Source: a virus
DNA length: 64,000 nucleotides
IMG/VR virus record: IMGVR_UViG_3300043436_002028
Span: 4,547-68,546 of that record
Reading direction: 5' to 3' (one strand)
The notes beneath the pieces are model-generated. The model was given only the letters and a program-made list of their open reading frames with translations. It made no database searches and was not told the origin of the DNA. The position numbers were made by a program, and so were the translations under genes. Positions within the stretch are counted from its first letter, which is position 1. The number at the start of each line of letters is the position of its first letter. This document shows, piece by piece, positions 1-64,000 of this stretch.

Positions 1-285
1 AAACGAATAACAGATACTCAAATAACATCTGAAATAATTGGAAAATCATATTCAAAATCATTTCAAGATTTTGTACAGATAATTTCAACAGACTTCTTGG
101 CAAGTCTAATAATTGAAGAAGCGCAAACTTCGACAAGCACCATCAGTGACTCTGCATCAAGGCATTCAACAAAGAATGTATCAGAATTAGTTGGCTCTAC
201 TCAAACTGTAGAGATATACAAACAAAGCTATTTCCTAGAAGACTATTCGTCTCAAAGGTATGCTGGTGAAATTTACACACTTTAA
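1..285 (+). CDS. 5'-truncated virion structural protein (hypothetical)
   Basis: Frame is open from base 1 to the stop at 285; Ser/Thr-rich; directly precedes the fibre module. Confidence 0.55.
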   Translation, partial: KRITDTQITSEIIGKSYSKSFQDFVQIISTDFLASLIIEEAQTSTSTISDSASRHSTKNVSELVGSTQTVEIYKQSYFLEDYSSQRYAGEIYTL

Positions 286-294
286 GGACTCAAA

Positions 295-747
295 ATGTTA
301 AAAGATAGCATTTCCGCCAAAGGCACGTTAACTATTGTTGTTACCGATGCTGAAGGCAAGATCAAAGAGCAACATGAGAAAAACTTAGTTGTTTCTTCTG
401 GTTTGGCTTTTATTACTAGCCGCATGGAAGGCGCTGCTTCTGCAGTTATGTCTCATATGGCTATTGGTACTAGCTCTACTGCTGCTCAAGCCTCTGACAC
501 TGCCTTGTTAGCTCAAGCTGCTAGAGTTGCCTTGACTAGCACGACTCGTGTTACTACAAACGTTACTAATGACTCAGTCCAATATGTTGCTACATTTGGT
601 CCTGGCGTTGGTACTGGTGCTATTACTGAAGCTGGTGTTTTCAACGATGGTACTACAGGCTCTATGCTCTGCCGTACTGTGTTTAACGTTGTCAATAAAG
701 ACGCTGCAGACTCAATGGCCATTACCTGGAAAATTGTTGTAGCTTAA
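295..747 (+). CDS. tail-fibre-associated structural protein
   Basis: RBS AAGGA; pattern NLVV..G...MAIGT...DTAL...TF..G.GTGAITEAG.FN recalled from phage fibre-anchor/collar proteins; precedes the fibre gene. Confidence 0.6.
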   Translation: MLKDSISAKGTLTIVVTDAEGKIKEQHEKNLVVSSGLAFITSRMEGAASAVMSHMAIGTSSTAAQASDTALLAQAARVALTSTTRVTTNVTNDSVQYVATFGPGVGTGAITEAGVFNDGTTGSMLCRTVFNVVNKDAADSMAITWKIVVA

Positions 748-762
748 TCTCAAGGGGCTAGC

Positions 763-3700
763 ATGGTTGCAATTACTACTAGAGAGATAGGTGCTACAGC
801 CAAAGGTAGCCCCTTATCCAATGCCGAAATTGATAACAACTTTATCAATCTCAAAGCAGGTATTGAAAATCTTCCTAGTGAGATTGGTGCAATCACAAAG
901 GACTTAATTGGTTTTCCAGATAGGACATCCAGTTCTTTATCATTTAACCAATCTACTAGGACAATTACTTTAGCACCTGTCTCAGGTTCTTATACGATTT
1001 ATAAAAACGGTACTGCAATAACAGTATCTACTACAAAGACGCTTGTTATCGCAGATACGAGTGGAGGTCGCTATGTTAAATACGACACCACAACAAATGA
1101 ATTAGTTGAGATTGGTTCTATTCCATCGTTTGCATCTGATATTCTTGTAGCATATGTTTATTGGGATGCTGTAAATGATAAGGCGCTAGTATTTGCTGAT
1201 GAACGACACGGATCTTCTAGAGATACCGAATGGCATAGACATCAACATTTAAACGTTGGTGCTATTTGGAGATCAGGCGGAACTGCTAGTTATTCTGCAA
1301 ACACTGCAGGTACAATGAATATTGGTTTTACAACGCCAATTACGCTGATTGATGAAGATCTTTCACACAGTATCGTTCATGCAGCATCACCTGTAAACAA
1401 TTACGAGCAAATTCTCGAAACGACGGCTTATTTACCAGTACTTTACAAGAGCGGCAGTGCTTATATAATGTCAGAGCCTGCAGCATATCCGTGGCTTGCT
1501 CCTACTGCTGGAGGTTGTGTTAAATACAATCCTCTAACAAATGGCACAGGACAGTTAGTTGATTCTGATGGAAACAAATACATTGTTTATTGGATTGTAG
1601 CAACGAACGATGTTAAGTATCCCATAAAGGCATTTATTGGTCATCTGCAGCATGCAACACTAGATGATGCTTTTGGAGAAGCATTTAATCCTTCTGGTTT
1701 TGTATTGCCAGAAATTGCCGTAATGTATCAGGTAGTATTAGCAACTAGTGCTTCTACTGCAAATACTTTTAAAGCTGTAATTGCAGCTGTTAGACGAGCA
1801 ACATCAAACGCTAACTATCAAACTTCAGTCTTACCTACAGACCATAGTAATTTAACTGGAAGAAGTTCGGCTGATCAGCATACTATTTATGCTATTACAG
1901 GTCTTCAGTCAGCTTTAGATGCTAAGTTAGCAAGCTCTAGCTATACTGCTAGTGATGTTTTAACAAAAATTAAAACAGTTGATGGTTCTGGAAGTGGTCT
2001 TGACGCAGATACTGTTGATGGTTTAAATCCTGAAAGCACAAACACTGCTGAAAGTCTTGTTAAAAGAGATGCCTCTGGAAACTTCAGTGCAGGGACTATC
2101 ACTGCTGCTTTAACAGGTAATGCATCAACAGCTACTACATTACAAACAAGTCGTTCTATAGGTTTGAGTGGCGATGTATCAGGTAGTGCAAGTTTTAATG
2201 GTAGTTCAGATATTACTATTACTGCTACAGTTGCTGATAATAGTCATGATCATACTATTGCTAACGTCACAGGACTTCAAACAGCTTTAGATGGAAAAGC
2301 AGCGGTAGGTCATATTCACACTCTTGACAATATTGTTGTAAATCAGTTAGCAGATCCTAATGCAGATCGTATATTGTTCTGGGATGACAGTGCAAGCACT
2401 CATACATATTTAGCGCCTGGAACCGGTATCTCAATTACTAGTACAAGCCTTAATGTATCAACTGCAAGCACTTCACAAGCAGGTATTGTTCAGCTTAACG
2501 ATACTGTATCTAGTACATCTACAACATTAGCAGCTACAGCTTCTGCTGTCAAGGCAGCTTACGATCTTGCTAATAATGCTATACCGACATCTCAAAAAGG
2601 TGCTGCAAATGGTGTTGCTACGCTTGACGGTTCAGGTTTAGTTCCGTCTTCACAGTTACCAAGTTTTGTTGATGATGTTCTTGAGTATGCAAACTTAGCA
2701 AGCTTCCCTGTGTCAGGGACTACAGGTAAGATATTTGTAGCAATTGATACAGGTAAGACTTATCGTTGGTCTGGGTCCGCCTATGTTGAAATTTCAGCTT
2801 CTCCTGGTTCCACTGATTCAGTAACTGAAGGTTCTACGAATCTTTATTTTACTAATGCAAGAGCAAGAGCTGCTGTATCGGCTTCAGGCAGTTTGAGTTA
2901 TAATTCTAGCACTGGAGTTTTCTCATATACTCAGCCAACAAATATAAGTACATTCACTAATGATTCTAACTATGCTACCCAAAATTATGTAAGCACTAAC
3001 TTCCAACCGTTAGATGCAGATTTGACAGCGATTGCAGGAATCTCTGCTACTTCTGGTTTACTTAGAAAAACTGCTTCTAACACTTGGTCTCTAGACACCA
3101 ATACATATTTAACTGGTAACCAGACAATCACCTTCTCTGGTGATGTTTCAGGCTCAGGTTCTACTAGTGTCTCACTCACTTTAAATACAGTAAGTGCTAC
3201 AAAAGGCGGGACTGGTTTAACATCGTATGCAATTGGTGATTTAATCTATTCAAGTGCTTCAAATACTTTAGCCAAATTAGCTGGTAATATTACTACGACT
3301 AAGATGTTCTTAAGTCAAACTGGTAATGGCTCAGCTTCGGCAGCACCAATTTGGAGTGCAGTATCTAAATCAGATGTTGGATTAGCCAACGTTGAGAACA
3401 CTGCATTATCATCTTGGAGCGGTAGTGCTAACATCACCACTTTAGGCACTATATCGTCTGGTACTTGGAATGCTACAACAATTTCTGTAGCTAAAGGAGG
3501 TACTGGTGCAACTACAGCTGCAGCCGCTAGAACAGGCTTAGGTGCTACAACTGCAGGTAGTAATTTATTTACAATTACTAATCCATCAGCAGTTACTTTC
3601 CTTAGATTTAATGCAGATAACACTGTATCAACCTTAGATGCTGCTAGCTTTAGATCTGCTATCGGTGCTGGTACATCTAGCACTACAGGTACTGTTACAT

Positions 3701-4428
3701 CTGTTTCAGGTACTGGTACTGTTTCTGGCTTGTCTCTCAGTGGTACTGTAACATCTAGTGGAAATATTACATTAGGTGGCACACTATCTGTAACACCAAG
3801 TAATTTTTCTAGTCAAACAGCCAATTATGTCCTAGCTGCACCTAATGGAACGTCTGGTACACCAACATTTAGGGCTTTAGTCGCTGCTGACATACCAACC
3901 CTAAACCAAAATACTACTGGAACAGCCAGTAATGTAACTGGTACTGTTGCTTTGGCTAATGGAGGTACTGGCGCTACTAATGCATCCTCTGCTAGATCTA
4001 ACTTAGGTTTAGCTATTGGCTCTAACGTTCAAGCTTGGGACGGTGATTTAGATGCTATTGCGGCATTAGCTGGCACTTCTGGTTTCTTAAAGAAAACAAG
4101 TACAAATACGTGGTCTTTGGATACTAGCACTTATTTAACAGGAAATCAGTCAATAACCTTTTCTGGTGATGTGTCTGGTTCTGGTACAACAAGTGTTTCG
4201 TTAACACTTAGCACTGTTTCTGTTGGTAAAGGTGGTACTGGTAAAACATCATTAACATCTAATTCATTGTTAGTTGGCAATGGCACAAGTGCTATATCTG
4301 AAATAGCACCTGGAACTGCTGGAAATACTCTTGTAAGTAACGGAAGCCAATGGGTGTCTCAAGCACCTGCAGCTTCTGGTGTATCAACTGGAAAAGCTAT
4401 TGCCATGGCTATGATCTTCGGAGGTTAA
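763..4428 (+). CDS. long side tail fibre protein
   Basis: 1221 aa, Gly/Ser/Thr-rich; fibre-shaft motifs (KGSPLSNAEIDNNF, GSGLDAD, H.H.I..V.GLQ.ALD.K, GIVQL...AAT..AVK.AYD, GGTGA); internal duplicated block. Confidence 0.85.
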   Translation: MVAITTREIGATAKGSPLSNAEIDNNFINLKAGIENLPSEIGAITKDLIGFPDRTSSSLSFNQSTRTITLAPVSGSYTIYKNGTAITVSTTKTLVIADTSGGRYVKYDTTTNELVEIGSIPSFASDILVAYVYWDAVNDKALVFADERHGSSRDTEWHRHQHLNVGAIWRSGGTASYSANTAGTMNIGFTTPITLIDEDLSHSIVHAASPVNNYEQILETTAYLPVLYKSGSAYIMSEPAAYPWLAPTAGGCVKYNPLTNGTGQLVDSDGNKYIVYWIVATNDVKYPIKAFIGHLQHATLDDAFGEAFNPSGFVLPEIAVMYQVVLATSASTANTFKAVIAAVRRATSNANYQTSVLPTDHSNLTGRSSADQHTIYAITGLQSALDAKLASSSYTASDVLTKIKTVDGSGSGLDADTVDGLNPESTNTAESLVKRDASGNFSAGTITAALTGNASTATTLQTSRSIGLSGDVSGSASFNGSSDITITATVADNSHDHTIANVTGLQTALDGKAAVGHIHTLDNIVVNQLADPNADRILFWDDSASTHTYLAPGTGISITSTSLNVSTASTSQAGIVQLNDTVSSTSTTLAATASAVKAAYDLANNAIPTSQKGAANGVATLDGSGLVPSSQLPSFVDDVLEYANLASFPVSGTTGKIFVAIDTGKTYRWSGSAYVEISASPGSTDSVTEGSTNLYFTNARARAAVSASGSLSYNSSTGVFSYTQPTNISTFTNDSNYATQNYVSTNFQPLDADLTAIAGISATSGLLRKTASNTWSLDTNTYLTGNQTITFSGDVSGSGSTSVSLTLNTVSATKGGTGLTSYAIGDLIYSSASNTLAKLAGNITTTKMFLSQTGNGSASAAPIWSAVSKSDVGLANVENTALSSWSGSANITTLGTISSGTWNATTISVAKGGTGATTAAAARTGLGATTAGSNLFTITNPSAVTFLRFNADNTVSTLDAASFRSAIGAGTSSTTGTVTSVSGTGTVSGLSLSGTVTSSGNITLGGTLSVTPSNFSSQTANYVLAAPNGTSGTPTFRALVAADIPTLNQNTTGTASNVTGTVALANGGTGATNASSARSNLGLAIGSNVQAWDGDLDAIAALAGTSGFLKKTSTNTWSLDTSTYLTGNQSITFSGDVSGSGTTSVSLTLSTVSVGKGGTGKTSLTSNSLLVGNGTSAISEIAPGTAGNTLVSNGSQWVSQAPAASGVSTGKAIAMAMIFGG

Positions 4429-4429
4429 T

Positions 4430-4804
4430 ATGGCTGCACCAAATATTGTAAACGTTTCAACTATTATTGGAAAGACGGCGTACTTAACGCCTGCAAATAC
4501 ATCTGCAAACGTATTATTAGCAAACTCAGCAAGTAGTGGTAAAGTTTTTAAAATAAACTCTATCATGGCTACTAATATTGATGGCACTAATGCTATTGCT
4601 GCTACGGTTTCTATAAACACCTCGGCAGGTGGTAGTGGAACTTCATATCAAATTGCTTCAACAATTTCTGTTCCTGCAAATGCAGCATTGATTCTTTGTG
4701 ATAAATCCACAGCGTTTTATCTTGAAGAAGATAAATCAATTGTTGTAACTTCAGGCACGTCTAGCAAGATAGCATTTGTTGTAACTTACGAGGAGATTTC
4801 GTAA
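4430..4804 (+). CDS. small fibre-associated beta-sandwich protein
   Basis: Coupled to the fibre gene ending ...KAIAMAMIFGG; MAAPNIVNV-type protein recalled downstream of such fibres in aquatic phages. Confidence 0.55.
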   Translation: MAAPNIVNVSTIIGKTAYLTPANTSANVLLANSASSGKVFKINSIMATNIDGTNAIAATVSINTSAGGSGTSYQIASTISVPANAALILCDKSTAFYLEEDKSIVVTSGTSSKIAFVVTYEEIS

Positions 4805-6003
4805 TGAGCAGACGGTATAAAGCGGGACTGGTAACTGCTTCTGAACCAAGTAGCTCTGGTACGCCTTATACCGGCGCTGCTTCGGGTTCTTGGATTCGCC
4901 AGAGGCATTCACAATCTGTTTTTGAGAGTGCGTGGCCAAAAGCAACAAGCGTTCCAGGAGCACCTACAAGTGTACAAGCCTCAGCTGGTAACGCTCAAGC
5001 TACTGTAACATTTATCGCCCCTACTGATACAGGTGGCTTATCTATCACAAGTTATGTTGTAACATCAAACCCTGGAAATATTACAGCCTCTGGCAGTTCT
5101 TCTCCCATTAATATAACAGGGTTAACAAATGGAACTAGTTACACTTTTACAGTAAAAGCTGTAAATGCAGCTGGCTCTAGTGCATCAAGTGGTGCTTCAA
5201 ACGCAATTACTCCCACAAATGTCGTTACTGGAGAATCCAGTTATACAACTGCTGGAACTTATTCTTGGACATGTCCAAGCGGTGTTACTTCAGTCTCTGT
5301 TGTAGCTGTTGGTGCTGGCGGTACTGGTGGAGCTTATGGAGGTTCTGCAGGTTCACTAGCATACAAGAACAATATTGCAGTAACTCCAGGACAATCTTAC
5401 ACAGTTGTCGTAGGCGCTACCAATGCCCAAGTTTATGCCTCTCCTTACTCATTTACTGCAGGTTCGTCATCATTTGGCTCTAGCACACCATTAGTTGCGA
5501 ATGGCGGTTTTGGAGGATACTCTGGTGATGTCTCCAGCCCACAAATTGGAAGTGGCTATGATGGAGGTGGCAGAGGTGGTGCTGGCTCTACTGACTACTA
5601 TACTGCTGAATATGGATATCGTAGTGGACAGGGTGGTGGCGCTGGAGGCTATACTGGTAATGGCGGCTCTGGTGGATTTGGACCAGCTGCAGGCGGAAAT
5701 GGCTCTGGTGGAGGTGGCGGTGGAGGCTCAAGTGGTCCTAATAACGTTACGACAGGCGGAGGCGGTGTTCTTTTATTAGGACAGGGTAGTAATGGAGCAG
5801 GTGGTGGTTTTAATGCTGGAACACCAGGCGGTGGAGGTTCTTTTGGAAACAATGGCTCTGGTGTACAAGGTGGCTTATATGGTGGTGCGTCAGGCGGTAT
5901 AGGTAGTATAGCCAATAGCTCTAACCAAGGTAAGAATGGCGCTGTTAGAATTATTTGGGGAAGTGGAAGAGCATTTCCATCAACGAATACAGGTGTATTA
6001 TGA
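4804..6003 (+). CDS. fibronectin type III + glycine-rich receptor-binding/fibre tip protein
   Basis: FN3 motif PGAPTSV...P.DTGG..ITSY.V...GLTNGTSYTFTVKA.N; YSWTCPSGVTSVSVVAVGAGG followed by a Gly-rich domain. Confidence 0.75.
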   Translation: MSRRYKAGLVTASEPSSSGTPYTGAASGSWIRQRHSQSVFESAWPKATSVPGAPTSVQASAGNAQATVTFIAPTDTGGLSITSYVVTSNPGNITASGSSSPINITGLTNGTSYTFTVKAVNAAGSSASSGASNAITPTNVVTGESSYTTAGTYSWTCPSGVTSVSVVAVGAGGTGGAYGGSAGSLAYKNNIAVTPGQSYTVVVGATNAQVYASPYSFTAGSSSFGSSTPLVANGGFGGYSGDVSSPQIGSGYDGGGRGGAGSTDYYTAEYGYRSGQGGGAGGYTGNGGSGGFGPAAGGNGSGGGGGGGSSGPNNVTTGGGGVLLLGQGSNGAGGGFNAGTPGGGGSFGNNGSGVQGGLYGGASGGIGSIANSSNQGKNGAVRIIWGSGRAFPSTNTGVL

Positions 6004-6815
6004 GAACAAGATATCAAAATGGCTTAATAACAGCCTCAAGGCAAACTCCTGTATCTAATTCAAAAACTACTCCTGCAAATGGAGTATTTCCAGTTGATAT
6101 TGTAGCTCAGTTAATTCAAAAGAATAAATGGCCGAAAACAACTGGTGGTGCTATCAGTTATCTTACTCCTGGCACTTACTCATGGGTTGCTCCAGCTGGC
6201 GTTACTTCAGTGACAGTTACCGGAAGAGGTGGTAGTGGTGCAGGACAGCAAAGTTCTTATACTTCCTTTGGATGGAATATTATATCAGCCGGTCCTACTT
6301 ATAGCGGCAGTAACTGTTTTGGCACATCCCTTGGATCGTCTTTAACAAAATCTTTTTGTGATGGTGTTGTATCTAGTGCTTTAAGCACCTTAAATGCAGT
6401 TCCTTTATTTACAAATACAATTACCTCTGTAGGAATTGCTTATTTAATGTATTGCAGTACAACATCTTTGTACTTAAGATACATTAGCAGCATCAGTCAG
6501 CAATTGTACAGAACAGGTACACCTTCAATTTCTAGTAACTTGGCTTCAATGCCTTCTAGTATTTCAGGTGGATGGTCTTTTACACCAGTTGCATATGAGC
6601 CTACTAACGTTTCTGTAGTTAGTACAACAGGCCCTTATGCTGGAGGTGCTTCGACTGCCTTTGGATATACCTTTGCAGGCGCTAATTCAGGAGTTGATGC
6701 ATCACCTGCTGCAGTTACCTATTCAAATATCTCTGTAACTCCAGGACAATCTTACACTATTGTTGTAGGTACTGATTACGGAAGTGATTTAAGTTTTGTA
6801 ACAATTGAATACTAA
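6000..6815 (+). CDS. fibre tip protein, paralogue of the upstream gene
   Basis: Shares the MR.RY..GL.TAS N-terminus, PGTYSW.AP.GVTSV and N..VTPGQSYT.VVG with 4804-6003; start at ATGA overlap. Confidence 0.65.
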   Translation: MRTRYQNGLITASRQTPVSNSKTTPANGVFPVDIVAQLIQKNKWPKTTGGAISYLTPGTYSWVAPAGVTSVTVTGRGGSGAGQQSSYTSFGWNIISAGPTYSGSNCFGTSLGSSLTKSFCDGVVSSALSTLNAVPLFTNTITSVGIAYLMYCSTTSLYLRYISSISQQLYRTGTPSISSNLASMPSSISGGWSFTPVAYEPTNVSVVSTTGPYAGGASTAFGYTFAGANSGVDASPAAVTYSNISVTPGQSYTIVVGTDYGSDLSFVTIEY

Positions 6816-6822
6816 GGCTAAT

Positions 6823-7335
6823 ATGGAACAATTATTTTTAAAATTAGAAAATGGAGTTCCTGCTGGCTATCCAATATTGGAATCTAACTTAAGAGAGTTA
6901 GTCACAAGGCAACTTCCATATATCATAAAACCGCAGGATTTAGAAAATACTGGATTTGTTCTTTTCGAACCAAATGATCCACCAGAAGAAATTGACCAAG
7001 GTCTTGTGTTTGAAACTTTTGTAGAAGGCTATGAAAGGAACTCTACAGGTTCTTATTCTTATAAGTTCAAGAAACAATTAAAATTTTCAGGAACTTGTGA
7101 AATTGACAGCCCTGGAAATAACGCCATGGCTAGAGCTTATCTAGAAGATCAAATAAATAATTCCATACGTAGTCAAGTTGCTGTAGCCGAAATACGGTTA
7201 AACAGCTTATCTCTATTGTACACAGAAAGATTAGCTTTAGAGAAATACGTTTTGGAATTAAAAAATATTCCCAATCAAGCCTTGTTCCCTTTTAAAGTTA
7301 CATGGCCTGAATATCCCATATTTTTAGACCTTTAG
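6823..7335 (+). CDS. tail fibre assembly chaperone-like protein
   Basis: C-terminal L.NIP.Q..FP..VTWP; paralogous to the next ORF. Confidence 0.6.
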   Translation: MEQLFLKLENGVPAGYPILESNLRELVTRQLPYIIKPQDLENTGFVLFEPNDPPEEIDQGLVFETFVEGYERNSTGSYSYKFKKQLKFSGTCEIDSPGNNAMARAYLEDQINNSIRSQVAVAEIRLNSLSLLYTERLALEKYVLELKNIPNQALFPFKVTWPEYPIFLDL

Positions 7336-7346
7336 TGAGGTGCGTA

Positions 7347-7820
7347 ATGACAATGTTTGTTAAACTGGAGGGTGATCAACCTTCTAAATATCCAATAACC
7401 GAAGAAAACTTAAAGATTCTTTTTCCAAATCACACCTTTCCTAATATTTATACACCAGATTTTGTAAAATCTCTTGGTTTTGGCATGTATGAGTTTACTC
7501 AAATCCCATACCAAGAGTATCCAAACATTGCAGACGAAGATTTTCCAACTCTAGGTTCTAATGGAATTTACTACCAAAGATGGATAGTAAGACCAATGAC
7601 TGAAAGTGAGCGTGAAACAGCTACTTTTGAAAGAGCCAGAAAAGTTAGAGTGGAAAGAATGTTAAGTCTATCTCGTTGCGACTGGACACAATTACCAGAT
7701 ACTGGTCTTTCAGAAGAATCTAGAACCAATTGGACTTTATATAGACAAAAACTGAGAGACCTTCCTCAACAAGAAGGTTTTCCATGGGCTGTAACTTGGC
7801 CGATACCTCCTGACGCTTAG
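7347..7820 (+). CDS. tail fibre assembly chaperone
   Basis: L..CDWTQLPD...W..YRQ.LRDLPQQ.GFP..V.WP.PP signature. Confidence 0.8.
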   Translation: MTMFVKLEGDQPSKYPITEENLKILFPNHTFPNIYTPDFVKSLGFGMYEFTQIPYQEYPNIADEDFPTLGSNGIYYQRWIVRPMTESERETATFERARKVRVERMLSLSRCDWTQLPDTGLSEESRTNWTLYRQKLRDLPQQEGFPWAVTWPIPPDA

Positions 7821-7851
7821 GGGTTAGGCATTTTAATGGAAAGTTGGGAAA

Positions 7852-8109
7852 ATGAGCGATAATCAACAACTTTTTAACATTGTTGTAGGTGTATGTGGCG
7901 CATTGGGAGGCTGGTCAATGAAGGTGATGTGGGACACACTTCGAGATCTTCAAAAGTCAGACAAACAATTAGCCGAAAAGCTGTCTAATATCGAAGTTAT
8001 TGTTGCAGGCGATTACGTTAAACGTGAAGAACTTGCAAAAATTACTGAGACACTGTTTAATAAGTTAGACAGAATTGAGGAAAAATTAGATAAGAAGGTG
8101 GATAAATGA
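7852..8109 (+). CDS. single-TM coiled-coil membrane protein (possible holin/antiholin-like)
   Basis: N-terminal hydrophobic helix, C-terminal coiled coil ending LDRIEEKLDKKVDK. Confidence 0.5.
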   Translation: MSDNQQLFNIVVGVCGALGGWSMKVMWDTLRDLQKSDKQLAEKLSNIEVIVAGDYVKREELAKITETLFNKLDRIEEKLDKKVDK

Positions 8110-8333
8110 TTAGTATTAATCCTAAGGTTACTTCTAAAATTGAAGACTCTGTAACAATTACTAAAGAAGTTAAGGCTACAGAGCCTAAAGCTGAAATTAG
8201 TAAATTTCAAGACTGTGTTCCTGCTAATTGGGTTATCATCTTAGAAGGTGATAATTTTACAGCACGGAATAACAATAGTGGTGAAACCTTTAAAGGCACA
8301 ATCGCTGAGTTCAATGCAAAATTGAGAGGCTAA
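8106..8333 (+). CDS. hypothetical protein
   Basis: ATGA overlap upstream and abuts the portal start. Confidence 0.55.
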   Translation: MISINPKVTSKIEDSVTITKEVKATEPKAEISKFQDCVPANWVIILEGDNFTARNNNSGETFKGTIAEFNAKLRG

Positions 8334-8335
8334 AA

Positions 8336-9967
8336 ATGGCTGTCGTAAACGCTGCTCAAGCTACAGTAAAAACCGTAGCTGATCCAAATGCCTCATTTGA
8401 GTCTTTGAAGCCTTTGTGGAATAAATGCAGAGCCGTTTGTAGCGGGGAGCGTTATGTTAAAGATTTTGATGGGACTATTGATACCCTTCGCTTTAGCAAT
8501 TTACTGATTCCATTCTCTCCGTCTATGGATCAAAAGCAATACGACTTCTATAAAGCAGAAGCCGAATTGCCTGGTATCGTAGCACAATTCTCAAAGATGC
8601 TTGTTGGTGGTTTGTTAAGGAAACAGCCTGTTCTATCGTTACCTGATAATGTGCCTTCAGAGGCACAAAACTGGATAATGAATGAATTTGGCAAAGATGA
8701 CTCACCTCTTGCGTCATTCTTAGATTCTGCACTCTGGGAAGAAGTCCAGACAAGTCGTGCTTGGATTTTTGTAGATTATCCTACTATCAAGAATCCAGAG
8801 ACACTGACTAGACAAGATATCGCTAAATATAAGCCTTATCCTATTTTAGTTCAAGCTGAATCCGTAATTAACTGGCGCATTGCTACTGATGAGCTGGGCA
8901 GAAACATCTTAAATCGGGTTATTGTTCGTGGTTTCAAAGAAAAATATGAAACTAATGAATTTCACCCCGACTTGATTGAAGTTGTTTATGTTCATGAATT
9001 AGACGAATCAGGCTATTATCAAATTCGTGTGTTTGAAAGAAAAGACATTGCAACAGATGTTCCTGTGGTAGCTGGTCAAATTGTCAAACAGCCTGGTAAA
9101 TATAAAGTAGCTTTTGAGCTTGCTGACACAATTACTAATATAATGGCTAATGACAAGCGACTTAAAATGATTCCTGCTTGGCCATTAAATGGTAGTATTG
9201 ATGCAATAGAGCCAATGTTGTCTCCCATTATTGACAAAGAAATTTCTTTGTATAATAAAATGAGCAGACGCAATCATTTATTGTATGGCGCTTCTACATA
9301 TACACCTTACATTGCGTCTGATATGTCAGATGATGACTTTGACGAAATTGTGTCTGGTGGTTTAGGTACATGGATTCGATTGCGACAAGGTGATACTGCA
9401 GGTGTTCTTGATACGCCTACGGCTGCTCTTCAAGATATGGATAGAGCAATTGGTGCTGCTATTGAAGAAATGGCAAAGATGGGTATTAGAATGCTTACAC
9501 CTGAGACTGCACAATCCGGTGTTGCATTAGAAATCCGTAATGCTGCTCAAACTGCTCAGTTAGGAACGCTGAACAATAAAATCAGTAATATTATGAGGCA
9601 AGTTATTGCCTTTATGATTAACTGGCGTTATGATTTAGAATTGAAGCCTGCTGATGTTGAATTCTCACTATCTGCTGACTTTAATCCTATCCCTCTTGGT
9701 GCTGACTGGCTCAGACTTGCAACAGAGTGGTATCAACAAGGGCTTATTCCTCGTTCTGTTTGGCTTGATATGCTTAAGCAGAATGATATGATATCGCCTG
9801 ATTACAATGATGTTGAGGGTCAACAAGAGATAACAGCTGACAGTATGATTAATCTTGATCGTCAAGCTAATTTAGCGTATGCTGAACAAATAGCAGCTCA
9901 AAAGTTAAATTTAACAGACGATAAAGACGACGATAATGTTGAAGTAGGAGAACAAAATGGCCGGTAA
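8336..9967 (+). CDS. portal protein (DUF4055-like)
   Basis: 543 aa; Y..Y...A.L, L.RK.P, AES.INWR, SG.AL pattern; position ahead of MuF, scaffold and capsid. Confidence 0.85.
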   Translation: MAVVNAAQATVKTVADPNASFESLKPLWNKCRAVCSGERYVKDFDGTIDTLRFSNLLIPFSPSMDQKQYDFYKAEAELPGIVAQFSKMLVGGLLRKQPVLSLPDNVPSEAQNWIMNEFGKDDSPLASFLDSALWEEVQTSRAWIFVDYPTIKNPETLTRQDIAKYKPYPILVQAESVINWRIATDELGRNILNRVIVRGFKEKYETNEFHPDLIEVVYVHELDESGYYQIRVFERKDIATDVPVVAGQIVKQPGKYKVAFELADTITNIMANDKRLKMIPAWPLNGSIDAIEPMLSPIIDKEISLYNKMSRRNHLLYGASTYTPYIASDMSDDDFDEIVSGGLGTWIRLRQGDTAGVLDTPTAALQDMDRAIGAAIEEMAKMGIRMLTPETAQSGVALEIRNAAQTAQLGTLNNKISNIMRQVIAFMINWRYDLELKPADVEFSLSADFNPIPLGADWLRLATEWYQQGLIPRSVWLDMLKQNDMISPDYNDVEGQQEITADSMINLDRQANLAYAEQIAAQKLNLTDDKDDDNVEVGEQNGR

Positions 9968-10214
9968 ACGTGGAGCACCAGTAGGTAACAAAAATGCTAC
10001 TGGTGGCAAAAGTAGCAAAAGTGGTTTCGGTTCTGCATCTCAAGCTATTAAAGCTTTTGGACCAAGACCCTCATCAGGTTTTTTAGGTTTGTCTTCAGAG
10101 CGTGCTAAGTTTGATGCAAGAGTTGATAATTATTTAGGTCATTCTGGAAATAAAAAGCCAGGAGGCCTCTATAAAATAGCAACAAAAAGTTCTATAAAAG
10201 CTGGTAATTGGTAA
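9957..10214 (+). CDS. small basic Gly-rich protein
   Basis: RBS AGGAG; N-terminal GAPVGNKNA motif; Lys/Gly-rich. Confidence 0.55.
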   Translation: MAGKRGAPVGNKNATGGKSSKSGFGSASQAIKAFGPRPSSGFLGLSSERAKFDARVDNYLGHSGNKKPGGLYKIATKSSIKAGNW

Positions 10215-10244
10215 AGCAATACTTAAAAGGCTAAGAAATAAACT

Positions 10245-10403
10245 ATGCCACTAACCAAAGGCTACTCTCAAAAGTCTGTATCTAAAAATATTTCAATGCT
10301 TATAAAAGAGGGAAAACCTCAAAAACAAGCTATTGCAATTGCTTTAGACACAGCTAAAGAAGCTAAGAAGAAAGCTTCTAAATCCAAACCAAATAAAGGT
10401 TGA
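10245..10403 (+). CDS. small basic protein (52 aa; not in ORF track)
   Basis: Translated by hand: [52 protein letters not shown]; resembles a widespread small phage protein family found near head genes. Confidence 0.7.
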
Positions 10404-10420
10404 TACAGCAAGGAATAAGT

Positions 10421-13400
10421 ATGACTGTCAACGCTAATACACAAATATATGACAAAGCTATAGATAGGGCGGCAATGATCCGTCTTTATGAAAGAAGAGT
10501 CAATGGTAAGATTGAATTAGTTATTGACGGTCATACTGTCCGAGTCGATAAGCTTATCAAAGACGCTAATCTTTCTCAAAAAGGCTTTGAGAAGTTAAGA
10601 GAGGCTATTGATCAGGAACTTACAAAAACTTATAAAGAGACTTTTAATATTAGTAAAAGATCTTTATTAGATCTGGTTTCTGATCAATTGTCATATGCGT
10701 ATCAAAACGTTGAAAATGCAATGGGTCAAATTTGGAGAACTCAAAGACCTCAAAGACGCATTGCTGAAGAAATTGTATTAGAAAAACCTCTACATGAAAA
10801 TAGAACACTTGCTGCAGGTTGGGCGGGTGTTAGTGTTAGTGAAAAGAAAAGACTAGAAGCTTTAATTCGTAAAGGTATTTCTGAAGGTAAAACTGCTGAT
10901 CAAATAGCGTTAGAAGTGCGGAAAGGTAATGTTCATAATATTACTCGTATGCAGTCAAAAGCTCTTGTTGTTACTGCAATTACTTCTGTAACTGCCCAAA
11001 CCGATCACGCTGTTTACAAAGCTAACGAACGTGCCCTAGCGGGGTGGCAGTATGTGGCCGTCTTGGATGCCAGAACCACGCCTGTGTGTGCGCACCGAGA
11101 CGGGACTACCTACCCCATTGGGGACACCTCGCACTTGCCTCCGGCCCACTTTAATTGTCGTTCTACAACGATTCCCGTTTTTAAATCTTGGGATGATATT
11201 TCCAAGCTTGAAGGTGCTGCTGAAGTTAGACGTAGAAACCTTGAGGGTCTCACTGATAAACAAAAAGCCTTTTATGATGGTCAAACGCCAATGCGTGAGA
11301 CTTATAATGACTGGCTCTTTAGACAACCGCAAGATGTTCAATTAAGGCATCTTGGTGATTATCAAAAAGTTCAGTTATTTAATAGCGGTCAGATTAGGCT
11401 TGAAAAGTTTACAAATCCAGAAGGTAATTCTATTGGTATTAAAGAGCTTAGAGCAATGACTGACGATGGTTACGAATTGCCTAATGATACTAAAAAGTTT
11501 GCTTCTGCAAAACAGAAACTAGATTCAATGCAATTAGGTGCATCTACACCTGATGACTTTTTTGATAACCAAAAGTTAAAGAATACCTTAGTTGATTACT
11601 ATCTTTTACAAGCAGGTGAGCTTGATGGTACTCTTTCAATAACAAACTACCGTGGTTTGTTAATTGGAACTAAGAGATCTGCAAAGAACAGGGTATTGAC
11701 ATCTCCTCCAAGAGAAGATCAACTTAAGTTTAATCCTATTACTGGACGCTATGAAGACATCCGACTATATCAACCAAATCCAGCTGTCTTATCTAATAAC
11801 CTTAGATTGTTGGACGAAAGCAATGTCTTACTGGATAGAGACAAAGAATTTATTAGATCAGTCAATGACTCTTTGGCTGAAAAGATGAGTGTAAATGAAA
11901 GAGCTGTTGTTGTAGACAATCTACGAACACTCTTCACACGCCACAGAAAGAATCCTGAGCCTTGGGCTAACTTCAAAGCAGTTGTTCAAAGTCAAATAAA
12001 ATTTGATGTAATGAACGTATCTGATGCAATTGAAACACAATTGCGCAGAGACACTAACTTAATGAAAAAGTTGTTACAAGATAATTACATTGATCCTGTG
12101 TTAGGTCCAGTGCAGCTTGATGAATTACACGATTCTTTTATTGCTAACATTGGCAAGAAGAACAAGTGGGAAGACAAAGTTGCACCAAAGATAGCTAGAG
12201 AGCTTAGAGAAGTTTTTGATTTAAGCATTCCTTTAGTTATTAAAAATCGACTAAGTGATGCAGATCTACAACAGTTTTATCTTAAATTTGCTCATAGACT
12301 TAGCCTTGCTGACTTGCCAGATAGAGATCAGTTTGCTGTAGCATTAGGTAGAGATCTTTACAACTTAGCCAATTTAAACGGAGCTAGAAATGCTTGGTAT
12401 AAACTTGGCATGAAGCTTTTAGAAGCTAAGAACGTAAACAAATTCTTTGAAATTGAAACTTTTGGTGTTCAAAAGAGAAGAATGAAAAGTAGACTGAGTG
12501 GTACTTACTTTGGACCGTACTACGACACTATTGCTTACAATATTAGAGTAACAGACCCTAGAGTTCAGGAGTATGCCCAACTAACACGAAAAGTTGAATT
12601 AGGTCTTCGTGTTGCAGTTACATCTGATAAGAATCGACTTGTATTTAGAGAGGGTTATAAAACCTACTTCATTGATCGTGGTGTTCTTGGCTTTGAAGAT
12701 ACAAGAATTCCAATTACATCAACATCAAGTTTTAGTGACTTTCCTGAAGAGTTTGTTGATAAGGAATTTATAGATGCTCTTAACTGGGCATCACAGGCTA
12801 AATATAAGATTGATTCCGACTATTATGACTTTATTAACAAATTATTATACTTTGAGGATGATAAAGGCAAAGCTCAATTTTACAATGGTTTGAATAATTA
12901 TCGTAAGTATATTGCCTCAAGAGGCGATGCATACGAAAGATTCAAGGCAATGGAATGGTTACGAAAGAGTGATAAAGCTTTTAGCAATCATCCGTTTGTT
13001 GATCACCGTGCTCGTATTTACGACCGAGGTTTGATTAGTCCACAAAGTGGTGAGACATTTAGACCGTTCTTAAATACAGCTGAGCCAAAGAATTTTAGTC
13101 CTGAAGAATTTAAAGATTTACAAGATCAGATTGGTGCTTTTCTGGGAGGACTTAGTGATTATCTTGAAGGACGGTTTAACTCACTAACAATCACTGGTAG
13201 ACAAAAGATTGCTGATAAATGGAGACCAGAACTGGTTAAGATTGGCAATCATATGTTACGTGCTAAACCGAACGATATTAGAGCTGTACTAGAGTCAGAT
13301 TTATTAGCTAATATTGATGGTGAAGAACAAGGTAAGTTTCTTAGATTCGCCATTGAATCTGCAAAGATTGATAATTTTCTTGGCGGTGATTACTCAACTG

Positions 13401-15049
13401 CATCTCTTCGAAAGCTAAATGATTATAAAATTTCTTTAGCCCTTGAACAAGATGCTTCGTCATCAGGTGCTCAGATTATTGCATTAACAACTCGAAACAA
13501 ACAATTAGCTGAATTAAGCAACGTAATACCTACAACTCAGAAGAAACGTTTATATGATGAGATTGCAGCAGCCACTTATAACGATCCAAGATTTAAGACT
13601 TTAAATGAAAAGTTTGGTCTTAATGAAAAGGATTTAAGAAAGGCGGCTAAAGCTCAAAACATGGTTACTTTCTATGGTGCTGGTGAAAGAACTGGCATTT
13701 TCAACGTAGAAGGTAAACTTGCTAAAGTTTTAGAGAAAGATGCTAATACACTTGTTGTAAAAGCTGCTGACAGAGATACAGTACTTAATGAAATTAGCGC
13801 TAGAATTGCTAGATACGAAAAGGTCGACCCTGAAACTGCAGAAGAACTTAGAGTGCTTAGAGAAAATGTTAAGGATGTCTTTAACAAAGGGATTGATCCA
13901 GGTGATGATATCTTAGATCAACTCTATTTCCTGGAGCCTAAGACTAAAGATCTTGTTGAAAAACTATCAAGGTCTTACGAGAAAATTGTTACACCAAATG
14001 ATTTTAAGGTGATTGCTCAAATTATGAGTGAGTACCTTAGAGAGCAAGTTCCTATTCTAAAAGAGTTTACTAGATTTTTCGGCAGATTGGCAGAAGACTT
14101 TTTAACTAATGCTAAACCTTCTAAGTCAGACTTTGACTGGCAAACTATTGCTAAAGTTACATTAAGAGGTTCAAAGCAAAAAGGCTACACGTTACCTAAC
14201 TACGTAAGCGAATTATTAGGATTAAAGCCAGGGCAACCTGTTAGTGAAAAGATTCTAAGTCGTTTTGGTTTCTGGAAACCTAATGGTACTTTAAATGAAA
14301 TTGTTTATGGTATACAAGATCCAAAAGCAAGAAGAACAGGTGCTAAGTATTTAAAAGTTGACTTACTACAGCTAAAAACTTTAAACGAACTAGAAGTGTT
14401 TTATGCTAATAAATTACCTAAAAGCTGGACAAATGTCCCTTGGGTTAATTTTGATGGTAAAACAATTGAACAAAACTTTACACAAACATTCGAAGAAAGA
14501 CTTAGATACCGAGATGAAAATGGTAACTGGTTTACTAACATTTTGCAAGTTCCTCAAAAGACCGAAGCAACTTGGTGGGAGCAAGTTATCAACAAGTCTG
14601 GTAAAATAAATGATATTGCAGATGCAACAAAGGCAAGAACTGCTTTTGCTGTTAATGGCAACCATTCTAACGATGCTGTAATTGTTAAACGTTTTCATTT
14701 ATGGGGCCGTGAAAACAATATCACAACATCAACTATTCATGATGCTTTCTTTGCAAATGCTGCAGACATGTTAAAAGCTAGAAATGCTTTAAGAGGCATT
14801 TATGCAAAAACATTAGATCGAAATGTCATTAAGTCTACATTAGACGAAATGAAAGCAAGAGGCCTTCCAAAAGAACTTTATGACAAGTACTTAGAGGAAG
14901 CAATTGAGCTAGGTCTAATACCCGTTCCTGGAAAGTCTAGAGTTGGTGGAAAATTATTGAAAGAATCTGATATCCTCAAAAAGGAAGATATTCTGAAACA
15001 AATTCCAAGCAATTTTCAAGATGATTACGGGTGGTATGGTGTGGGTTAA
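10421..15049 (+). CDS. MuF (SPP1 gp7-like) minor head protein fused to a T7-like DNA-directed RNA polymerase; candidate virion RNAP
   Basis: N-terminal MuF motif WQYVAVLDARTTPVC...DG......PPAHFNCRS; C-terminal RNAP motifs DHRARIY..SPQ, QDASSSGAQ (A), RKAAKAQNMVTFYG (B), NHSNDA, IHDAF (C); start chosen at the ATG after AAGGA. Confidence 0.9.
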   Translation: MTVNANTQIYDKAIDRAAMIRLYERRVNGKIELVIDGHTVRVDKLIKDANLSQKGFEKLREAIDQELTKTYKETFNISKRSLLDLVSDQLSYAYQNVENAMGQIWRTQRPQRRIAEEIVLEKPLHENRTLAAGWAGVSVSEKKRLEALIRKGISEGKTADQIALEVRKGNVHNITRMQSKALVVTAITSVTAQTDHAVYKANERALAGWQYVAVLDARTTPVCAHRDGTTYPIGDTSHLPPAHFNCRSTTIPVFKSWDDISKLEGAAEVRRRNLEGLTDKQKAFYDGQTPMRETYNDWLFRQPQDVQLRHLGDYQKVQLFNSGQIRLEKFTNPEGNSIGIKELRAMTDDGYELPNDTKKFASAKQKLDSMQLGASTPDDFFDNQKLKNTLVDYYLLQAGELDGTLSITNYRGLLIGTKRSAKNRVLTSPPREDQLKFNPITGRYEDIRLYQPNPAVLSNNLRLLDESNVLLDRDKEFIRSVNDSLAEKMSVNERAVVVDNLRTLFTRHRKNPEPWANFKAVVQSQIKFDVMNVSDAIETQLRRDTNLMKKLLQDNYIDPVLGPVQLDELHDSFIANIGKKNKWEDKVAPKIARELREVFDLSIPLVIKNRLSDADLQQFYLKFAHRLSLADLPDRDQFAVALGRDLYNLANLNGARNAWYKLGMKLLEAKNVNKFFEIETFGVQKRRMKSRLSGTYFGPYYDTIAYNIRVTDPRVQEYAQLTRKVELGLRVAVTSDKNRLVFREGYKTYFIDRGVLGFEDTRIPITSTSSFSDFPEEFVDKEFIDALNWASQAKYKIDSDYYDFINKLLYFEDDKGKAQFYNGLNNYRKYIASRGDAYERFKAMEWLRKSDKAFSNHPFVDHRARIYDRGLISPQSGETFRPFLNTAEPKNFSPEEFKDLQDQIGAFLGGLSDYLEGRFNSLTITGRQKIADKWRPELVKIGNHMLRAKPNDIRAVLESDLLANIDGEEQGKFLRFAIESAKIDNFLGGDYSTASLRKLNDYKISLALEQDASSSGAQIIALTTRNKQLAELSNVIPTTQKKRLYDEIAAATYNDPRFKTLNEKFGLNEKDLRKAAKAQNMVTFYGAGERTGIFNVEGKLAKVLEKDANTLVVKAADRDTVLNEISARIARYEKVDPETAEELRVLRENVKDVFNKGIDPGDDILDQLYFLEPKTKDLVEKLSRSYEKIVTPNDFKVIAQIMSEYLREQVPILKEFTRFFGRLAEDFLTNAKPSKSDFDWQTIAKVTLRGSKQKGYTLPNYVSELLGLKPGQPVSEKILSRFGFWKPNGTLNEIVYGIQDPKARRTGAKYLKVDLLQLKTLNELEVFYANKLPKSWTNVPWVNFDGKTIEQNFTQTFEERLRYRDENGNWFTNILQVPQKTEATWWEQVINKSGKINDIADATKARTAFAVNGNHSNDAVIVKRFHLWGRENNITTSTIHDAFFANAADMLKARNALRGIYAKTLDRNVIKSTLDEMKARGLPKELYDKYLEEAIELGLIPVPGKSRVGGKLLKESDILKKEDILKQIPSNFQDDYGWYGVG

Positions 15050-15054
15050 GAGAC

Positions 15055-15070
15055 CCCGTTAAATTAACCC
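15055..15070 (+). promoter_or_regulatory. motif A copy 1 (CCCGTTAAATTAACCC), putative phage promoter/operator
   Basis: Exact 16-mer found four times, always intergenic; here upstream of scaffold and capsid. Confidence 0.7.
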
Positions 15071-15175
15071 AGGTGTAGACTCACCTATATTAGGTAGGTA
15101 GTTTATATATTGAATCCATCATTAATAGAGATTGTATTTCTATTATTTAATGAGTTGTACTCAAAGGATATTAAA

Positions 15176-15856
15176 ATGGCTGATAACCAAGGTCAGAATA
15201 CTGATCAAAACACTGACAACAACCAGAATAGCAATCAGAACAATGCTTCTGACAACTCTCAAAACAAGTCAAACACACCTCCTGATGTTGACTCATTAGT
15301 ACAAGCTAAGCTTGACGAAGCATTAAGAGACATCAAGTCAAAACTTGATAAGGCTTATAGTGCTCGTGATGAGGCTATGACTAAAGTTAAAGAGTTTGAA
15401 AAAGAGAAGCGTGACGCTGAATTAAAACGCTTGCAAGAAGAAGGCAAATTTAAAGAAGCCTACGAAATGCAAGTTAATGAACTTAGTGCAAAACTTACTT
15501 CTGCTGAAAAGCGCAATATTGAGTTAACACGAGATATTGATGTAAGAAACTCTTTGTCATCTCACCCTTTCAGAAATGAGAATGCCGTAGAAATGGCATA
15601 TCGTGAAATCGTGGGGCAACTTGTTCAAAATGAACAAGGTGTTTGGGTTCATAAAACAGGAATGAGTATTAAAGACTTTGTTAAGTCTTTTGCTGACGCT
15701 GATGACAACTCTTTCTTGTTTAAACCGAAAACTAGTTCTGGTTCTGGAAGCAGTGGTACGAAGCCATCTGATACGTCTGGAGGCAAGAAATCTATATTTC
15801 AAATGTCTCAAGATGAAGTTTTGAAACTCGCCAAGGAAGGTAAACTCCGTGGCTAA
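15176..15856 (+). CDS. capsid scaffolding protein
   Basis: Asn/Gln/Asp-rich N-terminus, coiled coil, LFKP..SSGSG near the C-terminus; directly before the capsid gene; RBS AAGGA. Confidence 0.8.
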   Translation: MADNQGQNTDQNTDNNQNSNQNNASDNSQNKSNTPPDVDSLVQAKLDEALRDIKSKLDKAYSARDEAMTKVKEFEKEKRDAELKRLQEEGKFKEAYEMQVNELSAKLTSAEKRNIELTRDIDVRNSLSSHPFRNENAVEMAYREIVGQLVQNEQGVWVHKTGMSIKDFVKSFADADDNSFLFKPKTSSGSGSSGTKPSDTSGGKKSIFQMSQDEVLKLAKEGKLRG

Positions 15857-15878
15857 ATCAATTTAAGGAAATTTTAAA

Positions 15879-17063
15879 ATGACTGCTCGTACGAACGTTG
15901 CTGGTGCTGATAACTTTGTGTTACAGGAAGCAATTAGTGCTTATACCGATGAAGCTTACACCAATGAAAAGAAGCTTGTCGGTACTGGTATTGTTGGTGA
16001 TAACCCCAATATCGATACTTCTACTGAGACCTTTATTGGTCAAATGCGTTGGTTCAAGCCTTTGAACCCTACTGTGAACGTTGCTTCGCTGACTGACGCT
16101 ACTGATGGTACGAAAACTAACTATAGCTCAGACTACCTGAACTATGTTAAGACTGTTCGTACGCATGGTGCTGAGAAGGTCAACATGCAACAAGTGGTGA
16201 CTCAGCAAGACGGTCTTGCTAAGATTGGTCGTGACTTTGCCGAAACTCGTGCTAAAGATGAACACAACGCTCTGTTGTCTATTCTGAAGGGTGTGGCTAT
16301 CTCTGAAGCTCTTAACGGTGCTGCAGCTGGTTCTGGTCAGACTGGTCTTGGCGGTCAAACCTTCGACAACGATCCTGCTGACAAGCGTTATGGCTTCTAC
16401 GTGGATCTTGGTTCTAGCAAGCCTGTTGTTGCAGCTACTTCCGCTGTTCAAGGTGCTGCTCGTGCTGAAGCCTTCTTGAATGCCTTTGGCATGGCTTATA
16501 AAGATTATGAGCCTGAGTACGCTTATCTGGTTACTTCGCCTGAGATCATGGCTTCTCTCCGTTCTGCTAACTTGGTCGACTCTGACCCTGTGCAAGACGG
16601 TAATGTCATGTTCAACACGATCTTCCAGGGTAAGTTCCGTCTGATTCAGACTCGTGCTGCTCAAAGCTTGTCTTCTGCTGAACTGACCAAAATCAACAGC
16701 GGTGGTGGTGTTAACATTGTTGGTACAAAGACTTCTTTCATTGTGCTGCCTGGTGCTGTCGCAATGAGACCTCTGTCTGTGCCCGATCAAGTTGAAATCT
16801 ACCGTGATGGTAACAAGTACAAAGGTGGCGGTGCTACCTCTGTTTGGTATCGTTGGGGTTATGTCATGGCTCCCGCTGGTTACAACTGGGCTGGTTCTGC
16901 TGACAAGTTCCCGTCTGATGCCGAGTACATGTATGCTATTGAAAGTGGTACTCCGAAGGCTGTTACTTCGATTACTGATGGTGCTGCCAGCACTACTGGT
17001 TCTTGGGGTCGTAAGTTCAACTCTGCTCTGAGTCTTGGTATTCTGCCAGTCTTCCACGCTTAA
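15879..17063 (+). CDS. major capsid protein
   Basis: 394 aa; position after scaffold; strongly biased high-expression codon usage. Confidence 0.85.
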   Translation: MTARTNVAGADNFVLQEAISAYTDEAYTNEKKLVGTGIVGDNPNIDTSTETFIGQMRWFKPLNPTVNVASLTDATDGTKTNYSSDYLNYVKTVRTHGAEKVNMQQVVTQQDGLAKIGRDFAETRAKDEHNALLSILKGVAISEALNGAAAGSGQTGLGGQTFDNDPADKRYGFYVDLGSSKPVVAATSAVQGAARAEAFLNAFGMAYKDYEPEYAYLVTSPEIMASLRSANLVDSDPVQDGNVMFNTIFQGKFRLIQTRAAQSLSSAELTKINSGGGVNIVGTKTSFIVLPGAVAMRPLSVPDQVEIYRDGNKYKGGGATSVWYRWGYVMAPAGYNWAGSADKFPSDAEYMYAIESGTPKAVTSITDGAASTTGSWGRKFNSALSLGILPVFHA

Positions 17064-17081
17064 TTTTACTAGGAGACACTT

Positions 17082-17561
17082 ATGGCACTCGTTAAGGGTA
17101 CAAACTCCTATGTAACTGTTGCGGAAGCTGATTCTTACTTTGAAACCAGAATAGACGTAGCTGCTTGGGCTTCGGCTATTGAAGGTGAAAAAGCAAAGGC
17201 TCTCGTTACTGCAACAATGGTCTTAGACAATCTTGACTGGACAGGAGCTGCCGTAAGTGAAACTCAAACTCTGGCCTTTCCTAGAGCTGGTTCATATTTT
17301 GATCCTCGATTAGGGGTTTATGTAGAACTTGTTTCTACTACAGTCCCTAGTCGAATCATTACTGCAACATTTGAGTTAGCATACCACTTGTTGAATAATG
17401 ATGGATTATTAGATGACACTGGCGAAGTTGATAATTTAAGAGTTGGTTCAATTACTCTAGACAATATTAAAACAGCGTCTAGAATTCCCGCTATAGTTAA
17501 GCGTCTTGTTAAGCCGTTACAGGTAAACCAAGGCGCTAATGCTTGGTGGAGGGCTAATTAA
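17082..17561 (+). CDS. head-tail adaptor (DnaT-like family)
   Basis: NSYVTVAEADSYF...W......K.KAL..AT...Q.LAFPR...P..I..A..ELA signature. Confidence 0.8.
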   Translation: MALVKGTNSYVTVAEADSYFETRIDVAAWASAIEGEKAKALVTATMVLDNLDWTGAAVSETQTLAFPRAGSYFDPRLGVYVELVSTTVPSRIITATFELAYHLLNNDGLLDDTGEVDNLRVGSITLDNIKTASRIPAIVKRLVKPLQVNQGANAWWRAN

Positions 17562-17914
17562 TGTCTTATGAAGCCCTTATCAACACAAACTTAAATAGAG
17601 CTTTCAATCTGGTAAAAGACTTGGCAACTGATGTTCAGTTAACTAAGAAAACAGGTGATAGCTTTGACTTTGCAACTGGTGCATCAACTCCTGTTCTTTC
17701 TTCAGCAATTTATACAAAAGCTGTTGTAACTGATACTGAAAAATCTTCTACAGATAGAAACACTACTAAGAAATTAGTAATGTTAAAGACTGAAGAGATC
17801 GGAAGTGTCAGTAATTACGATACGCTACAGTATCAAAATGCTGCATGGAAAATCGGGCCTGTTATAAAGAGTACACAATTCATAACAGTTGTGGAAATCT
17901 TTAAGGAGGCCTAA
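17561..17914 (+). CDS. head closure protein
   Basis: Size, synteny and beta-rich sequence. Confidence 0.6.
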   Translation: MSYEALINTNLNRAFNLVKDLATDVQLTKKTGDSFDFATGASTPVLSSAIYTKAVVTDTEKSSTDRNTTKKLVMLKTEEIGSVSNYDTLQYQNAAWKIGPVIKSTQFITVVEIFKEA

Positions 17915-18318
17915 TGGGAAAATATGAAGCCTTAGAAACAGATGTATTTTCTGTTTTCTCGCAACAATCTTGGAAAAATGAAAACATAAAAACATTTCCT
18001 GTAAATTTTGTTACAGTAAATCCAGGAAATGAGTTTATCAGAGTTTCTGTTCTTCCTAGCGGAGACGGCATTAACATCAAATCTGTATCCGGTTTATTTG
18101 TTGTAGATATATTTACACCTGCAGGAAATGGACCAAGACGTACATCTCTTATTGCAGATAAGTTAGATCAATACTTAGTTGGTAAGGTGTTAACCACATC
18201 TTTAAACGGATCTACTCAATTTCTTAATAGTACATTAAGATCAGTTGGGCTAGACCGTGACAATCCTTCTTTGTATAGATCTATCTACCAAATCCCTTTC
18301 AATTACTTCGGAGTTTAA
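17914..18318 (+). CDS. tail terminator protein
   Basis: G...VDIF.P.G.G......AD.L pattern; precedes the tail tube gene. Confidence 0.7.
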   Translation: MGKYEALETDVFSVFSQQSWKNENIKTFPVNFVTVNPGNEFIRVSVLPSGDGINIKSVSGLFVVDIFTPAGNGPRRTSLIADKLDQYLVGKVLTTSLNGSTQFLNSTLRSVGLDRDNPSLYRSIYQIPFNYFGV

Positions 18319-18324
18319 TTTAAA

Positions 18325-18924
18325 ATGGCTCACATTTCTTCAATCGGCGCTGGCGTTTTCTCGGACTTGTCTGTTGCTACGCCTGCTACCGACTTCACTG
18401 CCGCTACTTTAGCTGGTTTGGATTCTGCTACTGAGTTTCAAGCTCTGTTCGCTACAGAGATTGATTCGGTTGGCGGTACTAAAGCTGCTAACACTTTCAC
18501 TCGCATTAAGAACGTGCGTGAGTTCCCTGCTATGGGTACTCCTCCGAACGTTGTTAACGTGCCTGTGTATGGCTCTAAGACTTCTCAACAGATTCAAGGT
18601 CAGGCTGATTCTCCGACTATGGAAATCACTGTTAACTTTGTGTCTGCAGAGTGGGCTAAAGAATCGGCTAACATTCTGGGTTCTATGGTTGGCGATGGCA
18701 AGCAATATGTCTTCCGCTTTGCTTTGATGAACTCTCAGCCTACTGGTTCTGGCGCTACTAAGTACGCCTCTACTTCGGCTGGTCTCGGTACTGTTCAAAA
18801 CAGCCAGTACTACTGGGTTGGTAAGCTGGAAGCTCTGCAGGTTAATCCTCAGCTGACGGACGCTAACACTGCCACTGTGACTATCACTGTGCAGTCTGAG
18901 TTCTATGGTGCTTACACCATCTAA
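18325..18924 (+). CDS. major tail tube protein
   Basis: I.NV.EFP.MG.....V.V..YG......I.GQ.D pattern; high-expression codon bias. Confidence 0.8.
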   Translation: MAHISSIGAGVFSDLSVATPATDFTAATLAGLDSATEFQALFATEIDSVGGTKAANTFTRIKNVREFPAMGTPPNVVNVPVYGSKTSQQIQGQADSPTMEITVNFVSAEWAKESANILGSMVGDGKQYVFRFALMNSQPTGSGATKYASTSAGLGTVQNSQYYWVGKLEALQVNPQLTDANTATVTITVQSEFYGAYTI

Positions 18925-19007
18925 TTAACTAATTGGGGTGTGTCCTTGGTTAAGATACTTAAATACACAACTAACATAGTGTGGCCCCAATATCTATAAG
19001 AAGTATT

Positions 19008-19247
19008 ATGGCTCAAGATTCTACACAAAAGCCTTTTAGTATGGGTTATGTGCTGAGAACTACAGCAAAACACATGCGTAAAAGCATTGATATTAGTATC
19101 AGAAAGACCTTCGAGAGAGTACCTGAGTTTGCAGAGGATCAGGCTAAATCTCAAGAAGTGTTTCAAACTCTTTCATTTCTGCACACAATGAGGAAGCAAT
19201 TAGATGACTTCCAAGCTAAACATTCCGAAAATTTCAAAGGTGAATAA
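19008..19247 (+). CDS. hypothetical protein in the tail operon
   Basis: Helical 79-aa ORF between tail tube and chaperone genes. Confidence 0.55.
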   Translation: MAQDSTQKPFSMGYVLRTTAKHMRKSIDISIRKTFERVPEFAEDQAKSQEVFQTLSFLHTMRKQLDDFQAKHSENFKGE

Positions 19248-19248
19248 T

Positions 19249-19554
19249 ATGTCAGAAGGCATTAAGTCTCTTGTTGGTCGTAAGATGACCAAGAACGTTA
19301 AGTTCATGGGTGAGGACGTTAAGATTTCTAAACTTAGCGTTTCTGAAGTCATGGAAATTCAGGAACGTGCTAAGGTTCTTGAAAAGGATGAAGCCGAAGG
19401 CTTTAATATTCTGAAGACTGTTATTCGTGCATCTGTTGAAGGTGCTAATGATCTGTCTGATCAGGACTTTGATAATTTCCCGTTGGATGAGCTGTCAAAG
19501 CTTTCTAATTCTATTATGGAATTTTCTGGTATTGGTCAGAACCAGGGAAAATAA
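19249..19554 (+). CDS. tail assembly chaperone (gpG-like)
   Basis: Position, size and an in-frame slippery heptamer G GGA AAA just before the stop. Confidence 0.8.
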   Translation: MSEGIKSLVGRKMTKNVKFMGEDVKISKLSVSEVMEIQERAKVLEKDEAEGFNILKTVIRASVEGANDLSDQDFDNFPLDELSKLSNSIMEFSGIGQNQGK

Positions 19555-19895
19555 CGCTTTCAGATGAAGAGCTAACTGTATATGAGGTTGCTTTTCATCT
19601 GAAAATGCCTGTTTATAAAATTGCTCAAGAAATGACTTATGAGGAATTTCTTGGTTGGCTTGATTATTTTGAGAAACGTCCTCCTGAGTGGAGAGCTGAT
19701 GATAGAGCATACAAATATCTTCAAACCCAAGGTGTAAAAGAGAAACCTTGGTCGATATTTGCATCTTTGAATGCAATTTACAACAGCAAGAAAGCACCTG
19801 TCCAAGATGGAATGGTTGATGCCAGTTCATTTAAGAGTTCATTGATGTTCTCAAAGATGATGGGCGCTGTTAATGGAGATAAGTTATCATTATGA
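19545..19895 (+). CDS. -1 frameshift extension of the tail chaperone (gpGT-like)
   Basis: The -1 frame from GGGAAAA (19545-19551) is open into MPVYKIAQEMTYEEFLGW..YF. Confidence 0.8.
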   Translation, partial: GKITLSDEELTVYEVAFHLKMPVYKIAQEMTYEEFLGWLDYFEKRPPEWRADDRAYKYLQTQGVKEKPWSIFASLNAIYNSKKAPVQDGMVDASSFKSSLMFSKMMGAVNGDKLSL

Positions 19896-20200
19896 TTAGA
19901 ATAACTGGAATTGAGCAAGCTATAAACAAAGTTAAACAATACACTCAGGCTCAAATAGAACTTGAGAAAACAAAGCAAATTACATCTTTAATCCAAGAAC
20001 TCAAAAACGCAACTCCAGTTGATTCTGGTAATGCAAGAGATAATTGGAAAAGAGATGGTGATGCTATTGTGAACGAGGTAGATTATATATCTCACCTTAA
20101 TGAAGGTACTTCACAACAGGCTCCAGCATTTTTTGTTGAGAAGACTGTATTAGCACATAAGGGTGTAAGCCCTAGTGGTATGATTGTGAAAAATATCTGA
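19892..20200 (+). CDS. tail completion protein (HK97 gp10-like)
   Basis: TPVDSGNARDNW...N.V.YI..LNEGTSQQAP..FVE signature. Confidence 0.8.
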   Translation: MIRITGIEQAINKVKQYTQAQIELEKTKQITSLIQELKNATPVDSGNARDNWKRDGDAIVNEVDYISHLNEGTSQQAPAFFVEKTVLAHKGVSPSGMIVKNI

Positions 20201-20204
20201 CACC

Positions 20205-20242
20205 GCCCCGCTAGAGTTAATCTTTAGTGGGGCTTTATTTTT
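20205..20242 (+). terminator. intrinsic terminator-like hairpin
   Basis: GCCCCGCTAGAG-TTAAT-CTTTAGTGGGGC followed by TTTATTTTT. Confidence 0.7.
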
Positions 20243-20253
20243 AGGAGTTCCTA

Positions 20254-23200
20254 ATGTCTGGAGTAAGAATAGATGTTGAAGCAAGGACTTCTAAAGCCGA
20301 ACAAGATCTTGCAAATATAAATCAATCGTTACGTAATATAGAAAAGACTACGGCTAGCACTGGTGCATCTTTGAAGAACATGTTTTCTTCACTGGCAACT
20401 TTAGCTACTGCTGGTCTTGCTGTAAATTATATTAAGAATGTTTCTTCTGAATTTACTAACTTAAGCAACAAAATCGCTTTAGTCACTGGTAGAACTAAAG
20501 AGTTAGCAAGAACACAAGAAGCGTTATTTCAGATCGCTGAAGACACCAGAGGCTCTTTGCAAGGGACTGTAACAACCTTTGCATCGTTCGGCAGAGCCTT
20601 AAAAGAAACTGGCGCATCTACTGAAAGAATTTTAACTGCTACTAAATCAGTTCAACAAGCTATTGCAATATCAGGTTCTAGTGCAGAATCTGCTGCAGCT
20701 GCTTTGGTACAGTTAGGTCAGGGTATCTCATCTGGCACACTTAGAGGTGAAGAATTAAACTCTGTTTTAGAACAGACACCTCGTATTGCTCAGGCTATTG
20801 CTGACGAATTAAACGTAACTACAGGTCGTTTAAGACTGATTGCTGCTGATGGCAAATTAACCTCAGATGTAGTTTTTGGTGCTTTGCTTAATCAAGCTAA
20901 AGCAATTAATAAAGAATTTGAAACTCTAGCACCAACACTTACACAAGCAAACAGTTTGTTAAGTGATTCTATTAGAATTTATGTTAGCGAATTAGATAAG
21001 GGGCTTGGATTTTCTGATGCAATAGGATTAAGTACTTTTAATCTTGCAAAGAGAATAAAGCAAGCTTCTAAAGATGCCTTTGAATTAGGTACTTCTATTG
21101 CCTTTACTTACAATAGAATTACTGGAGGTTTAAAGCTTCTCGGTGCGCCTCTTTTAGGCATATTCCAAGAGCTTGGAAAACAATTTTTACAAATTCTTCC
21201 TACAGTCAGCTTGAGCAGAACTCTGAAAAGAGACTTCCAAGAAGCTACAATGGCTGTAGATCAATTCTCTGGTGGCCTGTTAACTAGGTTTAATAGATTT
21301 AAGTTTATAAATCTTATTACTATTGAATCTGATGTTGAGAAGGCTATTAGACAGCTTAAGAGATTAAGCCCCACCTACTGGGCTGGTGCTGGCTTTAATA
21401 GAGCTACTTTTGAAAGAATTTTTAGTACTCAATATCTTTTAGAAGTTGTTGGAGCATTTCAAGATTTGTATAGTGCTATTGCCGCTAATACAAATGCTAT
21501 TGGTGGTGTACTAACTAAATTCTTTAGATCAGTAGATACTGGCTTTAAGAACTTATCAAGATATTTTGGATTTAGACTAGATACACTCTTTGTGTTTACA
21601 AGAGGTAACTTAGAAAACTTTTTAGGTACTTTGACTGACATTGTAAGAGGTGTCTCTGGTGCTTCTATTAAGTTTTTCGAACTAGGCAAAATTGCAGAAT
21701 ACTATTTAGCACCATCTATCAAAGGGCTTACTACGGCTTTAAAGGATGCAATCCCTAGCTTAATAACAACTATTGGAAATGCCGTTATAGCTTCTTTGAA
21801 AGCTGTTCTTGAATTCATTAAGATAATTGCAACAGTTATCTATGAATTTAATACATCGTTTTCAATTAAAGCTGTTCTTGAAGATAGCTATAAGTCTGTC
21901 ATTAAATTCTTTGATGGCCTTCGTAAGAAAGCTGATTTAGAAGATGTCATAGATTCAATTAGAGACTTTGGCAAAAAAGTTATCAGAGTCTTCTTTGAAA
22001 TTTACGATGCTGTTATTGGAAACTCGTGGTGGACCGATACAGTTGATTCTGTAATCAATACATCTAATACGCTTTGGGATAAAGCTAGCTCAGGTCTTAA
22101 TAAGTTTAAAACAAACACTATTAACATATTTAAGAATGTGTTTGATAGTCGTAGACGACTTAATTTTGATTTTTCAGATATTAAGTCAATCGATTTTTCG
22201 TTTACATCTTTTAAACTTCCCAAATTAACTACTAGAGACTGGGCAGACTCAATTGTTGGCTTTGCTGAAAAGTTTAAAGAAGTCTTTAAAGATACTATTG
22301 AAGCTTTTCCGAATATTGCTAAGTTTGCATTAGTTGGAGCTGCAGGTTTACTTGTCTCGGCTTTGTTTCCAGCAGGTGTAATAAAGAATGTGCTCTTAGC
22401 AGCTATTGTTACATCTCTAGTTACAAGTTCTACTTTAATTGCTGAACAGTTTGGTGCAGCCTTAACTGGTGGTAGCTTTGTATCTGAGGTTGGATACCAG
22501 TTAGGTCGAGCTGCAGGATTCTTTGTTAATACTTTAATTACAGAATTGCCTCAGTTCTTAAATGCATTGCTTGGTATTGTTTCGTCATTTGTACGGGGCT
22601 TTACAGAGCAATTGCCATTTATTGGAGGCCTAATAAAGAGCATTTTTAATGTCGGTGATTTTGTAGGAATTTCTGGACCTCTTGGAATTGTAGGTGCTTT
22701 CCTGTTTGGTGGCTTAGCAGCAAAGACGTTAAAGACTCTTGGCATTGGCAAAGATGCAATTGAGGGTATTGAAGGAATCTTTGGCAAAATAGGTGCAATT
22801 GTAACTGGCAAAGATGATGGAATAATTTCAAAGTACTTGTTTGGAAAGTTTGGTTCTGCAAGAACATTGAGTGTCATAGGCTTGTTGTTAAACAGTCTTG
22901 GCGCCTTTGATGCAATTTTCTCTAATTCTGTGTTAGCACAGTATGCCGTGCAAGGTGGCTTGATTTACACTACCTTATTTGGTCAAGCAGGTGTAAATAA
23001 GATCACTGATGCTGTTGGTAGCAAAATCATTGCTCCTATCTCCGATGCTTTAAAATCTTCTGCAAAAGCTGCAACTGCAAATACAAGTCTTTATGACATT
23101 TTCTTTGGTGCTACTGGTACTTGGGCTGATAGAGCTTCTGTAGCATTAAAGTCAGTTATCGATAAGATAAGTGGTAAGATTGTAGATGCTGCGACCCCAT

Positions 23201-26200
23201 TTGTTGAAAAAGGCTTTGATTTTGTTAAGACATTACTGTTAGGCACAAAACCAGAAGTTACTGCTACAGCAGTTAAGAAACAAGTAGCTGCTGTTGCTGC
23301 ATCAGCCGTAATACAACTGGAAATCCTTAAGCAAAAGCTTTCTAGTTTGGACTTAGGGTCATTTTTCGGTGGTTTTGGAGGTAGAGGTGCATCTAAGGTT
23401 TCGGATGCTGTAAAGCAGGCTTCTGCTACTGTAGTGGGCGAGGCTGGCAAACTTTCCGGCATTGCAGGTCGAATCGGCGGTGAAACTGGTCTCTTAGGTA
23501 GACTTTTCTTTGGAAGAGCTGGAAAAGTAGCCTTAGTTGCAGGTATTTTAACAGTATTTGCAACAGCTGCTTCAGCTTCTGAGAAAACTGCATCTGCATT
23601 AAGAGAGCAAAGCGTCTTTCAAGATATTGTTGATAATTGGAATAAATTAAAGTTAGAAAACCCAATAGCTGCAGTTGCGTTACAAATCTTAGGTGTTTCC
23701 ATACCTTTGATTATTGGTGGTTTAATATTCTTTAGAGCGCAAGTTGCAACATTGATTGGCTCTGCTTTTAATGTAAGTGCTATTAAAACCTGGGCTACGA
23801 CTACAGTTTCTAGCATCGGAACAGTAGCAAAGAGTTTAAAGAATGTTGGTATTATTGGTGGTGCAGGTGCATTAGCTGGCGGTCTTACATACGGCTTAAC
23901 ACAAGATGTTGGCATTGCCATAGCTGCTGCGACTTTTGCTGCAGAACTTGCCTTAATCTTTAGAAAGAAAATTGCAGCCGCCTTAGTATCAGCCTTCCAA
24001 TTTGTTTTTGTTAAACTTGGTGGTGCAATTCTAGGATTTGTATTCTCAATCAAAGGTGCAATTATCTTATTGCTAACCGGAGCAATTACTGCATTTGTTG
24101 ATTGGTTCTTTGGTTTGGACTTAGCAAGTAGAGTAAAGAATACTGTTAACAGGATTAAATCTTCGTTAGGCTTTAAAACAGAAGAGACTTCTAAAACTAC
24201 TGGATTAAGCGCTGAATCTGAAAAGTTTGCAAGAAGTCGAAACCTTGGGCTTAGCTATTCTATCGAAGATATCAACTTTGGTAATATTTCAAAGACAGAT
24301 AGAGAACGTCTAGAAAAGGCGGTAGGCAAACTTGAAGAAACTATTAAACAGTCTATAGATGAAGAAGAAACAACTGGACGTGTTTCTCAAGATACTAGAG
24401 ACTCGATAAAAGCTCTTGACAAGAGTCTTAATAATTTAATTCCTAGAATTGAGGCAAGATCAGCATTTAATACTGCTGACTTTGCTAAACAACTTCAAGA
24501 CTTAAGGAATTTAACACCTGAAAGCCCTGCTCAAAGAATTGCAACTGGAGCTAGACAACTTGGATTAGATATTGCTTTCGGTATTAATGAAAGACTACTT
24601 AAAGCAAGACAAACATTTGCAACTACTAGAGAAGGTCGTTTAAGTGCTACTGAAGACCTTGACAGACTAAGGGCTGAAAGAGGTACAAGGTTTAGTGCTA
24701 GATTCAGACCTCTGGATGCTACTGCCGAAGATATTGCTAAACTTGCTTCCAAAGTAAAAGATTTAGAAGCACCTGATGCAGATCTTGCCAAGCAAATTGG
24801 TATTCTTCAGCAGAAATACCTTCAGGCTTTTAAAGCTGTTGCTGATGCTGAAACAAGTATTTTTGGTGGATTTAAGCCTCTTGCACCAACAGATCAAAGA
24901 GTTGTACTTAGAGATTTGTTAGGCGAACAACTTAGAAATTCCTTCTTGAAGCAGATTGGTATCGATCAAGCTAATAAAGACATTAAGGAATTCCAAGGGC
25001 GTCTCACGACAGTAGCGTCTAATCTTAAAGGTATTGGTATTGACTTTAAGACAGATGAGTTGTTTGCAATAGATGATGAATCTTTTAAAGGCATTGAAAG
25101 GTTGAGTCGCAATGCAAAAGACTTAGCTGAACAGCTTAAGAATACTAAAACGGTTGCTGAACAAAATCAGATTATTTATAGAATAACTGAGATTCGTACT
25201 CAAATTCTTGAATTCAAATTAAGATCAGAAGAAGGTGGTCCTAATCGTAAGCAGTTCTTGCTTAAGCAACGATTAGAGCAGGCCGGTATCGGTATCTTTA
25301 ATGAAAATACTCTAAAAGGCTTAAGCGACGATGCTTCTGAAAATTTATTTAAGCTTGCTAATGATGTTGTTCTTCTTGAAGACCAGCTAAAACGTAAGTT
25401 ACCTGGACCTATGCAGTCATTAAAACCAGGAGATGATTCCTGGTTAGATAGTTTCAGGCGCTCACTTGGTGGTAAGGCTGTCAGTAAGGAGCAACAAGAA
25501 GCTATAGATAATTATGAAGAAGGTCGAAAAAGACTGCAGTCTAAGATAAAAGAACTTCGTGATGGTGTTATTGCATCTGCAAAGAATGCTTCCACTACCG
25601 CAATCCCAGTTCTACAAGACTTGGCAGGAAGTCTTGGCTTAGATTTTAATGAAATTGTTAAAACTAAGGGCTTTGACAAAGCCTCGGCTGGTATTAACCA
25701 GTTATTGTCACTTAATGACAAATTACAAACAGCAATTCAAAATAATTCTAGAGGCCAAGTACAGAGCATTACTAAACAGATTGAATTTCTTAAAGAAGAT
25801 CTTCAAGAAGCTCCAAAGACTCTGCAAGATTTAATTTCGGCAATATCGGGATTAGGTCGATCTTTTGCGCTTGAAGATTTGGGTTTACTAAAACCTGATC
25901 AATTTAAAGAGCTTCAAGATGTTGGTGGTACGCTAAATGCTATTGATAAAACAATACGCAGACTTGGACCTACTGCTAGTAAAGTTCAGATAGATGCAAT
26001 TTTAACTCGTAAATTAAATGCATCTAGAAAAGCATTTGAGATTTATTTACAAACATTATATTCTACTGGTGAAAAGACTTTAGAAGGCTTATCTAGAGTT
26101 GGATTAAGTGATGCTTTTGAAATTTCATTATTCTCTGAAGCTCAGCTTAAACAGTTCCTTTCAATAGACACTCAAATTCTCAAAATTAAAGAGCAGTTAA

Positions 26201-28083
26201 AAGATCCTGCTAATTCTGAAAGATTTGGAGAAATTCTAGAAAACTTAGCCAACGCAACAAGACAAGCAGAAAAGCTTAAGAAGTCTTTAGGTAATTTTGA
26301 TGTTCGCTTAGAGGCTATTAATAAAGCATTTGGTCTTAATTTAACCGAAAGTGAAGCTGCTAGATTAAGTCAAAGTTTATTAATTGAACTATCAGCAGAA
26401 GCTCAAACAGCTTTAGATAACATTGCCGATCTTAAGAAACTGCCTTTGTTTGCAAAAGCACCAGTAGCTACTCAACAGAATGTAACTTCAACAGCGCCTG
26501 CTGAAACCGATGTTACAACTTTAGACGGTATTACTATAACAGGTAGAGCATTTTCTGCTATTGCAGAACTTTCTAAAGCATTTGATGCACTTAGAAATAA
26601 GTCTAACCTAGTTGCTAAGAGAAGTGAAATTCTTGCTGTCAAAACTCAAGAGAGCGTTGCTGAACTTGCATTGATGCCTCTTGATACTCTTGTATCTAAA
26701 ATTACAGATGCATTTCCTGCATTAGGTGATTTTAAAGATACTTTAGGTAGATTGACAAGAACTCAGCTTGATGCCTTAGGCTTGTTGGCGATAGATGTTG
26801 AAGCTACAAGACGTAGAGTTAATTTGGGATTAGCAACTCCTGCTGAATTAGCTGCAGCTCAACGCAAAGGTACAACTGAAGGTCAAGGTGCTATTGAAGG
26901 TATTAGTTTTGGTGCTGGCCTCACTAGTCGTTTAAAGACTGTTGGTATAGACTTTGAAAAAGAAGCATTTAATCTTGTAAGCACTGCAAACAAGAATGTT
27001 ATTGAGAATCTTACTACACAGTTAGAAACAGCTATTGCAAATAGAGACTTAGTCCTAGCAACTCCAGGTGCTACAGATGCTTCAAGAATAGCAGCACAAA
27101 ATCTTGTTAATGATCAGCGTGAATTATTATCCAATGCAATTATTGGAGCTACGGTTGATATTCGTAAGATAACAAGAGATGCTGGTAAAGAATTTGCTTC
27201 TTCTATTACTAGCTCTTGGACATCTGCTCTTACTGAGTATATTGGTGGTAAGACAACTTGGAAGGAGTTTACAAACTCTATTTTAACAACGTTTACTGAT
27301 CAAGTTATCAAAACGTTTGTTGAAGGTTTGATGCAACCTTTTACTGGTGAAAATGGATTTATTACTACTTCATTAAGATCATTAGGTAGTAACATTTTCT
27401 CAGCATTTAAGGGTGGTAAAGATCAGACTGGCATGAGTCTTTCTCAAGCTACTCCAGAAGGTGGTGAAGGTGGTATTTTAGACGGATTGTCTACAATATT
27501 TGCGCCTTTGACTGGATTCTTTGGATCAATCCTAACAGGCATTGGTAATCTTTTTGGAGTAACTGTTACTCAAGTAAGTGCAGCTGAGCTTGAAAAAGCT
27601 TATTATGGCGGCTGGTTTTCTGCTATAAACGCAACATTAGTAACTCTTTTAGGTACTATAAATACAACATTAGGCGCAATTCTGGCAAGAGTCAGCTTAG
27701 ATAACCCTGCTTTTGCAACGGGCGGTCTTGTAAGCGGTCCTGGTTCAGGCACTTCTGATTCGATATTGGCTAGAATATCTAATGGTGAATATGTTATCAA
27801 TGCAGAGTCTTCTAGGAAGTTTAGACCATTATTAGATGCTATTAATAGTGATAAGTTAAAATCATTTGCTTCTGGTGGTTTAGTTGCATCTAGCTTAATG
27901 ACAGCTCCTGCAATGGCAGATATTAAAGCTGTTAAAGGTTCTCAAGAGTCTAGCTCACAAGTTATTAATATTTCAATAACTGGTGATATATCTAGACAAA
28001 CCCGTTCGGAGATTTACAAAATGCTTCCCTCTATTGCGGAAGGTGTAAATTTGCACAACAAGGAAAAAGGTAATCGAGGATAA
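20254..28083 (+). CDS. tape measure protein
   Basis: 2609 aa; N-terminal AALVQLGQGISSGTLRGEELNSVLEQ.P; central hydrophobic helices; C-terminal FATGG.VSGPGSGTSDSI.A..SNGEYV. Confidence 0.95.
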   Translation: MSGVRIDVEARTSKAEQDLANINQSLRNIEKTTASTGASLKNMFSSLATLATAGLAVNYIKNVSSEFTNLSNKIALVTGRTKELARTQEALFQIAEDTRGSLQGTVTTFASFGRALKETGASTERILTATKSVQQAIAISGSSAESAAAALVQLGQGISSGTLRGEELNSVLEQTPRIAQAIADELNVTTGRLRLIAADGKLTSDVVFGALLNQAKAINKEFETLAPTLTQANSLLSDSIRIYVSELDKGLGFSDAIGLSTFNLAKRIKQASKDAFELGTSIAFTYNRITGGLKLLGAPLLGIFQELGKQFLQILPTVSLSRTLKRDFQEATMAVDQFSGGLLTRFNRFKFINLITIESDVEKAIRQLKRLSPTYWAGAGFNRATFERIFSTQYLLEVVGAFQDLYSAIAANTNAIGGVLTKFFRSVDTGFKNLSRYFGFRLDTLFVFTRGNLENFLGTLTDIVRGVSGASIKFFELGKIAEYYLAPSIKGLTTALKDAIPSLITTIGNAVIASLKAVLEFIKIIATVIYEFNTSFSIKAVLEDSYKSVIKFFDGLRKKADLEDVIDSIRDFGKKVIRVFFEIYDAVIGNSWWTDTVDSVINTSNTLWDKASSGLNKFKTNTINIFKNVFDSRRRLNFDFSDIKSIDFSFTSFKLPKLTTRDWADSIVGFAEKFKEVFKDTIEAFPNIAKFALVGAAGLLVSALFPAGVIKNVLLAAIVTSLVTSSTLIAEQFGAALTGGSFVSEVGYQLGRAAGFFVNTLITELPQFLNALLGIVSSFVRGFTEQLPFIGGLIKSIFNVGDFVGISGPLGIVGAFLFGGLAAKTLKTLGIGKDAIEGIEGIFGKIGAIVTGKDDGIISKYLFGKFGSARTLSVIGLLLNSLGAFDAIFSNSVLAQYAVQGGLIYTTLFGQAGVNKITDAVGSKIIAPISDALKSSAKAATANTSLYDIFFGATGTWADRASVALKSVIDKISGKIVDAATPFVEKGFDFVKTLLLGTKPEVTATAVKKQVAAVAASAVIQLEILKQKLSSLDLGSFFGGFGGRGASKVSDAVKQASATVVGEAGKLSGIAGRIGGETGLLGRLFFGRAGKVALVAGILTVFATAASASEKTASALREQSVFQDIVDNWNKLKLENPIAAVALQILGVSIPLIIGGLIFFRAQVATLIGSAFNVSAIKTWATTTVSSIGTVAKSLKNVGIIGGAGALAGGLTYGLTQDVGIAIAAATFAAELALIFRKKIAAALVSAFQFVFVKLGGAILGFVFSIKGAIILLLTGAITAFVDWFFGLDLASRVKNTVNRIKSSLGFKTEETSKTTGLSAESEKFARSRNLGLSYSIEDINFGNISKTDRERLEKAVGKLEETIKQSIDEEETTGRVSQDTRDSIKALDKSLNNLIPRIEARSAFNTADFAKQLQDLRNLTPESPAQRIATGARQLGLDIAFGINERLLKARQTFATTREGRLSATEDLDRLRAERGTRFSARFRPLDATAEDIAKLASKVKDLEAPDADLAKQIGILQQKYLQAFKAVADAETSIFGGFKPLAPTDQRVVLRDLLGEQLRNSFLKQIGIDQANKDIKEFQGRLTTVASNLKGIGIDFKTDELFAIDDESFKGIERLSRNAKDLAEQLKNTKTVAEQNQIIYRITEIRTQILEFKLRSEEGGPNRKQFLLKQRLEQAGIGIFNENTLKGLSDDASENLFKLANDVVLLEDQLKRKLPGPMQSLKPGDDSWLDSFRRSLGGKAVSKEQQEAIDNYEEGRKRLQSKIKELRDGVIASAKNASTTAIPVLQDLAGSLGLDFNEIVKTKGFDKASAGINQLLSLNDKLQTAIQNNSRGQVQSITKQIEFLKEDLQEAPKTLQDLISAISGLGRSFALEDLGLLKPDQFKELQDVGGTLNAIDKTIRRLGPTASKVQIDAILTRKLNASRKAFEIYLQTLYSTGEKTLEGLSRVGLSDAFEISLFSEAQLKQFLSIDTQILKIKEQLKDPANSERFGEILENLANATRQAEKLKKSLGNFDVRLEAINKAFGLNLTESEAARLSQSLLIELSAEAQTALDNIADLKKLPLFAKAPVATQQNVTSTAPAETDVTTLDGITITGRAFSAIAELSKAFDALRNKSNLVAKRSEILAVKTQESVAELALMPLDTLVSKITDAFPALGDFKDTLGRLTRTQLDALGLLAIDVEATRRRVNLGLATPAELAAAQRKGTTEGQGAIEGISFGAGLTSRLKTVGIDFEKEAFNLVSTANKNVIENLTTQLETAIANRDLVLATPGATDASRIAAQNLVNDQRELLSNAIIGATVDIRKITRDAGKEFASSITSSWTSALTEYIGGKTTWKEFTNSILTTFTDQVIKTFVEGLMQPFTGENGFITTSLRSLGSNIFSAFKGGKDQTGMSLSQATPEGGEGGILDGLSTIFAPLTGFFGSILTGIGNLFGVTVTQVSAAELEKAYYGGWFSAINATLVTLLGTINTTLGAILARVSLDNPAFATGGLVSGPGSGTSDSILARISNGEYVINAESSRKFRPLLDAINSDKLKSFASGGLVASSLMTAPAMADIKAVKGSQESSSQVINISITGDISRQTRSEIYKMLPSIAEGVNLHNKEKGNRG

Positions 28084-28085
28084 TT

Positions 28086-28691
28086 ATGTACGGTATCTAT
28101 GAAGACGGAAAGGTCATTGCTCAATTTGTGGCTCCACTATCTGTGGTTAGCAATGTTCCAGTTTTCGTCTCAGATACCCTTTCCTTAAAAAGATTTGTTA
28201 GCAAGAGACCGGCTCAACGTTGGGAAATAGAATCCGGCGTTGAGCCTTTCTCGAATAATGCTCAAAACCTAATGGTAAATCTTATAACGAAGGGGTCATC
28301 TGAGGCGGTCAATGTAATAATGCCACAAAACTACGGTTCTGCATTTAATAGAGTAGCTACTGGTATTGGCACTGTTCGTGGAACAGCAGCTGCAGGCTCT
28401 ACTCAAATTACTTTAACAGTTAGTGGTTTTTCAAGAATTAATATACCTAAAGGTACATTTATTAAGTTTCAAAATCAGTCTAAAATTTACATGACAGTAA
28501 ATGATATGACCGGATCAGGAACTTTAAACATCTTTCCAGAGTTAAGAACCGCTATTACTAGTGTAGATATGGCTTGGCAAGATGATGTCTTAGGTACATT
28601 TTACTATGACACTGATGTAGTAAAAGGCATGCAGTATATTGATGGCATCTTAATGTCAATTGAGAATGTTAAATTAGTGGAGAAACTATGA
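28086..28691 (+). CDS. distal tail protein
   Basis: Follows TMP; S.SLKR......QRWE and G.FIKF....K.YM......L.IFP.LR pattern. Confidence 0.7.
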   Translation: MYGIYEDGKVIAQFVAPLSVVSNVPVFVSDTLSLKRFVSKRPAQRWEIESGVEPFSNNAQNLMVNLITKGSSEAVNVIMPQNYGSAFNRVATGIGTVRGTAAAGSTQITLTVSGFSRINIPKGTFIKFQNQSKIYMTVNDMTGSGTLNIFPELRTAITSVDMAWQDDVLGTFYYDTDVVKGMQYIDGILMSIENVKLVEKL

Positions 28692-29257
28692 TTCAATTTA
28701 ATCAAGTAATCCAAAACATTATATCTCAACCAACAGTAGAGTTATTCTATTTAGTTAATATCGATGGTTATAAGGTAACTAATTATTTTAGAAATATTAC
28801 TCTTTCTAATGGAGAGGTTTATGAAGCTAATGGTAGGTTGCTTCAAGTGGATCCTCCACAGTTAAGTAGTACTGTTGATAGAGAATTATACAAAATAACT
28901 TTTGCTGACCCTGACTTTTACTTTGGTCAAGAAGCGCCTGTTAGTGTTGTTGGAAAACCGGTTACTGTCAGGGTTGGCTTTATAAACCCTACTACAAAGT
29001 TTCCAGTTACCGAAATTGAAAACACTGTAATTATTTATAAAGGTGCTGTTGATGGCACTTCTTATAGTGTTGATACAGAAAATACAGGCGAATCTATATG
29101 GCTTGTAACTTGTGCAAGTCCTATGAACGATCTTGAAATGGTAAGAGCTATGTATACTTCAAAAGATTCAGTTAGGCTAGTTTCTCCAGGAGATAACAGC
29201 TTTGACCAAATCTATGAAGGAGGTGGCGAAGTTGAATTAAAGTGGGGTAGAGGATGA
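28688..29257 (+). CDS. tail tip/hub protein
   Basis: Synteny; C-terminal P.D..F.......LKWG pattern. Confidence 0.65.
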   Translation: MIQFNQVIQNIISQPTVELFYLVNIDGYKVTNYFRNITLSNGEVYEANGRLLQVDPPQLSSTVDRELYKITFADPDFYFGQEAPVSVVGKPVTVRVGFINPTTKFPVTEIENTVIIYKGAVDGTSYSVDTENTGESIWLVTCASPMNDLEMVRAMYTSKDSVRLVSPGDNSFDQIYEGGGEVELKWGRG

Positions 29258-32200
29258 TTACAACAGTTATTGCTTGGGTTATTGCAAACCCTTGGACAGC
29301 TGCTTTTATTATTGCATCAACTAGCTATTCGATTATTCAAGCTAAAAAGATGCGAAAAGCAATGCGTGACTCAGCAGAAGCTAGAAAGGGTTACGAGGTC
29401 GTTACTACAGGCGATGTTCAACCAATTCCTATTGTATATGGTAGGGCTAAAATTGGCGGTACTCGTGTTTGGCATAATACAAAAGGATCTCATGAAGTTC
29501 CTCAAGGTTTTGTACCAAATGCAAATAAAGTATTTGATGTTGGAGCTAATCCTGTAGATGAAAGAACTATTACATATGAAGAGTATGATCCTGAGTATGG
29601 GTACTCAACTCTTACCAAGACAATACCTCCATCTTCGGCAGGAAATTTAGGAATAACAATACCAGGCTCAAAGAATGAGTTTTTGTATTTTCAACAAGTT
29701 CTCTGTCACGGTCCAATAAACAAAGTTGTAGATTTTGTAGTTGATGAATCCAGGTTTAGCAATGATCCTGACTTAGGTAAAATTGAAGGAAGCCAGATTA
29801 GTTCTAACACAGTAAAAGCTGGTTTTAGAACTGAAGTTCATTATGATGGTAGCGTAGCAAACCTCTTGGTCTCCTACAATTTTGGAGAACGACAGACTGC
29901 TAAATTTCCTGGACTTGCATACGCATCTACAGCAATTCGTCTGAACAGAGACGATCCACAGTTCCAAGGCCAAGTGCCTATGGTTCAATACTTTATTGAG
30001 GGCAGAAAAGTTAGAACTGTTTCTAACGGTGTTCTGAATAATACAAGAGTTTATACAAATAATCCTGCATGGTGTTTGTTAGATTATTTACTAGAAAATT
30101 CAGACAGACTTTATGAAGGTAAGAAGCTTTTTGAAGTCGGTAAAGGTTTAGCCTTAGATCAAATTGATTTATTGTCTTTCGAACAAGCGGCTGCCATATG
30201 TAATCAAACTGTAATATCTAGCGTACCTACTTATGGTAACGTTTGGAATTCAGTAGATAACTCTACAATTACAACAACACGATCTGTACCTCTTTATGAG
30301 TGCAATATGATTGTTGACGTTGAAAAGCCAATCAGAGAAAATATTGAAGCTATTCTTGCTTGTATGGGTGATGCTAGATTAGTATGGTCTGGAGGTAAAT
30401 ACAAACTATCCTTACAATACCCAAATTCTAATGCATCTGTTTCATTAGCAACTACAATTACTGACGATGACCTTATTCAAGGCTCAAAGTTTGAACTTGT
30501 TTGGCCTACATCTAGTGAAAGACTGAACAACGCTACAGTTAGATTTCACAATGAAGCTGAGAACTTTAAAGAAGACTCTGTAAGTTGGCCTCCAAAACAA
30601 TCTGCTCAGTACTTTAAAGGTATTGGTGGTAAAAGGTATGCTAATTCCGAAAATACTGACGGTGCTTTACTCTCATCTTATGGTGTTTGGCAGGGTGGCA
30701 CATATAATCCGCCGCCTTTTAACTGGAAATTTATTGCTAAAGCAACTGGTGCACATGTTTTACAGTTCCAAGTTGACAATTACGGCTCAATCAGTATAAC
30801 AAACAATAGTACAGGCGCTTCTGTATTTTCAAGCAGTTTCAGTGGAGCTAGTACGGTTCATGTTAGAAATAATATCAACTTAGTTGAAAATCAAGTTTAC
30901 TCGGTTGTAATTACTGCTGTAAATACAGGTGGCCCTGGTGGTGTTGCTGCAAGGCTTTCAAAAGATAATTTTATTTACTGGAGCACAAAAGATCCTGCAT
31001 ATGAAGCATTTACGCTTGTAAATGTAAGCGATGCAGTGTACCAGTCAATGCTTACAGAAGACTCCGGATTAAAACTTGAAACAACAATGTTTTATGATGG
31101 GTGTACAGACTATTATCATGCGCTTGCAAAAGCTGAAGAGCTTGTAAGAACAAGTCGTAGTGCAATTTCTGTATCCTTTGAATATTTAGTAAAAGATAAG
31201 TTTCTAGAGCCTGGTGATTTTATCAAAATAGAATCGCCTAGTTTAAACTTAGGTGATGAAGACTTTTATGTTAGAGTTGCTGAAGTTAAACTTAGTGAAA
31301 CAGGAACTTGTGAAGTTAAAGGTTCTAGATTTGATTATACTCAATTAGCTTGGAATGTAAATGACAACGAGTATACAACTCCACCTAACATATTTGGTTT
31401 TAGAGTTCCAGCACCTAGACAAATTATCTATGTGCCTATTCAAAATATAGGTGATTCGACCTCTATAGGTGAATTGCAGTGGACTCCAGTTGACTTTGAT
31501 TCCTTCGCTGGTTATGTTGTATATTACAACACTTTTGATAATTATGACTCTAATGGTCTACCTATCTTTATTGAATTGGGTAGAACTGTTGCAAGTAATT
31601 TTGTCTTACCTGCATTAAATATTGACTCAGCTGTTTTTGCAGTAAGGGCTGTTTCAAAGTCTAACAGATATTCTAAATACGTAACTACAGGTAATACCGC
31701 TGTAAGAATTCCAAAGATTTTTCCTAGAGCTGTTGAAGTTACAGCACCCTCGTTATTCTTTATTCAGAGAGCAAACTCAATTAATTTTGTTTCAAATCAA
31801 ATTACATTAACCACAACAATCAAAAACTATCTTGAACCGCAGTATCGTTGGTTTGTAGATAATACTTTAATTGTTGGTGCAACATCAGACTCATTAACAA
31901 TAAACTCATTTGCAACAGGATTAAGTAAAAGATATCGAGTTGAGGTTTATGAGGCTTCTAACGAAGAAACACAAGCTGAAGACTTTGTTACTATTTACTC
32001 AATTCAAGAAGGCTCAAGTGGCTATACAGTGCTACTGTCCAACGAATCGAGACAAATTATAGCTAATTATGAAGGTCTTGTTGCTCCAAATCAATTTCCT
32101 TATCAAATTCAAGTAACTGTACTGAGAGGTACTGAAAACGTAACTGCTGGTGCAACAATTAGTTTAGGCACACTGACAGGTATTTCAGCAACATTATCTT

Positions 32201-35200
32201 CAGATATTATTACTGTAAACGCACTAAATGCAATTACCGGAACAGGTCTTGTTAGTATTGCAATTGATAATGTTACTTTAACAAAACTCTTTTATATAAC
32301 AAAAATTGTACCGGGAAGAAGTCCTGAGGTCTTACGATTAACTTCAAACAGATATGGATTTCCTTTTGAGACCAGTGAGAGTACTACACCTTTTGTTTCT
32401 CAAATTGATTTTAATGTATTTTTAGAAAATATTGATGGGGTTGTTACTGTAGTAGCAAAGGCTTATAGTTATGAAAACGCATTGCTAGGCCAGTTTTCGA
32501 TTATTCCTGATCAGAATAATGAATTTGTTATTACAGACACTCAGTTTAATCAGTTTGATGAAACAAATACTGCATATGTAACAGTTACAGCTAGTCTTGA
32601 AGATCTTAGTGATACAATTACTGTTTTTAGAGTTAACGATGGACAGTCGGTTTTTAACTTTAATCTTGAAAACGAATCACACTTAGTGCCTGCAACATTT
32701 GAAGGTCAAATCACTGACTTAGATGAAGCTTACACGCCTTTGAGAACTTACAGAGGCTTTACTGAAGTTACTGCTGCTAGCACATTTTCAATATTTGCCT
32801 CTAATGGTGGAACTGCAATAATTACGGGCAATGGTACGTCTAACGTAACATTAAGTCTTTTGACAATGTCCGAGGATGTTGCGACATTTACTGTATTAGC
32901 GGTAATTCCAACAGGAGTCGTTGTTGATAATGTACCTCAAACAGTTTCTCTTAAAAAGGTGTTTAGTGTTGCAAAAGCTAGAGATGGCGCTCCTGGAACA
33001 CCTGGGACTAAGGCATTAATTGTTTATGCATTTAAACGATCAATAACTGCACCTACTACAAGTCCAGGAAGTGCTACATATAGTTTTACCTTAGCAAACT
33101 TTACTACAGCATTGGCAAACGGTTGGACAGAAACTATACCAGAGTATATTGATCAAGATCATGAGTTATATGTATCTGTTGCTACTGTAATTGATAGCAA
33201 TAATGACAATCTTGCAGCAGTTGCTTCTAATGATTGGTCATCTCCTGTTGTATATTCAGCAAATTCATTTAGCTCTGCTTCGGTATTCCTTTACAAGAGG
33301 ACTGAGACTGATGTACCATTACCTGAACCACAAACAGCAAATGGGCAGCCATCAGAATATACATTTAGAACAAAAGAACTTACAAATATTCCAACAGGCT
33401 GGTCTACTCTTATTCCGGCTAAAGGCCAGAATGATAGGTATCTTTGGGTATCTGTTGCTACAGTTGCTAGTTCTACAGAATCAGATTTAATCTTAGGAGG
33501 TCCAACTTCTTCTGAATGGTCTGTGCCAACAATCCTTTCAGAAAAAGGAGAAGACGCAATTGCGTTTGTAGGATTCCTTACAAATGATTCACATGTATTA
33601 GCAGCAAGTAGTACAGGAGTTGTTTCTGATTATTCTGGAGCAACGGGTCAGTTTCTTGTTTATTTGAATGGACAACCTGCCACAGGCGTCACATACGCCT
33701 ATGTTTCAAGTACTGGCTTTAGTACTGCGCCAACAGGTTCTATTAATGCAAATACTGGTGTTTATACTATTACAGGTATAGGGTCTGGTGGATCAATTAA
33801 TAGCAATGTGAACAATGCAACTGTTGTTTATTCAGCAACTGTAAATTCAGTTGTAGTTGCAACTCAAACATTTACTATTAGCAAGGCCAAAGCTGGCGTT
33901 AATGGTCAAACACCTACTCTTTATAGATTACTTGCAAATACAAGTGCTGTTAAACTAACAAAGACTCTAGACACATATATCCCAGGTACGTTAACTTTTG
34001 ATGCATTTAGCAAAACAGGAACTGCTGATTGGACTGGTGCAACTGTAAGAATTGATATTGAAGGCAGTGTTGGTGGCACTTCTTGGACACAACTTGCTAC
34101 AGTATCCTCAGGTACTTCTCTAAGTCATATACTGGCAACTACTGGAACAACTTATCGATTCTTTAGAGGACTTCTTAAAGTAAACAGTGTTACAATTGAA
34201 AATGAAGTAATTCCTGTAGTTGTAGATGGTGCTGATGGTGATCCTGGTGATTATGTCTCTTATGTATTTAAGGAGAGTGCAAACCAGCCAATTACACCAA
34301 GCAGTACTGATGTTGTTCCTGCCGGATGGTCTGACACTTTACCAGCATCATACACTGAGCCTGTGTGGATGACTAAGGCAACTATTTCTGGTGTAACCGG
34401 ATTAGCTGGTACTTGGGATCCTCCTATTAAGGTTACAGGAACAGACGGTGATGAAGGCCAATACACTTATTATGAATATGCTAAAAACAGTGACTTTTTA
34501 GCTGCACCTACGACAGGCTGGTCTAATACTGTTCCTAGTATAACATATGGAGAATATCTCTGGCTACGCCCAGTAGCGTTTGAGCCTGCAACAAATACAG
34601 CAACAACAGGTAATGCTTTTAGAGCTACTGGAGAAAAAGGCAATCCTGGTGATCCTTCTTATTCAATTAAGATTGTTGCATCTAGTCTTATCTTTAAGAA
34701 TAGCAAAGCAGGCGTGGTTTCTCCAGACTATATCACATTAACAGCTGTCAGACAAAATCTATATAATGTAGTTAACTGGAGTGGATTTACTGTAAGATCC
34801 GGTACAAGCCCAAGCAGTAGCATAGTAACAACAGGTACAACAGTCTATTTACATAAAGCTGACTTTATTGGTAATAGTGTAAGTATAACTGCAACACCTA
34901 GTTTCCCTTCTAATATTAACGATACTGTAAGTATCTTGATGGTTCAAGAAGGTTTAGATGCCATATCAGTATCTAATTCAAATCCGACACATACAATCAA
35001 TGCGTATGCTGGCGGACAGGCAATTAGCATGTCTGGCTCTGGAACTACAATTGGTGTTTACGCTGGAGCTACACCACTTAGTTATAGTGCAACTCAAGGT
35101 ACATTAGGAACTTTCACAATTACTAGTGTAACAAAAAACAATATAACTACAGGTGTTATTAACTCTGGAACTATTCCTGATCATACAGGAATGACAGACT

Positions 35201-36933
35201 CTGCTACAGAAGGTTCTGTAACTTACAATATTGCCTATACAACAGCTAATAATATTTCTGGTACAATTTCAACTACACAAACTTTTATTAAAAATATTTT
35301 AGTTGCTGGTGCTTCGCTCTCGGCTACTGCTGTTACATTTACATATAATGTTGACAATACGCTTTCCAGCCCTGCGTCTAGTACAATAACAGCATCTTCT
35401 GTTAATGTGTTAAATCCTTATTATGTATTTAAGAAGGGTATTACGACATTACAAGAAGGAACAGGCACTTCTTTAACCTACACTCCTGCTGCTTCGTATC
35501 TTAACATGCCTGAAACAATTACTGTTCAGGTGTATAAAGATTCAAGCAAAGCAAGTGTTTTAGCTTCTAACAGTATAGCTTTAAATGCTACTAGAGTTGG
35601 AGCTACAGGTTCAGGAGCTCCTGGTGCTGCTACTTTCTATATTAATAGAGGTACAAGTAGTAGTTCTGCTGTTCCTACAGATGCTGAAGTTCTTGCAGCA
35701 ATTGGAAGATACTCGGTTATTGGAGACCTTGCAACGATTTCATATAACAGTGGTGTTAATGCCATTTCATATCGTTGTACAGCACCTTATCCATCGGCTT
35801 CTTGGTCTGTGCAGTCTAGCTTTCTTTCTGGTGACTTATTTGTTTCAGGTAGTATTAGTGGAGATAAAATTGACACTAATACACTAACGGCAAAAACCAT
35901 TAGAACGGCAACGACTGGCCAACGCGTTGAAATTAATCAGGGAAACTCTAATGAAGTTGTATTCTTTGGTAATCAAGGCGACGGTACTATAACTGAGTTA
36001 GCCAGAATCGGTATTCAGTCTGTTGGCCAAGATGACTTTACAGTTCTAGAAGCAGGTACTTCAAATTCTAGTCATGTTGGAGGCTATTTTGTTTCAGGAA
36101 CTAACAGAGCTCTTGAAGCTGTATCAATCTGGAGAAATGCTTTTTCAGGAGTTGCATTTAAAAATGCACCAGGTCCAGTTGGAGGTGATACTACGGTTGC
36201 ATATGGTATGCATGCATCTGGATATGGAGCTTACACAGGTGGAGTCTTTGGTTACGCAACAGGTGGTGTAAATAACACAGGCGTGCACGGTTGGAGTAAT
36301 GGCAGCTCTGGTCAAAATCAATTCTCTAGAGGTGTATGGGGTGCTTCTGTTAACGGTGTCGGTGTCTTTGGTGACGGTGCTACTTATGACTTTTACGCAG
36401 GTGGCTCTGGTTCAAACTATGGACCCTTTACTGGTACACACGATGGATTAGTAGATAATAACGACACTTTAGAGCTAGGGGATATTGTTGTTGACGCTGA
36501 AATTCTGCATAAATATAGTCTATCAAGCTGTTTGTTTAGAAATACAAAGTCAACAGTCGCTGCTCAAAAAGGTGTTGTTGGTGTTGTTAGTGCCATTAAG
36601 CCTATAACATTAGAAAGTTTACCAGCTGCACTTATTGATGACTATATTCAAGAGACAGGTGATGCTTTACCTATAGCTAATGCTGACCAGATTATAGGTA
36701 ATCGTTATAGAATTATGATCAATGCTTTAGGTGAAGGTCAAATAAATGTATGTGGTGAAAATGGTAATATCGAAGTTGGCGACTTAATTATATCATCTTC
36801 AATGCCTGGAAAAGGAATGAAACAGGCTGACGATATTGTAAGAAGCTATACTGTTGCTAGAGCACGAGAAGCCGTAAATTTTGATTCACCTACTGATGTG
36901 AGACAAATAGCATGCATTTACCTGTGCGGATAA
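29254..36933 (+). CDS. central tail fibre / tip attachment protein (gpJ-like)
   Basis: PIPIVYGR.K.GG, PGLAY, YTNNPAWCLLDYL, LEPGD; FN3/Ig-like repeats; C-terminal GEG.INVCGENG.I..GD.I..S..PG.GMKQ domain. Confidence 0.9.
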   Translation: MITTVIAWVIANPWTAAFIIASTSYSIIQAKKMRKAMRDSAEARKGYEVVTTGDVQPIPIVYGRAKIGGTRVWHNTKGSHEVPQGFVPNANKVFDVGANPVDERTITYEEYDPEYGYSTLTKTIPPSSAGNLGITIPGSKNEFLYFQQVLCHGPINKVVDFVVDESRFSNDPDLGKIEGSQISSNTVKAGFRTEVHYDGSVANLLVSYNFGERQTAKFPGLAYASTAIRLNRDDPQFQGQVPMVQYFIEGRKVRTVSNGVLNNTRVYTNNPAWCLLDYLLENSDRLYEGKKLFEVGKGLALDQIDLLSFEQAAAICNQTVISSVPTYGNVWNSVDNSTITTTRSVPLYECNMIVDVEKPIRENIEAILACMGDARLVWSGGKYKLSLQYPNSNASVSLATTITDDDLIQGSKFELVWPTSSERLNNATVRFHNEAENFKEDSVSWPPKQSAQYFKGIGGKRYANSENTDGALLSSYGVWQGGTYNPPPFNWKFIAKATGAHVLQFQVDNYGSISITNNSTGASVFSSSFSGASTVHVRNNINLVENQVYSVVITAVNTGGPGGVAARLSKDNFIYWSTKDPAYEAFTLVNVSDAVYQSMLTEDSGLKLETTMFYDGCTDYYHALAKAEELVRTSRSAISVSFEYLVKDKFLEPGDFIKIESPSLNLGDEDFYVRVAEVKLSETGTCEVKGSRFDYTQLAWNVNDNEYTTPPNIFGFRVPAPRQIIYVPIQNIGDSTSIGELQWTPVDFDSFAGYVVYYNTFDNYDSNGLPIFIELGRTVASNFVLPALNIDSAVFAVRAVSKSNRYSKYVTTGNTAVRIPKIFPRAVEVTAPSLFFIQRANSINFVSNQITLTTTIKNYLEPQYRWFVDNTLIVGATSDSLTINSFATGLSKRYRVEVYEASNEETQAEDFVTIYSIQEGSSGYTVLLSNESRQIIANYEGLVAPNQFPYQIQVTVLRGTENVTAGATISLGTLTGISATLSSDIITVNALNAITGTGLVSIAIDNVTLTKLFYITKIVPGRSPEVLRLTSNRYGFPFETSESTTPFVSQIDFNVFLENIDGVVTVVAKAYSYENALLGQFSIIPDQNNEFVITDTQFNQFDETNTAYVTVTASLEDLSDTITVFRVNDGQSVFNFNLENESHLVPATFEGQITDLDEAYTPLRTYRGFTEVTAASTFSIFASNGGTAIITGNGTSNVTLSLLTMSEDVATFTVLAVIPTGVVVDNVPQTVSLKKVFSVAKARDGAPGTPGTKALIVYAFKRSITAPTTSPGSATYSFTLANFTTALANGWTETIPEYIDQDHELYVSVATVIDSNNDNLAAVASNDWSSPVVYSANSFSSASVFLYKRTETDVPLPEPQTANGQPSEYTFRTKELTNIPTGWSTLIPAKGQNDRYLWVSVATVASSTESDLILGGPTSSEWSVPTILSEKGEDAIAFVGFLTNDSHVLAASSTGVVSDYSGATGQFLVYLNGQPATGVTYAYVSSTGFSTAPTGSINANTGVYTITGIGSGGSINSNVNNATVVYSATVNSVVVATQTFTISKAKAGVNGQTPTLYRLLANTSAVKLTKTLDTYIPGTLTFDAFSKTGTADWTGATVRIDIEGSVGGTSWTQLATVSSGTSLSHILATTGTTYRFFRGLLKVNSVTIENEVIPVVVDGADGDPGDYVSYVFKESANQPITPSSTDVVPAGWSDTLPASYTEPVWMTKATISGVTGLAGTWDPPIKVTGTDGDEGQYTYYEYAKNSDFLAAPTTGWSNTVPSITYGEYLWLRPVAFEPATNTATTGNAFRATGEKGNPGDPSYSIKIVASSLIFKNSKAGVVSPDYITLTAVRQNLYNVVNWSGFTVRSGTSPSSSIVTTGTTVYLHKADFIGNSVSITATPSFPSNINDTVSILMVQEGLDAISVSNSNPTHTINAYAGGQAISMSGSGTTIGVYAGATPLSYSATQGTLGTFTITSVTKNNITTGVINSGTIPDHTGMTDSATEGSVTYNIAYTTANNISGTISTTQTFIKNILVAGASLSATAVTFTYNVDNTLSSPASSTITASSVNVLNPYYVFKKGITTLQEGTGTSLTYTPAASYLNMPETITVQVYKDSSKASVLASNSIALNATRVGATGSGAPGAATFYINRGTSSSSAVPTDAEVLAAIGRYSVIGDLATISYNSGVNAISYRCTAPYPSASWSVQSSFLSGDLFVSGSISGDKIDTNTLTAKTIRTATTGQRVEINQGNSNEVVFFGNQGDGTITELARIGIQSVGQDDFTVLEAGTSNSSHVGGYFVSGTNRALEAVSIWRNAFSGVAFKNAPGPVGGDTTVAYGMHASGYGAYTGGVFGYATGGVNNTGVHGWSNGSSGQNQFSRGVWGASVNGVGVFGDGATYDFYAGGSGSNYGPFTGTHDGLVDNNDTLELGDIVVDAEILHKYSLSSCLFRNTKSTVAAQKGVVGVVSAIKPITLESLPAALIDDYIQETGDALPIANADQIIGNRYRIMINALGEGQINVCGENGNIEVGDLIISSSMPGKGMKQADDIVRSYTVARAREAVNFDSPTDVRQIACIYLCG

Positions 36934-37373
36934 TTAAGCCACGAACTATTGAAGATGTAATAACTTGTGTAGAGATGTATTATGCACTCAACGATCATTC
37001 TTTTATAAAAGTCTCAAAAGATCGATCTATTAAATTTCTTCTTCAATTTTGTAAACAAAACAAATTTGTAAGAATCTTACTTAATAGCAAAGACGAGATT
37101 GAAGCTTGGATCTATGCCGATATTGGACAACCTTATCATTGCGATGATAAAGTTATGCAACAGATGTACTATGCATCTAATCAGACTGGTGTAAGAGCTT
37201 ATCGAAATGTAGTTGATTTGCATAATGCACTTCTTGAAGAAGCTAAGTTACGTAATATTTCTTTAGTAATGTCTCAAGGTAGTCATTTAGATGAGCAAAA
37301 TGTGTTCACTAGGATACTTGAGAAAAATGGGTGGGATCGGAGGGGCCATATAGCCCTTAAACGCCTCACCTAG
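36924..37373 (+). CDS. GNAT-like acetyltransferase-fold protein
   Basis: IKPRTIEDV start, L...A......V..., R.LEK.GW end; overlaps the fibre stop; GTG start inferred. Confidence 0.55.
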   Translation: MRIIKPRTIEDVITCVEMYYALNDHSFIKVSKDRSIKFLLQFCKQNKFVRILLNSKDEIEAWIYADIGQPYHCDDKVMQQMYYASNQTGVRAYRNVVDLHNALLEEAKLRNISLVMSQGSHLDEQNVFTRILEKNGWDRRGHIALKRLT

Positions 37374-37378
37374 CTACT

Positions 37379-37472
37379 AGGTTGGTCCGAGGTGCGATTT
37401 TTCTGGGTGGGTCATACTTGCCCCATCGGTTGACGAAAAATTGCGCCTTGGACCGCCTATTTTTGTTTATTT
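37379..37472 (+). other. long RNA stem-loop / terminator at the end of the tail operon
   Basis: 20-bp stem GGTCCGAGGTGCGATTTTTC / GAAAAATTGCGCCTTGGACC with three G:U pairs, an inner hairpin and a downstream T-rich tract. Confidence 0.6.
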
Positions 37473-37518
37473 CTTACACTTAAAAATTTAAGAAATATTC
37501 AAAGTTTCATTCAACAAA

Positions 37519-37534
37519 CCCGTTAAATTAACCC
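37519..37534 (+). promoter_or_regulatory. motif A copy 2
   Basis: Exact CCCGTTAAATTAACCC upstream of the lysis genes. Confidence 0.7.
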
Positions 37535-37590
37535 CCAATGGTAGCCCCTATAATTTGACTAGTTGTTGATGTAGATAAGGATTATAAAAC

Positions 37591-38139
37591 ATGATTGAAC
37601 TATTATCCGCTGTATTTGGCTTCTTTGCTCCATTTGCTACTGAAGTATTTAAATTCTTTCAGAGAAAGCAAGATAATGAGCATGAGCTAAATATGATGAA
37701 GCTTCAGATGGAAGCTAAAAATCAAGAACACATGTATCGAATGGAAGAAATCTCAGCAACTGCTGATATTAAAGAGGCTGAAAATATTCACAAACCACTT
37801 CATTCTTTTGGTGTTCAACTGCTAGATGCTGCTAAAAACTATAACCTTAATGGCTGGGCATTATATCCAGCATTTTTATTATTTGTTATTTTAGACTTTG
37901 TTGCCAGTTTCGTAAGGCCTGGGATTACTTACGCAGCCTTTGCTTTTTACGCTACTGTAAAATGGGCACAACTTGAGATGGCAATGCAAAACAATGAAAG
38001 CTGGCAATCTGCAGTTTTGCAAATTTGGACAAGTTCGGATATGTCAATTGTTATTCTTGTGTTGTCTTACTGGTTTGGTCACAGAGCTGCAAAAGCTGCT
38101 TTTGGTGGATCTGCTAATACAGCCTATAAAGGTGGTTGA
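37591..38139 (+). CDS. holin-like membrane protein
   Basis: K.F..KQD..HEL.M, ..VRP.ITY, ..YWFG.R motifs with TM helices; overlaps the endolysin gene. Confidence 0.7.
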   Translation: MIELLSAVFGFFAPFATEVFKFFQRKQDNEHELNMMKLQMEAKNQEHMYRMEEISATADIKEAENIHKPLHSFGVQLLDAAKNYNLNGWALYPAFLLFVILDFVASFVRPGITYAAFAFYATVKWAQLEMAMQNNESWQSAVLQIWTSSDMSIVILVLSYWFGHRAAKAAFGGSANTAYKGG

Positions 38140-38642
38140 TGAAATACGAGGCACTCAGCATAGCTGCCTCTCTTGCAAAGCCTTTTGAATCCTTGCGTTT
38201 AAGAGCTTATTGGGATGCGCATCCTGATGGCCTTCCTACTCAAGGTTATGGTCGATTGATGTCTAGATACAGTCTCAAACGGCATTTACAAGAAGGCAAA
38301 ACATTAGCACAAGCTAATCAATGGCTTCAAGCTACTTACCCTCCAATAACTGTGCTTACTGCGGAGCATTGGTTAGAAGAGGATATAGAAAAAGCTTACA
38401 ACGGAACATTAAAGTATGTTACTGTTAAATTATCTGCAAATCAAGCTGCAGCTATAACTGACTTCAGTTTTAATTGTGGTGTAGGTAATTTTCAAATCAG
38501 CACTCTTAGACGTTTGATTAACAGAGCTGCTTTCTTAGATGCCGCTAATGAGTTTCCTAAATGGAACAAGTCTGGTGGCATTGTATTGAAAGGTCTTATC
38601 AGACGACGTCTTGCTGAAAAAGAACTTTGGTTATCTGAATAA
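38139..38642 (+). CDS. endolysin (GH24 lysozyme)
   Basis: FE.LRL.AY.D...PT.GYG, Q..A..DF.FN.G.G....STL, EF.KW...GG..L.GL..RR..E. Confidence 0.9.
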   Translation: MKYEALSIAASLAKPFESLRLRAYWDAHPDGLPTQGYGRLMSRYSLKRHLQEGKTLAQANQWLQATYPPITVLTAEHWLEEDIEKAYNGTLKYVTVKLSANQAAAITDFSFNCGVGNFQISTLRRLINRAAFLDAANEFPKWNKSGGIVLKGLIRRRLAEKELWLSE

Positions 38643-38646
38643 CCTT

Positions 38647-38675
38647 AACCCCACTGAAAAGTGGGGTTTTATTTT
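38647..38675 (+). terminator. intrinsic terminator
   Basis: AACCCCACT-GAAA-AGTGGGGTT followed by TTATTTT. Confidence 0.8.
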
Positions 38676-38702
38676 GCGGAAAAATCAGTATCTTATATGA
38701 TA
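38674..38702 (+). promoter_or_regulatory. motif B copy 1, putative early promoter
   Basis: TTGCGGAAAAATCAGTATCTTATATGATA; core GTATCTTATATGA occurs four times upstream of genes. Confidence 0.75.
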
Positions 38703-38761
38703 ACCTAAAAAGTAACATTTCGAGTTATCTTTAAATCAACCAACTAACCAAAAGGATTCAA

Positions 38762-39022
38762 ATGAAATTTCTACTAATTCTATTGCCTTTAGTTGCTAAT
38801 GCAACTGAAATTAAGCCTGTTGACCACCTAGGTCAAATTCAGTATAATAAGAACTCTTTGCGAATTGTTGATAATAAGATTGTTGAAGTGACACCAACTG
38901 GAAAAGTTGAGTATCATAAACAACAATATATTATTAAAGACAGTAAAGTTTTACCTGTTTCTTCTACTGGCCAAGTACAGTACCACAAACAAGGAGCTGC
39001 AAATGTTCTCAAAAGAAACTGA
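38762..39022 (+). CDS. small exported protein with three internal repeats
   Basis: Signal-like MKFLLILLPLVANA; three PV...G.(I/V).Y.K repeats. Confidence 0.6.
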   Translation: MKFLLILLPLVANATEIKPVDHLGQIQYNKNSLRIVDNKIVEVTPTGKVEYHKQQYIIKDSKVLPVSSTGQVQYHKQGAANVLKRN

Positions 39023-39143
39023 AGAATTATTCTTTAAAGTGTTTGGTGTGGATACAATCTTTAGACAAAGAAAATTTCCACGTAGTTATCAGACATATCA
39101 TGCGTATTGCAGACTAATGAGGATTCAAAGGATTGAATTATGA
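39003..39143 (+). CDS. hypothetical protein
   Basis: RBS AAGGAG; coupled to neighbours. Confidence 0.45.
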   Translation: MFSKETEELFFKVFGVDTIFRQRKFPRSYQTYHAYCRLMRIQRIEL

Positions 39144-39352
39144 AAGAGTTTATTAAAATGATTTTGATGCCATTTCAAAAGAAGAGCGCTGAATCTTTGC
39201 TTCAAGAAAGCATTGAAGAAGTAAAACGACAACTCATATCAACTCAAGCACAAGCTGTTTATGCTAGCAAAATGGTTGAGTACTATGAGCTTCGACTTGC
39301 CACGCTACGACTTCAAATCACAAACGGTATTGAGGGAGTTGCGGAAAAATAA
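39140..39352 (+). CDS. hypothetical coiled-coil protein
   Basis: RBS AAGGA; ATGA overlap. Confidence 0.6.
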   Translation: MKEFIKMILMPFQKKSAESLLQESIEEVKRQLISTQAQAVYASKMVEYYELRLATLRLQITNGIEGVAEK

Positions 39353-39367
39353 GTATCTTATATGATA
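39339..39367 (+). promoter_or_regulatory. motif B copy 2
   Basis: TTGCGGAAAAATAAGTATCTTATATGATA, one mismatch to copy 1. Confidence 0.75.
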
Positions 39368-39400
39368 GACAAAAGTCTATAAACTGAAAGGAGCCTTTAA

Positions 39401-39703
39401 ATGTTGTCTTTGAGATTCTTGCAATTAAGCCTTGCTATGTTTATTGCTTTCATATATGGTTATTTTATAACTGTAAGTTTGATGGCAATCATGATTGGTC
39501 TTGGAACTGATTTTATTATCGCATCCACAGTTGCTTTAGTATTATCTACTTATAGTTCACTTACTGTAACGGATAAGATTGAAGCAATTGCTGAAAAAAT
39601 CGCAACGAAAATTGTAGGTATTAGTTCTTTCTTCAAGGAAAAGAAAGAAGAATTTGATGCCTATAATTTCAATCGTAAAAATTGTGTTTATTTAATTTCG
39701 TGA
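39401..39703 (+). CDS. hypothetical membrane protein
   Basis: Two TM segments; RBS GAAAGGAG. Confidence 0.6.
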   Translation: MLSLRFLQLSLAMFIAFIYGYFITVSLMAIMIGLGTDFIIASTVALVLSTYSSLTVTDKIEAIAEKIATKIVGISSFFKEKKEEFDAYNFNRKNCVYLIS

Positions 39704-39842
39704 GGTCTTATGAAAAGCTTTGTAGAAAAAATTACCGATCCTGACTTTGGTGATAAACTGATTGTTTGGTTCTCATTGTATGGATTCGGTTTTGTAACTG
39801 GAATGCTAGTCTTTGAAAACACTTGCCGATAAGGAACTTAAA

Positions 39843-40082
39843 ATGAACTTCTTTAAAATCAAAGCAGCATCAATACTTTGCAAGTTTAGCAACTCTCCTG
39901 AGGCAAAAGTCTTAAGGTCAGTTATTAAACAGACTAAAGGTAATATTGAAGTTGCAGTTATTAACTTCGGAAAGCTTAAAATTAACGATGAAGACAGGGA
40001 CAGAATCCTTCAAGACCTGTCCAAAACACTTAATATCTTTAAGCATCCACAATTTAATTACGCAGTCGTTTCTAGCAATTGA
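39843..40082 (+). CDS. hypothetical protein
   Basis: RBS AAGGA. Confidence 0.55.
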   Translation: MNFFKIKAASILCKFSNSPEAKVLRSVIKQTKGNIEVAVINFGKLKINDEDRDRILQDLSKTLNIFKHPQFNYAVVSSN

Positions 40083-40093
40083 AAGGTTGAAAA

Positions 40094-40324
40094 ATGTTAT
40101 ACTCAATTTTTAGCACAGGTATTCGAGTTGCAGCTGTAACTCTTGCTATTGCCTCTCTGTTAGCTTTTCTAAGTGCACCAGTGTTTCTTGGAATGGTCAT
40201 CATAACAGCTTCTGTTGTTATGACTGTGTATGCGTATACGTTCATAGCTTTTATTATTGGAGCATTTTATAAATGGCTCAAAGTAAGGAAAGCAAATGAG
40301 CGATCAAATACGTATAACACTTGA
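40094..40324 (+). CDS. hypothetical membrane protein
   Basis: Two hydrophobic helices; RBS GAAAGG. Confidence 0.55.
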   Translation: MLYSIFSTGIRVAAVTLAIASLLAFLSAPVFLGMVIITASVVMTVYAYTFIAFIIGAFYKWLKVRKANERSNTYNT

Positions 40325-40598
40325 CGGATGGTATTGTGTAGCAAAAGATTATCCAGACCTTAGTAGAACAGTTTTAGATAGTAAAATATTTAAGAAGTCT
40401 GCAAGGGTCTTTAATCTTAATACCTTACACATAACAGACATAGATAGAATCCAAGGATCGTTCTTCAATCCGTGCTATGTAAAAGGTGTAGTATGCACCT
40501 CAGGGTCGCTAATCCCGTTCTTCATTTTGAGACAAAAAGCAAAAGAGCTACAAGAACTAATTGATTCGGTTCAGGATAATACGAGCATAACCTTGTAG
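40296..40598 (+). CDS. hypothetical protein
   Basis: RBS AAGGA; followed by a terminator. Confidence 0.55.
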   Translation: MSDQIRITLDGWYCVAKDYPDLSRTVLDSKIFKKSARVFNLNTLHITDIDRIQGSFFNPCYVKGVVCTSGSLIPFFILRQKAKELQELIDSVQDNTSITL

Positions 40599-40605
40599 CA
40601 GAGCG

Positions 40606-40658
40606 CCTCCGGCATCACCTCAAAAGGGTGGTGTCGGAGGTTTCTTTGTTTATTTTTT
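40606..40658 (+). terminator. intrinsic terminator
   Basis: CCTCCGGCATCACC-loop-GGTGGTGTCGGAGG followed by a T-tract. Confidence 0.8.
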
Positions 40659-40671
40659 GTTCGGAGGTTAA

Positions 40672-40809
40672 ATGAACTCTCTTGATATCAAGATTATTCA
40701 TTTTCTATTGCTCGTGATAATCCTTGCATTGTTTTCTAAATTGACTATAGATGCTATAATCCTAGGTGCTGTTGCTATATATCTGTATCAGCGCAGAGGA
40801 ATGGCATGA
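40672..40809 (+). CDS. small membrane protein (45 aa; not in ORF track)
   Basis: RBS GGAGG; hydrophobic translation. Confidence 0.45.
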   Translation: MNSLDIKIIHFLLLVIILALFSKLTIDAIILGAVAIYLYQRRGMA

Positions 40810-40875
40810 TCGAAGCGCTTGTTGGTATTTATTTAATAACTCTTGTTCCAAAAATTGTTGTAAGGATTGCAAAAG

Positions 40876-43161
40876 GTGAGACAAAAACTGATAGAACTAA
40901 TTGACGCAAGAGTACAGTCTGAAATTGCACCTCAGAATCCATTAAAGTTTCTGAGTAAGCTTAAGGCTGAAAGCTATATAGATACCGTAATTTCTATAGT
41001 ATACCTATATACTAGAAAGAAACGCGGATCTGTTACAAACACCATATATCTAACTGAAGTCATTTCAGCCTTAGGCCATGGTGTTAGAAATAAATTTAAA
41101 CTTAAAAGAGACTCTGCAATAGCTGCTAAAACAGGTGCTTTTCTTTTATTTAACTTCGAAGTTTTAGAATTACTTCAAGTTGTTCTAGGTAAAGGTACTA
41201 ACGGTCATCAAAGTTATATCATACAGGTTCTTAATGATGATGCTATTTGCAAGTTATGGGAAAGTCTTCCACCAAATCAAATTGAAAAACTTCCTTCAGA
41301 GAAACCATACGCACCTTGGATTACTGCTAAACACGAATCTGGTGTGTGGTTGGTTAAAACAAGAAATAAAGATGTCTTAGATAAGCTAACAATTGACACA
41401 CACCCGATTGTATTTAGTTCTATTAATAAGTCTCAAGCAATTGGTTGGCGTATTAATAAAGAAATCTATGAAATACAACAGTGGGCTTTAAGAAATAAAA
41501 CAGAAGCTTTTTCAGATATTTGGGAAGCTCAAAATGCTGAAGCTAAAGCTACCAAACTAAGAGAAGCAAAAGCAATTGCGAGTATTGCAAAGAGGTTTGT
41601 AGACAAGACATTCTATCATCTATATTATTACGATTTTAGAGGTAGGAAATATCCAACTACAGCTTACTTGCATGAACAAGGTTCTGACTCTGCTAGAGGT
41701 TTGCTTTTAAGAGAAGACTCTAAGCCAATAGGTAAAGATGGCTTCTTCTGGCTAACAGTATCAATTGCTAATAACTGGGCAGGTGATGCTGGAAGAGAAG
41801 ATAATGCAAAGACTGATAAGATTCCTTTAAAAGACCGACATTTCTGGGTTATTGATAATGAGGACATTCTTATTTCTTATGCAGAAAAACCAAAAGTTAA
41901 TCAAGGTTGGATGAAAGCTGATAAACCTTGGCAATTTCTTGCTGCTTGTCTTGAACTGAAAAGATTCAGAGACTGGCAAATGTCTTTCTTCGATGACTAT
42001 ATTGACATTGGAATTATAGACAGTGCCTTAGAAAACTTAGGTGTAGATCCTTATGATTTCAATTCAAGTCTGGAGTGTTATATTGACGGTAGTAATAATG
42101 GTTCTCAGCACTTGTCTGCTTTGACGCGTGATGAGATAACAGCGCCACATGTTAACTTAATACCTTTAGATTTACCAGGAGATCTTTACAAATATGTTGC
42201 AGAACATGTGTGGTCTCGACTTGAAACTCATATAAAGTCAATGGACCCGACTATCGTAAAAGCTTGTGAAACTTTCATAGATAATCTTATTGAAATTAAA
42301 AAACAAATTCAGTCAGCAGAACCTAAAAGTGATGCTAGAAAGACTTTGGTAGATAACATTCTACAATTCAAGAACGATAACGCAGCTATTGCAGATATTT
42401 GTGCGCCTGTCTATTGGGCTAGAGTTGTAGATTTAAAGCACAGAAGAAAAGTTGTTAAGCGAAATGTAATGACACTGCCTTATGGTGGTACAGCTTATGG
42501 TCTAGGTCAACAACAAATTGATGATGCTCGAAAGCATGGAATTGATTTGTTACTACATATGGAACATAAGTGGGGTGCTTATCTAGGCAGAGAAGTGTTT
42601 GAAGATTGTCGTATATCTTTGAAGAGGCCAATGCAATTGCTTTCAGTATTTGAAGAGGCTGGTAGAAAAGCCGAATTAAATGGAAAGTTTCTGTCATGGA
42701 CTGTTCCCGTAACTAACTTTCCTGTAGTCCAAAGCTACACAGAAGGCATTGTTAAAAAGATATGGGTTCAGTATGGGCCTCCTGTAGGTGAAAGAAATAG
42801 CTCAGGCTATTTTGATAACACATTGCAGTTAGCTGTATGCTTTATTGAAGATGTTAAGCCATCAAAAGGTAAACAATCTCAAGGTGCTAGTCCTAATGCA
42901 ATCCATAGTTTAGATGCAGCACATCTAGCTATTACTGCAGATAGGGCAGATTTTCCAATAACTACAATTCATGACAGTTTCGGTTGTTTGCTAGCAGATA
43001 TGCCTAAATTGTTTAAATTAATTAGACAAACTTTCGTGGAGTTATACAATGCCGACCCCTTAACATCTATTATGAAAGATATTGAAGGTGATATTAGTAA
43101 CGTTCAATTTGGAAATCTAGACATCACATTAATTCTGGATTCTGAATATTGTTTTGCTTAG
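40876..43161 (+). CDS. T7-like single-subunit DNA-directed RNA polymerase (stand-alone)
   Basis: DFRGRKY, DKPWQFLA, IDGSNNGSQHL (A), RKVVKRNVMTLPYG (B), PNAIHSLDAAH, IHDSFG (C), C-terminal SEYCFA; GTG start inferred from RBS spacing. Confidence 0.95.
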   Translation: MRQKLIELIDARVQSEIAPQNPLKFLSKLKAESYIDTVISIVYLYTRKKRGSVTNTIYLTEVISALGHGVRNKFKLKRDSAIAAKTGAFLLFNFEVLELLQVVLGKGTNGHQSYIIQVLNDDAICKLWESLPPNQIEKLPSEKPYAPWITAKHESGVWLVKTRNKDVLDKLTIDTHPIVFSSINKSQAIGWRINKEIYEIQQWALRNKTEAFSDIWEAQNAEAKATKLREAKAIASIAKRFVDKTFYHLYYYDFRGRKYPTTAYLHEQGSDSARGLLLREDSKPIGKDGFFWLTVSIANNWAGDAGREDNAKTDKIPLKDRHFWVIDNEDILISYAEKPKVNQGWMKADKPWQFLAACLELKRFRDWQMSFFDDYIDIGIIDSALENLGVDPYDFNSSLECYIDGSNNGSQHLSALTRDEITAPHVNLIPLDLPGDLYKYVAEHVWSRLETHIKSMDPTIVKACETFIDNLIEIKKQIQSAEPKSDARKTLVDNILQFKNDNAAIADICAPVYWARVVDLKHRRKVVKRNVMTLPYGGTAYGLGQQQIDDARKHGIDLLLHMEHKWGAYLGREVFEDCRISLKRPMQLLSVFEEAGRKAELNGKFLSWTVPVTNFPVVQSYTEGIVKKIWVQYGPPVGERNSSGYFDNTLQLAVCFIEDVKPSKGKQSQGASPNAIHSLDAAHLAITADRADFPITTIHDSFGCLLADMPKLFKLIRQTFVELYNADPLTSIMKDIEGDISNVQFGNLDITLILDSEYCFA

Positions 43162-43170
43162 GAGATTTTA

Positions 43171-43689
43171 ATGTTACAATTCAAAAATTTTATAGAGGTT
43201 TATAACGGTTTTAAAGAAGGTAAAGTTCCTTTTTGTATTCTTCAGGAGAGTGCAAAAAGTCAAGCAAGCTTTCTAGATGGTTTTTCAGATGCTTATGATC
43301 CAAACGGTGAAATGGAGCTTCAAAAGATTATTGAAATTAAAAATAGTTTAAACACATCTGAAGAGGATTCTTTTATTTATAACTTAGGAGGTGATCTATT
43401 TATTTGTGAAACTGAAGAAGATCTTAAATCAATCGAAGGTTGTGATTTTGAATGGGCTAAAGCTCATGATGATAAGTGGCCAAATGTGACAGACAAGCCT
43501 ATGGTATGGGATCATTGTGATTATGTAAACAGAGATCCTGCTTCTGGCTGGTTTGTGTTCTTGCTTTGTTGGAATAATGCAGGTGGCCCAATTTATTATG
43601 TTCCTCAAGCTTTGTGGGAAACTGCAAGAGTTGAAGAACATCTTAAAGTACATATCGAATCTTGGAAAACAAACAGCGAGAATTATTAA
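43171..43689 (+). CDS. hypothetical protein
   Basis: RBS AGGAG; acidic and Trp-rich. Confidence 0.6.
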   Translation: MLQFKNFIEVYNGFKEGKVPFCILQESAKSQASFLDGFSDAYDPNGEMELQKIIEIKNSLNTSEEDSFIYNLGGDLFICETEEDLKSIEGCDFEWAKAHDDKWPNVTDKPMVWDHCDYVNRDPASGWFVFLLCWNNAGGPIYYVPQALWETARVEEHLKVHIESWKTNSENY

Positions 43690-43889
43690 TGCTAATTACC
43701 CGAAAAAGTATTTTTACTGGAATTGAAAGAACTCTTGATATTCCAATTACACAACAGCAGTTTGACGACTGGTCTAAAGGAATGCTAATACAAGAAGCTA
43801 TGCCAAATATTACTGGTGATCAAAGAGAATTTATTTTAACCGGCTGTACTCCAGATGAATGGGATGAAGCCTTTAAAGAGGAAACTTAA
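43689..43889 (+). CDS. conserved small phage protein
   Basis: KS..TG..RT.D......W..G.LIQ.AMP.....REFI.TG.TP.EW pattern. Confidence 0.7.
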   Translation: MLITRKSIFTGIERTLDIPITQQQFDDWSKGMLIQEAMPNITGDQREFILTGCTPDEWDEAFKEET

Positions 43890-43890
43890 A

Positions 43891-44244
43891 ATGAGTCAAG
43901 TAACTTATAACAACCCCGTAACAATGGAAAAAGGAATTAATACCATGAAAATGATTATTCAAATTGATAGAAGCAGCAATTTGTGCTTTGATTTTGATCC
44001 TAACTTGGCTGATGTGTTGCTTGAAAGTCAGCTTGTTAGCCTTGACTTCGATTGGAATGGAGAACTCAAAAAAGTACAAGTTCAAGAATTTAAACCTAAA
44101 ATTATTTTAATTAAAGAGTCTCAGATTGAGCCACAAAAAGTCGATACGAACAAGCAACTAAAAGAAATGGAACAACATAAGCAGAAAGCTCTTGCGGAAG
44201 CTGCAGCTATTGAAAAAGAAATGGAACAGTTGCGTAGCATCTGA
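43891..44244 (+). CDS. hypothetical protein
   Basis: RBS GAGG; C-terminal coiled coil. Confidence 0.55.
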   Translation: MSQVTYNNPVTMEKGINTMKMIIQIDRSSNLCFDFDPNLADVLLESQLVSLDFDWNGELKKVQVQEFKPKIILIKESQIEPQKVDTNKQLKEMEQHKQKALAEAAAIEKEMEQLRSI

Positions 44245-44245
44245 A

Positions 44246-44261
44246 CCCGTTAAATTAACCC
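44246..44261 (+). promoter_or_regulatory. motif A copy 3
   Basis: Exact CCCGTTAAATTAACCC upstream of the SSB/replication operon; overlaps hairpin ACCCTCT...AGAGGGT. Confidence 0.7.
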
Positions 44262-44302
44262 TCTGATGAGTAGAGGGTATTTCAGTAAACTAAGGAAAGA
44301 AA

Positions 44303-44800
44303 ATGCCTATCATTAAAGACTGTGAACTTTGGTTTCTTCAGGTTAACCCGAAGCGTCCTAATAAAACTTTTAATCCAGAAAACCCAACCTGGGAATGTCA
44401 GATTCGCACTCAAGACAAAGCTGTGAAGAAGATGTGGGAAGAAATGCATTTGCCTGTTAAGGCTATTGTTCCTGACGAAGGTGCGCCTTACTTTAGGGTG
44501 AATCTTCGAAAGAAAACAATCAAGAGCGATGGTGAAAAAGCAACTCCAGTTAAAATTATTAATGGAGAGCTTGAAGAAATCGATCCTGATACTGTTGGCA
44601 ATGGCTCTATCGGTAATGTTCGTATCTTCCAATATGAATATAGTAAAGGTGGCATGAAGAGCATGGCAAGTGTGCTCATGGGTATTCAAGTTACCAAACA
44701 CGTCATGTACAAGCGGAAAGCTCGTGATGACGATTTCCAAATGACTGAAACGGAGACCGTGGGTGAAGACAACGCCGAAATGGGCGATGACGCATTCTAA
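44303..44800 (+). CDS. single-stranded DNA-binding protein (T7 gp2.5-like)
   Basis: VGNGS.GNV...Y......L.GIQV pattern; acidic tail ending in Phe. Confidence 0.8.
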   Translation: MPIIKDCELWFLQVNPKRPNKTFNPENPTWECQIRTQDKAVKKMWEEMHLPVKAIVPDEGAPYFRVNLRKKTIKSDGEKATPVKIINGELEEIDPDTVGNGSIGNVRIFQYEYSKGGMKSMASVLMGIQVTKHVMYKRKARDDDFQMTETETVGEDNAEMGDDAF

Positions 44801-44808
44801 GTAAGTAC

Positions 44809-44838
44809 AAGGGCTATCTCTTAAAGGGATAGCCCTTT
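44809..44838 (+). terminator. terminator-like hairpin
   Basis: AAGGGCTATCTC-TTAAA-GGGATAGCCCTT with a short T run. Confidence 0.6.
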
Positions 44839-44859
44839 AAATTCTTGAAAAGGACAAAC

Positions 44860-45468
44860 ATGCTGTACACATATACTTGCTACACACGAGATGATGTAGG
44901 AACACCTGTTAGAAAAGATATAACTACTAGGTTTGAAGAAATTAAAGAAGCCGATGTCGTTGCACCAAATTATGTAGATATTTACAATAATCAGAAAATG
45001 CAACATGTCAGACTTCTTAGCAATCTTGATGACTTTGAAAATTGGCAAATTACTCTTGAGCGAGTAGCTACTTGGAAACCTGAAAAGCCTTCTCAAGACT
45101 TGCCTGACGCTAATTTGAAAACTCGTGTAGCTATTAATAAACCTACTCTATCTGCAATTCCACCCGTTGCTATTTATGCATTAGGTGCTGCTATGCAAGA
45201 TGGTGTAAATAAATACGAGAAATATAATTGGCGTGATGCTGGCGCAACATCGTCTATTTTCTTTGATGCTATGTGCAGACATTTGTTTGCCTGGTATGCT
45301 GGAGAAGATCATGCAACTGATAGTAAGATACACCATCTCGGTCATTTAATGGCTGGTTGTGCTATTATCATGGATGCAGAGCTGCATGGTAAGTTAAACG
45401 ACGATCGTAAGGCATCTGATATAGAAGAGCCTATTAAAGCTTTTATGGAATATATTAAAGGAAAATAA
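44860..45468 (+). CDS. dATP/dGTP diphosphohydrolase-domain protein (DUF5664 type)
   Basis: K..L..IP..A...L..AM..G..KY..YNWR...DA..RHL..W..GED...DS..HHL.H. Confidence 0.8.
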   Translation: MLYTYTCYTRDDVGTPVRKDITTRFEEIKEADVVAPNYVDIYNNQKMQHVRLLSNLDDFENWQITLERVATWKPEKPSQDLPDANLKTRVAINKPTLSAIPPVAIYALGAAMQDGVNKYEKYNWRDAGATSSIFFDAMCRHLFAWYAGEDHATDSKIHHLGHLMAGCAIIMDAELHGKLNDDRKASDIEEPIKAFMEYIKGK

Positions 45469-47361
45469 ATGTCTAGATGGCTATTCGACATTGAAACTGA
45501 CGGATTGCTGCAAAAATGTTCTAGAATGTGGATTCTTGCCGCCTATAATCTTGATACTAAAGAAATGAAGTATTGGTTAGAAGGAGATTTAGGTTGGCAA
45601 GAAGAGTTTAGTAAAGCAAAGTTAATTGTAGGCCATAATATTCTTGGCTTTGACGTATTTGTTCTTAAGAAGCTTTTTAATTTTGACTTTCCAAAAACTT
45701 GTAATTTTCACGATACACTCTTAATGTCTCAAATTCTTAATTATAAAAGATTTAAGAATGACGGACATAGTCTTGAAAGGTGGGGTATTGCATTAGGTGT
45801 TGAAAAACACGACTTCAACGATTGGTCTAAGCTTAGTCAAGAAATGATTGACTATTGTTTACAAGACGTTAAAGTAAATATTGAAGTCTATAAAGTACTC
45901 TTAGGAGAACTTACAAGACTTGCCGAGAAGAGCCCACCTATTAAAGATTATCTTAGAGCTGAACATGCTGCCGCTAAATGGTGTACATCTGCTAGTTTAC
46001 ATGGTTGGCCTTTTGATTTAGAAAAAGCAAGAGAGCTTTATACTAAATTAGAGGCTTCTATGCAAAAAGCGTATGATGCACTGTCAGAAAGATTAGGAAC
46101 GAAAACAGTTGCTGTAGATTTAAAGAAGGGTATTGTAGAAGTTAAAAAGCCTAAGTGGACAAAGCAAGGCTTTTATGATGCACATACTGCCAATTGGTTT
46201 GGTATTGATCCTTGCTCTGGCTATGAGGGTGAAGAAAGACCAATTGCAGGTGAATACTGCAGAGTAGAGTTTGTAAAGCTGTCTTTAGATTCTGTTGCTG
46301 ATGTAAAGTTATTTCTTTACAGAAACGGTTGGTCTCCAACTGAATGGAATTATAAGATAAATCCTGAAACAGGAAAGAAAGAAAAAGGCTCTCCTAAGAT
46401 TACTGAAGATAGTCTTGAATTTCTAGGTGGTGATGGTAAACTTTATACAGACTTTTTAACTGCAAAATCTAGACTTGGTATCCTCAAAACTTGGATTGAA
46501 AATACTGATGCTAACGGTATGTTACATGGTGATATGATGTTAATAGGCACGCCAAGTATGCGTGCAAGGCATAGTATCATCGTTAATGTTCCTGCAGCTG
46601 ATAGTGCTTGGGGTCCAGAAATGAGAGCTTTGTTTACTTGTAAGCCAGGATGGAAACTTATCGGTTGCGATTCATCTGGTAATCAAGCAAGAGGTTTAGC
46701 TCATTATCTAAAAGACGAAGAGTTTATTGAAACACTTCTTCATGGAGATATTCACCAATATAATGCTAATGTTCTTACGGATGTTATCAATAAGATTGGA
46801 CTAAAAGAGCAAAATCTTGAGTTGATTAATTTCACAGTAAAGCGAGCACAAGCTAAGAGAGTTTTGTATGCTTTCTTATTTGGTGCTTCTGGTGCTAAAT
46901 TGTGGAGTTATGTGTTTGGTGTTCTTGATGATTCTCTTGGTAAGCGTCTCAAGTCTGGTTTCTTGAAGGCTGTGCCTGGATTTAAAGCATTGTTAGAAAA
47001 GCTTGAAAATATTTATGGCAAGACTTCGCAAGAAGGAGATGGCTATATTCCATCAATTGCAGGTAACAGGCTTTATGTAGACTCTTTTCACAAACTTCTT
47101 GTATACTTACTGCAATCTACAGAGAAAGTTACCTGTAGTGCAGCCTTAATGCTTACTGCAGAACAGCTAGACAAAGAAAATATCCCATATATTCCTTGTA
47201 TTTATTATCATGACGAAATTGATTTTCAAGTTCCTGAAGAGTTTGCAGAAAGAGCTGCTGAAATAGGTAAAAATGCTTTTGCAGAAGGTCCAAAACTATT
47301 TGGCATTACTATTATGGGTGGTGATGCTAAAATTGGTAAAGACTGGTATGAAGTACACTAA
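45469..47361 (+). CDS. polA: DNA polymerase, family A (T7 gp5-like)
   Basis: Exo motifs FDIETDGL, GHN..GFD, YC.QDV; pol motifs GCDSSGNQAR, R.QAK...YAFLFG, HDE. Confidence 0.95.
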   Translation: MSRWLFDIETDGLLQKCSRMWILAAYNLDTKEMKYWLEGDLGWQEEFSKAKLIVGHNILGFDVFVLKKLFNFDFPKTCNFHDTLLMSQILNYKRFKNDGHSLERWGIALGVEKHDFNDWSKLSQEMIDYCLQDVKVNIEVYKVLLGELTRLAEKSPPIKDYLRAEHAAAKWCTSASLHGWPFDLEKARELYTKLEASMQKAYDALSERLGTKTVAVDLKKGIVEVKKPKWTKQGFYDAHTANWFGIDPCSGYEGEERPIAGEYCRVEFVKLSLDSVADVKLFLYRNGWSPTEWNYKINPETGKKEKGSPKITEDSLEFLGGDGKLYTDFLTAKSRLGILKTWIENTDANGMLHGDMMLIGTPSMRARHSIIVNVPAADSAWGPEMRALFTCKPGWKLIGCDSSGNQARGLAHYLKDEEFIETLLHGDIHQYNANVLTDVINKIGLKEQNLELINFTVKRAQAKRVLYAFLFGASGAKLWSYVFGVLDDSLGKRLKSGFLKAVPGFKALLEKLENIYGKTSQEGDGYIPSIAGNRLYVDSFHKLLVYLLQSTEKVTCSAALMLTAEQLDKENIPYIPCIYYHDEIDFQVPEEFAERAAEIGKNAFAEGPKLFGITIMGGDAKIGKDWYEVH

Positions 47362-47437
47362 ATGTTCTTCGTTCTGTCATCAAAATGAACTCTGTCATAT
47401 TACAGAGACTGGTGTATGTGATTATTTGGAGAAAGAA

Positions 47438-47650
47438 ATGTACGGAATTCAAGTTGTATTTAATGAACGCGGTTATTGGTCAAAAGCCTACACTTATATT
47501 TCTGAAACACCAATTTCGAAAGGCGCTATTGTAGTCGTACCTACAAATACCTTTTACGGCGTTGGTAAGGTAACAGATAGTATTAAAGATTATGCGTTTA
47601 AACCTAATATTACATATAAGCAAATCCTTAAAGTATTGGATGTGCTATGA
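47438..47650 (+). CDS. hypothetical protein
   Basis: RBS GGAG; K.YTY.......G..VVVP motif; start uncertain. Confidence 0.55.
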   Translation: MYGIQVVFNERGYWSKAYTYISETPISKGAIVVVPTNTFYGVGKVTDSIKDYAFKPNITYKQILKVLDVL

Positions 47651-48111
47651 ATATTTTTGTACTAGACAAAGATCCTTACAGAGCTGCAGAAATGCTGTGT
47701 GATAAACATGTTGTTAAAATGTGTTTAGAAACAGCTCAAATACTGTCTACGATAAACGATGGACCGTATAAACCTACTCACATGAAACACCCATGTACTT
47801 TGTGGGCAGGTGAATTTATGGGAAACTATAGATGGCTTGTCGCTCATGGTAAAGGTATTGCAATGGAATACGAACATCGATATGGCAAACGACACAAGAG
47901 TGAAGAAATAATTTATGCTCTTGATTGGCCTTTAAAGCTTTTGCCAGAAGGTCATTCCGATTTTGCACTAGCAATGCCTGATCAATATAAAACAAAAGAT
48001 GCAGTTGAGTCATATAGAAATTACTATATGAGTAAGAAAGACTTTTGTAATTGGACGAATAGAGAAATTCCTGAATGGTTCTTGGAGAAATTAGATGTTT
48101 CATGTGCCTGA
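47647..48111 (+). CDS. pyrimidine-dimer DNA glycosylase family (DenV-like)
   Basis: MNIF.LD.DP..AA...CDKHVVKM.LE.AQ.LST...YK.TH..HPC..W. Confidence 0.75.
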   Translation: MNIFVLDKDPYRAAEMLCDKHVVKMCLETAQILSTINDGPYKPTHMKHPCTLWAGEFMGNYRWLVAHGKGIAMEYEHRYGKRHKSEEIIYALDWPLKLLPEGHSDFALAMPDQYKTKDAVESYRNYYMSKKDFCNWTNREIPEWFLEKLDVSCA

Positions 48112-48448
48112 AAAGTATAGAGTAAAAACTGGACCTCTAGGTAGTAACGAGCTTATGCGTAATAATGGATCTTTTGTAATTCCAATTAAACTGAATAATG
48201 TTAAACAAACACTGTTTACAATTGCTTCAGATGAAATGGACTGGGAGCACGTTAGCGTAAGTCGAAACGATAGATGTCCAACATGGGAAGAAATGTGCAT
48301 TATTAAAGAAATATTCTGGGATAAAAACGACTGTGTTATTCAGTATCATCCGCCAGAAAGTGACTATGTAAATAATCATCCAAATTGTTTACATTTGTGG
48401 CGACCTTCCAAAGTCGCTATTCCTCAACCACCCATAATTATGGTTTAA
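48095..48448 (+). CDS. conserved phage protein
   Basis: WEHVSVS...RCPTWEEMC..K..FW....V.Q.HP....YVN.HP.CLHLW motif. Confidence 0.7.
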   Translation: MFHVPEKYRVKTGPLGSNELMRNNGSFVIPIKLNNVKQTLFTIASDEMDWEHVSVSRNDRCPTWEEMCIIKEIFWDKNDCVIQYHPPESDYVNNHPNCLHLWRPSKVAIPQPPIIMV

Positions 48449-48451
48449 TCT

Positions 48452-48739
48452 ATGAATAAAAAAGAGTACTTGCTTGTGTGTTTAATGGAAGAGCTTGCGG
48501 AGCTTCAACAAGAAGTTTCCAAAGTTTTGCGATTTACAGCAGATGATATACATCCTGAAAAAGACGAATCAAATCTAGAAAGTGTTTGTAGAGAATGGTC
48601 TGATGTAACAGCAATTCTAGAACTACTTGATGAAGAAGGTCTTGTTATTAACCATGAGAATGAACTCATTGATGCTAAGATTAGAAAACTTGAGCAATAC
48701 ATGGAACACTCTCGCAGGCTAGGGACTTTAGATGACTAA
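48452..48739 (+). CDS. MazG-like nucleotide pyrophosphohydrolase
   Basis: EE.AEL.Q..SK..RF...E..D motif. Confidence 0.65.
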   Translation: MNKKEYLLVCLMEELAELQQEVSKVLRFTADDIHPEKDESNLESVCREWSDVTAILELLDEEGLVINHENELIDAKIRKLEQYMEHSRRLGTLDD

Positions 48740-49550
48740 AATTGCAATTATTGACGGTGATGTACTTTGCTATCAAGCTTGTAAGCCTAGATGGGAAAAG
48801 AAAGCTAAAATTCAAGATGGTGTTTCCTTTGTCAGTTTAGATGATGCAGGTAAAAGACTAGCTTTTGAATATACTGAAGAAGAAAATAAGGAGTATCTTG
48901 AGGAATCTTGGAAGAACTTGAAAAAAGATCTTTTCAATCTTTTAGACACTGTCTATTGCGATGATTATATCATGGCCGTAAAAGGCGATGGCAATTTCAG
49001 AAGCATGATGTATCCTGAGTATAAGCTTAATCGACACGCAGATCCAAATAAACAAAATTTATTTGTACCTGTTCTCAGAAAGCTTGCAGTATCTGAAAAC
49101 TTGGCAATACCATCTGATGGCTGTGAAGCTGACGATCTTATTAGGATTTGGGCTGAGCAAGCGAGAAAGTTCGATCAAGAGTATATTATCTGTTCTATCG
49201 ATAAAGATCTTAAATGTATTCCAGGTAAACATTGGCTTATGCATAAAAAGATCCTGATTGATGTTTCAGAAGCTGATGCTATGAGACACTATTATGAACA
49301 GCTTTTAAAAGGTGATCCAACTGACAACATTCCTGGAGTGCCACGTGTTGGCGAGGTAAAGGCTTCTAAGATTTTAGCACCGCTTACAACGGAAGCTGAA
49401 TTTCAAGAAGCTGTTGTTTCAGAATATATTAACGCCTATGGAGATGAATGGAAAGAGTATTTGCTATCAAATGCTAAAATGATTCATCTTCAACGACATC
49501 CTACAGACTATTTTAGCTTTGACGAATGGCCAATTATAAAGGAATTATAA
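48732..49550 (+). CDS. 5'-3' exonuclease (T7 gp6/FEN-like)
   Basis: IDGD, YK.NR, EADD, SIDKDL, GD.TDNIPG...VG. Confidence 0.9.
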   Translation: MTKIAIIDGDVLCYQACKPRWEKKAKIQDGVSFVSLDDAGKRLAFEYTEEENKEYLEESWKNLKKDLFNLLDTVYCDDYIMAVKGDGNFRSMMYPEYKLNRHADPNKQNLFVPVLRKLAVSENLAIPSDGCEADDLIRIWAEQARKFDQEYIICSIDKDLKCIPGKHWLMHKKILIDVSEADAMRHYYEQLLKGDPTDNIPGVPRVGEVKASKILAPLTTEAEFQEAVVSEYINAYGDEWKEYLLSNAKMIHLQRHPTDYFSFDEWPIIKEL

Positions 49551-49811
49551 ATGAAAGACTTAAAACCATGTCCATTTTGTGGTAGTCATAATATTGATTT
49601 GCTAGATTATGAAAACCGTATAGCTGATAACGGCCATTGGACAATTCGTTGTTATTCGTGTAATGTAGAAATGTCTGAAGCGTATTTACTTGGTAACTAT
49701 GGAAAAGGAGACAAAGAACCTATGTTAACTCACATAAAAAGTAAATGGAACAGACGACATGAAGTTCGAAGGCACACTCCCCACTCTTACAAAGAGTGTT
49801 GTAACGACTAA
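49551..49811 (+). CDS. Lar-like zinc-ribbon protein (restriction alleviation family)
   Basis: LKPCPFCG...I.C..C...WNRR. Confidence 0.7.
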   Translation: MKDLKPCPFCGSHNIDLLDYENRIADNGHWTIRCYSCNVEMSEAYLLGNYGKGDKEPMLTHIKSKWNRRHEVRRHTPHSYKECCND

Positions 49812-50250
49812 GAAAACAAAGTTTGATAACGGACATTGGCATTTTCCTGAACAGATGTGTGTCGGTGTTGGTTTCATTTATGTTATTCGAGACAATGTTC
49901 TTGAAAGATTATACCTTGGCAAGAAATCTTATTTTGGTGCAGGCAAGTTAAACAAAGGTAAAGAGTCAGATTGGAAAAAATATGCTTCATCTTCTAAAGT
50001 TTTAAAAGAACTTTATAAGCATAGACCAAAAGAAGAATTTGATTTTATTTGTTTAGAGCAATATAAAACAAAGGGCACTTTATCTTATGCTGAAACTTGG
50101 AGCCTCTGTCTTGTTGAAGCACCAACCAGTAATGTATGGTACAATACACTAATTGAAAAAGTTTCCTGGCCAGTAAAAGAACCTGTTTCAGAAAGACATA
50201 AAGATCGTTTAAAACGTGTAATGAATTGGGAAAGGTTTGATGAAATATGA
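49759..50250 (+). CDS. GIY-YIG family endonuclease
   Basis: GFIY.I......R.Y.GKK...W..Y.SSS...E...YN. Confidence 0.7.
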   Translation: MKFEGTLPTLTKSVVTTKKTKFDNGHWHFPEQMCVGVGFIYVIRDNVLERLYLGKKSYFGAGKLNKGKESDWKKYASSSKVLKELYKHRPKEEFDFICLEQYKTKGTLSYAETWSLCLVEAPTSNVWYNTLIEKVSWPVKEPVSERHKDRLKRVMNWERFDEI

Positions 50251-50414
50251 ATAAACTTTCAAGTATAGCAGCTTTTTTATTTGCACTAACGGCACTATTT
50301 ATTGTAAGCTACTTGCTTGTCGATATCGTGCATAGAGCCGAGTTTACAAATCCTGATTTGATTATCAGTGCAATTTGTTGTAGTGTTATTGCAACTACAT
50401 TATCTAAAAAGTAA
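50247..50414 (+). CDS. small membrane protein (55 aa; not in ORF track)
   Basis: Two hydrophobic segments; fills the gap with coupled start and stop. Confidence 0.5.
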   Translation: MNKLSSIAAFLFALTALFIVSYLLVDIVHRAEFTNPDLIISAICCSVIATTLSKK

Positions 50415-52048
50415 TGGGTAACATTGTCAGCCGAAACAAACCTTGTCTTAACAAGGAATGCGGTTCGCATGATGCACGACAGATTTATGAAGACGGCACT
50501 TCGTACTGTTTTTCATGCAAGTCTTATTTTCCTAAACAAGAAGGTGAAATCATCGAAACTAATCAAAAAGCCCCAAACTTTTTTAAGTCAAAGATAACTC
50601 TTGATGAAATAAAAGAGTTGCCAATAAGGGGTTTTAAAGAAAGAAAGATCAATAAGAACGTTACTGAATTCTTTGAAGTAAAAGTTTCTTATAATGACAG
50701 TGGTGAGATTGATACCCATTATTATCCATATGATGGAGGTAAGTCTTACAAAATACGAAAGCTACCAAAAGACTTTTCTTGGATAAACAAGTCTAACAAT
50801 TTGTTTGGACAATCTAAATTCAATGGTGGTGGAAAGCGTTTAATTATTACCGAAGGTGAAATTGACGCTCTAAGCATTGCTCAAGCATCTCTAGAGAAGT
50901 ACAATAAGATTTATCCAGTTGTCGCATTATCGTCAGCAGTGATGACTAAATCACTCTTAGAAAATCGTGATTGGATTAGATCCTTTAACGAAGTAGTTCT
51001 TTGTTTAGATTCTGATGAAGCTGGCCAAAAAGCTACAGAAGAAGCTATTAAAATTGTTGGTATTGATAAAGTCAAGTTAGCAAAACTTCCTGCAAAAGAT
51101 CCAAATGAAGTTCTTGTAAAATTTGACGGTAATCGACTGCTACAATGTGTCTTTGATGCAGCTCCTCATGTTCCAGCAGGTATTATAAACAAAGAAGCTT
51201 TATGGGAAGCTCTTCAAAGCTATAATACAATTGCATCAGTAGCGTATCCTCCATGTTTAGAAGGTGTAAATTCTAAACTTAAAGGTATGCGTCCTGGTGA
51301 AATTTCATTGTTTATTTCGGGTACAGGTAGCGGTAAGTCTACAGTGCTTAGAGAAATAATGTTACATTTGTTACAAAACACATCTGATAAAATTGGTGTT
51401 GTTAGCTTAGAAGAAGCTCCAGCTGAAACTGCTAGAAAATTAGCAGGTATGGTTATTAATAAAAATCCTGCAAAAGAAGAAATTCCTTTAGATGAATTAA
51501 AAGTAGGCTTTGATAAAGTTTTTGGAGACGACCGTGTTATTTTACTAGATCACCAAGGCTCTATTAACGATAGCAGTATTATCGATAAGTTAGAGTATAT
51601 GTGTTTAAGTGGTTGTAGATATTTGTTTATTGATCATATTACCATATTGGTATCTGAAGGCGTTGAAAACTTAACAGGTAATGAAGCACAAGACAAAGTG
51701 ATGAATGATTTGTTAAGATTAGTTAAACGTCACCCTGTTTGGATTGGCCTAGTTTCACATTTACGAAAGGCTCCAGGTGGAGGTAAATCATTTGAAGAAG
51801 GAAAGTTGCCGTCTATTGACGACATTCGAGGCTCTGGTTCTATTAAACAAATATCGTTTGATATTATCTCATTTGCACGAAACTTGACTGCAGACAACGA
51901 GTTTGAAAGAAATACGATTAAAATGCGTATTTTAAAATCTCGTCACACAGGTCTAACTGGTACAGTAAAAGGTGCTCGTTATATCTATGATACTGGAAGA
52001 TTAGTTGGGGTGGAAGAAGATGTATCGGAAGAATTTGTTTCAATATAA
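50414..52048 (+). CDS. DNA primase-helicase (T7 gp4-like)
   Basis: Zn finger C....CGS.DA...YCFSC; TOPRIM TEGEIDA and D.D.AG; Walker A SGTGSGKS; IDHI, SHLRK, RGSGSI.Q. Confidence 0.95.
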   Translation: MGNIVSRNKPCLNKECGSHDARQIYEDGTSYCFSCKSYFPKQEGEIIETNQKAPNFFKSKITLDEIKELPIRGFKERKINKNVTEFFEVKVSYNDSGEIDTHYYPYDGGKSYKIRKLPKDFSWINKSNNLFGQSKFNGGGKRLIITEGEIDALSIAQASLEKYNKIYPVVALSSAVMTKSLLENRDWIRSFNEVVLCLDSDEAGQKATEEAIKIVGIDKVKLAKLPAKDPNEVLVKFDGNRLLQCVFDAAPHVPAGIINKEALWEALQSYNTIASVAYPPCLEGVNSKLKGMRPGEISLFISGTGSGKSTVLREIMLHLLQNTSDKIGVVSLEEAPAETARKLAGMVINKNPAKEEIPLDELKVGFDKVFGDDRVILLDHQGSINDSSIIDKLEYMCLSGCRYLFIDHITILVSEGVENLTGNEAQDKVMNDLLRLVKRHPVWIGLVSHLRKAPGGGKSFEEGKLPSIDDIRGSGSIKQISFDIISFARNLTADNEFERNTIKMRILKSRHTGLTGTVKGARYIYDTGRLVGVEEDVSEEFVSI

Positions 52049-52078
52049 CTTTCATTAACAAACAAGAAAAGGATTGAA

Positions 52079-53986
52079 ATGACTCAAGTCCAAACACCGT
52101 GGTCAACTGTTGGTTATCTTACATATAAAAGAACATATGCAAGACCGTTAGAAAATTCTAATGAAACTGAAGAATTTGTAGACACTATTGATCGTGTACT
52201 CGATGCTGCTAAAAATCAGCTTAATGTTGGTTTTACTGTAGAGGAGGAAGATCGCCTTAAAGATTATTTCTTGCAACTTAAATGTTCTGTTGCAGGTCGA
52301 TTCTTATGGCAGTTGGGTACAAAGACAGTTGATAGGTTAGGCTTAGCATCTTTACAAAACTGTGCATTTACTGTTGTAGACCATCCTATCAGACCTTTCT
52401 GCTGGGCAATGGATATGCTTGCGTTAGGCTCTGGTGTTGGTTACAACATTCAGCACGAGCATGTTGATAAACTTCCTGTTGTAAGAAATTGGTTTAGTCC
52501 TCCGACTAGAATGGATAATGGTGGTGCAGACTTCATTATTCCTGACTCTAGAGAAGGTTGGGTCAAATTTCTTGGTAAAACATTAAAAGCAGCTTTTCTA
52601 TCTGAATCCAAAGAAAAAGGCACTTTCACATATTCTACTCAAGCTATCCGTGGAAAAGGGACACCAATCAAAGGCTTTGGTGGTGTGGCTAGTGGTCCAG
52701 AAGACTTGTGTTGGGGTATTAACAAGATTTCAGAAATCTTGGTTAAACGCCGTGGTAAGAAAATCAGGCCTGTTGATGCGCTAGACATTATGAATATTAT
52801 CGGTCACATCATTGTGGCAGGTAATGTTCGTAGATCAGCTCAAATCGCTATTGGTGATCCTGATGATGTAGAATATTTGCTTGCTAAGCGTTGGGATATG
52901 GGCAATATCCCTTCATGGCGTGCAATGTCTAACAACAGTGTCGCTGTAGATGATATGAGAGACCTGCATGAATATTTCTGGGACGGTTACGAAGGTAAAG
53001 GCGAGCCTTATGGCCTTATCAATCTTCGGTTGTCTAGAAAGGTTGGACGATTGAACGATGATATGTATCCTGATCCAGAAGTAATGGGTTACAATCCTTG
53101 TGCTGAGCAATCACTTGCTCCATATGAGACTTGTTGTCTTGCTGAAGTATTTTTGCCTAATGTTCAATCTAAAGAAGAATTCTTAGATATTCTTGAATTG
53201 TTGTATCGAATTAATAAGCATTCACTGACACTACCCTCTCATCATCCAGAAACTGAGCGTATTGTTCACAAGAACATGCGCATGGGTATTGGATTGACAG
53301 GTATTCTTCAAGCAACCAAAGAGCAAAACTCTTGGATGGCTGAGGGCTATGAATACTTACGAGACTTTGATGAGCGTTATTCAGAAATGAATGGCTTTAA
53401 TAAGTCTATTAAACTGACTACTGTTAAGCCTTCAGGTACTCTGTCACTGCTTCCTGGCGTAACTCCTGGTATCCATCCTGGCTACGCACAGTATATGTAT
53501 CGTAGAATCCGTATTGCTGCAAGTCATCCTCTTGTAGAAACTTGCAGAGAAAATGGATATCCTGTCGAATATGTTCGAAACTTTGACAACTCCGAGGACT
53601 ACAACACTGTTGTGGTAACTTTCCCGTTTGCGTATCCTGAAGGTACTAAACTGGCTAAGGACATGACAGCTTTAGACCAACTTAAAGAGATTCGCAGACT
53701 TCAAGAAAACTGGTCCGATAATAGCGTGTCATGTACTGTCTATTATCGCAAAGAAGAAATTCCAGCAATTAGAGAATATCTCGCAAAGCATTATAGAAAC
53801 AACCATAAGAGTTTGTCATTCTTGTTGCATTCAGAACATGGATTCCAACAAGCTCCGTATGAAGAAATTACAAAGGAGCAGTATGATGAATTGGTTTCAA
53901 AGACTAAAGTTATCTCCTCAATTGGAGCACCCCTCGACTTTGATGGAGGAGACGAATGCTCAACAGGTGCGTGTCCGATCAGATAA
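52079..53986 (+). CDS. nrdJ: class II (adenosylcobalamin-dependent) ribonucleotide reductase
   Basis: NCAF, PDSREGW, GNVRRSA, NPCAEQ, TTVKPSGT and C-terminal C...ACP. Confidence 0.92.
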   Translation: MTQVQTPWSTVGYLTYKRTYARPLENSNETEEFVDTIDRVLDAAKNQLNVGFTVEEEDRLKDYFLQLKCSVAGRFLWQLGTKTVDRLGLASLQNCAFTVVDHPIRPFCWAMDMLALGSGVGYNIQHEHVDKLPVVRNWFSPPTRMDNGGADFIIPDSREGWVKFLGKTLKAAFLSESKEKGTFTYSTQAIRGKGTPIKGFGGVASGPEDLCWGINKISEILVKRRGKKIRPVDALDIMNIIGHIIVAGNVRRSAQIAIGDPDDVEYLLAKRWDMGNIPSWRAMSNNSVAVDDMRDLHEYFWDGYEGKGEPYGLINLRLSRKVGRLNDDMYPDPEVMGYNPCAEQSLAPYETCCLAEVFLPNVQSKEEFLDILELLYRINKHSLTLPSHHPETERIVHKNMRMGIGLTGILQATKEQNSWMAEGYEYLRDFDERYSEMNGFNKSIKLTTVKPSGTLSLLPGVTPGIHPGYAQYMYRRIRIAASHPLVETCRENGYPVEYVRNFDNSEDYNTVVVTFPFAYPEGTKLAKDMTALDQLKEIRRLQENWSDNSVSCTVYYRKEEIPAIREYLAKHYRNNHKSLSFLLHSEHGFQQAPYEEITKEQYDELVSKTKVISSIGAPLDFDGGDECSTGACPIR

Positions 53987-54205
53987 AAAGGCTGAAATAG
54001 TCTTAAGTGATGGATCATTTGCATCTATTTATCATTTAAAATTAGGTCATCTAGTCTTAACAGAAGATAGCAGTGATATGCTACGTGCTGCTAAGTTGAT
54101 AACCTTGACTGTGAAAATAGATGATAAATACATTGGAATTGAAGAGGCACTAAATCTAAATGTGTCAGATTTCAATTTAATCATAAAACATTTGACTAAG
54201 TAAAT

Positions 54206-54231
54206 AAGGCGAGGTTCAATCCTCGCCTTTT
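54206..54231 (+). terminator. intrinsic terminator
   Basis: AAGGCGAGG-TTCAAT-CCTCGCCTT followed by TT. Confidence 0.7.
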
Positions 54232-54249
54232 AAATTGAAAGGAAACAAA

Positions 54250-54603
54250 ATGAGTGTTACATTCCATCCAGATGTGCATGATAGATTCTTTGTAGTACCT
54301 AACAAAGATTTTAATCCCGCAGAACCAGAAGATCCTATTTATAACCCTCGAACATCACTAGAAGAAATTTACTTAAGCGTAAATCTCTCTAATATTAGTG
54401 CAGGTATGATTTTACGTTTGATAGGTTATTATAACGAAGAATTATATGGAAGAATTGGCGGTAAAGATCTTGACAACTTTATTGATGCTGTAGTGGTCTT
54501 GCAAGAAAAATATGATGATAATTATATTACAAGCACTTCTGCACGCTTAGAAAGAGTTGCAAGGCTTAGTAAGCATCTTAATGTACCCCTAGTATGGGCG
54601 TAA
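54250..54603 (+). CDS. hypothetical protein
   Basis: RBS GAAAGGA. Confidence 0.6.
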   Translation: MSVTFHPDVHDRFFVVPNKDFNPAEPEDPIYNPRTSLEEIYLSVNLSNISAGMILRLIGYYNEELYGRIGGKDLDNFIDAVVVLQEKYDDNYITSTSARLERVARLSKHLNVPLVWA

Positions 54604-54610
54604 GGAGAAT

Positions 54611-54895
54611 ATGATGGAGCTCGAAAGAGACGATATTGCTCGACAAGAATTTGAGCAAGACTTGTTAAGTGTTATTCTGAAACATGAGATTAATACTAAA
54701 ACAAATATACCAGATATTATCTTGGTAAAGAATATAATAAATACAATAAATCAATTGCAACAGTTTGATGCGGATATGTCTGATTTTTATGAATCAGAAA
54801 TAACTTATGATAGTGATGATGGCGACCATGCCTCAGCTCTAGCGTCCGCAGGATGGGGAACGGATGAAGATTACGGATCAGCAGATAATTATTAA
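54611..54895 (+). CDS. hypothetical protein
   Basis: RBS AAGGAG; acidic tail with ALASAGWGTDEDYG. Confidence 0.6.
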   Translation: MMELERDDIARQEFEQDLLSVILKHEINTKTNIPDIILVKNIINTINQLQQFDADMSDFYESEITYDSDDGDHASALASAGWGTDEDYGSADNY

Positions 54896-54923
54896 TAACT
54901 TTCTAAAAACCTCAAAAAATTAT

Positions 54924-54951
54924 TTGAGAGTAATTTAGTATCTTATATGAA
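54924..54951 (+). promoter_or_regulatory. motif B copy 3
   Basis: TTGAGAGTAATTTAGTATCTTATATGAA abutting the RBS AAGGAG. Confidence 0.7.
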
Positions 54952-54962
54952 AGGAGACAGTA

Positions 54963-55118
54963 ATGAACTGTTTTGAAAATGAAGTTAAGGCCTTAATAAT
55001 TAAATATAAAATGGACTTAGAGACTGGTATGAAGCCTGAGCATCTAGCGGCTTACTTAGATAGGTGCTTTAAAAACCTAAGAGAAACAATTGTTACTATC
55101 GTGGAGGACGAACAATGA
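54963..55118 (+). CDS. hypothetical protein (51 aa; not in ORF track)
   Basis: RBS AAGGAG; resembles the N-terminal half of 54611-54895. Confidence 0.6.
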   Translation: MNCFENEVKALIIKYKMDLETGMKPEHLAAYLDRCFKNLRETIVTIVEDEQ

Positions 55119-55276
55119 ATACCTGGTCTGTAAAGTATTGGAGTATGCTTATCTCTCAATATCAATACACAGTTATTCAGGCTGTTGATTTGTCAGATTT
55201 ATCTCACAAGCTGTACGCTATGAATATTTATCCAAATACTATACTCAAAGTTGAAAAGGTGGCTGTACATGTTTAA
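55115..55276 (+). CDS. hypothetical protein (53 aa; not in ORF track)
   Basis: RBS GGAGG; ATGA overlap. Confidence 0.5.
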   Translation: MNTWSVKYWSMLISQYQYTVIQAVDLSDLSHKLYAMNIYPNTILKVEKVAVHV

Positions 55277-56168
55277 GCCTATGCTTGCACCTGGAGAAGA
55301 TCCAAAGTCATTTCCAGACTATTTTAAGAAGCTCAAGTATCCATTGTTAGCTTCAGCTAAATACGATGGAATTCGATGTGTAGTAAAGTCTGGTCATTGC
55401 TTGTCTAGAAGTGGAAAAATATTACCTTCACTACAAGTTCAAGAAGAATTTAGTCATTTGAAGGATTTAGATGGTGAACTTATTGAAGGCAATCCTACAG
55501 ATCATGATGTATACAATCGGACACAAAGCCATGTAATGTCTGAAGATAAGCCTGGTAACTTAACATTCTATGTATTTGATTATACTCACGAAGATTTTCT
55601 TCAAAAACCGTTCTATGAAAGACTTGAAGAGGTTGAGAAAATTTTGAAGCTTTATGATATGCAATCTGTAAAGATTGTGCCTCATGAAAATATTGAAAAT
55701 TACGAAGAGCTAATAGCTTTTGAAAACAAGTGTCTTGAACTTGGTTTTGAAGGTATTATGATGAGAGATCCTTTAGGTTATTACAAGAACGGACGAGGCA
55801 CTTTTAGAGAAGGGCTTATCTATAAACTTAAAAGATTTGAAGATTCCGAAGGTGTAATTGTAGGTCTTGAAGAACAAATGACTAATAACAACACTCTTGA
55901 AAAGGATGAGTTAGGTTATGCTAAGAGATCTTATGCAAAAGATGGAATGGTTCCATCAGGAACTTTAGGTAATTTTAAAGTTGTATGGAATGAAATGTAC
56001 TTGGACATTGCTCCAGGTTCTTTCAATCATGAACAACGACAAAAGATCTGGAATAACCCATCTAGGTATATTGGCAAGTTACTTAAATTTAGATACTTTA
56101 ACCATGGGATTAAAGACAAGCCACGATTCCCTCGTGCTGTGGGCTTTAGAGATGAAATGGATCTATAA
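55269..56168 (+). CDS. ATP-dependent DNA ligase
   Basis: KPMLA, KYDGIR (motif I), DGEL, FYVFD, EG.M.R, KLK, PRFP. Confidence 0.92.
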   Translation: MFKPMLAPGEDPKSFPDYFKKLKYPLLASAKYDGIRCVVKSGHCLSRSGKILPSLQVQEEFSHLKDLDGELIEGNPTDHDVYNRTQSHVMSEDKPGNLTFYVFDYTHEDFLQKPFYERLEEVEKILKLYDMQSVKIVPHENIENYEELIAFENKCLELGFEGIMMRDPLGYYKNGRGTFREGLIYKLKRFEDSEGVIVGLEEQMTNNNTLEKDELGYAKRSYAKDGMVPSGTLGNFKVVWNEMYLDIAPGSFNHEQRQKIWNNPSRYIGKLLKFRYFNHGIKDKPRFPRAVGFRDEMDL

Positions 56169-56417
56169 TGAAAAAGAGTAATTGGAGGCTCAACAGACTT
56201 TAAATTATTAAGGAGATTAAATTGACTGAGACAGTAGATGAAATGCAAGAGTATATAACATACTCTGGCGGAGATATAGCTGATTTTGTTATGAATCAAC
56301 AACAGGAGGTAATTGAACTATTTGAAACAGGTTCAGCCGAGTTTTATATAAATGAAAAATGCTATATTATTAAAATCAATATAGTTGAAGTTAAACCAAA
56401 CCTTTAGGATTAAAGAA

Positions 56418-57389
56418 ATGTCAGGAATGAAAAGGAATACAATCAAACTAGTTTTGAAAGAAAAACTTGAAAGCTGGCTTGAAACCGTGGATGATCAAAA
56501 TGTCTCTAGTTTAATTAAGAGAGATGTTATTGTTAGTGGGGGTGCAATTGCCTCTATGCTAGCAGGAGAAAAGATTAATGATTATGATCTTTACTTTAGA
56601 ACCAGAGAGACTACAGAAGCTGTTGCAAAATACTATGTAAATAAGTTTAATGAATCTAATGGGCAACTTTCTACAAAAGCAATGAGGTCTTGTAACCCAG
56701 AAGTCAAGACAGAAATTAGAAAGAATGTCAAGGGTAATGAAGAACACCGTGTAATTATTTACATGAAATCTTCAGGAGTTGCCTCTGAAAATCAATCTGA
56801 ATATCGTTACTTCGAAGGCGAGGGTGAAGTATCTGCTGATGAATTTATGGATTCTCTTAAAACAGATCCAATGGAAACTGCAACAGATTTAGTTGAAATC
56901 GTAAAGGATAAGAAAACTAAATTTAGGCCTGTGTTCTTTTCAGAGAATGCGATCACACTTTCAGATAAAGTACAACTAGTAATTCGCTTTTACGGTTCTC
57001 CAGAAGAAATTCACGAGAATTATGACTATGCACATTCAATGTGCTACTACGACTATCAAGCAGATTCCCTAGTATTGCATCCAGAAGCTCTAGAGTGTGT
57101 TTTATCAAAAACTCTTATCTATAAAGGAAGTTTGTACCCAATTGCATCTATCTTTAGAATCAGGAAATTTATTGAAAGAGGTTGGCGAATTACTGCAGGT
57201 CAGCTCTTAAAAATTATCTGGCAGATTAATGAAATAGATTTAAAAGACCCTGCTGTACTGAAAGAACAGCTTACTGGTGTAGATCAAGCTTATATGCATC
57301 AATTGCTGAGAGCTTTAGAAACTAAAGAAGCGAATCAAAAGATTGATAGCACTTATCTTGCAAAATTAATTGACGAAATTTTTGAATAA
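56418..57389 (+). CDS. nucleotidyltransferase (Pol-beta superfamily)
   Basis: VSGGAI.S.L.....NDYDLYF signature; ..DY.H and R..KF..RGW. Confidence 0.7.
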   Translation: MSGMKRNTIKLVLKEKLESWLETVDDQNVSSLIKRDVIVSGGAIASMLAGEKINDYDLYFRTRETTEAVAKYYVNKFNESNGQLSTKAMRSCNPEVKTEIRKNVKGNEEHRVIIYMKSSGVASENQSEYRYFEGEGEVSADEFMDSLKTDPMETATDLVEIVKDKKTKFRPVFFSENAITLSDKVQLVIRFYGSPEEIHENYDYAHSMCYYDYQADSLVLHPEALECVLSKTLIYKGSLYPIASIFRIRKFIERGWRITAGQLLKIIWQINEIDLKDPAVLKEQLTGVDQAYMHQLLRALETKEANQKIDSTYLAKLIDEIFE

Positions 57390-57398
57390 GGATTTAAA

Positions 57399-57644
57399 AT
57401 GGAATTCACTGAAGACACCCTTAAAAAGATAACAAATAATGAATTTATTACTTGGATTATGAACTATTCAAATTCAGGTGCACTTTCACAAGCTGTTGTT
57501 ATTGAAGCTCTTAGATACTATACAGATTATGTTCTTAAGAAAGGAGAACCTGTAGAAACTGGAAATGAAATTATCAGACCGATAGCTTGGTACAAAGCTG
57601 CTGAAGAAATCAATCAAAAAGTGAAACTCAAATATGGAAATTAA
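57399..57644 (+). CDS. hypothetical protein
   Basis: RBS AAGGA; TN.EF....M..S..GAL.QA.VIEA.R.Y. Confidence 0.6.
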   Translation: MEFTEDTLKKITNNEFITWIMNYSNSGALSQAVVIEALRYYTDYVLKKGEPVETGNEIIRPIAWYKAAEEINQKVKLKYGN

Positions 57645-58494
57645 AATGCAAAAGCCTTTAGTTATATATCACAAAGACTGCGCAGACGGCTTAGCTGCTG
57701 CATGGTGTTTCTGGAAACAGTACAAAGATTCGTTTGATTATTATCCTGGTGTTTATAATGTTCCACCACCAGATGTGTTCGATCGAGATGTTTACATGGT
57801 AGACTTCTCGTATAAACACGATGTAATGGAAATGATTTGTAAATACGCTAACAAAGTTGTACTGCTCGATCATCATAAATCAGCACTTGACGATTTATGG
57901 GATCTTGCGGCACTTCCAAACTTTTCAATGGATTATGCAACAGACAGCATGAGTGGTGCTATGATTGCATGGCAGTATGTTAAAGACACGAGTGGTCATA
58001 AAAGAAAACTGCCAGAGCTTCTGAAACACATTCAAGATCGAGACTTGTGGAAGTTTGAACTACCTCATACTCGTGAAATAATGTCTGCTGTATTTTCCTA
58101 TGAAAAGTCTATGACTGAATATGATAAGCTAATGAAGCTTACTAAAGTCGGTATTAAAGACTTAGTTAAAGAGGGTAAAATTATTGAGCGTAAATATCAA
58201 ATGGATCTTTGTGGCTTGATAGCTCAATGTAAACGACACATAGAGTTTGAAGGTTACAATGTACCAATTGCAAACCTTAATGGCTTGTATGCAAGTGATG
58301 CTGGAAGTGTTATGTCAGAAGGATACCCATTCTCTATGACATATTATGATACAGAAAATCATCGAGTGTTTAGTTTGAGATCAAAACCTACAGGTATTGA
58401 TGTCTCAGAGATTGCCGCTAAATATAACGGTGGTGGTCATAAACATGCTGCAGGTTTTAAGGTAGTTCGTAGTCATGCTCTCTCAAAAATTTAG
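57634..58494 (+). CDS. DHH/DHHA1 family phosphoesterase
   Basis: YH..C.DG..AAW, VDF, LDHHKS, QDRDLW, SLRS, GGGH..AAG. Confidence 0.88.
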   Translation: MEIKMQKPLVIYHKDCADGLAAAWCFWKQYKDSFDYYPGVYNVPPPDVFDRDVYMVDFSYKHDVMEMICKYANKVVLLDHHKSALDDLWDLAALPNFSMDYATDSMSGAMIAWQYVKDTSGHKRKLPELLKHIQDRDLWKFELPHTREIMSAVFSYEKSMTEYDKLMKLTKVGIKDLVKEGKIIERKYQMDLCGLIAQCKRHIEFEGYNVPIANLNGLYASDAGSVMSEGYPFSMTYYDTENHRVFSLRSKPTGIDVSEIAAKYNGGGHKHAAGFKVVRSHALSKI

Positions 58495-58793
58495 TCATAA
58501 ATTTTGTACAGTCTGTAAAGTATCAGATTGTCTTACAGGTAAATATTTAAAAATACCTGAAAATACTATGCGACAAAGATGGGTATGTCAAAAGTGTATT
58601 GCCAGAGCTACGTCCAGTATAGTTAAATTTAATCTAAAAATAAACACTTTAAATCGCCCCGAGGTGCAAGCCGCAAGGATCGGGAAGAGTTGCCCCATGA
58701 GTTGCCCGCACAGCTCCACCATGGCCTGTCTGGGTAGCCCCTTGGGGCAGTTTGAAACCAAAGGAGACTAATAGATGAACGATCCCTAGACAA

Positions 58794-58809
58794 CCCGTTA
58801 AATTAACCC
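58794..58809 (+). promoter_or_regulatory. motif A copy 4
   Basis: Exact CCCGTTAAATTAACCC. Confidence 0.7.
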
Positions 58810-58849
58810 TATTTCTGAAAATAGAGTTAGGTTTCCCAACGCTGGCCGT

Positions 58850-58878
58850 TTGCGTTAAAAATGGTATCTTATATGATA
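58850..58878 (+). promoter_or_regulatory. motif B copy 4
   Basis: TTGCGTTAAAAATGGTATCTTATATGATA. Confidence 0.75.
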
Positions 58879-58918
58879 GCGCAGTGCTGTCATTTCACAA
58901 TCTTAAGGAAATTTGAAA

Positions 58919-59473
58919 ATGGAACTCAAGCAAGTATTCACCACACCCGATGGCAAGACCTTTGACACCAAGGCTGAAGCTCTGAATTATCTTCGCAAGC
59001 CGATGATCAAAGAAGCGATGTCCAAAGTGACTGGTGGCAATGCTGAACTGACCGCTTGGTTGGTTGATCATCAAGAAGCTGTTGAAGTTGCTTTCGAAAC
59101 TGGCACTATTCGCCGTGTTACGAAGTCTGAGCATAACAAGCTGTCTAAGGCTTTGGAAGCTCTGAAGGAAATCCAAGGTAACAGCAAGATTGCATTCTTG
59201 CAAGAAAATACTGGTGCTATTTTGGATTCTTTCCGTTGGCCTTCTGTCAAGCGTATGGACGAAGCTGAAAAGGCTACTGCTGCTCGTAACTCTTTGGTTG
59301 CCGCTTCTGAAGGTAATGAAGAGCTGGCTAACTGGGTTATCGCTAACAAGGATGCTATCCTTGCCGCCTATGAAGCTGGCGTTCAGAAGCGTGAAGTGAA
59401 CCCGAAAGCTGCTGAGGCTCTTGCTGCTTATCGTGCTAAGAAAGCTGCTGAGAAAGCTAACCAAGCTGCGTAA
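58919..59473 (+). CDS. putative highly expressed hypothetical protein with an internal repeat
   Basis: Capsid-like codon bias; two GN.EL..W......A...A.E.G repeats; Ala/Lys-rich tail. Confidence 0.75.
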   Translation: MELKQVFTTPDGKTFDTKAEALNYLRKPMIKEAMSKVTGGNAELTAWLVDHQEAVEVAFETGTIRRVTKSEHNKLSKALEALKEIQGNSKIAFLQENTGAILDSFRWPSVKRMDEAEKATAARNSLVAASEGNEELANWVIANKDAILAAYEAGVQKREVNPKAAEALAAYRAKKAAEKANQAA

Positions 59474-59480
59474 GTAACAG

Positions 59481-59738
59481 AACCACTTACTCTTATAGAG
59501 TGTGTCATCTGCTACAGATTGCACAGTGGTTTAGACCTGAGCATAGTCCCTAAACTGCTCGCTATTTCTACAAGGTTAGCCTAGCGACCTACGAAATTCT
59601 ACTACCATTTATTAGGTAATGCGTTTCAAATGCTAGGCACACTTAAGTGCTTTGAGAAGAGTATTTAAGTGTGATATTAAAAAATCTTTAGGCTAGTCGA
59701 GGTTTTGTCTCCTTTTCAGGACTATCCTTTAGGTTTTT
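59481..59738 (+). ncRNA. putative structured non-coding RNA(s)
   Basis: Multibranch stem, H-type pseudoknot and GAGA-tetraloop hairpin with G:U pairs; no ORF in the track. Confidence 0.5.
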
Positions 59739-59739
59739 A

Positions 59740-59769
59740 TTCCCCACGATCACACGTGGGGATTTTTTT
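59740..59769 (+). terminator. intrinsic terminator
   Basis: TCCCCACG-ATCACA-CGTGGGGA followed by TTTTTTT. Confidence 0.8.
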
Positions 59770-59774
59770 CGTAA

Positions 59775-59862
59775 GGAAAGTTGGCAGAGTGGTCTATTGC
59801 GCTAGTCTTGAAAACTAGTGAATCGAAAGGTTCCGTGAGTTCGAATCTCACACTTTCCGCCA
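59775..59862 (+). tRNA. tRNA-Ser(TGA)
   Basis: Acceptor GGAAAGT/ACTTTCC, anticodon loop CTTGAAA, long variable arm, GTTCGAATC, encoded CCA. Confidence 0.93.
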
Positions 59863-59881
59863 TTATTTAACTAGGTAACTT

Positions 59882-60085
59882 ATGAAGAAAATAAAAGTTA
59901 ATAGTCGTACAGAAGAATATGTGGTCAAATTTCAGCTTAAAAACAAAGAAGGCTTTGTTGAACGTAGAGAAGAATCTGTATGGTTCTTTTCTAAGGATAA
60001 ACATAAGCAAGCTGAGAAAGAAATCATAAATAGATATAGAGGACAGGGATATAGAGTCGAAATTATTTCGGTAATTTATCAATAA
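59882..60085 (+). CDS. hypothetical protein
   Basis: Fills the space between two tRNAs. Confidence 0.55.
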   Translation: MKKIKVNSRTEEYVVKFQLKNKEGFVERREESVWFFSKDKHKQAEKEIINRYRGQGYRVEIISVIYQ

Positions 60086-60086
60086 T

Positions 60087-60161
60087 GCTACTTTAGCTCA
60101 GCGGTAGAGCAACTGCCTTGTAAGCAGTAGGTCGTCTGTTCAAATCAGACAAGTAGCACCA
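60087..60161 (+). tRNA. tRNA-Thr(TGT)
   Basis: Acceptor GCTACTT/AAGTAGC, anticodon loop CTTGTAA, encoded CCA. Confidence 0.93.
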
Positions 60162-60177
60162 TCTTTAAGGAGACAAG

Positions 60178-60369
60178 GTGATCTACAGGCCAGGCAGATT
60201 TAAAGTAACAGGGTTCTTAGATAATATCCAAGTAACTGTTGTATTTAAAAATAAAAGTTCAGCAATAAAGCTTGCAAATAAAATTTCAAAAGGTGAAGTT
60301 TATGACATGCAAGAAGGTAAAACTATTTATAGAGTAGAAAAACAACTAAGATTATTTGATAACTTTTAA
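60178..60369 (+). CDS. hypothetical protein
   Basis: RBS AAGGAG with GTG start. Confidence 0.55.
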   Translation: MIYRPGRFKVTGFLDNIQVTVVFKNKSSAIKLANKISKGEVYDMQEGKTIYRVEKQLRLFDNF

Positions 60370-60556
60370 AGACTATTTAAACTCACGATATAAAATAGTC
60401 TGCGCAAGTTGAGTCTCTCAAACTCTAAATCGTACGGCTTTGTATGCCTTGAGAAAGCGTATAAAGCAAGCTGTTGATTGATCATTAAAGATCAGTCTTC
60501 AACCCATAGGGCATTGTGGTCAAGGTCAAAACCTTGCAGTGCTCCTTGGGTTGGAA
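60370..60556 (+). ncRNA. putative structured non-coding RNA
   Basis: Four consecutive hairpins and a possible pseudoknot. Confidence 0.5.
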
Positions 60557-60587
60557 TCTTCCAACGTTAACCAAAGAAAGCCTAAAA

Positions 60588-60959
60588 ATGCCTTCATATA
60601 TTCGTGTAGAGAATGAAAACTATATGGTAGTAACACCTTCTGGACCAATGCTTCAAAGTGGTTTGATTAGTGATGTTCTTACATCTGGTGGAAAACTTAT
60701 TGTAAACATGAATACAGGATTGTTGAGAATTCATCGTCCTGCTAAACGTATTTACCATTTGTGTTTTCCCAATGCACGTAAACAACTGTCAAATGACATT
60801 GAAGTTGCTTTGATTCAGTTAGATGACTTCAAAAACAGTGAAGAATGTTATTTCACAATCACAGAAAAGGATAAAGAAATCTTTAAAACAACTTACATTA
60901 ACCCTAATTGGAATGAATTTGTTCGTCAAGTTAACTATGCAATGAGGAACTTCAAATGA
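60588..60959 (+). CDS. hypothetical protein
   Basis: Start moved to the ATG downstream of the structured segment. Confidence 0.55.
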   Translation: MPSYIRVENENYMVVTPSGPMLQSGLISDVLTSGGKLIVNMNTGLLRIHRPAKRIYHLCFPNARKQLSNDIEVALIQLDDFKNSEECYFTITEKDKEIFKTTYINPNWNEFVRQVNYAMRNFK

Positions 60960-61306
60960 GTATCAAAGATCGAATTCTTAAGGACTGTGTTAGTCGTCTA
61001 GATGCACTTGGACTAGATTACGCAATTATTGATTTTAAAGGCAAGACTATCGGAACTCTAGTGGTTTCTGAAAAGGAAGCAAGAGCGCCTCGTCAAATAC
61101 CTTGGGAAGATCTCTATCACTTTAGTGATATTTTAAAATCTTCCAATATTGGCGATGTATACGAGTTTAAGCCACTAGAAGGTCATTCGCTTAACAGCCT
61201 TCAATCTCAAGTTGCAAGTGCTGCTGTGCGTCTTGTAGGTAAAGGTAATTACGCTACCTGTCGTAATAACGCTAAAAATACGATCGAGTTTATGCGTATT
61301 AAGTAA
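60956..61306 (+). CDS. hypothetical protein
   Basis: RBS GAGG; ATGA overlap. Confidence 0.6.
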   Translation: MSIKDRILKDCVSRLDALGLDYAIIDFKGKTIGTLVVSEKEARAPRQIPWEDLYHFSDILKSSNIGDVYEFKPLEGHSLNSLQSQVASAAVRLVGKGNYATCRNNAKNTIEFMRIK

Positions 61307-61312
61307 TAGCAC

Positions 61313-61389
61313 CTGCCCTTAGCTCAGTTGGATAGAGCAACAGCCTTCTAAGCTGTAGGTCACATGTTCGAATCATGTAGGGCAGGCCA
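61313..61389 (+). tRNA. tRNA-Arg(TCT)
   Basis: Acceptor CTGCCCT/AGGGCAG, anticodon loop CTTCTAA, encoded CCA. Confidence 0.93.
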
Positions 61390-61399
61390 AGGAGATTCT

Positions 61400-61543
61400 A
61401 TGGATAAGTGGAAAAGAGAAGAGTTCTTCTTTTGCTATGAGGTTCTAAAGAATCTCTGGAAAGCTAGAACACCTTCTGAAATTGCAATTGCTAAGAGAGA
61501 TTTATTTAAAGTACGTGCTTTGTACCGTAATATGAATCCTTAA
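61400..61543 (+). CDS. hypothetical protein (47 aa; not in ORF track)
   Basis: RBS AAGGAG; fills the gap between tRNAs. Confidence 0.45.
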   Translation: MDKWKREEFFFCYEVLKNLWKARTPSEIAIAKRDLFKVRALYRNMNP

Positions 61544-61548
61544 TACTT

Positions 61549-61633
61549 GTGCCTGTGGTGAAATAGGTAGACACAACAGACTTAAAATCTGTCGCTGAAA
61601 AGCGTACCGGTTCGATTCCGGTCAGGCACACCA
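61549..61633 (+). tRNA. tRNA-Leu(TAA)
   Basis: Acceptor GTGCCTG/CAGGCAC, anticodon loop CTTAAAA, variable arm, encoded CCA. Confidence 0.93.
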
Positions 61634-61639
61634 TTTAAT

Positions 61640-61716
<77 letters not shown>

Positions 61717-61720
61717 ATTT

Positions 61721-61982
61721 AACTGAAAAGGAAGACAAATGAACAAAGATCAAAGAGATCGAATATCAAAGGCAATTGATTCAATTAGAGAAGCTTTATC
61801 TGAATTTGATGCAATAGCAGGAGAAGAAGATGAGAAAGCCTCAAATCTTCCAGACAATCTCTCTAGCAAGGCAGATGAATACACGGAGAAGGCAGATGTT
61901 CTTCGAAATGCATATGAGTCAATCGAAGATCAACTATCAACAGTCGAATCTGAACTTTAAACTGAAAAGGAAGACAAATGAA
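61721..61982 (+). repeat. 23-bp direct repeat AACTGAAAAGGAAGACAAATGAA (61721-61743 and 61960-61982)
   Basis: Identical RBS + start-codon regions of two adjacent genes. Confidence 0.85.
61739..61960 (+). CDS. hypothetical helical protein
   Basis: MNK..R.......EE.EK..NLP.NL pattern; strong RBS. Confidence 0.65.
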   Translation: MNKDQRDRISKAIDSIREALSEFDAIAGEEDEKASNLPDNLSSKADEYTEKADVLRNAYESIEDQLSTVESEL

Positions 61983-62454
61983 AACAGCAATTACTGAAAA
62001 AGACCGTGATATTATTCAAGCATGGTACTCCGAGGAAGTGACTGATATTAATGCCTTTATTGAAAAGCTTAATAAAGATTATGATCACGATTATGGTACT
62101 ATTTGTCATGCTATCGCAGCAACAGCAGTTCAAGCTGGCAAATTGATGAATAAACAAGAACAAGGCGGTATTACTGGCTTTCAAGCTGGTGCTGTCATGT
62201 GGGAATTTATGCGTAATTGGATGCACTTAGAAGGCCCAATGCGTCTTATGAGTTACAACAAAATGTTGTATCCTCAATATTTTGGTGACTTTGATACAGT
62301 CATTGAAGAAGATGTTTGGAAGTATCTCCAATCAGAAGCTAAGAAAAATTTCGAAACTGTTGAGAATGCAGGTGAGCAAGTTAAAGCTCATTGGAAAAGC
62401 ATTGTAGATGGTATTGTGCCATTTGGCTACGTTGTGAAATTCGAAAGCAGCTAA
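61978..62454 (+). CDS. hypothetical protein
   Basis: HDYGTICHA, GGITGFQAG, MLYPQY, HW..I..G..PFG motifs. Confidence 0.7.
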   Translation: MKTAITEKDRDIIQAWYSEEVTDINAFIEKLNKDYDHDYGTICHAIAATAVQAGKLMNKQEQGGITGFQAGAVMWEFMRNWMHLEGPMRLMSYNKMLYPQYFGDFDTVIEEDVWKYLQSEAKKNFETVENAGEQVKAHWKSIVDGIVPFGYVVKFESS

Positions 62455-62455
62455 T

Positions 62456-62635
62456 ATGTTTATTACTCTTACCAACGCAACAGATAGCAACATTGTAATT
62501 ATAATGCTAAATGCTATTAGGCTGATTACACCTTGTAATGACTTTGAAGACACTATTATTGAGTTTAATAATGGTGATTCTGTTGCAGTAAGTGAATCTG
62601 TTCAAGAAATTCAAAGTAAATTAGCTAAACTTTAA
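62456..62635 (+). CDS. FlbD/SwrD-like small protein (59 aa; not in ORF track)
   Basis: MFITLT.......I....I..I......T.I...NG....V.ES..EI pattern. Confidence 0.5.
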   Translation: MFITLTNATDSNIVIIMLNAIRLITPCNDFEDTIIEFNNGDSVAVSESVQEIQSKLAKL

Positions 62636-62637
62636 AC

Positions 62638-62694
62638 AAACCCTCACAAGTGTCCTTAATTGGATGCTTGTGAGGGTTTTATTTTTTATTTTTT
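62638..62694 (+). terminator. intrinsic terminator
   Basis: AAACCCTCACAAGTGTCC-loop-GGATGCTTGTGAGGGTTT followed by a T-tract. Confidence 0.8.
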
Positions 62695-62699
62695 CAATC

Positions 62700-63899
62700 A
62701 TGAACAATTACGGACTTCCAGTAAAAATTGGCTATGAGCCTGAGACATATGTTCAAATCGGTGAAGTTAAGTTTAATAGATTTGCTCAATTTATTAACAC
62801 TAAAGAAATCTTAAAAGCTGCAAATGTGATGGATGAGATACGCTCAGAAGTTATGACAAATCTTCCTAATAGTCCTAGAGGAAAATACGACGCAGCAAAT
62901 TATACTAAGACATTTAACAAAGCTATTTTTAATAAATTAAGAACATCTCAAGCAAAATTTAAAAAGCTTGTTAATGCTAAATTTTATGAAGCTTTCGTTA
63001 AACCAATTCCAAACGACATTCGTTTAAAGTTTTGTTTTGGTGCTAATAGAAACATTAGTAGAAATAAACTAGAAGCTGTAACTTCTAATCTAGCCTTGAT
63101 AAAGCAAGCAATCTCGGATAACAATGTTAATATTATTCCATTTATCCTTTTGTTTGAAAAGGATACTTCAGAGTTAAAAAGTCTATTAGGCAGCTTTGTT
63201 TGGAAAACACTTTGTAAAAACAGTCTTAGTAGAAATAAAATGCTTGCAGACTATGTTAAAAGACATGTCGGTCACAAGAAAGAAAATCTTAAAGCTGAAA
63301 CATTAAAAGATATTATTAATGTACCAACAACTCTGTTAGGTACGTGGAATATTAATGTAGATCCTAAGTGTCTGATATTTTTATCACTTAATTGTAAAGG
63401 TTCTTGGTCAAAACGAAAGACACTAGAACCAGTAGTTCAGCTTTATTATGATACAGATCGACTTTTAAACAATGATAAAGACATATTTAAGTGGTCTTTA
63501 AGACGTCTTCGTGAAGAGCATGAGACAATTGTAAGAAAAGCAATGGCCGCTGAATATAGTACAGCTATGTTTGAATGGGCCGATAAACTTAATATCGGAG
63601 AGTTTGGATATAAGGGTTATACGGTAAGGCCATTATTATCTGCTTTTGAGATAGGTGTAGAAGGCACATCAATGCGTCATTGTGCTGGTGGCTATGCTAC
63701 ACATTCAGCACAAGGTCGTTATTTAGTGTTCTCTGTTTGTAAAGGTATTGAAAAGTACAGTACAATTGGAATGTATATGAATGACGACATGACAGTCAGA
63801 TTTCAACAACAATATAGAGCATTTAATGCTGAACTGCCTGGAGATGATCCAGCAAAAGAAATACCTTCATTCATTGAAAGTGTTTTGAACATAAATTAA
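62700..63899 (+). CDS. PcfJ-like domain protein
   Basis: C-terminal EG..M.HC.GGY......G....FS........TI.......Q.....N. Confidence 0.7.
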   Translation: MNNYGLPVKIGYEPETYVQIGEVKFNRFAQFINTKEILKAANVMDEIRSEVMTNLPNSPRGKYDAANYTKTFNKAIFNKLRTSQAKFKKLVNAKFYEAFVKPIPNDIRLKFCFGANRNISRNKLEAVTSNLALIKQAISDNNVNIIPFILLFEKDTSELKSLLGSFVWKTLCKNSLSRNKMLADYVKRHVGHKKENLKAETLKDIINVPTTLLGTWNINVDPKCLIFLSLNCKGSWSKRKTLEPVVQLYYDTDRLLNNDKDIFKWSLRRLREEHETIVRKAMAAEYSTAMFEWADKLNIGEFGYKGYTVRPLLSAFEIGVEGTSMRHCAGGYATHSAQGRYLVFSVCKGIEKYSTIGMYMNDDMTVRFQQQYRAFNAELPGDDPAKEIPSFIESVLNIN

Positions 63900-63903
63900 T
63901 AAA

Positions 63904-63956
63904 CCCTCTACTGACCCTTTATGGGTTGGTAGAGGGAAATTTCTTTTTTTTTTTTT
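63904..63956 (+). terminator. intrinsic terminator
   Basis: CCCTCTACTGACCC-TTTAT-GGGTTGGTAGAGGG followed by a long T-tract. Confidence 0.75.
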
Positions 63957-64000
63957 CGAGGATAATATGGAATGGTGTGATCGTAAACTAGTAGTGAGTC

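Follow-up and report, generated by a model that had tools for sequence, protein, structure and literature searches.

The locus examined here raises the question of what an RNA polymerase (RNAP) does when it is fused to a minor head protein of a phage. The phage is long-tailed (a siphophage) and comes from lake water; its genome measures 68.5 kb, and the window, by which we mean the whole stretch of DNA that was analyzed, covers 64,000 nucleotides. An earlier note on this DNA had described a single ORF of about 1540 aa, lying between portal and scaffold genes, that combines a MuF domain with a complete T7-like RNAP, and had suggested an enzyme packaged in the virion.

A single gene in the gp7 position

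The ORF list and translation agree with that description, giving one uninterrupted open frame of 1542 aa at 10421-15049 on the + strand. The frame as a whole is open from 10400 to 15049; its likely start is the ATG at 10421, with AAGGAA ahead of it, and an alternative upstream TTG start would give a protein of 1549 aa. The proposed neighbors were likewise recovered with PHROGs, the portal gene upstream and the scaffold and then the major head protein downstream, so that the fusion gene, within the late structural operon, follows the portal and precedes the scaffold and capsid genes in the position of gp7. The gene, its parts and its neighbors are as follows:

8336..9967, + strand: portal protein, presumed docking partner of the MuF domain (phrog_145, E 3.5e-56; DUF4055)
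10421..15049, + strand: MuF-RNAP fusion gene, 1542 aa plus stop (ORF list, translation, Pfam, PHROGs)
10421..11620, + strand: MuF / SPP1 gp7-type minor head domain, residues 1 to ~400 (Pfam, phrog_241)
11621..12112, + strand: helical connecting region, residues ~401-564, without family assignment (AF2 models; outside the T7-aligned range)
12113..15046, + strand: single-subunit RNA polymerase module of the T7 class, residues ~565-1542, with an equivalent of the T7 N-terminal domain (VIA-align, profile vs PDB, invariant residues)
15110..15856, + strand: scaffolding protein (phrog_206), likely start at the ATG near 15176, preceded by a conserved hairpin and a Shine-Dalgarno sequence (SD)
15879..17063, + strand: major head protein (phrog_247, E 3.8e-22)

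Domain composition of the fusion protein

Residues 145-251 match the Pfam family Phage_Mu_F (PF04233; E 1.3e-12, 48.8 bits against a cut-off of 29.6), and residues 2-389 match the PHROGs head morphogenesis family phrog_241 (E 6e-60). The MuF signature that had been recognized from the sequence alone is borne out by this above-threshold match and is located at L215-C223 (11063-11089) and P240-S248 (11138-11164). Among 24 full-length relatives with 21-71% identity, which served as the conservation set, the core residues L215, D216, T219, C223, P240, P241, H243, C246, R247 and S248 are invariant. The fusion is the sole MuF match in the whole genome and must therefore also do the head job. In the AF2 model, residues 350-356 form a low-confidence loop.

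The C-terminal part matches Pfam RNA_pol (PF00940; E 1e-11, 44.8 bits against a cut-off of 22) and, at residues 843-1097, phrog_414 RNA polymerase (E 5e-21). Every T7-family motif proposed beforehand is present at its expected coordinates: D861-H-R-A-R865 from 13001, motif A D1011 at 13451, motif B from K1077 to Y1085-G1086 at 13649-13678, H1415-S-N-D1418 at 14663-14674, and motif C D1441 at 14741. Residues R865, D1011, K1077, Y1085, D1418 and D1441, which correspond to T7 R425, D537, K631, Y639, D787 and D812, are invariant in the 24 relatives, as are K1074 and G1086. Group I introns occur in relatives and are positioned at the conserved catalytic motifs.

The AF2 model of residues 400-1542 (pLDDT 82.6, pTM 0.79) was aligned to T7 RNAP by VIA-align with a Z score of 29.2 (rmsd 6.2; 590 residues aligned, model 168-1143 against T7 33-883) and to the N4 mini-vRNAP with a Z score of only 19.6, which places the enzyme nearer to T7 than to N4 vRNAP. 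A family profile run against the PDB matched T7 RNAP at E 4.4e-23, as well as mitochondrial RNAP and N4 RNAPII; it returned no N4 vRNAP chain at E<=1, and descent of the module from the N4 vRNAP lineage was rejected on these two comparisons. A phmmer search of the PDB with the single fusion sequence gave no match. The fold match to T7 and mitochondrial RNAPs (PF00940) runs along almost the entire T7 enzyme, and the catalytic residues agree, but the sequence is very divergent from T7 RNAP, the polymerase has never been confirmed as a free protein, and the AF2 model contains a low-confidence insertion (residues 1290-1333) ahead of a hairpin presumed to be the specificity loop. The module is complete, belongs to the T7 class and keeps every catalytic residue; judged from its sequence, it is apparently catalytically competent and under purifying selection.

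Authenticity and distribution of the fusion

The polymerase part is matched by 422 protein clusters, and nearly all of the best 120 of these 422 homologous clusters are 1520-1580 aa long with both Pfam domains. The fusion gene is present at 40 independent IMG/VR loci. A contig from a second assembler (run X1) covers 11044-14443, and hence the junction, with 0 differences; X1 may be the source sample, and this agreement is therefore not independent. The concern that a stop, frameshift or mis-assembly lies between the domains is thus answered by clusters with both domains and by the second contig. An assembly artefact, a pseudo-fusion through frameshift or an inactive remnant of a decayed polymerase is accordingly very improbable: the genome with the fusion is a single metagenomic contig and nothing else in favor of such an origin was found, but the matching clusters, the independent loci, the crossed junction, the invariant catalytic residues and the position of the relatives' introns all speak against it. 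The fusion is not a chance join or an assembly artefact.

MuF was found in 24/24 full-length relatives and RNA_pol, at E<=0.001, in 19/24. Across 155 representatives, 590-970 residues precede the polymerase in every near-full-length match, and no stand-alone form of the polymerase module was confirmed. One apparent stand-alone polymerase of 785 aa (P0145) was rejected, as it sits inside a 1504-aa ORF with MuF and RNA_pol. Another representative, P0156 (812 aa), begins at the polymerase module and could count against an obligate fusion.

The same fusion occurs in the cultured roseophages DSS3_VP1/DSS3_PM1 (Naomiviridae) and in EBPR siphovirus 1, at 29% and 62% identity, respectively, with 95-100% coverage. 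These phages resemble the window phage in the fusion and in gene order; they differ in habitat, the DSS3 phages being marine and EBPR siphovirus 1 coming from activated sludge. Database records label the relatives' proteins “head morphogenesis”, “minor head protein-like” or “head protein”. With hundreds of metagenomic clusters in addition to the cultured Naomiviridae, the MuF-RNAP design is not rare.

A second RNA polymerase and two promoter-like motifs

The window also encodes a free T7-like RNAP, and when intergenic k-mers were mined, the only recurrent motifs apart from tRNA boxes and a pair of short AT-rich 9-mers were two, here called motifs 1 and 2; a promoter in single copy would escape such repeat mining. 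These features are:

15053..15070, + strand: motif 1 copy (ACCCCGTTAAATTAACCC), 4 nt past the fusion stop codon, upstream of the scaffold and capsid genes
37517..37534, + strand: motif 1 copy, in front of the lysis cassette with the endolysin gene (38136-38642)
38647..38668, + strand: terminator-like hairpin closing the late region at the end of the lysis cassette; motif 2 then follows
38673..38703, + strand: motif 2 copy (TTTGCGGAAAAATCAGTATCTTATATGATAA), opening the early region
39338..39368, + strand: motif 2 copy, followed downstream by small early ORFs and the free RNAP
40867..43161, + strand: free T7-like RNA polymerase, 764 aa (PF00940, E 2.5e-63)
44244..44261, + strand: motif 1 copy, heading replication and nucleotide-metabolism genes
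54923..54953, + strand: motif 2 copy, with an SD (AAGGAG) starting directly after the core
58792..58809, + strand: motif 1 copy (motif search)
58849..58879, + strand: motif 2 copy, with a motif 1 copy ~55 nt upstream

The free RNAP is 35% identical to DSS3_VP1 gp080, annotated “RNA polymerase”, and is found in DSS3_VP1 and in 4/4 complete relatives. Its resemblance to the fusion polymerase of the same phage amounts to ~25% identity in two short stretches only. The forward strand of 4/4 complete relatives likewise carries both motifs. One order is shared by 5/5 genomes: motif 2, then the free RNAP 1.5-4 kb downstream, then a motif 1 copy at most ~1 kb beyond it. Motif 1 (CCCGTTAAATTAACCC) precedes replication, terminase, scaffold/capsid and lysis genes, with 4 matches in the window against 0.06 expected and 5 in the genome; the copy after the fusion stop is kept in 34/40 relatives. 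None of the RNA sequencing runs holds sequence of the fusion phage, and motifs 1 and 2 are candidate promoters. They represent two conserved promoter-like classes, and the pairing of each with one of the polymerases is putative. A second terminator-like hairpin (40605-40641) separates the free RNAP gene from the motif 2 sites, and counts against a relay driven from motif 2.

Some copies of motif 2 read TTGCGG-N16-TATGAT, which is partly sigma-70-like, and the DSS3_VP1 counterpart is TCTATAATG; on this basis, early transcription could fall to the host sigma-70 RNAP. The fusion polymerase would then be packaged and delivered, with host RNAP reading motif 2 as in T7, and would have another task: transcription-driven genome entry, replication priming, or transcription from one or a few promoters that repeat mining missed for want of a second copy. 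T7 RNAP is known to internalize T7 DNA, in keeping with the first of these tasks. We regard this alternative as unlikely. Across 15 aligned sites, the -35 TTG is not conserved but the spacer is, the conserved 26-nt block being GCGGAAAA-N4-GTATCTTATATGA, and neither of the two motif 2 sites covered by a simple sigma-70 scan was picked up by it. At two sites, an SD starts 1-2 nt past the block, directly adjoining the core; transcription must therefore start within the block or at its end, as at T7-type promoters. A priming role is not needed, because the genome encodes its own Toprim primase-helicase.

Proposed delivery and early transcription

The best reading of the fusion, and one we consider probable, is a capsid-loaded polymerase that is co-ejected with the genome and runs an N4-like relay early in infection. 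By analogy with SPP1 gp7, N4 and P23-45, we infer that the fusion protein would be packaged, ejected, active in early transcription and possibly able to pull in DNA. According to passages on gp7 in PMC6316719, the portal directs SPP1 gp7 to the inside of the procapsid, and gp7 supports the initiation of infection. The MuF part of the fusion would similarly bind the portal during procapsid assembly, and a few copies of the whole protein would therefore end up inside the capsid. Since the fusion gene is a late gene, new polymerase would be made in time for packaging. At infection, the protein would exit with the DNA via the tail and refold. It would transcribe the early region, including the free RNAP gene, from motif 2 promoters, and the free RNAP would next read the motif 1 promoters of replication, terminase, scaffold/capsid and lysis genes. 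The presence of a second, free RNAP and of two promoter-like motif classes fits this relay.

The size of the enzyme counts against this reading: a folded polymerase of ~110 kDa is not known to fit through a siphovirus tail channel, and the fusion would therefore have to unfold and refold. Such unfolding and refolding on delivery is known for N4, but not for a MuF cargo. In its account of MuF cargoes, PMC6316719 words their delivery only as “proposed”.

The polymerase could also work solely in the producing cell, either as a late-gene polymerase or after cleavage from MuF, with any packaged copies as inert passengers and the fusion merely coupling expression. The late structural operon in which the gene sits is compatible with this role, cleavage or a hinge movement could take place at the loop of residues 350-356, and ejection is an inferred step. 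Nevertheless, the fusion is kept in 24/24 relatives, from 100% down to 21% identity, without a confirmed stand-alone form, intracellular work is already served by the free polymerase, and the gene of that polymerase must itself first be transcribed by something. We judge this role to be less likely still than delivery combined with early transcription by host RNAP.

Relationship to known virion polymerases and MuF cargoes

The fusion combines known kinds of protein, namely virion RNAPs and MuF-cargo fusions. Like the fusion polymerase, gp50 of coliphage N4 (Schitoviridae) is a T7-related, right-hand, single-subunit enzyme encoded among late/virion genes, and N4 has a second T7-like polymerase for later genes, as does the window phage; the proposed host-independent start follows the same logic. 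The coverage of N4 in PMC5512222 describes gp50 as a protein of ~3500 aa that brings regions of its own for injection (N-terminal) and encapsidation (C-terminal), including a zincin-like domain, and the same 2017 survey, where it treats virion RNAP modules, confines them to N4-like phages. The fusion, in contrast, has 1542 aa and a MuF anchor, which N4 gp50 does not have; the giant gp50-type architecture is absent from it, Pfam finding MuF and RNA_pol only. N4 is furthermore a podovirus, whereas the window phage, whose tape measure has 2609 aa, is a siphovirus; motif 2 has no conserved hairpin, which is another difference from N4.

The Thermus phage P23-45 is a siphovirus that also has a structural virion protein fused to an RNAP. 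Its tape-measure-fused vRNAP (gp96) is reported to transcribe pre-early genes including a second, non-virion RNAP, with two promoter motifs for the two enzymes (statements on gp96 in PMC10770324). The P23-45 enzymes are of the two-barrel, cellular type and the carrier is the tape measure, whereas the enzyme of the window phage is T7-type and its carrier a head-internal MuF protein. A fusion of the P23-45 kind, in which a two-barrel RNAP is joined to the N-terminus of the tape measure, was rejected for the window phage: its tape measure (20254-28083) matches only tape-measure families from residue 2 onwards, and its polymerase is of the right-hand T7 type.

MuF-cargo proteins, such as MuF polymorphic toxins and polyvalent proteins, have the same layout as the fusion, with an N-terminal MuF and a C-terminal enzymatic module in one polypeptide. 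In the accounts of PMC6316719 and PMC5512222, these proteins occupy the gp7 slot and are thought to be loaded via the portal and delivered at infection; MuF-VIP2 fusions are recorded in Microbacterium phages (PMC7302621). The described cargoes are toxins or host-modifying enzymes and the present one is a polymerase, a cargo that receives no mention in the passages on MuF cargoes of these three papers (PMC6316719, PMC5512222, PMC7302621). Our literature search found no description of the MuF-RNAP design, in agreement with the earlier statement that no characterized example is known, though the design is widespread. In the main text of the Naomiviridae paper, “virion” and “RNA polymerase” have 0 occurrences.

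Implications

Recognition of the fusion would correct its annotation as a mere head morphogenesis protein. Ejection of MuF cargo, a long-standing, unproven idea, would gain an easy readout in rifampicin-resistant early transcripts, and the fusion lineage is widespread and mostly uncultured, with two cultured members that permit a direct test. The compact single-chain polymerase, with a putative new 26-nt promoter, would be a possible orthogonal transcription tool. DSS3 phages carry dU in place of dT (genome description in PMC8323127), and the fusion polymerase of Naomiviridae may be adapted to uracil-containing templates.

Virion-delivered RNAPs of other types include crAss-like gp66 and the multisubunit enzymes of jumbo phages and PBS2/AR9. 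A MuF-anchored T7-class enzyme would add a further independent solution beside these and the N4 gp50 and P23-45 types. In the broadest reading, which we put forward tentatively at slightly short of even chances, MuF would be a general capsid-loading and ejection tag that delivers a T7-class RNAP across a siphovirus lineage of freshwater relatives, EBPR siphovirus 1 and marine Naomiviridae; this RNAP alone would start the infection from motif 2 and turn on the second polymerase, and the phage would never need host RNAP. If true, the T7 class proper would gain its first virion RNAP, and MuF its first cargo that is not a toxin and has a defined early role.

The fusion as a single, widespread gene

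The window covers 64,000 of the 68,546 bases of one viral contig, estimated to be 98% complete (CheckV), and its + strand carries every large ORF. An earlier note on this DNA described one ORF between the portal and scaffold genes that joins an N-terminal MuF (SPP1 gp7-type) head domain to a T7-like RNA polymerase (RNAP), hereafter the fusion. The ORF list, Pfam and PHROGs bear this out, and every motif coordinate in that note is correct.

Head genes surrounding the fusion
8336-9967, +, portal gene, followed by two small ORFs and then the fusion
10421-15049, +, MuF-RNAP fusion, 1542 aa, no interruption in frame
15110-15856, +, scaffold gene, 3' of the fusion
15879-17063, +, major head gene, 3' of the scaffold gene

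Phage_Mu_F (residues 145-251) and RNA_pol, the two Pfam families proposed as a check in the earlier note, both match the fusion above their curated cut-offs. With PHROGs, residues 2-389 match a head morphogenesis family (E 6e-60) and residues 843-1097 an RNA polymerase family (E 5e-21). The fusion ORF gives the sole MuF match of the genome. A contig built by another assembler from sequencing run X1, which may be the source sample, spans 11044-14443 with 0 differences.

The gene is present at 40 IMG/VR loci. A search with residues 620-1542 recovers 422 clusters at E<=0.001; among the best 120 of these, nearly all are 1520-1580 aa long with both Pfam domains, and the source contigs, the longest of about 90 kb, come from several archives. 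Exhaustive phmmer against 1.84 billion representatives gives 155 matches at E<=0.001 and reaches no ordinary T7-like polymerase of ~880 aa at that threshold; 590-970 residues precede the polymerase part in every near-full-length match. Two representatives look stand-alone, P0145 (785 aa) and P0156 (812 aa), but P0145 is rejected as a stand-alone module because it sits within a 1504-aa MuF and RNA_pol ORF of its IMG/VR contig. A 70%-identical relative has a 1509-aa ORF.

At least 80% of the protein is covered by four of 50,697 phage records, which place the same architecture in EBPR siphovirus 1 (62% identity) and in the cultured roseophages DSS3_PM1 and DSS3_VP1, the latter twice (29%); a search of phage databases had been suggested at the outset. 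The product names given to the fusion there are "head protein", "minor head protein-like protein" and "head morphogenesis". We found no published description of a MuF-RNAP fusion in a literature search with subscription journals outside its coverage, in agreement with the earlier statement that no characterised example was known. Many MuF cargoes are named in a survey of polyvalent proteins (PMC5512222). The terms "RNA polymerase", "RNAP", "MuF", "minor head" and "virion" are all absent from the main text of the paper on the Naomiviridae (PMC8323127), the family of DSS3_VP1 and DSS3_PM1, and the first four are also absent from a 2025 paper on the diversity of this family.

Homing elements in related fusion genes

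Relatives carry insertions in the polymerase part at three places: after residue 1082 (motif B), after about residue 996 and after residue 1413. Four such insertions, at motif B and near HSND (after residue 1413), score above the Rfam gathering score as group I introns.

Group I introns (RF00028, 66-76 bits) in three relatives
L029:13239-13473
L031:5278-5592
L044:13251-13489
L044:15105-15368

An HNH endonuclease gene, gp48, sits in the motif B insertion of EBPR siphovirus 1, so that gp47 ("head protein") and gp49 ("hypothetical protein") of this phage are two exons of one gene. Homing elements lodged at catalytic motifs fit a gene that is conserved and needed. In one relative (G004:C1:46656-48425) the match to a free, unfused RNAP comes in two pieces and contains a TGA, which could reflect a further intron or a break. 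The window itself has a free-standing gene for a SegE-like GIY-YIG homing endonuclease (49759-50250), between the 5'-3' exonuclease and primase-helicase genes.

The polymerase module belongs to the T7 class

Among 24 aligned full-length members, with identities of 21-71%, MuF is detected in 24/24 and RNA_pol at E<=0.001 in 19/24. Invariant columns include L215, D216, T219, C223, P240, P241, H243, C246, R247 and S248 in MuF, and R865, D1011, K1074, K1077, Y1085, G1086, D1418 and D1441 in the polymerase; in profile alignments, invariant residues fall at T7 R425, D537, K631, Y639, D787 and D812. Whole-protein phmmer against PDB sequences gives 0 matches at E<=1, and T7 RNAP is reached by the family profile only (E 4.4e-23), which also matches mitochondrial RNAPs (about 2e-16) and the two N4 RNAPII subunits (9e-7 and 2e-4); this profile search of PDB yields no N4 vRNAP chain at E<=1.

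The structure prediction proposed earlier was carried out for residues 400-1542 with AF2 and a 36-row alignment (pLDDT 82.6, pTM 0.79; low confidence at model residues 846-856 and 891-934). It returns a T7-class fold. Mitochondrial and T7 RNAPs take the top Foldseek ranks, and VIA-align superposes model residues 168-1143 on T7 33-883 (Z 29.2, rmsd 6.2, 590 aligned), compared with Z 19.6 for N4 mini-vRNAP. From the profile matches, the AF2 fold and the VIA-align scores, the polymerase module is therefore of the T7 class and not of the N4 vRNAP lineage, and in the predicted structure it is residues about 565-1542, a complete enzyme with a region equivalent to the N-terminal domain of T7 RNAP.

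For the head-protein half, AF2 of residues 1-600 gives pLDDT 86.2 and pTM 0.58, and the model draws only generic helical-bundle matches (Z<=11, model residues 8-206) from 48,161 PDB representatives, too unspecific to define the MuF fold. Complex prediction of the portal (10-row alignment) with MuF residues 1-400 scores 0.00, which counts neither for nor against an interaction.

A second polymerase and two classes of promoter-like motif

A second, unfused T7-like polymerase gene lies downstream, preceded by a terminator-like hairpin (40605-40641).

Free polymerase gene
40867-43161, +, free T7-like polymerase, 764 aa, PF00940 E 2.5e-63

Its identity to the fused module is about 25%, over two short stretches only. 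Both polymerases also occur in DSS3_VP1 and in 4/4 complete close relatives; RefSeq names gp080 of DSS3_VP1 "RNA polymerase" and its fusion, gp108, merely "head morphogenesis".

Repeat mining recovers two intergenic motif classes, both also present in 4/4 complete relatives, with cores invariant across the five complete genomes. Motif 1, AACCCGTTAAATTAACCC, has 5 copies in the genome, with 4 found in the window against 0.06 expected.

Motif 1 copies (all + strand)
5' of the terminase region
5' of the scaffold/capsid genes, 4 nt past the fusion stop
5' of the lysis cassette with endolysin
5' of the replication genes
58792, fifth copy

Among 40 relatives, whose stretches downstream of the fusion stop comprise 33 distinct sequences, the motif 1 core GTTANATTAACCC past this stop is exact in 33, has one mismatch in 1 and is absent in 6. 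In 5/5 genomes the free polymerase gene follows motif 2 at a distance of 1.5-4 kb and is itself followed, within about 1 kb, by a motif 1 copy.

Motif 2 has 4 copies, the first directly 3' of the terminator-like hairpin that ends the lysis cassette and two upstream of small ORFs leading to the free polymerase. The consensus from 15 sites in five phages is tGCGgaAAA-N4-GTATCTTATATGAwA, and inspection of the aligned sites reveals no conserved hairpin. Host RNAP could read motif 2, as some copies contain TTGCGG-N16-TATGAT; however, the -35-like TTG is not conserved among the 15 sites, and in two sites a Shine-Dalgarno sequence starts 1-2 nt past the core. Because of this spacing, motif 2 would fit better as a promoter for a T7-type enzyme, with conservation reaching the transcription start, than as one of sigma-70 geometry. 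A sigma-70 consensus scan shows no excess (24 sites vs 27 expected), and the two motif 2 sites within its range are not among the sites listed. For positions 36800-45000 of the window, no RNA run with the sequence was found; three lake-water DNA runs have it.

The + strand of the genome has 5 stem-TGT-loop hairpins of the kind seen 5' of the scaffold gene; 200 shuffles average 1.63 and reach 7 at most, and only one of the 5 is intergenic. These hairpins are rejected as a class of N4-style hairpin promoters.

In DSS3_VP1 (NC_055826.1), ATAGGKTRCGTTAAAGAGGGGG occurs in at least 12 copies, 5' of structural and replication genes, and is a candidate T7-like promoter; it shares CGTTAAA with motif 1 of the window. 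No copy lies between 29.4 and 45.9 kb, the site of the free polymerase gene of this phage. A plain k-mer search of its early region was too noisy, and an intergenic motif search there returns only GCATCTATAATGA, at two places, a weak lead. The ends of the DSS3_VP1 record are identical over at least 40 nt (55-94 = 75015-75054).

Other features of the genome

The hairpin TGAGTTGTACTCA (15151-15163) lies directly 5' of the Shine-Dalgarno sequence of the scaffold gene. Within 260 nt past the fusion stop, GAGTYGTACTC is found in 34/40 relatives (L010-L049), and in most cases another hairpin whose loop is likewise TTGTA (AAAGATTGTATCTTT type) stands 5' of it; these conserved hairpins may act on the scaffold/capsid message as an RNA operator or as a processing site. 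Clear Shine-Dalgarno sequences mark gene starts (e.g. 10408-10420, 54951-54962), at odds with the "Flavobacterium sp." label of a UniRef relative, P0005.

An ORF at 44845-45468 matches PF18909, the N-terminal domain of dATP/dGTP diphosphohydrolase (E 3.4e-23); near it lie a guanylate-kinase-like ORF (43855-44244) and a gene for a class II ribonucleotide reductase (52079-53986). Together they may point to editing of the dNTP pool and, perhaps, to a non-canonical base, with relatives using dU. No dCMP deaminase or thymidylate synthase was detected by Pfam in the 37 window ORFs scanned, a set outside which lie many small ORFs and the first 4546 genome bases. Five tRNA genes lie at 59775-61716 (Ser-TGA, Thr-TGT, Arg-TCT, Leu-TAA, Met-CAT). 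The tape measure protein (2609 aa, 20254-28083) implies a very long tail, and a further tail protein has 2559 aa (29254-36933).

Proposed delivery and transcription program

For toxins fused to gp7-like proteins, the same delivery route as that of gp7 is proposed in PMC6316719. By analogy, the MuF-polymerase would be loaded into the capsid via the portal and ejected together with the DNA, and passage through the tail would need its unfolding. The delivered polymerase may then transcribe early genes from motif 2, the free polymerase gene included. A swapped assignment of the two polymerases to the motifs is unlikely, given that motif 1 stands in front of the capsid and lysis genes. With the delivered polymerase acting on motif 2, the free polymerase would in turn drive middle and late transcription from motif 1.

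Follow-up and report, generated by a model that had tools for sequence, protein, structure and literature searches.

The phage DNA analysed here, a window of 64,000 nucleotides, carries four copies of a block of about 30 bp, motif B, which we take, with a probability of roughly 60%, to be a duplex promoter of the T7 type that serves a virion-borne polymerase, the MuF-RNAP, and opens a relay of two polymerases; both the start site and the reader are deduced from sequence. Extending this to the large, uncultured family of long-tailed phages to which the DNA belongs, we consider it slightly better than an even bet that the whole relay is independent of host RNAP, with the capsid MuF-RNAP acting on an unusually long and almost immutable bipartite promoter (a GCG-AAA box plus GTATCTTATATGA) to express a second RNAP, which would then act on CCCGTTAAATTAACCC to transcribe all remaining genes, that of the MuF-RNAP among them. 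The features on which this reading draws are the following.

10400..15049, + strand: gene of the 1549-aa MuF-RNAP fusion, between portal and scaffold/capsid genes; candidate reader of motif B
15056..15070, + strand: motif A (CCGTTAAATTAACCC), right after the MuF-RNAP stop codon, 5′ of the scaffold and major capsid genes
37520..37534, + strand: motif A, 5′ of the 182-aa/endolysin operon
38647..38668, + strand: terminator-like hairpin (9-bp stem and T run), closing the late (endolysin) operon directly 5′ of motif B copy 1
38674..38702, + strand: motif B copy 1, upstream element TTGCGGAAA and core GTATCTTATATGA at 38688-38700
39339..39367, + strand: motif B copy 2, TTGCGGAAA and core at 39353-39365
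40605..40641, + strand: terminator-like hairpin (16-bp stem and T run), after the small early ORFs and before the gene of the 764-aa RNAP
40867..43161, + strand: free T7-like RNAP, 764 aa, with its gene 3′ of motif B copies 1 and 2; candidate reader of motif A
44247..44261, + strand: motif A, about 50 nt 5′ of the SSB gene and replication module
54924..54952, + strand: motif B copy 3, deviant upstream element TTGAGAGTA and core at 54938-54950
58795..58809, + strand: motif A, in tandem with motif B copy 4
58850..58878, + strand: motif B copy 4, TTGCGTTAAA and core at 58864-58876
G000:380, outside the window: motif A, fifth copy

All four copies of motif B listed by the first-pass annotation (38674, 39339, 54924 and 58850) were recovered on the + strand, which is the gene strand, the 13-mer core GTATCTTATATGA being exact in each, compared with 0.00 exact matches in dinucleotide-preserving shuffles (n = 100). 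The full 68,546-bp phage genome likewise holds the core four times forward and never in reverse. When up to two mismatches are allowed, the window has five matches against 2.7 expected, the fifth (25292, two mismatches) lying within the tape-measure gene at chance level. Copy 1 follows the terminator-like hairpin by 6 nt, with the ATG of an 86-aa ORF 61 nt further on, while in copy 2 the variable spacer holds the stop codon of an upstream 70-aa ORF and a 100-aa ORF runs from 39401. Copy 3 has GAG in place of GCG in its upstream element, and the ribosome-binding sequence AAGGAG (54951-54956) directly adjoins its core, as had been pointed out before, followed by the ATG at 54963 of a 51-aa ORF and then by the ligase gene. 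Copy 4, whose core begins 69 nt after the start of the neighbouring motif A, stands ahead of a 186-aa ORF and of the tRNA region.

We looked for the same block in related IMG/VR phage contigs, whose second (764-aa) RNAP is 41–80% identical, and found the 13-mer to be near-invariant within a consensus of about 30 bp, AA-n-(T/C)GCG(G/C)AAA(A/T)(A/T)-nn-R-GTATCTTATATGA-(A/T)-R. At least one copy with no more than one mismatch is present in 51 of 69 related loci (L005-L073); 17 of the 18 others have less than 1.8 kb upstream of the RNAP gene, and the last, L043, has a two-mismatch variant with GCGCAAA upstream. Scanning IMG/VR with GCGNAAANNNNNGTATCTTATATGA gave matches in at least 148 stretches. 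Since these sites were collected through the core itself, with near-duplicate metagenomic sites removed by exact sequence only, unbiased information comes from the flanks, the spacing, the direction and an anchor test, in which sites were chosen by GCGnAA at a fixed offset alone and mismatches in the core then counted. The outcome of this test is bimodal, with 48 distinct sites at zero mismatches, 8 at one and 1 at two, none at three or four, 1 at five and the bulk at 6 to 13; no core with four or fewer mismatches appeared on the reverse strand. The block is invariant though the RNAPs of the family have diverged to 41–53% identity, and it is still present in a contig whose MuF-RNAP is just 53% identical. 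No cultured member of the clade was found in the phage collection searched.

The direction and placement of motif B are those of a signal for the genes that follow it. Of 167 sites, 135 have an ORF start led by a ribosome-binding site no more than 80 nt downstream, compared with 5 in the opposite direction, and the median ORF start falls at core index 53, about 40 nt after the motif. At 4 of 172 sites (copy 3 of the window and three relatives) the ribosome-binding site begins at index 13–15 and the ATG is at index 25–26, which means that the RNA must begin inside the conserved core. Hairpins near motif B are found only downstream and vary in sequence: stems of at least 5 bp start at index 8–14 in 93 of 175 sites, over a background of about 5 per position, and at −8 or −7 in 2 of 175. 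Across 10 complete genomes motif B always occurs in the interval that separates the late module from the gene of the 764-aa RNAP, with one or two further sites later on, and it is the nearest motif 5′ of that gene directly in nine of them and, in the tenth (G007), only across the contig ends. The structural modules of these genomes contain no motif B with an upstream element on the gene strand, the only two matches there being on the opposite strand with one mismatch each. Motif B is thus a strand-specific intergenic block, repeated in the genome just 5′ of genes, as expected of a promoter for a single-subunit RNAP.

Its internal layout, AAAWW-nnR-GTATCTTATAT-GA-W-R, is compatible with a T7-type promoter with a presumed +1 at its end, though the additional GCG element falls outside the T7 footprint. 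Promoters of the T7 family initiate at a purine directly after a TATA-like element, and their classical footprint extends from −17 to +6; the conserved block of motif B reaches about 23–27 bp upstream of the supposed start and is longer. The proposal of the first-pass annotation that this is a phage-RNAP promoter starting near TATAT-GA, most probably for the MuF-RNAP, is supported by the conservation, direction and placement given above, by the lack of conservation at the positions that define sigma70 promoters and by the co-variation of motif A described below, with the enzyme and the start as its putative parts.

The genome encodes two T7-type RNAPs, the kind of enzyme that a single-subunit RNAP promoter requires. 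The MuF-RNAP, present in all 10 complete relatives, has a Phage_Mu_F domain at residues 152-258 and a T7-type RNAP in its C-terminal ~850 residues (Pfam Phage_Mu_F and RNA_pol), with catalytic motif A Asp in DASSSGAQ at 1018, catalytic motif B K..YG with YG at 1092 and catalytic motif C HDAF at 1447; an alignment of 31 sequences shows no variation at the catalytic D, K, Y-G and D. The best PDB matches of its structural model (pLDDT 81, pTM 0.79) are full-length T7 RNAP and mitochondrial RNAP, over some 830–870 columns with E values near 1e-16, which makes a sequence-specific reader of duplex DNA plausible. The polymerase part has no cysteine, and this, together with the MuF fusion and the location of the gene between portal and scaffold, suggests that the protein is packaged in the virion and injected. 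Both polymerases occur in every complete genome examined that bears motif B, and co-occurrence therefore cannot tell which of them is its reader.

A second motif, CCCGTTAAATTAACCC (motif A), heads the capsid and replication operons. In each of the 10 complete genomes a motif A stands between the MuF-RNAP stop codon and the capsid genes, and one is also found 5′ of the SSB gene, the canonical form being absent only from G006 and G007, the latter having CCCGCTAAATTAATGAT in its place. These are also the genomes in which the specificity-loop region of the 764-aa RNAP differs most, G006 having lost 12 residues there and G007 carrying several substitutions; motif B and the corresponding loop region of the MuF-RNAP are constant in all 10. 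Motif A thus appears to change along with the loop of the 764-aa RNAP, in two variant lineages, and it is by exclusion and by this co-variation that motif B is assigned to the MuF-RNAP.

It is unlikely that the free 764-aa RNAP reads motif B as a second promoter class, with motif A or host promoters being used first by the MuF-RNAP or the host. Both polymerases accompany motif B in all complete genomes, as noted above, and motif A lies about 60–110 nt 5′ of some motif B copies (3 of 30 sites, and more elsewhere), so that both can serve one operon; T7 itself has promoter classes of differing strength. However, with motif B as the nearest upstream motif, the gene of the 764-aa RNAP would need its own product, and with motif A as the early class transcription would begin with the operons for capsid, scaffold and endolysin. 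Where the specificity loop of this enzyme changes, motif A changes but motif B does not, and motif B is invariant where the enzyme is only 41–51% identical. Since the two motifs share no sequence, a single specificity loop is also unlikely to recognise both. Quite improbable, too, is a role for motif B as a site bound by a phage regulator or as an RNA-level signal (a processing site or 5′-UTR element) within longer transcripts. Though ATCnTATAnGAT is a quasi-palindrome in 10 of 12 positions if index 13 is T, the core is frequently trailed by hairpins, and stop codons of upstream genes often fall within or just 5′ of the block, as for any intergenic signal, the conservation is not symmetrical: nothing downstream matches the GCG-AAA element, and only 66 of 173 sites have T at index 13. 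The orientation of the motif strictly follows the genes, the terminator directly before copy 1 calls for a new start there, and the two motif classes match the two phage polymerases in number.

We regard as highly improbable that motif B is a sigma70 early promoter of the host (TTGCGG-16-TATGAT), similar to A1–A3 of T7, or a promoter used by host and phage enzymes alike. Copies 1, 2 and 4 carry TTGCG and TATGAT with a 16-nt spacer, a terminator stands 5′ of copy 1, and the placement before early genes and a phage RNAP gene resembles that of the T7 early promoters. The form TTGCGG-16-TATGAT first put forward fits copies 1 and 2 literally, but copy 4 has TTGCGT and copy 3 TTGAGA...TATGAA; similarly, the TTG(C/A)G described upstream is present at all four sites, but what is conserved is (T/C)GCG(G/C)AAA and not the TTG of a −35 box. 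When 173 sites are considered, TTG is found in 60 and the final T of the −10 hexamer, near-invariant for sigma70, in 66 (A in 101), both together in 23, and a sigma70 scan accepts only 2. The observation that the spacer is unusually conserved holds across relatives, 8 of its 16 positions being invariant (GTATCTTA), whereas sigma70 constrains the length of the spacer and not its sequence; the invariant GCG and GTATCTTA lie where sigma70 requires no specific base. In the window the scan listed none of the four copies and gave as many matches as in shuffles. A sigma70 start, 7 nt past the hexamer, would remove the ribosome-binding site, an argument made earlier for copy 3 that extends to the four sites described above. 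The host, moreover, is probably not the same among members (source labels Flavobacterium sp. versus Gammaproteobacteria MAG). Nothing requires the dual use with host RNAP that had been suggested, and sites with both TTG and the final T are few.

With motif B as the promoter of the MuF-RNAP, the relay would run as follows. The MuF domain would place the 1549-aa fusion in the capsid, from which it would enter the cell along with the DNA; its T7-like domain would bind motif B and initiate within the terminal ATGA, with the G or an adjacent A as the likeliest position, giving purine-rich leaders, many opening with a hairpin. From the observed gene order, copies 1 and 2 would give early transcripts over small ORFs of takeover type and the gene of the 764-aa RNAP, copy 3 over the ligase/DHH block and copy 4 over the tRNA block. 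The 764-aa RNAP would next read CCCGTTAAATTAACCC at the head of the replication, capsid and lysis operons, and as CCCGTTAAATTAACCC also heads the late module containing the MuF-RNAP gene, the relay would be closed. A capsid-carried polymerase would allow the first phage genes to be switched on without the host enzyme, though the host may have a share in early transcription, as a strong sigma70-like match (11 of 12) is present at 38820-38848, shortly 3′ of copy 1.

Promoters of the T7 group (T7, T3 and SP6) extend from about −17 to +6 and are read by a single-subunit RNAP. Like them, motif B is a contiguous, strand-specific and near-invariant block ending at the presumed start; it can be read as an A/T-rich stretch, a specificity segment, a TATA-like run and a purine, the bases that would be transcribed first being purine-rich, and the predicted fold of the MuF-RNAP resembles full-length T7 RNAP. 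Unlike them, it is unrelated in sequence to their consensus, is longer, with the GCG element some 10 bp further upstream, and has as its proposed reader a capsid-borne MuF fusion rather than the free product of an early gene. Whereas T7-group promoters differ even among close relatives, motif B is kept across a family with RNAPs down to ~53% identity. In T7 the host promoters A1–A3 lie ahead of the early genes and the RNAP gene; motif B would similarly provide a cluster of two to three promoters, which follows the late region and precedes small early genes and the gene of the phage RNAP, but its sigma70-defining positions vary and its ‘spacer’ does not.

The proposed relay would work as in coliphage N4 (Schitoviridae), in which the virion RNAP gp50 acts on early promoters and RNAP II follows. 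It would share with N4 an injected phage RNAP acting on few early promoters and an early second phage RNAP that takes over, and the cysteine-free polymerase part is common to virion enzymes of the N4 type. It differs in that a long-tailed phage has an enzyme of ~850 aa joined to MuF, compared with a 3500-aa protein in a podovirus, and in that late genes seem to use the second phage RNAP through motif A, compared with the host enzyme in N4. N4 mini-vRNAP is absent among the listed top fold matches of the MuF-RNAP model. The early promoters of N4 are DNA hairpins with a 5–7-bp stem and a 3-nt loop, a type we rejected for motif B as none of 175 sites has a stem of at least 5 bp starting at index −13 to −9 and hairpins occur only downstream. 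The nearest cultured relative is the Naomviridae roseophage DSS3_VP1, which has the same gene order, an ORF of 1510 aa resembling the MuF-RNAP (~31% identical) and a T7-like RNAP (34.6% identical). It lacks motif B, the single one-mismatch match to the 10-mer core equalling the control, and in the available part of the paper on these phages ‘RNA polymerase’ does not occur and ‘promoter’ occurs once, in an unrelated context.

If the assignment holds, motif B is the cognate promoter of a virion-borne T7-type RNAP that is described in none of the papers our searches brought up. The MuF-RNAP fusion, so far a domain curiosity, would become a testable regulatory circuit, in which an enzyme acts on a 30-bp target and the early and late regulons are predicted; virion-RNAP relays would extend beyond N4-like podoviruses, an N4-like strategy having been assembled independently from T7-type parts, and a promoter would, unusually, have stayed fixed while its polymerase diverged to ~53% identity. 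It would also provide two new compact and orthogonal polymerase/promoter pairs that could be used in orthogonal expression and to transcribe DNA in vitro. Motif B can also serve as a simple sequence tag by which the family, and the early regions of its genomes, can be recognised in metagenomes. Within the early region of the window, the hairpin at 40605..40641 is a possible attenuator of early transcription, and the N-terminus of the 86-aa ORF after copy 1 resembles a signal peptide.

The promoter-like element motif B, which consists of a 13-mer core, GTATCTTATATGA, and a box upstream of it, is present in the window as four exact cores starting at 38688, 39353, 54938 and 58864, all on the + strand. 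The first-pass annotation had reported four copies at these places, and they are real and far beyond chance: dinucleotide-preserving shuffles of the window gave 0.00 exact matches against the four found, and the whole genome holds the same four on the gene strand and none on the opposite strand. Each copy has TTG(C/A)G ahead of it, where that annotation had placed it. The second copy has the stop codon of the preceding ORF inside its spacer, the core of the third is directly abutted by AAGGAG with an ATG at 54963, and the core of the fourth begins 69 nt after the start of a copy of motif A, a second repeated intergenic element, (a/c)cCCGTTAAATTAACCC(t), with five copies in the genome and a family-wide occurrence. 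The window covers bases 4547-68546 of an IMG/VR phage contig (68,546 bp) that is rated 98% complete and carries every gene on the + strand, in the order listed here.

Genes and elements in genome order (window coordinates unless prefixed G000, the window's own genome)
G000:380-394, before the window: motif A
8336-9967, +: portal, with the tail fibre before it
10400-15049, +: MuF-RNAP fusion, 1549 aa, with Pfam Phage_Mu_F (152-258) and RNA_pol
15056-15070, +: motif A, directly after the MuF-RNAP stop codon and ahead of the scaffold/capsid genes
After MuF-RNAP and before the tape measure, +: scaffold, then major capsid
20254-28083, +: tape measure
Between tape measure and endolysin, +: 2559-aa tail protein
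37520-37534, +: motif A, heading the lysis operon
38136-38642, +: endolysin
38647-38668, +: terminator-like hairpin, ending 6 nt before motif B copy 1
Between endolysin and 764-aa RNAP, +: small ORFs
40867-43161, +: 764-aa T7-like RNAP
44247-44261, +: motif A, ~50 nt before the SSB gene
After the 764-aa RNAP, in this order, +: SSB, T7-lysozyme-like amidase, DNA polymerase, exonuclease, primase-helicase, ribonucleotide reductase
After ribonucleotide reductase, in this order, +: small ORFs, ligase, DHH phosphoesterase, five tRNAs, more small ORFs
58795-58809, +: motif A, in tandem with motif B copy 4
59775-61716: tRNA genes Ser-TGA, Thr-TGT, Arg-TCT, Leu-TAA and Met-CAT, in the region that the tandem pair of motif A and motif B copy 4 serves

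Using the 764-aa RNAP as query, we collected 69 family loci (41–80% identity) and 10 outgroup loci (25–28%). The 13-mer occurs with at most one mismatch in 51 of the 69, always on the gene strand and usually as 2–3 copies lying 1–5 kb upstream of the RNAP gene. Among the other 18, the sequence available ahead of that gene is shorter than 1.8 kb in 17, and the last (L043) carries the variant TCATCTTATATGA behind GCGCAAA, while no site bearing the upstream box was found at the 10 outgroup loci. Flanks lying outside the search pattern define this box as (T/C)GCG(G/C)AAA(A/T)(A/T), followed by 2–3 free positions and a purine, in 85 distinct sites and again in a set of 173; these site sets were gathered via the core itself and de-duplicated by exact sequence only. 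For a non-circular check we anchored on GCGnAA alone at a fixed offset and then counted core mismatches, which gave 48 distinct sites with none, 8 with one, 1 with two, none with three or four and 1 with five, followed by a background hump at 6–13; the same test on the opposite strand gave no site with four or fewer. The core varies only at positions 0, 1 and 12, and the GCATC and ATGG forms, considered as lineage switches, were rejected as such since they co-occur with canonical copies in several genomes and so mark tolerated positions. A scan across IMG/VR with box plus core matched at least 148 stretches. A contig encoding a MuF-RNAP of 53% identity retains the motif with two changes; in a more distant MuF-RNAP clade (~40% identical; G012–G015) there is no GCG box, and core matches with 1–2 mismatches are chance-like only. 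The upstream part of copy 3 in the window (54924-54936) has GAG instead of the GCG seen in 57 of 57 anchor-test sites and 84 of 85 logo sites; this copy may be weak or differently regulated.

Motif B behaves as a promoter would with respect to its neighbours. An RBS-led open frame starts on the same strand, no more than 80 nt downstream, at 135 of 167 distinct sites with enough flank (median core index 53, counted from the core start), compared to 5 of 167 when the sites are read in the opposite direction, and the end of the preceding gene is typically no more than 20 nt from the block. At face value the element can be read as TTG...TATGAT, a sigma70-like reading that the first-pass annotation had mentioned as possible. 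This reading does not hold across the 173 sites, where the upstream box is GCG-AAA and not a -35 element: the T of TTG (index -14) is present in ~37%, the final position of the TATGAT hexamer is T in 66, both occur jointly in 23, and 2 would be called by a promoter scan. A sigma70 scan of the window listed none of the four copies and gave hit numbers equal to those of shuffles. We therefore reject a sigma70 promoter as the account of the conservation, as neither the TTG nor the final T is kept. Separately, a strong sigma70 consensus match of 11/12 (TTGACC-17-TATAAT) lies at 38820-38848, within the first early ORF on the gene strand and ~130 nt after copy 1, and allows for some transcription of the early region by the host.

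The position of the RBS also bears on where the RNA begins. The first-pass annotation had argued from copy 3 that a sigma70 start would remove the RBS, and this argument extends to four sites in all, copy 3 among them, with the RBS at index 13–15 and the ATG at 25–26; a start 6–8 nt past TATGAT would delete the RBS at these sites, which places the expected start of the RNA within the conserved core. Purines predominate just downstream of the core, and C is absent from index 13–14 in the 173 sites. In a profile of stems of at least 5 bp, scored by the position of the outermost base, 93 of 175 sites have the outermost base at index 8–14 versus ~5 per position elsewhere (wide-window folding, index -25 to +59, was uninformative), which is suggestive of transcripts that start in ATGA and carry a hairpin at their 5' end. 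A leaderless start at the ATG inside the core was rejected, since only 32 of 172 sites are followed by an open frame of at least 45 codons, about what a rough estimate expects from in-frame overlap with the next gene. Transcription most likely starts within ATGA, and T7 promoter geometry was used to place candidates for +1. With the G as +1, the block would run from about -27 to +3 with ATAT at -4 to -1; with the T before it, TATA would lie at -4 to -1; with the A before that T, AAAWW would lie at -17 to -13 and conservation would end at +6, as it does in T7 class III promoters. Motif B is probably a promoter for a phage single-subunit RNAP.

The MuF-RNAP has the sequence features of an intact enzyme of this type. 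Both its Pfam matches, Phage_Mu_F and RNA_pol, exceed the curated cut-offs, and the residues of the polymerase motifs (motif A Asp, motif B Lys/Tyr-Gly and motif C Asp, in polymerase nomenclature) are invariant in 31 aligned relatives. The C-terminal 849 residues, modelled with AlphaFold (pLDDT 81, pTM 0.79), align in structure with full-length T7 RNAP and mitochondrial RNAPs over ~830–870 columns (E ~1e-16), and N4 mini-vRNAP is not among the top fold matches listed. Since the fold match is to T7 RNAP, a T7-like duplex promoter is likelier than an N4-type hairpin; unlike the latter, motif B has a conserved block without an inverted repeat, none being found in the stem profile of 175 sites. 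The two cysteines of the fusion both lie in the MuF domain (230 and 253), so that the ~1296 residues after it are Cys-free; the 764-aa RNAP has nine. From the MuF domain, the gene's position between portal and scaffold, and the Cys-free polymerase part, we infer that the MuF-RNAP is packaged in the capsid. In three relatives its gene is split in the polymerase part by inserts of several hundred to ~1000 bp (G001:C1:60801-66303, G006:C1:7903-14221 and G007:C1:30616-37868, with query breaks near residues 887, 1019, 1086-1090 and 1427-1456). Database annotation calls the fusion an "SPP1 gp7 family head morphogenesis protein".

We mapped both motifs on ten complete genomes, the window's own and nine relatives. 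Motif A, which heads capsid, lysis and replication operons, always lies after the MuF-RNAP stop and before scaffold/capsid, ~50 nt before SSB, and before the last late operon; a CCCt...aGGG hairpin often follows it, and its 3' half is identical to the opening ten bases of the consensus for T3 promoters. Motif B (2–5 copies) always clusters in the interval that follows the late module and precedes the 764-aa RNAP gene, with 1–2 further sites after the replication genes. The structural module of these genomes holds no gene-strand motif B with the upstream box, only two opposite-strand matches with one mismatch. Motif B is directly the motif nearest upstream of the 764-aa RNAP gene in 9 of 10 genomes; in the tenth, G007, this holds only with the contig ends joined. 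A tandem A-B arrangement was rejected as a rule, being seen at only 3 of 30 sites.

As each of the ten complete relatives tested encodes both polymerases, co-occurrence is uninformative as to which reads which motif. Because the promoter of the 764-aa RNAP gene itself needs a reader, motif B would have to be read by something present before phage gene expression; with motif A in the early role, transcription would begin with the capsid, scaffold and endolysin operons. Canonical motif A is absent only in G006 and G007, and the region of the 764-aa RNAP aligned to the T7 specificity loop has a 12-residue deletion in G006 and several substitutions in G007, a co-variation that rests on these two lineages. 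In G007 four copies of CCCGCTAAATTAATGAT stand at the syntenic places, and in G006 repeated words (AGGTAGAGA, AGCAGTAA) gave no convincing replacement motif. The matching MuF-RNAP segment (NILQVPQKTEATWWEQVINKSGKINDIAD...) is conserved in 10 of 10 genomes, as is motif B. Bootstrapping, co-variation and the suitability of the enzyme for duplex DNA thus favour the MuF-RNAP as the putative reader of motif B. The layout is that of a relay: motif B precedes the 764-aa RNAP gene, and motif A heads the late module, in which the MuF-RNAP gene lies. Motif B probably serves a T7-type polymerase delivered from the capsid as its early promoter: the MuF-RNAP would read it first, and the 764-aa RNAP, expressed behind it, would form the second stage. 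The first-pass annotation had proposed such an early promoter for the MuF-RNAP, and placement, co-variation and the duplex-type fold support it, as a reading from sequence.

Literature searches found no paper describing the MuF-RNAP fusion, its promoters or either motif string. Iyer et al. 2017 (PMC5512222) discuss MuF fusions separately from N4-type virion RNAPs and describe the N4-like virion RNAPs as confined to N4-like phages or prophages; a term search of the Naomviridae paper (PMC8323127) gave no occurrence of "RNA polymerase" in the text searched. The nearest cultured phages by RNAP are distant, namely the roseophages DSS3_VP1 and DSS3_PM1 (34.6% identical), and the RNAP of the Pelagibacter phages Kolga and Aegir is 28% identical to the 764-aa RNAP. 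DSS3_VP1, like the phage studied here, encodes a MuF-RNAP-like frame (1510 aa), but it has no motif B. A blastn search of 38000-45900 against phage records gave no close cultured relative, the sole match being 64 bp to Colwellia phage 9A.

Host labels conflict, with "Flavobacterium sp." as one UniRef label versus a Gammaproteobacteria-titled bin for two contigs in the genome-contig scan; AGGAG precedes starts at 56 of 173 motif B sites, which indicates RBS use by the phage only and not the identity of the host. The first ORF behind motif B copy 1 (38762-39022) encodes 86 aa with a signal-peptide-like N-terminus (MKFLLILLPLVANA...) and matches no family in either Pfam or PHROGs. A very strong terminator-like hairpin (40605-40641; 16-bp stem, 9 GC pairs, T run) separates the small early ORFs from the 764-aa RNAP gene and may limit read-through from motif B into that gene. 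Additional to the endolysin at 38136-38642, the T7-lysozyme-like amidase at 44845-45468 (PHROG "endolysin; inhibits RNA polymerase") adjoins the DNA polymerase gene and is a candidate regulator of the 764-aa RNAP.

Follow-up and report, generated by a model that had tools for sequence, protein, structure and literature searches.

A compact T7-type RNA polymerase and a MuF-fused polymerase as candidates for a two-step transcription relay in a lake-water siphovirus

The 64,000-nt stretch of viral DNA considered here (hereafter the window) belongs to a lake-water long-tailed phage with a siphovirus-type genome, and it contains two genes related to the polymerase of phage T7, one free-standing (40876-43161, + strand; RNAP2) and one fused to a minor head protein (10400-15049, + strand). 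This raises the question of what the free-standing enzyme transcribes in such a phage and what transcribes its own gene. A first-pass annotation of this DNA had proposed a cascade with two polymerases and two promoters, in which a virion RNA polymerase would serve the early genes and the second polymerase the replication, structural and lysis genes.

RNAP2 is a real, intact, free-standing gene for a T7-type RNA polymerase. The + strand frame is open from 40867 to 43161, and within it the GTG at 40876 is preferred as the start codon over the TTG at 40867 because an AAGGA at 40862-40866 lies 9 nt 5' of the GTG and directly abuts the TTG. The start given earlier is therefore retained, and all residue numbers below refer to the resulting protein of 761 aa. 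Profile searches match this protein to the Pfam family RNA_pol (PF00940) at E 2.5e-63 (214.9 bits, for a cut-off of 22) and to PHROG 414, 'RNA polymerase', at E 2.9e-111, and in a sequence search it matches T7 RNAP at E 1.1e-41. By sequence search and MAFFT alignment its catalytic residues line up with the DxRGR motif and with polymerase motifs A, B and C of T7 RNAP (not to be confused with the DNA motifs A and B described below), and an alignment of 38 sequences shows no variation at R255, R257, D404, K528, Y536, H699 or D700 and almost none at D253. This agrees with the initial description of a stand-alone polymerase with intact motifs, whose DxRGR element falls near residue 255, D253, R255 and R257 being the residues that align with the T7 motif.

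The AlphaFold2 model of RNAP2 (pLDDT 93.0, pTM 0.88) shows the right-hand thumb, palm and fingers together with an N-terminal domain that is shortened yet present. Fold comparison gave Z 35.4 with the T7 RNAP-promoter complex 1cez_A (rmsd 3.6 over 658 residues, model 1-761 corresponding to T7 77-883) and Z 42.6 with 8dh1_L (rmsd 2.6, 483 residues aligned). Compared with T7 RNAP the enzyme is shorter by about 120 aa: according to the MAFFT alignment it lacks the first ~75-90 residues of T7, a block of ~55 aa at about T7 148-205 and part of T7 ~350-390, and its fingers carry extra inserts relative to T7. A beta-hairpin of the model at residues 100-118 (strands 100-106 and 112-118) aligns with the intercalating hairpin of T7 RNAP, and a long hairpin at 622-662 (strands 622-632 and 649-662) with its specificity loop. 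As modelled, RNAP2 keeps a compact promoter-binding core, an intercalating hairpin and a specificity loop; the earlier statement that much of the N-terminal domain is missing is therefore right only in part and overstated.

Polymerases of the same compact form occur in DSS3_VP1, a marine phage in culture, and in pelagiphage Kolga, and among the best 150 of 6247 database matches many are of this kind (~700-760 aa). Because the promoter-binding core is retained and the compact form occurs in all these places, the suggestion that so short an enzyme may need a cofactor from a neighbouring ORF is unsupported. The neighbour concerned is a 172-aa ORF (43171-43689, + strand), relatives of which are located 3' of RNAP2 in 26 of 82 loci, in most cases immediately adjacent, and for which searches of Pfam, PHROGs and the ESM Atlas returned no family (best Atlas score 0.82, below the meaningful level). 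Prediction of a complex between this ORF and RNAP2 gave a score of 0.00 against a mark of 0.32, which counts neither for nor against binding.

The second polymerase gene of the window (10400-15049) lies between the portal and scaffold genes, 3' of a copy of motif A and with no motif B intervening. In its product a MuF domain of the SPP1 gp7 type of minor head protein (residues 152-258; PF04233, E 1.3e-12) is joined to a polymerase domain that is of the T7 type but divergent (PF00940, E 1e-11), in which the motifs DxRxRxY, DASSSGAQ, K..YGAG and HDAF are kept in all 15 aligned sequences, including that of DSS3_VP1. The polymerase domain has no match below E 0.09 among the sequences of solved structures and is placed only by fold comparison, its model (pLDDT 79) being nearer to T7 RNAP (Z 29.9 over 538 residues, T7 253-883) than to the N4 mini-vRNAP (Z 21.5). 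Judging from their conserved residues, both phage polymerases look catalytically intact. MuF proteins are described as head components fused to effector domains (PMC5512222), and since this polymerase is fused to a MuF protein of the SPP1 gp7 type, it is a candidate for a virion-packaged RNA polymerase.

The two enzymes are, as first noted, only distantly similar (best BLASTP alignment 27% identity over 83 aa, E 0.002). The first-pass annotation had also called for a phylogeny of both polymerase domains, and in a tree built with a quick method the MuF-polymerases of the relatives of the window phage and of DSS3_VP1 form a single clade with SH-aLRT 100, apart from RNAP2. On the strength of this low identity and separate clade the MuF-polymerase is not a recent duplicate of RNAP2. 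In the same tree RNAP2 falls within a starred clade of compact enzymes, the backbone toward T7-like enzymes being left open, and the long MuF-polymerase branch joined N4 gp16 under a long-branch warning; for these two reasons no origin is drawn from the tree. Every one of the 19 near-complete relatives searched has both polymerases, and so does DSS3_VP1; the MuF-polymerase proteins found by database searches around the two query clades number more than 443 and more than 385.

Two classes of short repeated elements accompany these genes. Motif A, an ~18-bp candidate promoter located by pattern match, has four copies in the window (0.06 expected), all on the + strand, and a fifth at genome position 377, outside the window. 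The copy at 15053-15070 lies 3 nt past the stop codon of the MuF-polymerase gene and heads the scaffold and capsid genes, that at 37517-37534 heads the lysis genes, that at 44244-44261 is the first one after RNAP2 and heads the genes for SSB, dNTP-pyrophosphatase and DNA polymerase, and that at 58792-58809 is upstream of the gene at 58913 and of the tRNA region; replication, capsid/tail and lysis operons are all headed by motif A in this layout. The pattern is found in 19 of 20 genomes, at 3-8 copies per genome and almost always on the coding strand, compared with 0-1 per strand for a reversed-pattern control, and the exact 16-mer is present in 34 of 80 IMG/VR loci, the RNAP2 of which are 41-80% identical. 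Among the 11 relatives in which the C-terminal part of the MuF-polymerase was matched in one piece, 10 have a motif A 3' of the MuF-polymerase stop codon, at a distance of ~10-25 nt.

Motif B is a bipartite element of ~28 bp, with an upstream GCGGAAAA-type box and an invariant GTATCTTATATGA, and its four copies are likewise on the + strand. Copy 1 (38675-38702) directly follows a terminator-like hairpin with a T-tail that ends the lysis unit (38647-38678, + strand), and it heads small early ORFs; copy 2 (39340-39367) is the candidate promoter closest to RNAP2 on the 5' side, at 1.5 kb; copy 3 (54925-54952) is followed by a GGAG ribosome-binding site that starts 1 nt past the motif; and copy 4 (58851-58878) stands in tandem with a copy of motif A. 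The pattern occurs in 20 of 20 genomes and the exact 13-mer in 49 of 85 loci, or 49 of the 80 IMG/VR loci, over the same range of RNAP2 identity (41-80%). Counting against a promoter role, the motif B 16-mer by itself does not exceed chance in the window at 3 mismatches (4 found for 1.45 expected, and 4 reached in 7 of 100 shuffles). The letters conserved in motif B contain no conserved inverted repeat and hairpins are found only downstream: in both classes they begin in the 3' end of the motif, with an MFE of -5 or lower in 42% of the copies versus 7% (A) and 3% (B) of shuffles. The consensus sequences of motifs A and B have no core in common. Conservation that is nearly letter for letter across relatives with such divergent RNAP2 bears out the claim that two promoter-like motif classes exist.

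The position of the two motifs relative to RNAP2 was compared over 55 rows, among which motif B is upstream of RNAP2 in 52 and motif A downstream of the RNAP2 start in 42. All 29 rows that have both motifs upstream have B nearer to RNAP2, and a motif A was never found between motif B and RNAP2. In the relatives compared RNAP2 always lies within a variable early block headed by motif B. In the window, the part of this block between motif B and RNAP2 (38762-40598, + strand) consists of small fast-evolving ORFs, candidate early (host-takeover) genes, all six of which have tblastn matches in 2 to 8 of 82 loci each, as compared with 81 for RNAP2 and 68 for SSB.

DSS3_VP1 carries analogues of both motifs at matching places in its genome. 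Thirteen copies of a motif that shares the CGTTAAA core and G-run of motif A were found, and these are absent from 29.4-45.9 kb, the stretch that holds its polymerase gene. Three exact copies of a motif-B-like 13-mer are also present, at 35.8, 36.3 and 67.8 kb; two open the small-gene block upstream of the polymerase gene, and one comes after a terminator. In pelagiphage Kolga there is a single polymerase, and because no repeated motif stood out clearly in a search of its AT-rich genome, this phage cannot tie motif A to the RNAP2 type. The three most divergent fragments, of 19-27 kb (L072, L074 and L075), keep motif B and have no motif A within 3 mismatches; they have no match to the MuF-polymerase domain either, the records stopping short of that gene. 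Since both polymerases diverge together between clades, covariation of promoter and enzyme cannot separate the two enzymes. Direct terminal repeats are assigned to five relatives, but the distance between the MuF-polymerase gene and the end differs from one to the next; it looks as though circular assemblies had been cut at arbitrary points, and the ends were rejected as a guide to the first-entering genes.

Taking the enzymes and the motif layout together, we think it probable that RNAP2 is the active, self-sufficient middle/late transcriptase of a two-polymerase relay, in which the packaged enzyme reads motif B and RNAP2 reads motif A; the comparison among relatives supports this relay well. 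The MuF-fused polymerase would be made late, packaged via its portal-associated MuF domain and carried into the cell with the DNA, where it would initiate transcription at the ~28-bp motif B elements; part of the resulting transcripts would cross the conserved terminator upstream of RNAP2 and lead to RNAP2, for which the ~18-bp motif A would serve as a promoter in the style of T7 and which would then express all else, new MuF-polymerase included. Host RNA polymerase may be dispensable throughout infection. Transcripts from motif A would open with a conserved stem-loop, the start being placed near the AACCC end of the motif. T7-type enzymes usually start at G, and the start at A is an alignment-based guess only. 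A search of sequencing runs for this DNA gave only three lake-water DNA runs, the contigs of which carry no information on transcript ends, and no RNA runs. Of the cascade as originally proposed, two intact and co-occurring enzymes and a motif layout that fits the order hold good, and the caveat attached to it, a terminator ahead of RNAP2, gains weight.

This terminator is a strong hairpin 235 nt upstream of RNAP2 (40605-40658, + strand), with a stem, now confirmed, of 16 pairs at 40605-40641 followed by a T-rich tail, and it separates RNAP2 from the nearest motif B. A hairpin with a long T-run stands at the same conserved position in all 12 aligned relatives, which makes the caveat stronger than it had been stated. 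Because the position is conserved, RNAP2 is made either by read-through of the terminator or from a promoter not seen here; the terminator thus speaks against the relay, and RNAP2 may use an undetected element. If the motif B units stopped here, RNAP2 would have its own promoter in the ~235 nt before the gene, and either host RNAP or the packaged enzyme would read it, an arrangement that would suit the positional conservation of hairpin and T-run. The possible extended -10 element pointed out earlier, TGCTATAAT, is indeed present at 40752-40760; it falls within an ORF of 44 codons and lacks conservation: among 45 distinct upstream regions of relatives, just 6 have any TGnTAnAAT at a distance of up to 450 nt. 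An alignment of 12 sequences contains no conserved block between the terminator and the RNAP2 start codon, and a scan of 37000-45000 for sigma-70 sites gave 24 where 26.6 were expected, with none on the + strand in 40642-40875. A separate promoter of this kind is, in our view, quite improbable.

The assignment of motif B to the packaged enzyme has to be weighed against a T7-like programme of two steps, in which host sigma-70 RNAP would read motif B, and with it the early genes and RNAP2, and RNAP2 would read motif A, the MuF-polymerase having some other role such as priming, transcription-driven genome entry or service of a few unrecognised promoters. Three of the four window copies of motif B do fit such a reading, with a TTGCGN or TTTGCG box separated by 16 or 17 nt from TATGAT, the motif-B analogue of DSS3_VP1 contains a perfect TATAAT, and the hairpin and T-run after the early block resemble an intrinsic terminator of the host type. 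Against this, TTG at -35 is present in 31 of 91 distinct motif B copies and T at the last -10 position in 40, while both are present in 13, and at copy 3 there is no room for a sigma-70 start ahead of the ribosome-binding site, which would precede any sigma-70 transcript; motif B, on these two counts, is a poor sigma-70 promoter. Moreover, its invariant letters fall within the would-be spacer, its core is common to lake-water phages and a marine Ruegeria phage, and a conserved, catalytically intact polymerase on a minor head protein would have nothing to do. We therefore hold host reading of motif B to be unlikely. The proposed pairing of enzyme and motif is read from the layout, and similar 5' hairpins follow both motifs; one phage enzyme might read both, or the packaged enzyme might read A and RNAP2 read B. 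T7-type enzymes, however, are known to recognise a single promoter consensus through a single specificity loop, which together with the lack of a shared core argues against one enzyme for both; and with the pairing reversed there would be no way for RNAP2, whose own gene is headed by motif B, to be made in the first place, and capsid and lysis genes would be turned on by the packaged enzyme at entry. Either variant strikes us as very improbable indeed.

The relay that we favour resembles in part the programme of N4 (Schitoviridae), in which an injected virion RNAP (gp50), which recognises hairpin-form promoters, is followed by RNAPII (gp15/gp16), an enzyme that is not known to have a promoter-binding domain, needs a cofactor (gp2) and is known to read middle genes only. 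Common to both would be two T7-family polymerases, one carried in the virion (here a candidate) and one encoded among early genes, two unrelated promoter classes (here candidates) and a virion-enzyme gene among the late genes; the placement in the window corresponds, with RNAP2 behind motif B and the MuF gene between portal and scaffold, after motif A. By contrast, N4 is short-tailed and the window phage long-tailed, and N4 RNAPII is made of two subunits (269 + 404 aa) and aligns only with residues 287-761 of RNAP2, whereas RNAP2 is a single polypeptide of 761 aa that has a promoter-binding core, and its candidate promoter stands ahead of structural and lysis genes too. Structurally, RNAP2 is nearer to T7 RNAP (Z 35-43) than to the N4 mini-vRNAP (Z ~21) or to N4 RNAPII (Z 20.2, C-terminal part only). 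The N4 virion enzyme is ~3500 aa long and, in the passages of PMC5512222 that concern it, is always fused to a metallopeptidase and not to MuF.

Thermus phage P23-45 encodes a virion RNAP fused to the tape measure protein (gp96) and a non-virion RNAP (gp64) (PMC10770324). Like the window phage it is long-tailed and has a polymerase fused to a structural protein, which in P23-45 transcribes the first genes including that of the second, free polymerase (PMC10770324). The P23-45 enzymes are, however, of the two-barrel (cellular) type and their carrier is the tape measure protein (PMC10770324), whereas both enzymes of the window are T7-type right-hand polymerases and the carrier is a MuF minor head protein. 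With the polymerases of T7 and the Autographiviridae RNAP2 shares the fold, the catalytic motifs, the intercalating hairpin, the specificity loop and a C-terminal end of the F-x-A type, and a single short conserved promoter-like motif ahead of operons is likewise common to both; unlike them, RNAP2 belongs to a genome of the siphovirus type, and its gene is apparently transcribed without host RNAP. A literature search covering main texts and few subscription journals turned up neither a MuF-polymerase fusion nor a scheme with two polymerases of this kind.

The Naomviridae (roseophages DSS3_VP1 and DSS3_PM1; PMC8323127) have the same one-strand gene order and pair of polymerases as the window phage. 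The free RNAP of DSS3_VP1, gp080, is 34.6% identical to RNAP2 over 92% of the query and its MuF fusion, gp108, 29.6% identical to that of the window over 94%, and by these identities the window phage is a distant relative of the Naomviridae and not a member. A megablast against phage records gave no match, and in the tree RNAP2 and the DSS3_VP1 polymerase are in different starred clades.

Rather short of an even chance, in our estimate, is the broader proposal that a large global clade of long-tailed phages, made up of the lake-water relatives and the marine Naomviridae, infects without host RNAP by means of two orthogonal T7-family enzymes, a portal-tethered, injected MuF-polymerase reading motif B as a duplex and a compact 761-aa enzyme reading motif A, with the conserved terminator metering the second enzyme. 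If true, this would be a third independent way of carrying a virion transcriptase, after N4 and the P23-45/crAss-type phages, and would supply two new small polymerase-promoter pairs. If the relay itself is real, a capsid-carried polymerase would not be peculiar to N4-like podoviruses, jumbo phages, crAss-like phages and P23-45 and, given the numbers of MuF-polymerase proteins cited above, would be common in environmental siphoviruses; it would also explain host-independent transcription of these phages, one group of which has dU-DNA (PMC8323127), and the compact RNAP2 with its short motif A could become an orthogonal expression tool. The main text of PMC8323127 contains neither 'RNA polymerase' nor 'RNAP'. 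DSS3_VP1, growing on Ruegeria pomeroyi, offers a cultured test system in which candidate promoters for both enzymes are now defined; in the record its fusion protein bears no annotation beyond 'head morphogenesis' or 'minor head protein-like protein'.

The parent viral record of the window, 68.5 kb long and judged 98% complete (the window covers 64 kb of it), contains two polymerase frames only in the whole genome, and all long ORFs of the window lie on the + strand. The frame 40867-43161 matches Pfam RNA_pol (PF00940) with an E-value of 2.5e-63 and encodes RNAP2, the free-standing enzyme (40876-43161, 761 aa); the GTG at 40876, already chosen in the first-pass annotation, is preferable as start to the TTG at 40867 because an AAGGA that abuts the TTG stands 9 nt before the GTG. 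The second PF00940 match belongs to a 1549-aa ORF (10400-15049), which carries a MuF/SPP1-gp7 minor head protein domain at its N-terminus, hereafter the MuF-polymerase.

The nearest named phages to RNAP2 are the roseophages DSS3_VP1 and DSS3_PM1 (Naomviridae; 34.6% identity), followed by the pelagiphages Kolga and Aegir (28%) and then by Autographiviridae; the IMG/VR comparison set comprises 80 loci, 72 with an RNAP2 at 41-80% identity and 8 distant. In EBPR siphovirus 1 (partial record JF412302.1, gp47-gp49) the MuF fusion corresponds, at 62% identity, to two ORFs parted by an HNH endonuclease gene; with the 'head morphogenesis' protein of DSS3_VP1 it shares 29.6% identity across 94% of its length. 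Its polymerase domain is also encoded by 19/19 relatives examined (each 60 kb or more); DSS3_VP1 encodes the pair, Kolga a single polymerase. In protein searches, MuF-polymerases numbered more than 443 around one clade and more than 385 around the other, the usual annotation being merely SPP1 gp7 family head morphogenesis.

RNAP2 matches T7 RNAP chains at an E-value of 1.1e-41. When it is aligned with 37 relatives from the databases, little or no variation is seen at D253, R255, R257, D404, K528, Y536, H699 and D700, the counterparts of the T7 DxRGR motif and of polymerase motifs A, B and C. The AlphaFold2 model built on this 38-sequence alignment (pLDDT 93.0, pTM 0.88) has yeast mitochondrial and T7 RNAP as top Foldseek matches in the PDB (E about 1e-30). 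Using VIA-align, it superposes on the T7 elongation complex 8dh1_L (Z 42.6, rmsd 2.6, 483 residues) and, from residue 1 to 761 against T7 77-883, on the T7-promoter complex 1cez_A (Z 35.4, rmsd 3.6, 658 residues), whereas N4 mini-vRNAP reaches a Z of about 21 and N4 RNAPII a Z of 20.2, over RNAP2 residues 287-761 only. The Pfam match, the conserved catalytic residues and the T7-like model bear out the earlier description of a standalone T7-like polymerase with intact motifs at 40876-43161.

The same annotation had RNAP2 short of much of its N-terminal domain. In a MAFFT alignment of RNAP2, T7, DSS3_VP1, Kolga and 16 database sequences, the DxRGR motif is offset by roughly 165 residues relative to T7, because three T7 segments are missing, namely the first ~75-90 residues, a ~55-residue block around T7 148-205 and part of T7 ~350-390, and the fingers carry inserts totalling about 45 residues. 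By model and alignment, however, a beta-hairpin (100-118) and a long hairpin (622-662) align with the regions which we take to be the T7 intercalating hairpin and specificity loop, respectively. The shortening is thus real, but elements aligned with promoter contacts are retained and 1cez_A aligns over the whole model; RNAP2 is predicted to be a trimmed T7-type polymerase, its promoter-binding domain not stripped. This compact form is also found in DSS3_VP1 (732 aa), in Kolga and in many of the best 150 of 6247 database hits (700-760 aa).

The enzyme predicted to be without a T7-like N-terminal domain is the capsid-borne one, not RNAP2, at least for its modelled part (residues 701-1549; pLDDT 79, pTM 0.75), since this aligns with T7 253-883 (Z 29.9, 538 residues); against N4 mini-vRNAP the Z is 21.5. 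Searched by sequence against solved structures, the domain has no match below E 0.09, and its DxRxRxY, DASSSGAQ, K..YGAG and HDAF motifs are kept in 15/15 aligned sequences, including DSS3_VP1. RNAP2 resembles it only distantly, as first proposed (27% identity over 83 aa in the polymerase motif A region, 24% over 153 aa in the motif C region). In a quick maximum-likelihood tree of both types, with a backbone without resolution, the MuF-polymerases of the window's clade and DSS3_VP1 group together (SH-aLRT 100) at the end of a very long stem, RNAP2 falls among compact enzymes in a starred clade (97 and 100) and the DSS3_VP1 free polymerase within a separate starred clade (98). The two enzymes do not stem from a recent duplication.

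Several side observations concern these genes. The MuF-polymerase gene is matched as two or three pieces in G002, G003, G008, G011, G013, G014, G017, G018 and G019 (near-complete relative genomes); some pieces sit inside longer open frames (1639-1879 aa), possible inteins, and others are separated by a stop codon, possible introns. In loci L046, L049, L050, L053, L056, L057, L060-L063, L065, L067, L069, L076 and L077 the match to RNAP2 extends over about 2.9-3.3 kb, against the usual 2.2-2.3 kb, pointing to insertions within the polymerase gene, either introns or homing-endonuclease genes. The database protein P0147 (1892 aa) is a different fusion, in which a large N-terminal part is joined to a C-terminal RNAP2-like T7-type polymerase (residues 1175-1813, 28% identity). 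UniRef assigns P0156, a MuF-polymerase homologue of 1096 aa with 79% identity, to 'Flavobacterium sp.' under the name DNA-directed RNA polymerase, which hints weakly at the host group; the G+C of the window is 34-44%.

Two candidate promoter classes accompany the polymerases. Motif A, AACCCGTTAAATTAACCC, has four copies in the window versus 0.06 expected and a fifth at genome position 377, all intergenic and on the + strand, preceding the tail/portal/MuF-polymerase run, scaffold and capsid, lysis, SSB/DNA polymerase and the 58913 gene. Motif B also has four copies in the window, a count which alone (3 mismatches) is within chance, 7/100 shuffles reaching 4. Comparison across relatives argues that both are real conserved elements: exact copies of the motif A 16-mer occur in 34/80 IMG/VR loci and of the motif B 13-mer in 49/80, motif A at up to 3 mismatches is found in 62/72 closer and 0/8 distant loci, and of 20 near-complete genomes 19 carry the motif A pattern (3-8 copies each) and all 20 that of motif B, nearly always on the coding strand, with 0-1 matches per strand for reversed-pattern controls. 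The logos read gAaCCCGTTAAATTAACCCt for motif A (76 distinct copies) and tGCGgaAAaa..gGTATCTTATATGAaa for motif B (91 distinct copies). At 58792-58878, before the 58913 gene, motif A is followed by motif B in tandem, starts 71 nt apart, and the relative G001 has a like tandem at 54263 and 54332. Both motifs are followed by hairpins, the 5' arm of which begins in the motif's last letters; 42% of copies have an MFE of -5 or lower, versus 7% (A) and 3% (B) of shuffles, and stem sequences vary while pairing is retained. We read them as putative 5'-terminal stem-loops of transcripts.

In an order survey of 55 rows (54 loci and the window), motif B lies 0.7-6.9 kb upstream of RNAP2 in 52, the other three having an upstream flank below 1.3 kb each, and it is the nearer motif in 29/29 rows with both upstream. 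Motif A lies downstream of the RNAP2 start in 42/55 rows, typically by 2.6-3.6 kb, and in one (L071) within the gene. A terminator immediately precedes motif B copy 1, an order seen in several relatives' copies. Between motif B and RNAP2 the genes are small and poorly conserved, as is usual for early genes: of 82 loci, 2 to 8 give a tblastn match to any one of them, versus 68 for SSB. Among the 11 relatives with the MuF-polymerase C-terminal part matched in one piece, ten (G001, G004-G007, G010, G012, G015, G016, G019) have motif A at most about 10-25 nt past its last codon; in G009 the closest copy is about 350 nt off.

We consider it rather probable that these parts form a relay in which the packaged MuF-polymerase would transcribe from motif B, RNAP2 would be produced from the motif B block and RNAP2 would then transcribe from motif A. 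The two-polymerase cascade proposed earlier stands as regards both enzymes, the two motif classes and the gene order; the pairing of enzyme and motif is what we infer, since a polymerase gene under motif B would need expression by an enzyme present already at entry, the polymerase needing packaging is encoded behind motif A with head genes, and two unrelated specificity determinants would match two unrelated consensus sequences.

The main rival, transcription from motif B by host RNAP, seems unlikely to us: of the 91 distinct copies, 31 have TTG at -35 and 40 a T at the last -10 position, but only 13 have both, the invariant letters fall inside the would-be sigma-70 spacer, and across the family motif B would be a poor sigma-70 promoter. 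At copy 3 a ribosome-binding site starts 1 nt past the motif. The relay's weakest link is the terminator upstream of RNAP2 (40605-40658), a GC-rich hairpin with a T-run (10-25 bases across the set) located 200-290 nt before the start codon in 12/12 aligned upstream regions (window and 11 relatives). Such constancy would suit a separate RNAP2 promoter behind it, but no conserved block was found between terminator and start in this 12-sequence alignment, and we regard such a promoter as improbable, more so than host transcription. Under the relay, the terminator may be an attenuator setting the RNAP2 dose.

Analogues of both motifs occur in DSS3_VP1. Thirteen copies of ATAGG(G/T)..CGTTAAAGA(G/A)G, followed by a G-run and hairpin, lie at 2.2-29.4 kb and 45.9-59.2 kb, and none in the 16 kb containing its polymerase gene; a 14th match at 41310 (5 mismatches, without the core) is doubtful. 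They share a CGTTAAA core with motif A, and the alignment of the two places the presumed motif A transcript start at the AACCC end. The 13-mer GCATCTATAATGA, matching the motif B core at 9/13 letters, occurs three times exactly on the + strand and never on the opposite one; two copies, both preceded by the same GAGAAAA-type box, stand at the head of the small-gene block that follows the tape-measure gene, and the third is behind a terminator at 67.8 kb. Given these analogues at matching relative places, both motif classes are older than the split of the window's clade from that of DSS3_VP1.

A literature search covering main texts, mostly from non-subscription journals, gave no account of a MuF-polymerase fusion or such a relay. 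The relay principle, a virion RNAP and then a second phage RNAP, is known from N4. It is also described for P23-45, a siphovirus like the window's phage but with unrelated polymerases (PMC10770324), and the MuF-polymerase version would be a variant. The terms 'RNA polymerase' and 'RNAP' are absent from the main text of the Naomviridae paper (PMC8323127) and likewise from a 2025 paper on DSS3_VP1 dU-DNA enzymes, and the polyvalent-protein survey (PMC5512222), in its available text, links N4-like polymerases with metallopeptidase domains, not MuF. The Endozoicomonas phages EmPhiA and EmPhiS, of an unrelated proposed family, are reported to have 'two phage RNA polymerases' with late expression (bioRxiv 10.1101/2025.10.29.685362).

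The 172-aa ORF after RNAP2 (43171-43689), once suggested as a cofactor source, matches no known family in Pfam, PHROG or ESM Atlas; it is a member of a real small family in which GG, D and GG positions do not vary across 15 sequences, and tblastn finds relatives downstream of RNAP2 in 26/82 loci, mostly immediately after it. Further along, the gene 44845-45468, directly preceding the family A DNA polymerase gene (45469-47361), matches PF18909, the N-terminal domain of dATP/dGTP diphosphohydrolases (E 3.4e-23). As the distant relatives DSS3_VP1 and DSS3_PM1 have dU-DNA (PMC8323127, title), a non-canonical base in the window's phage is worth checking.
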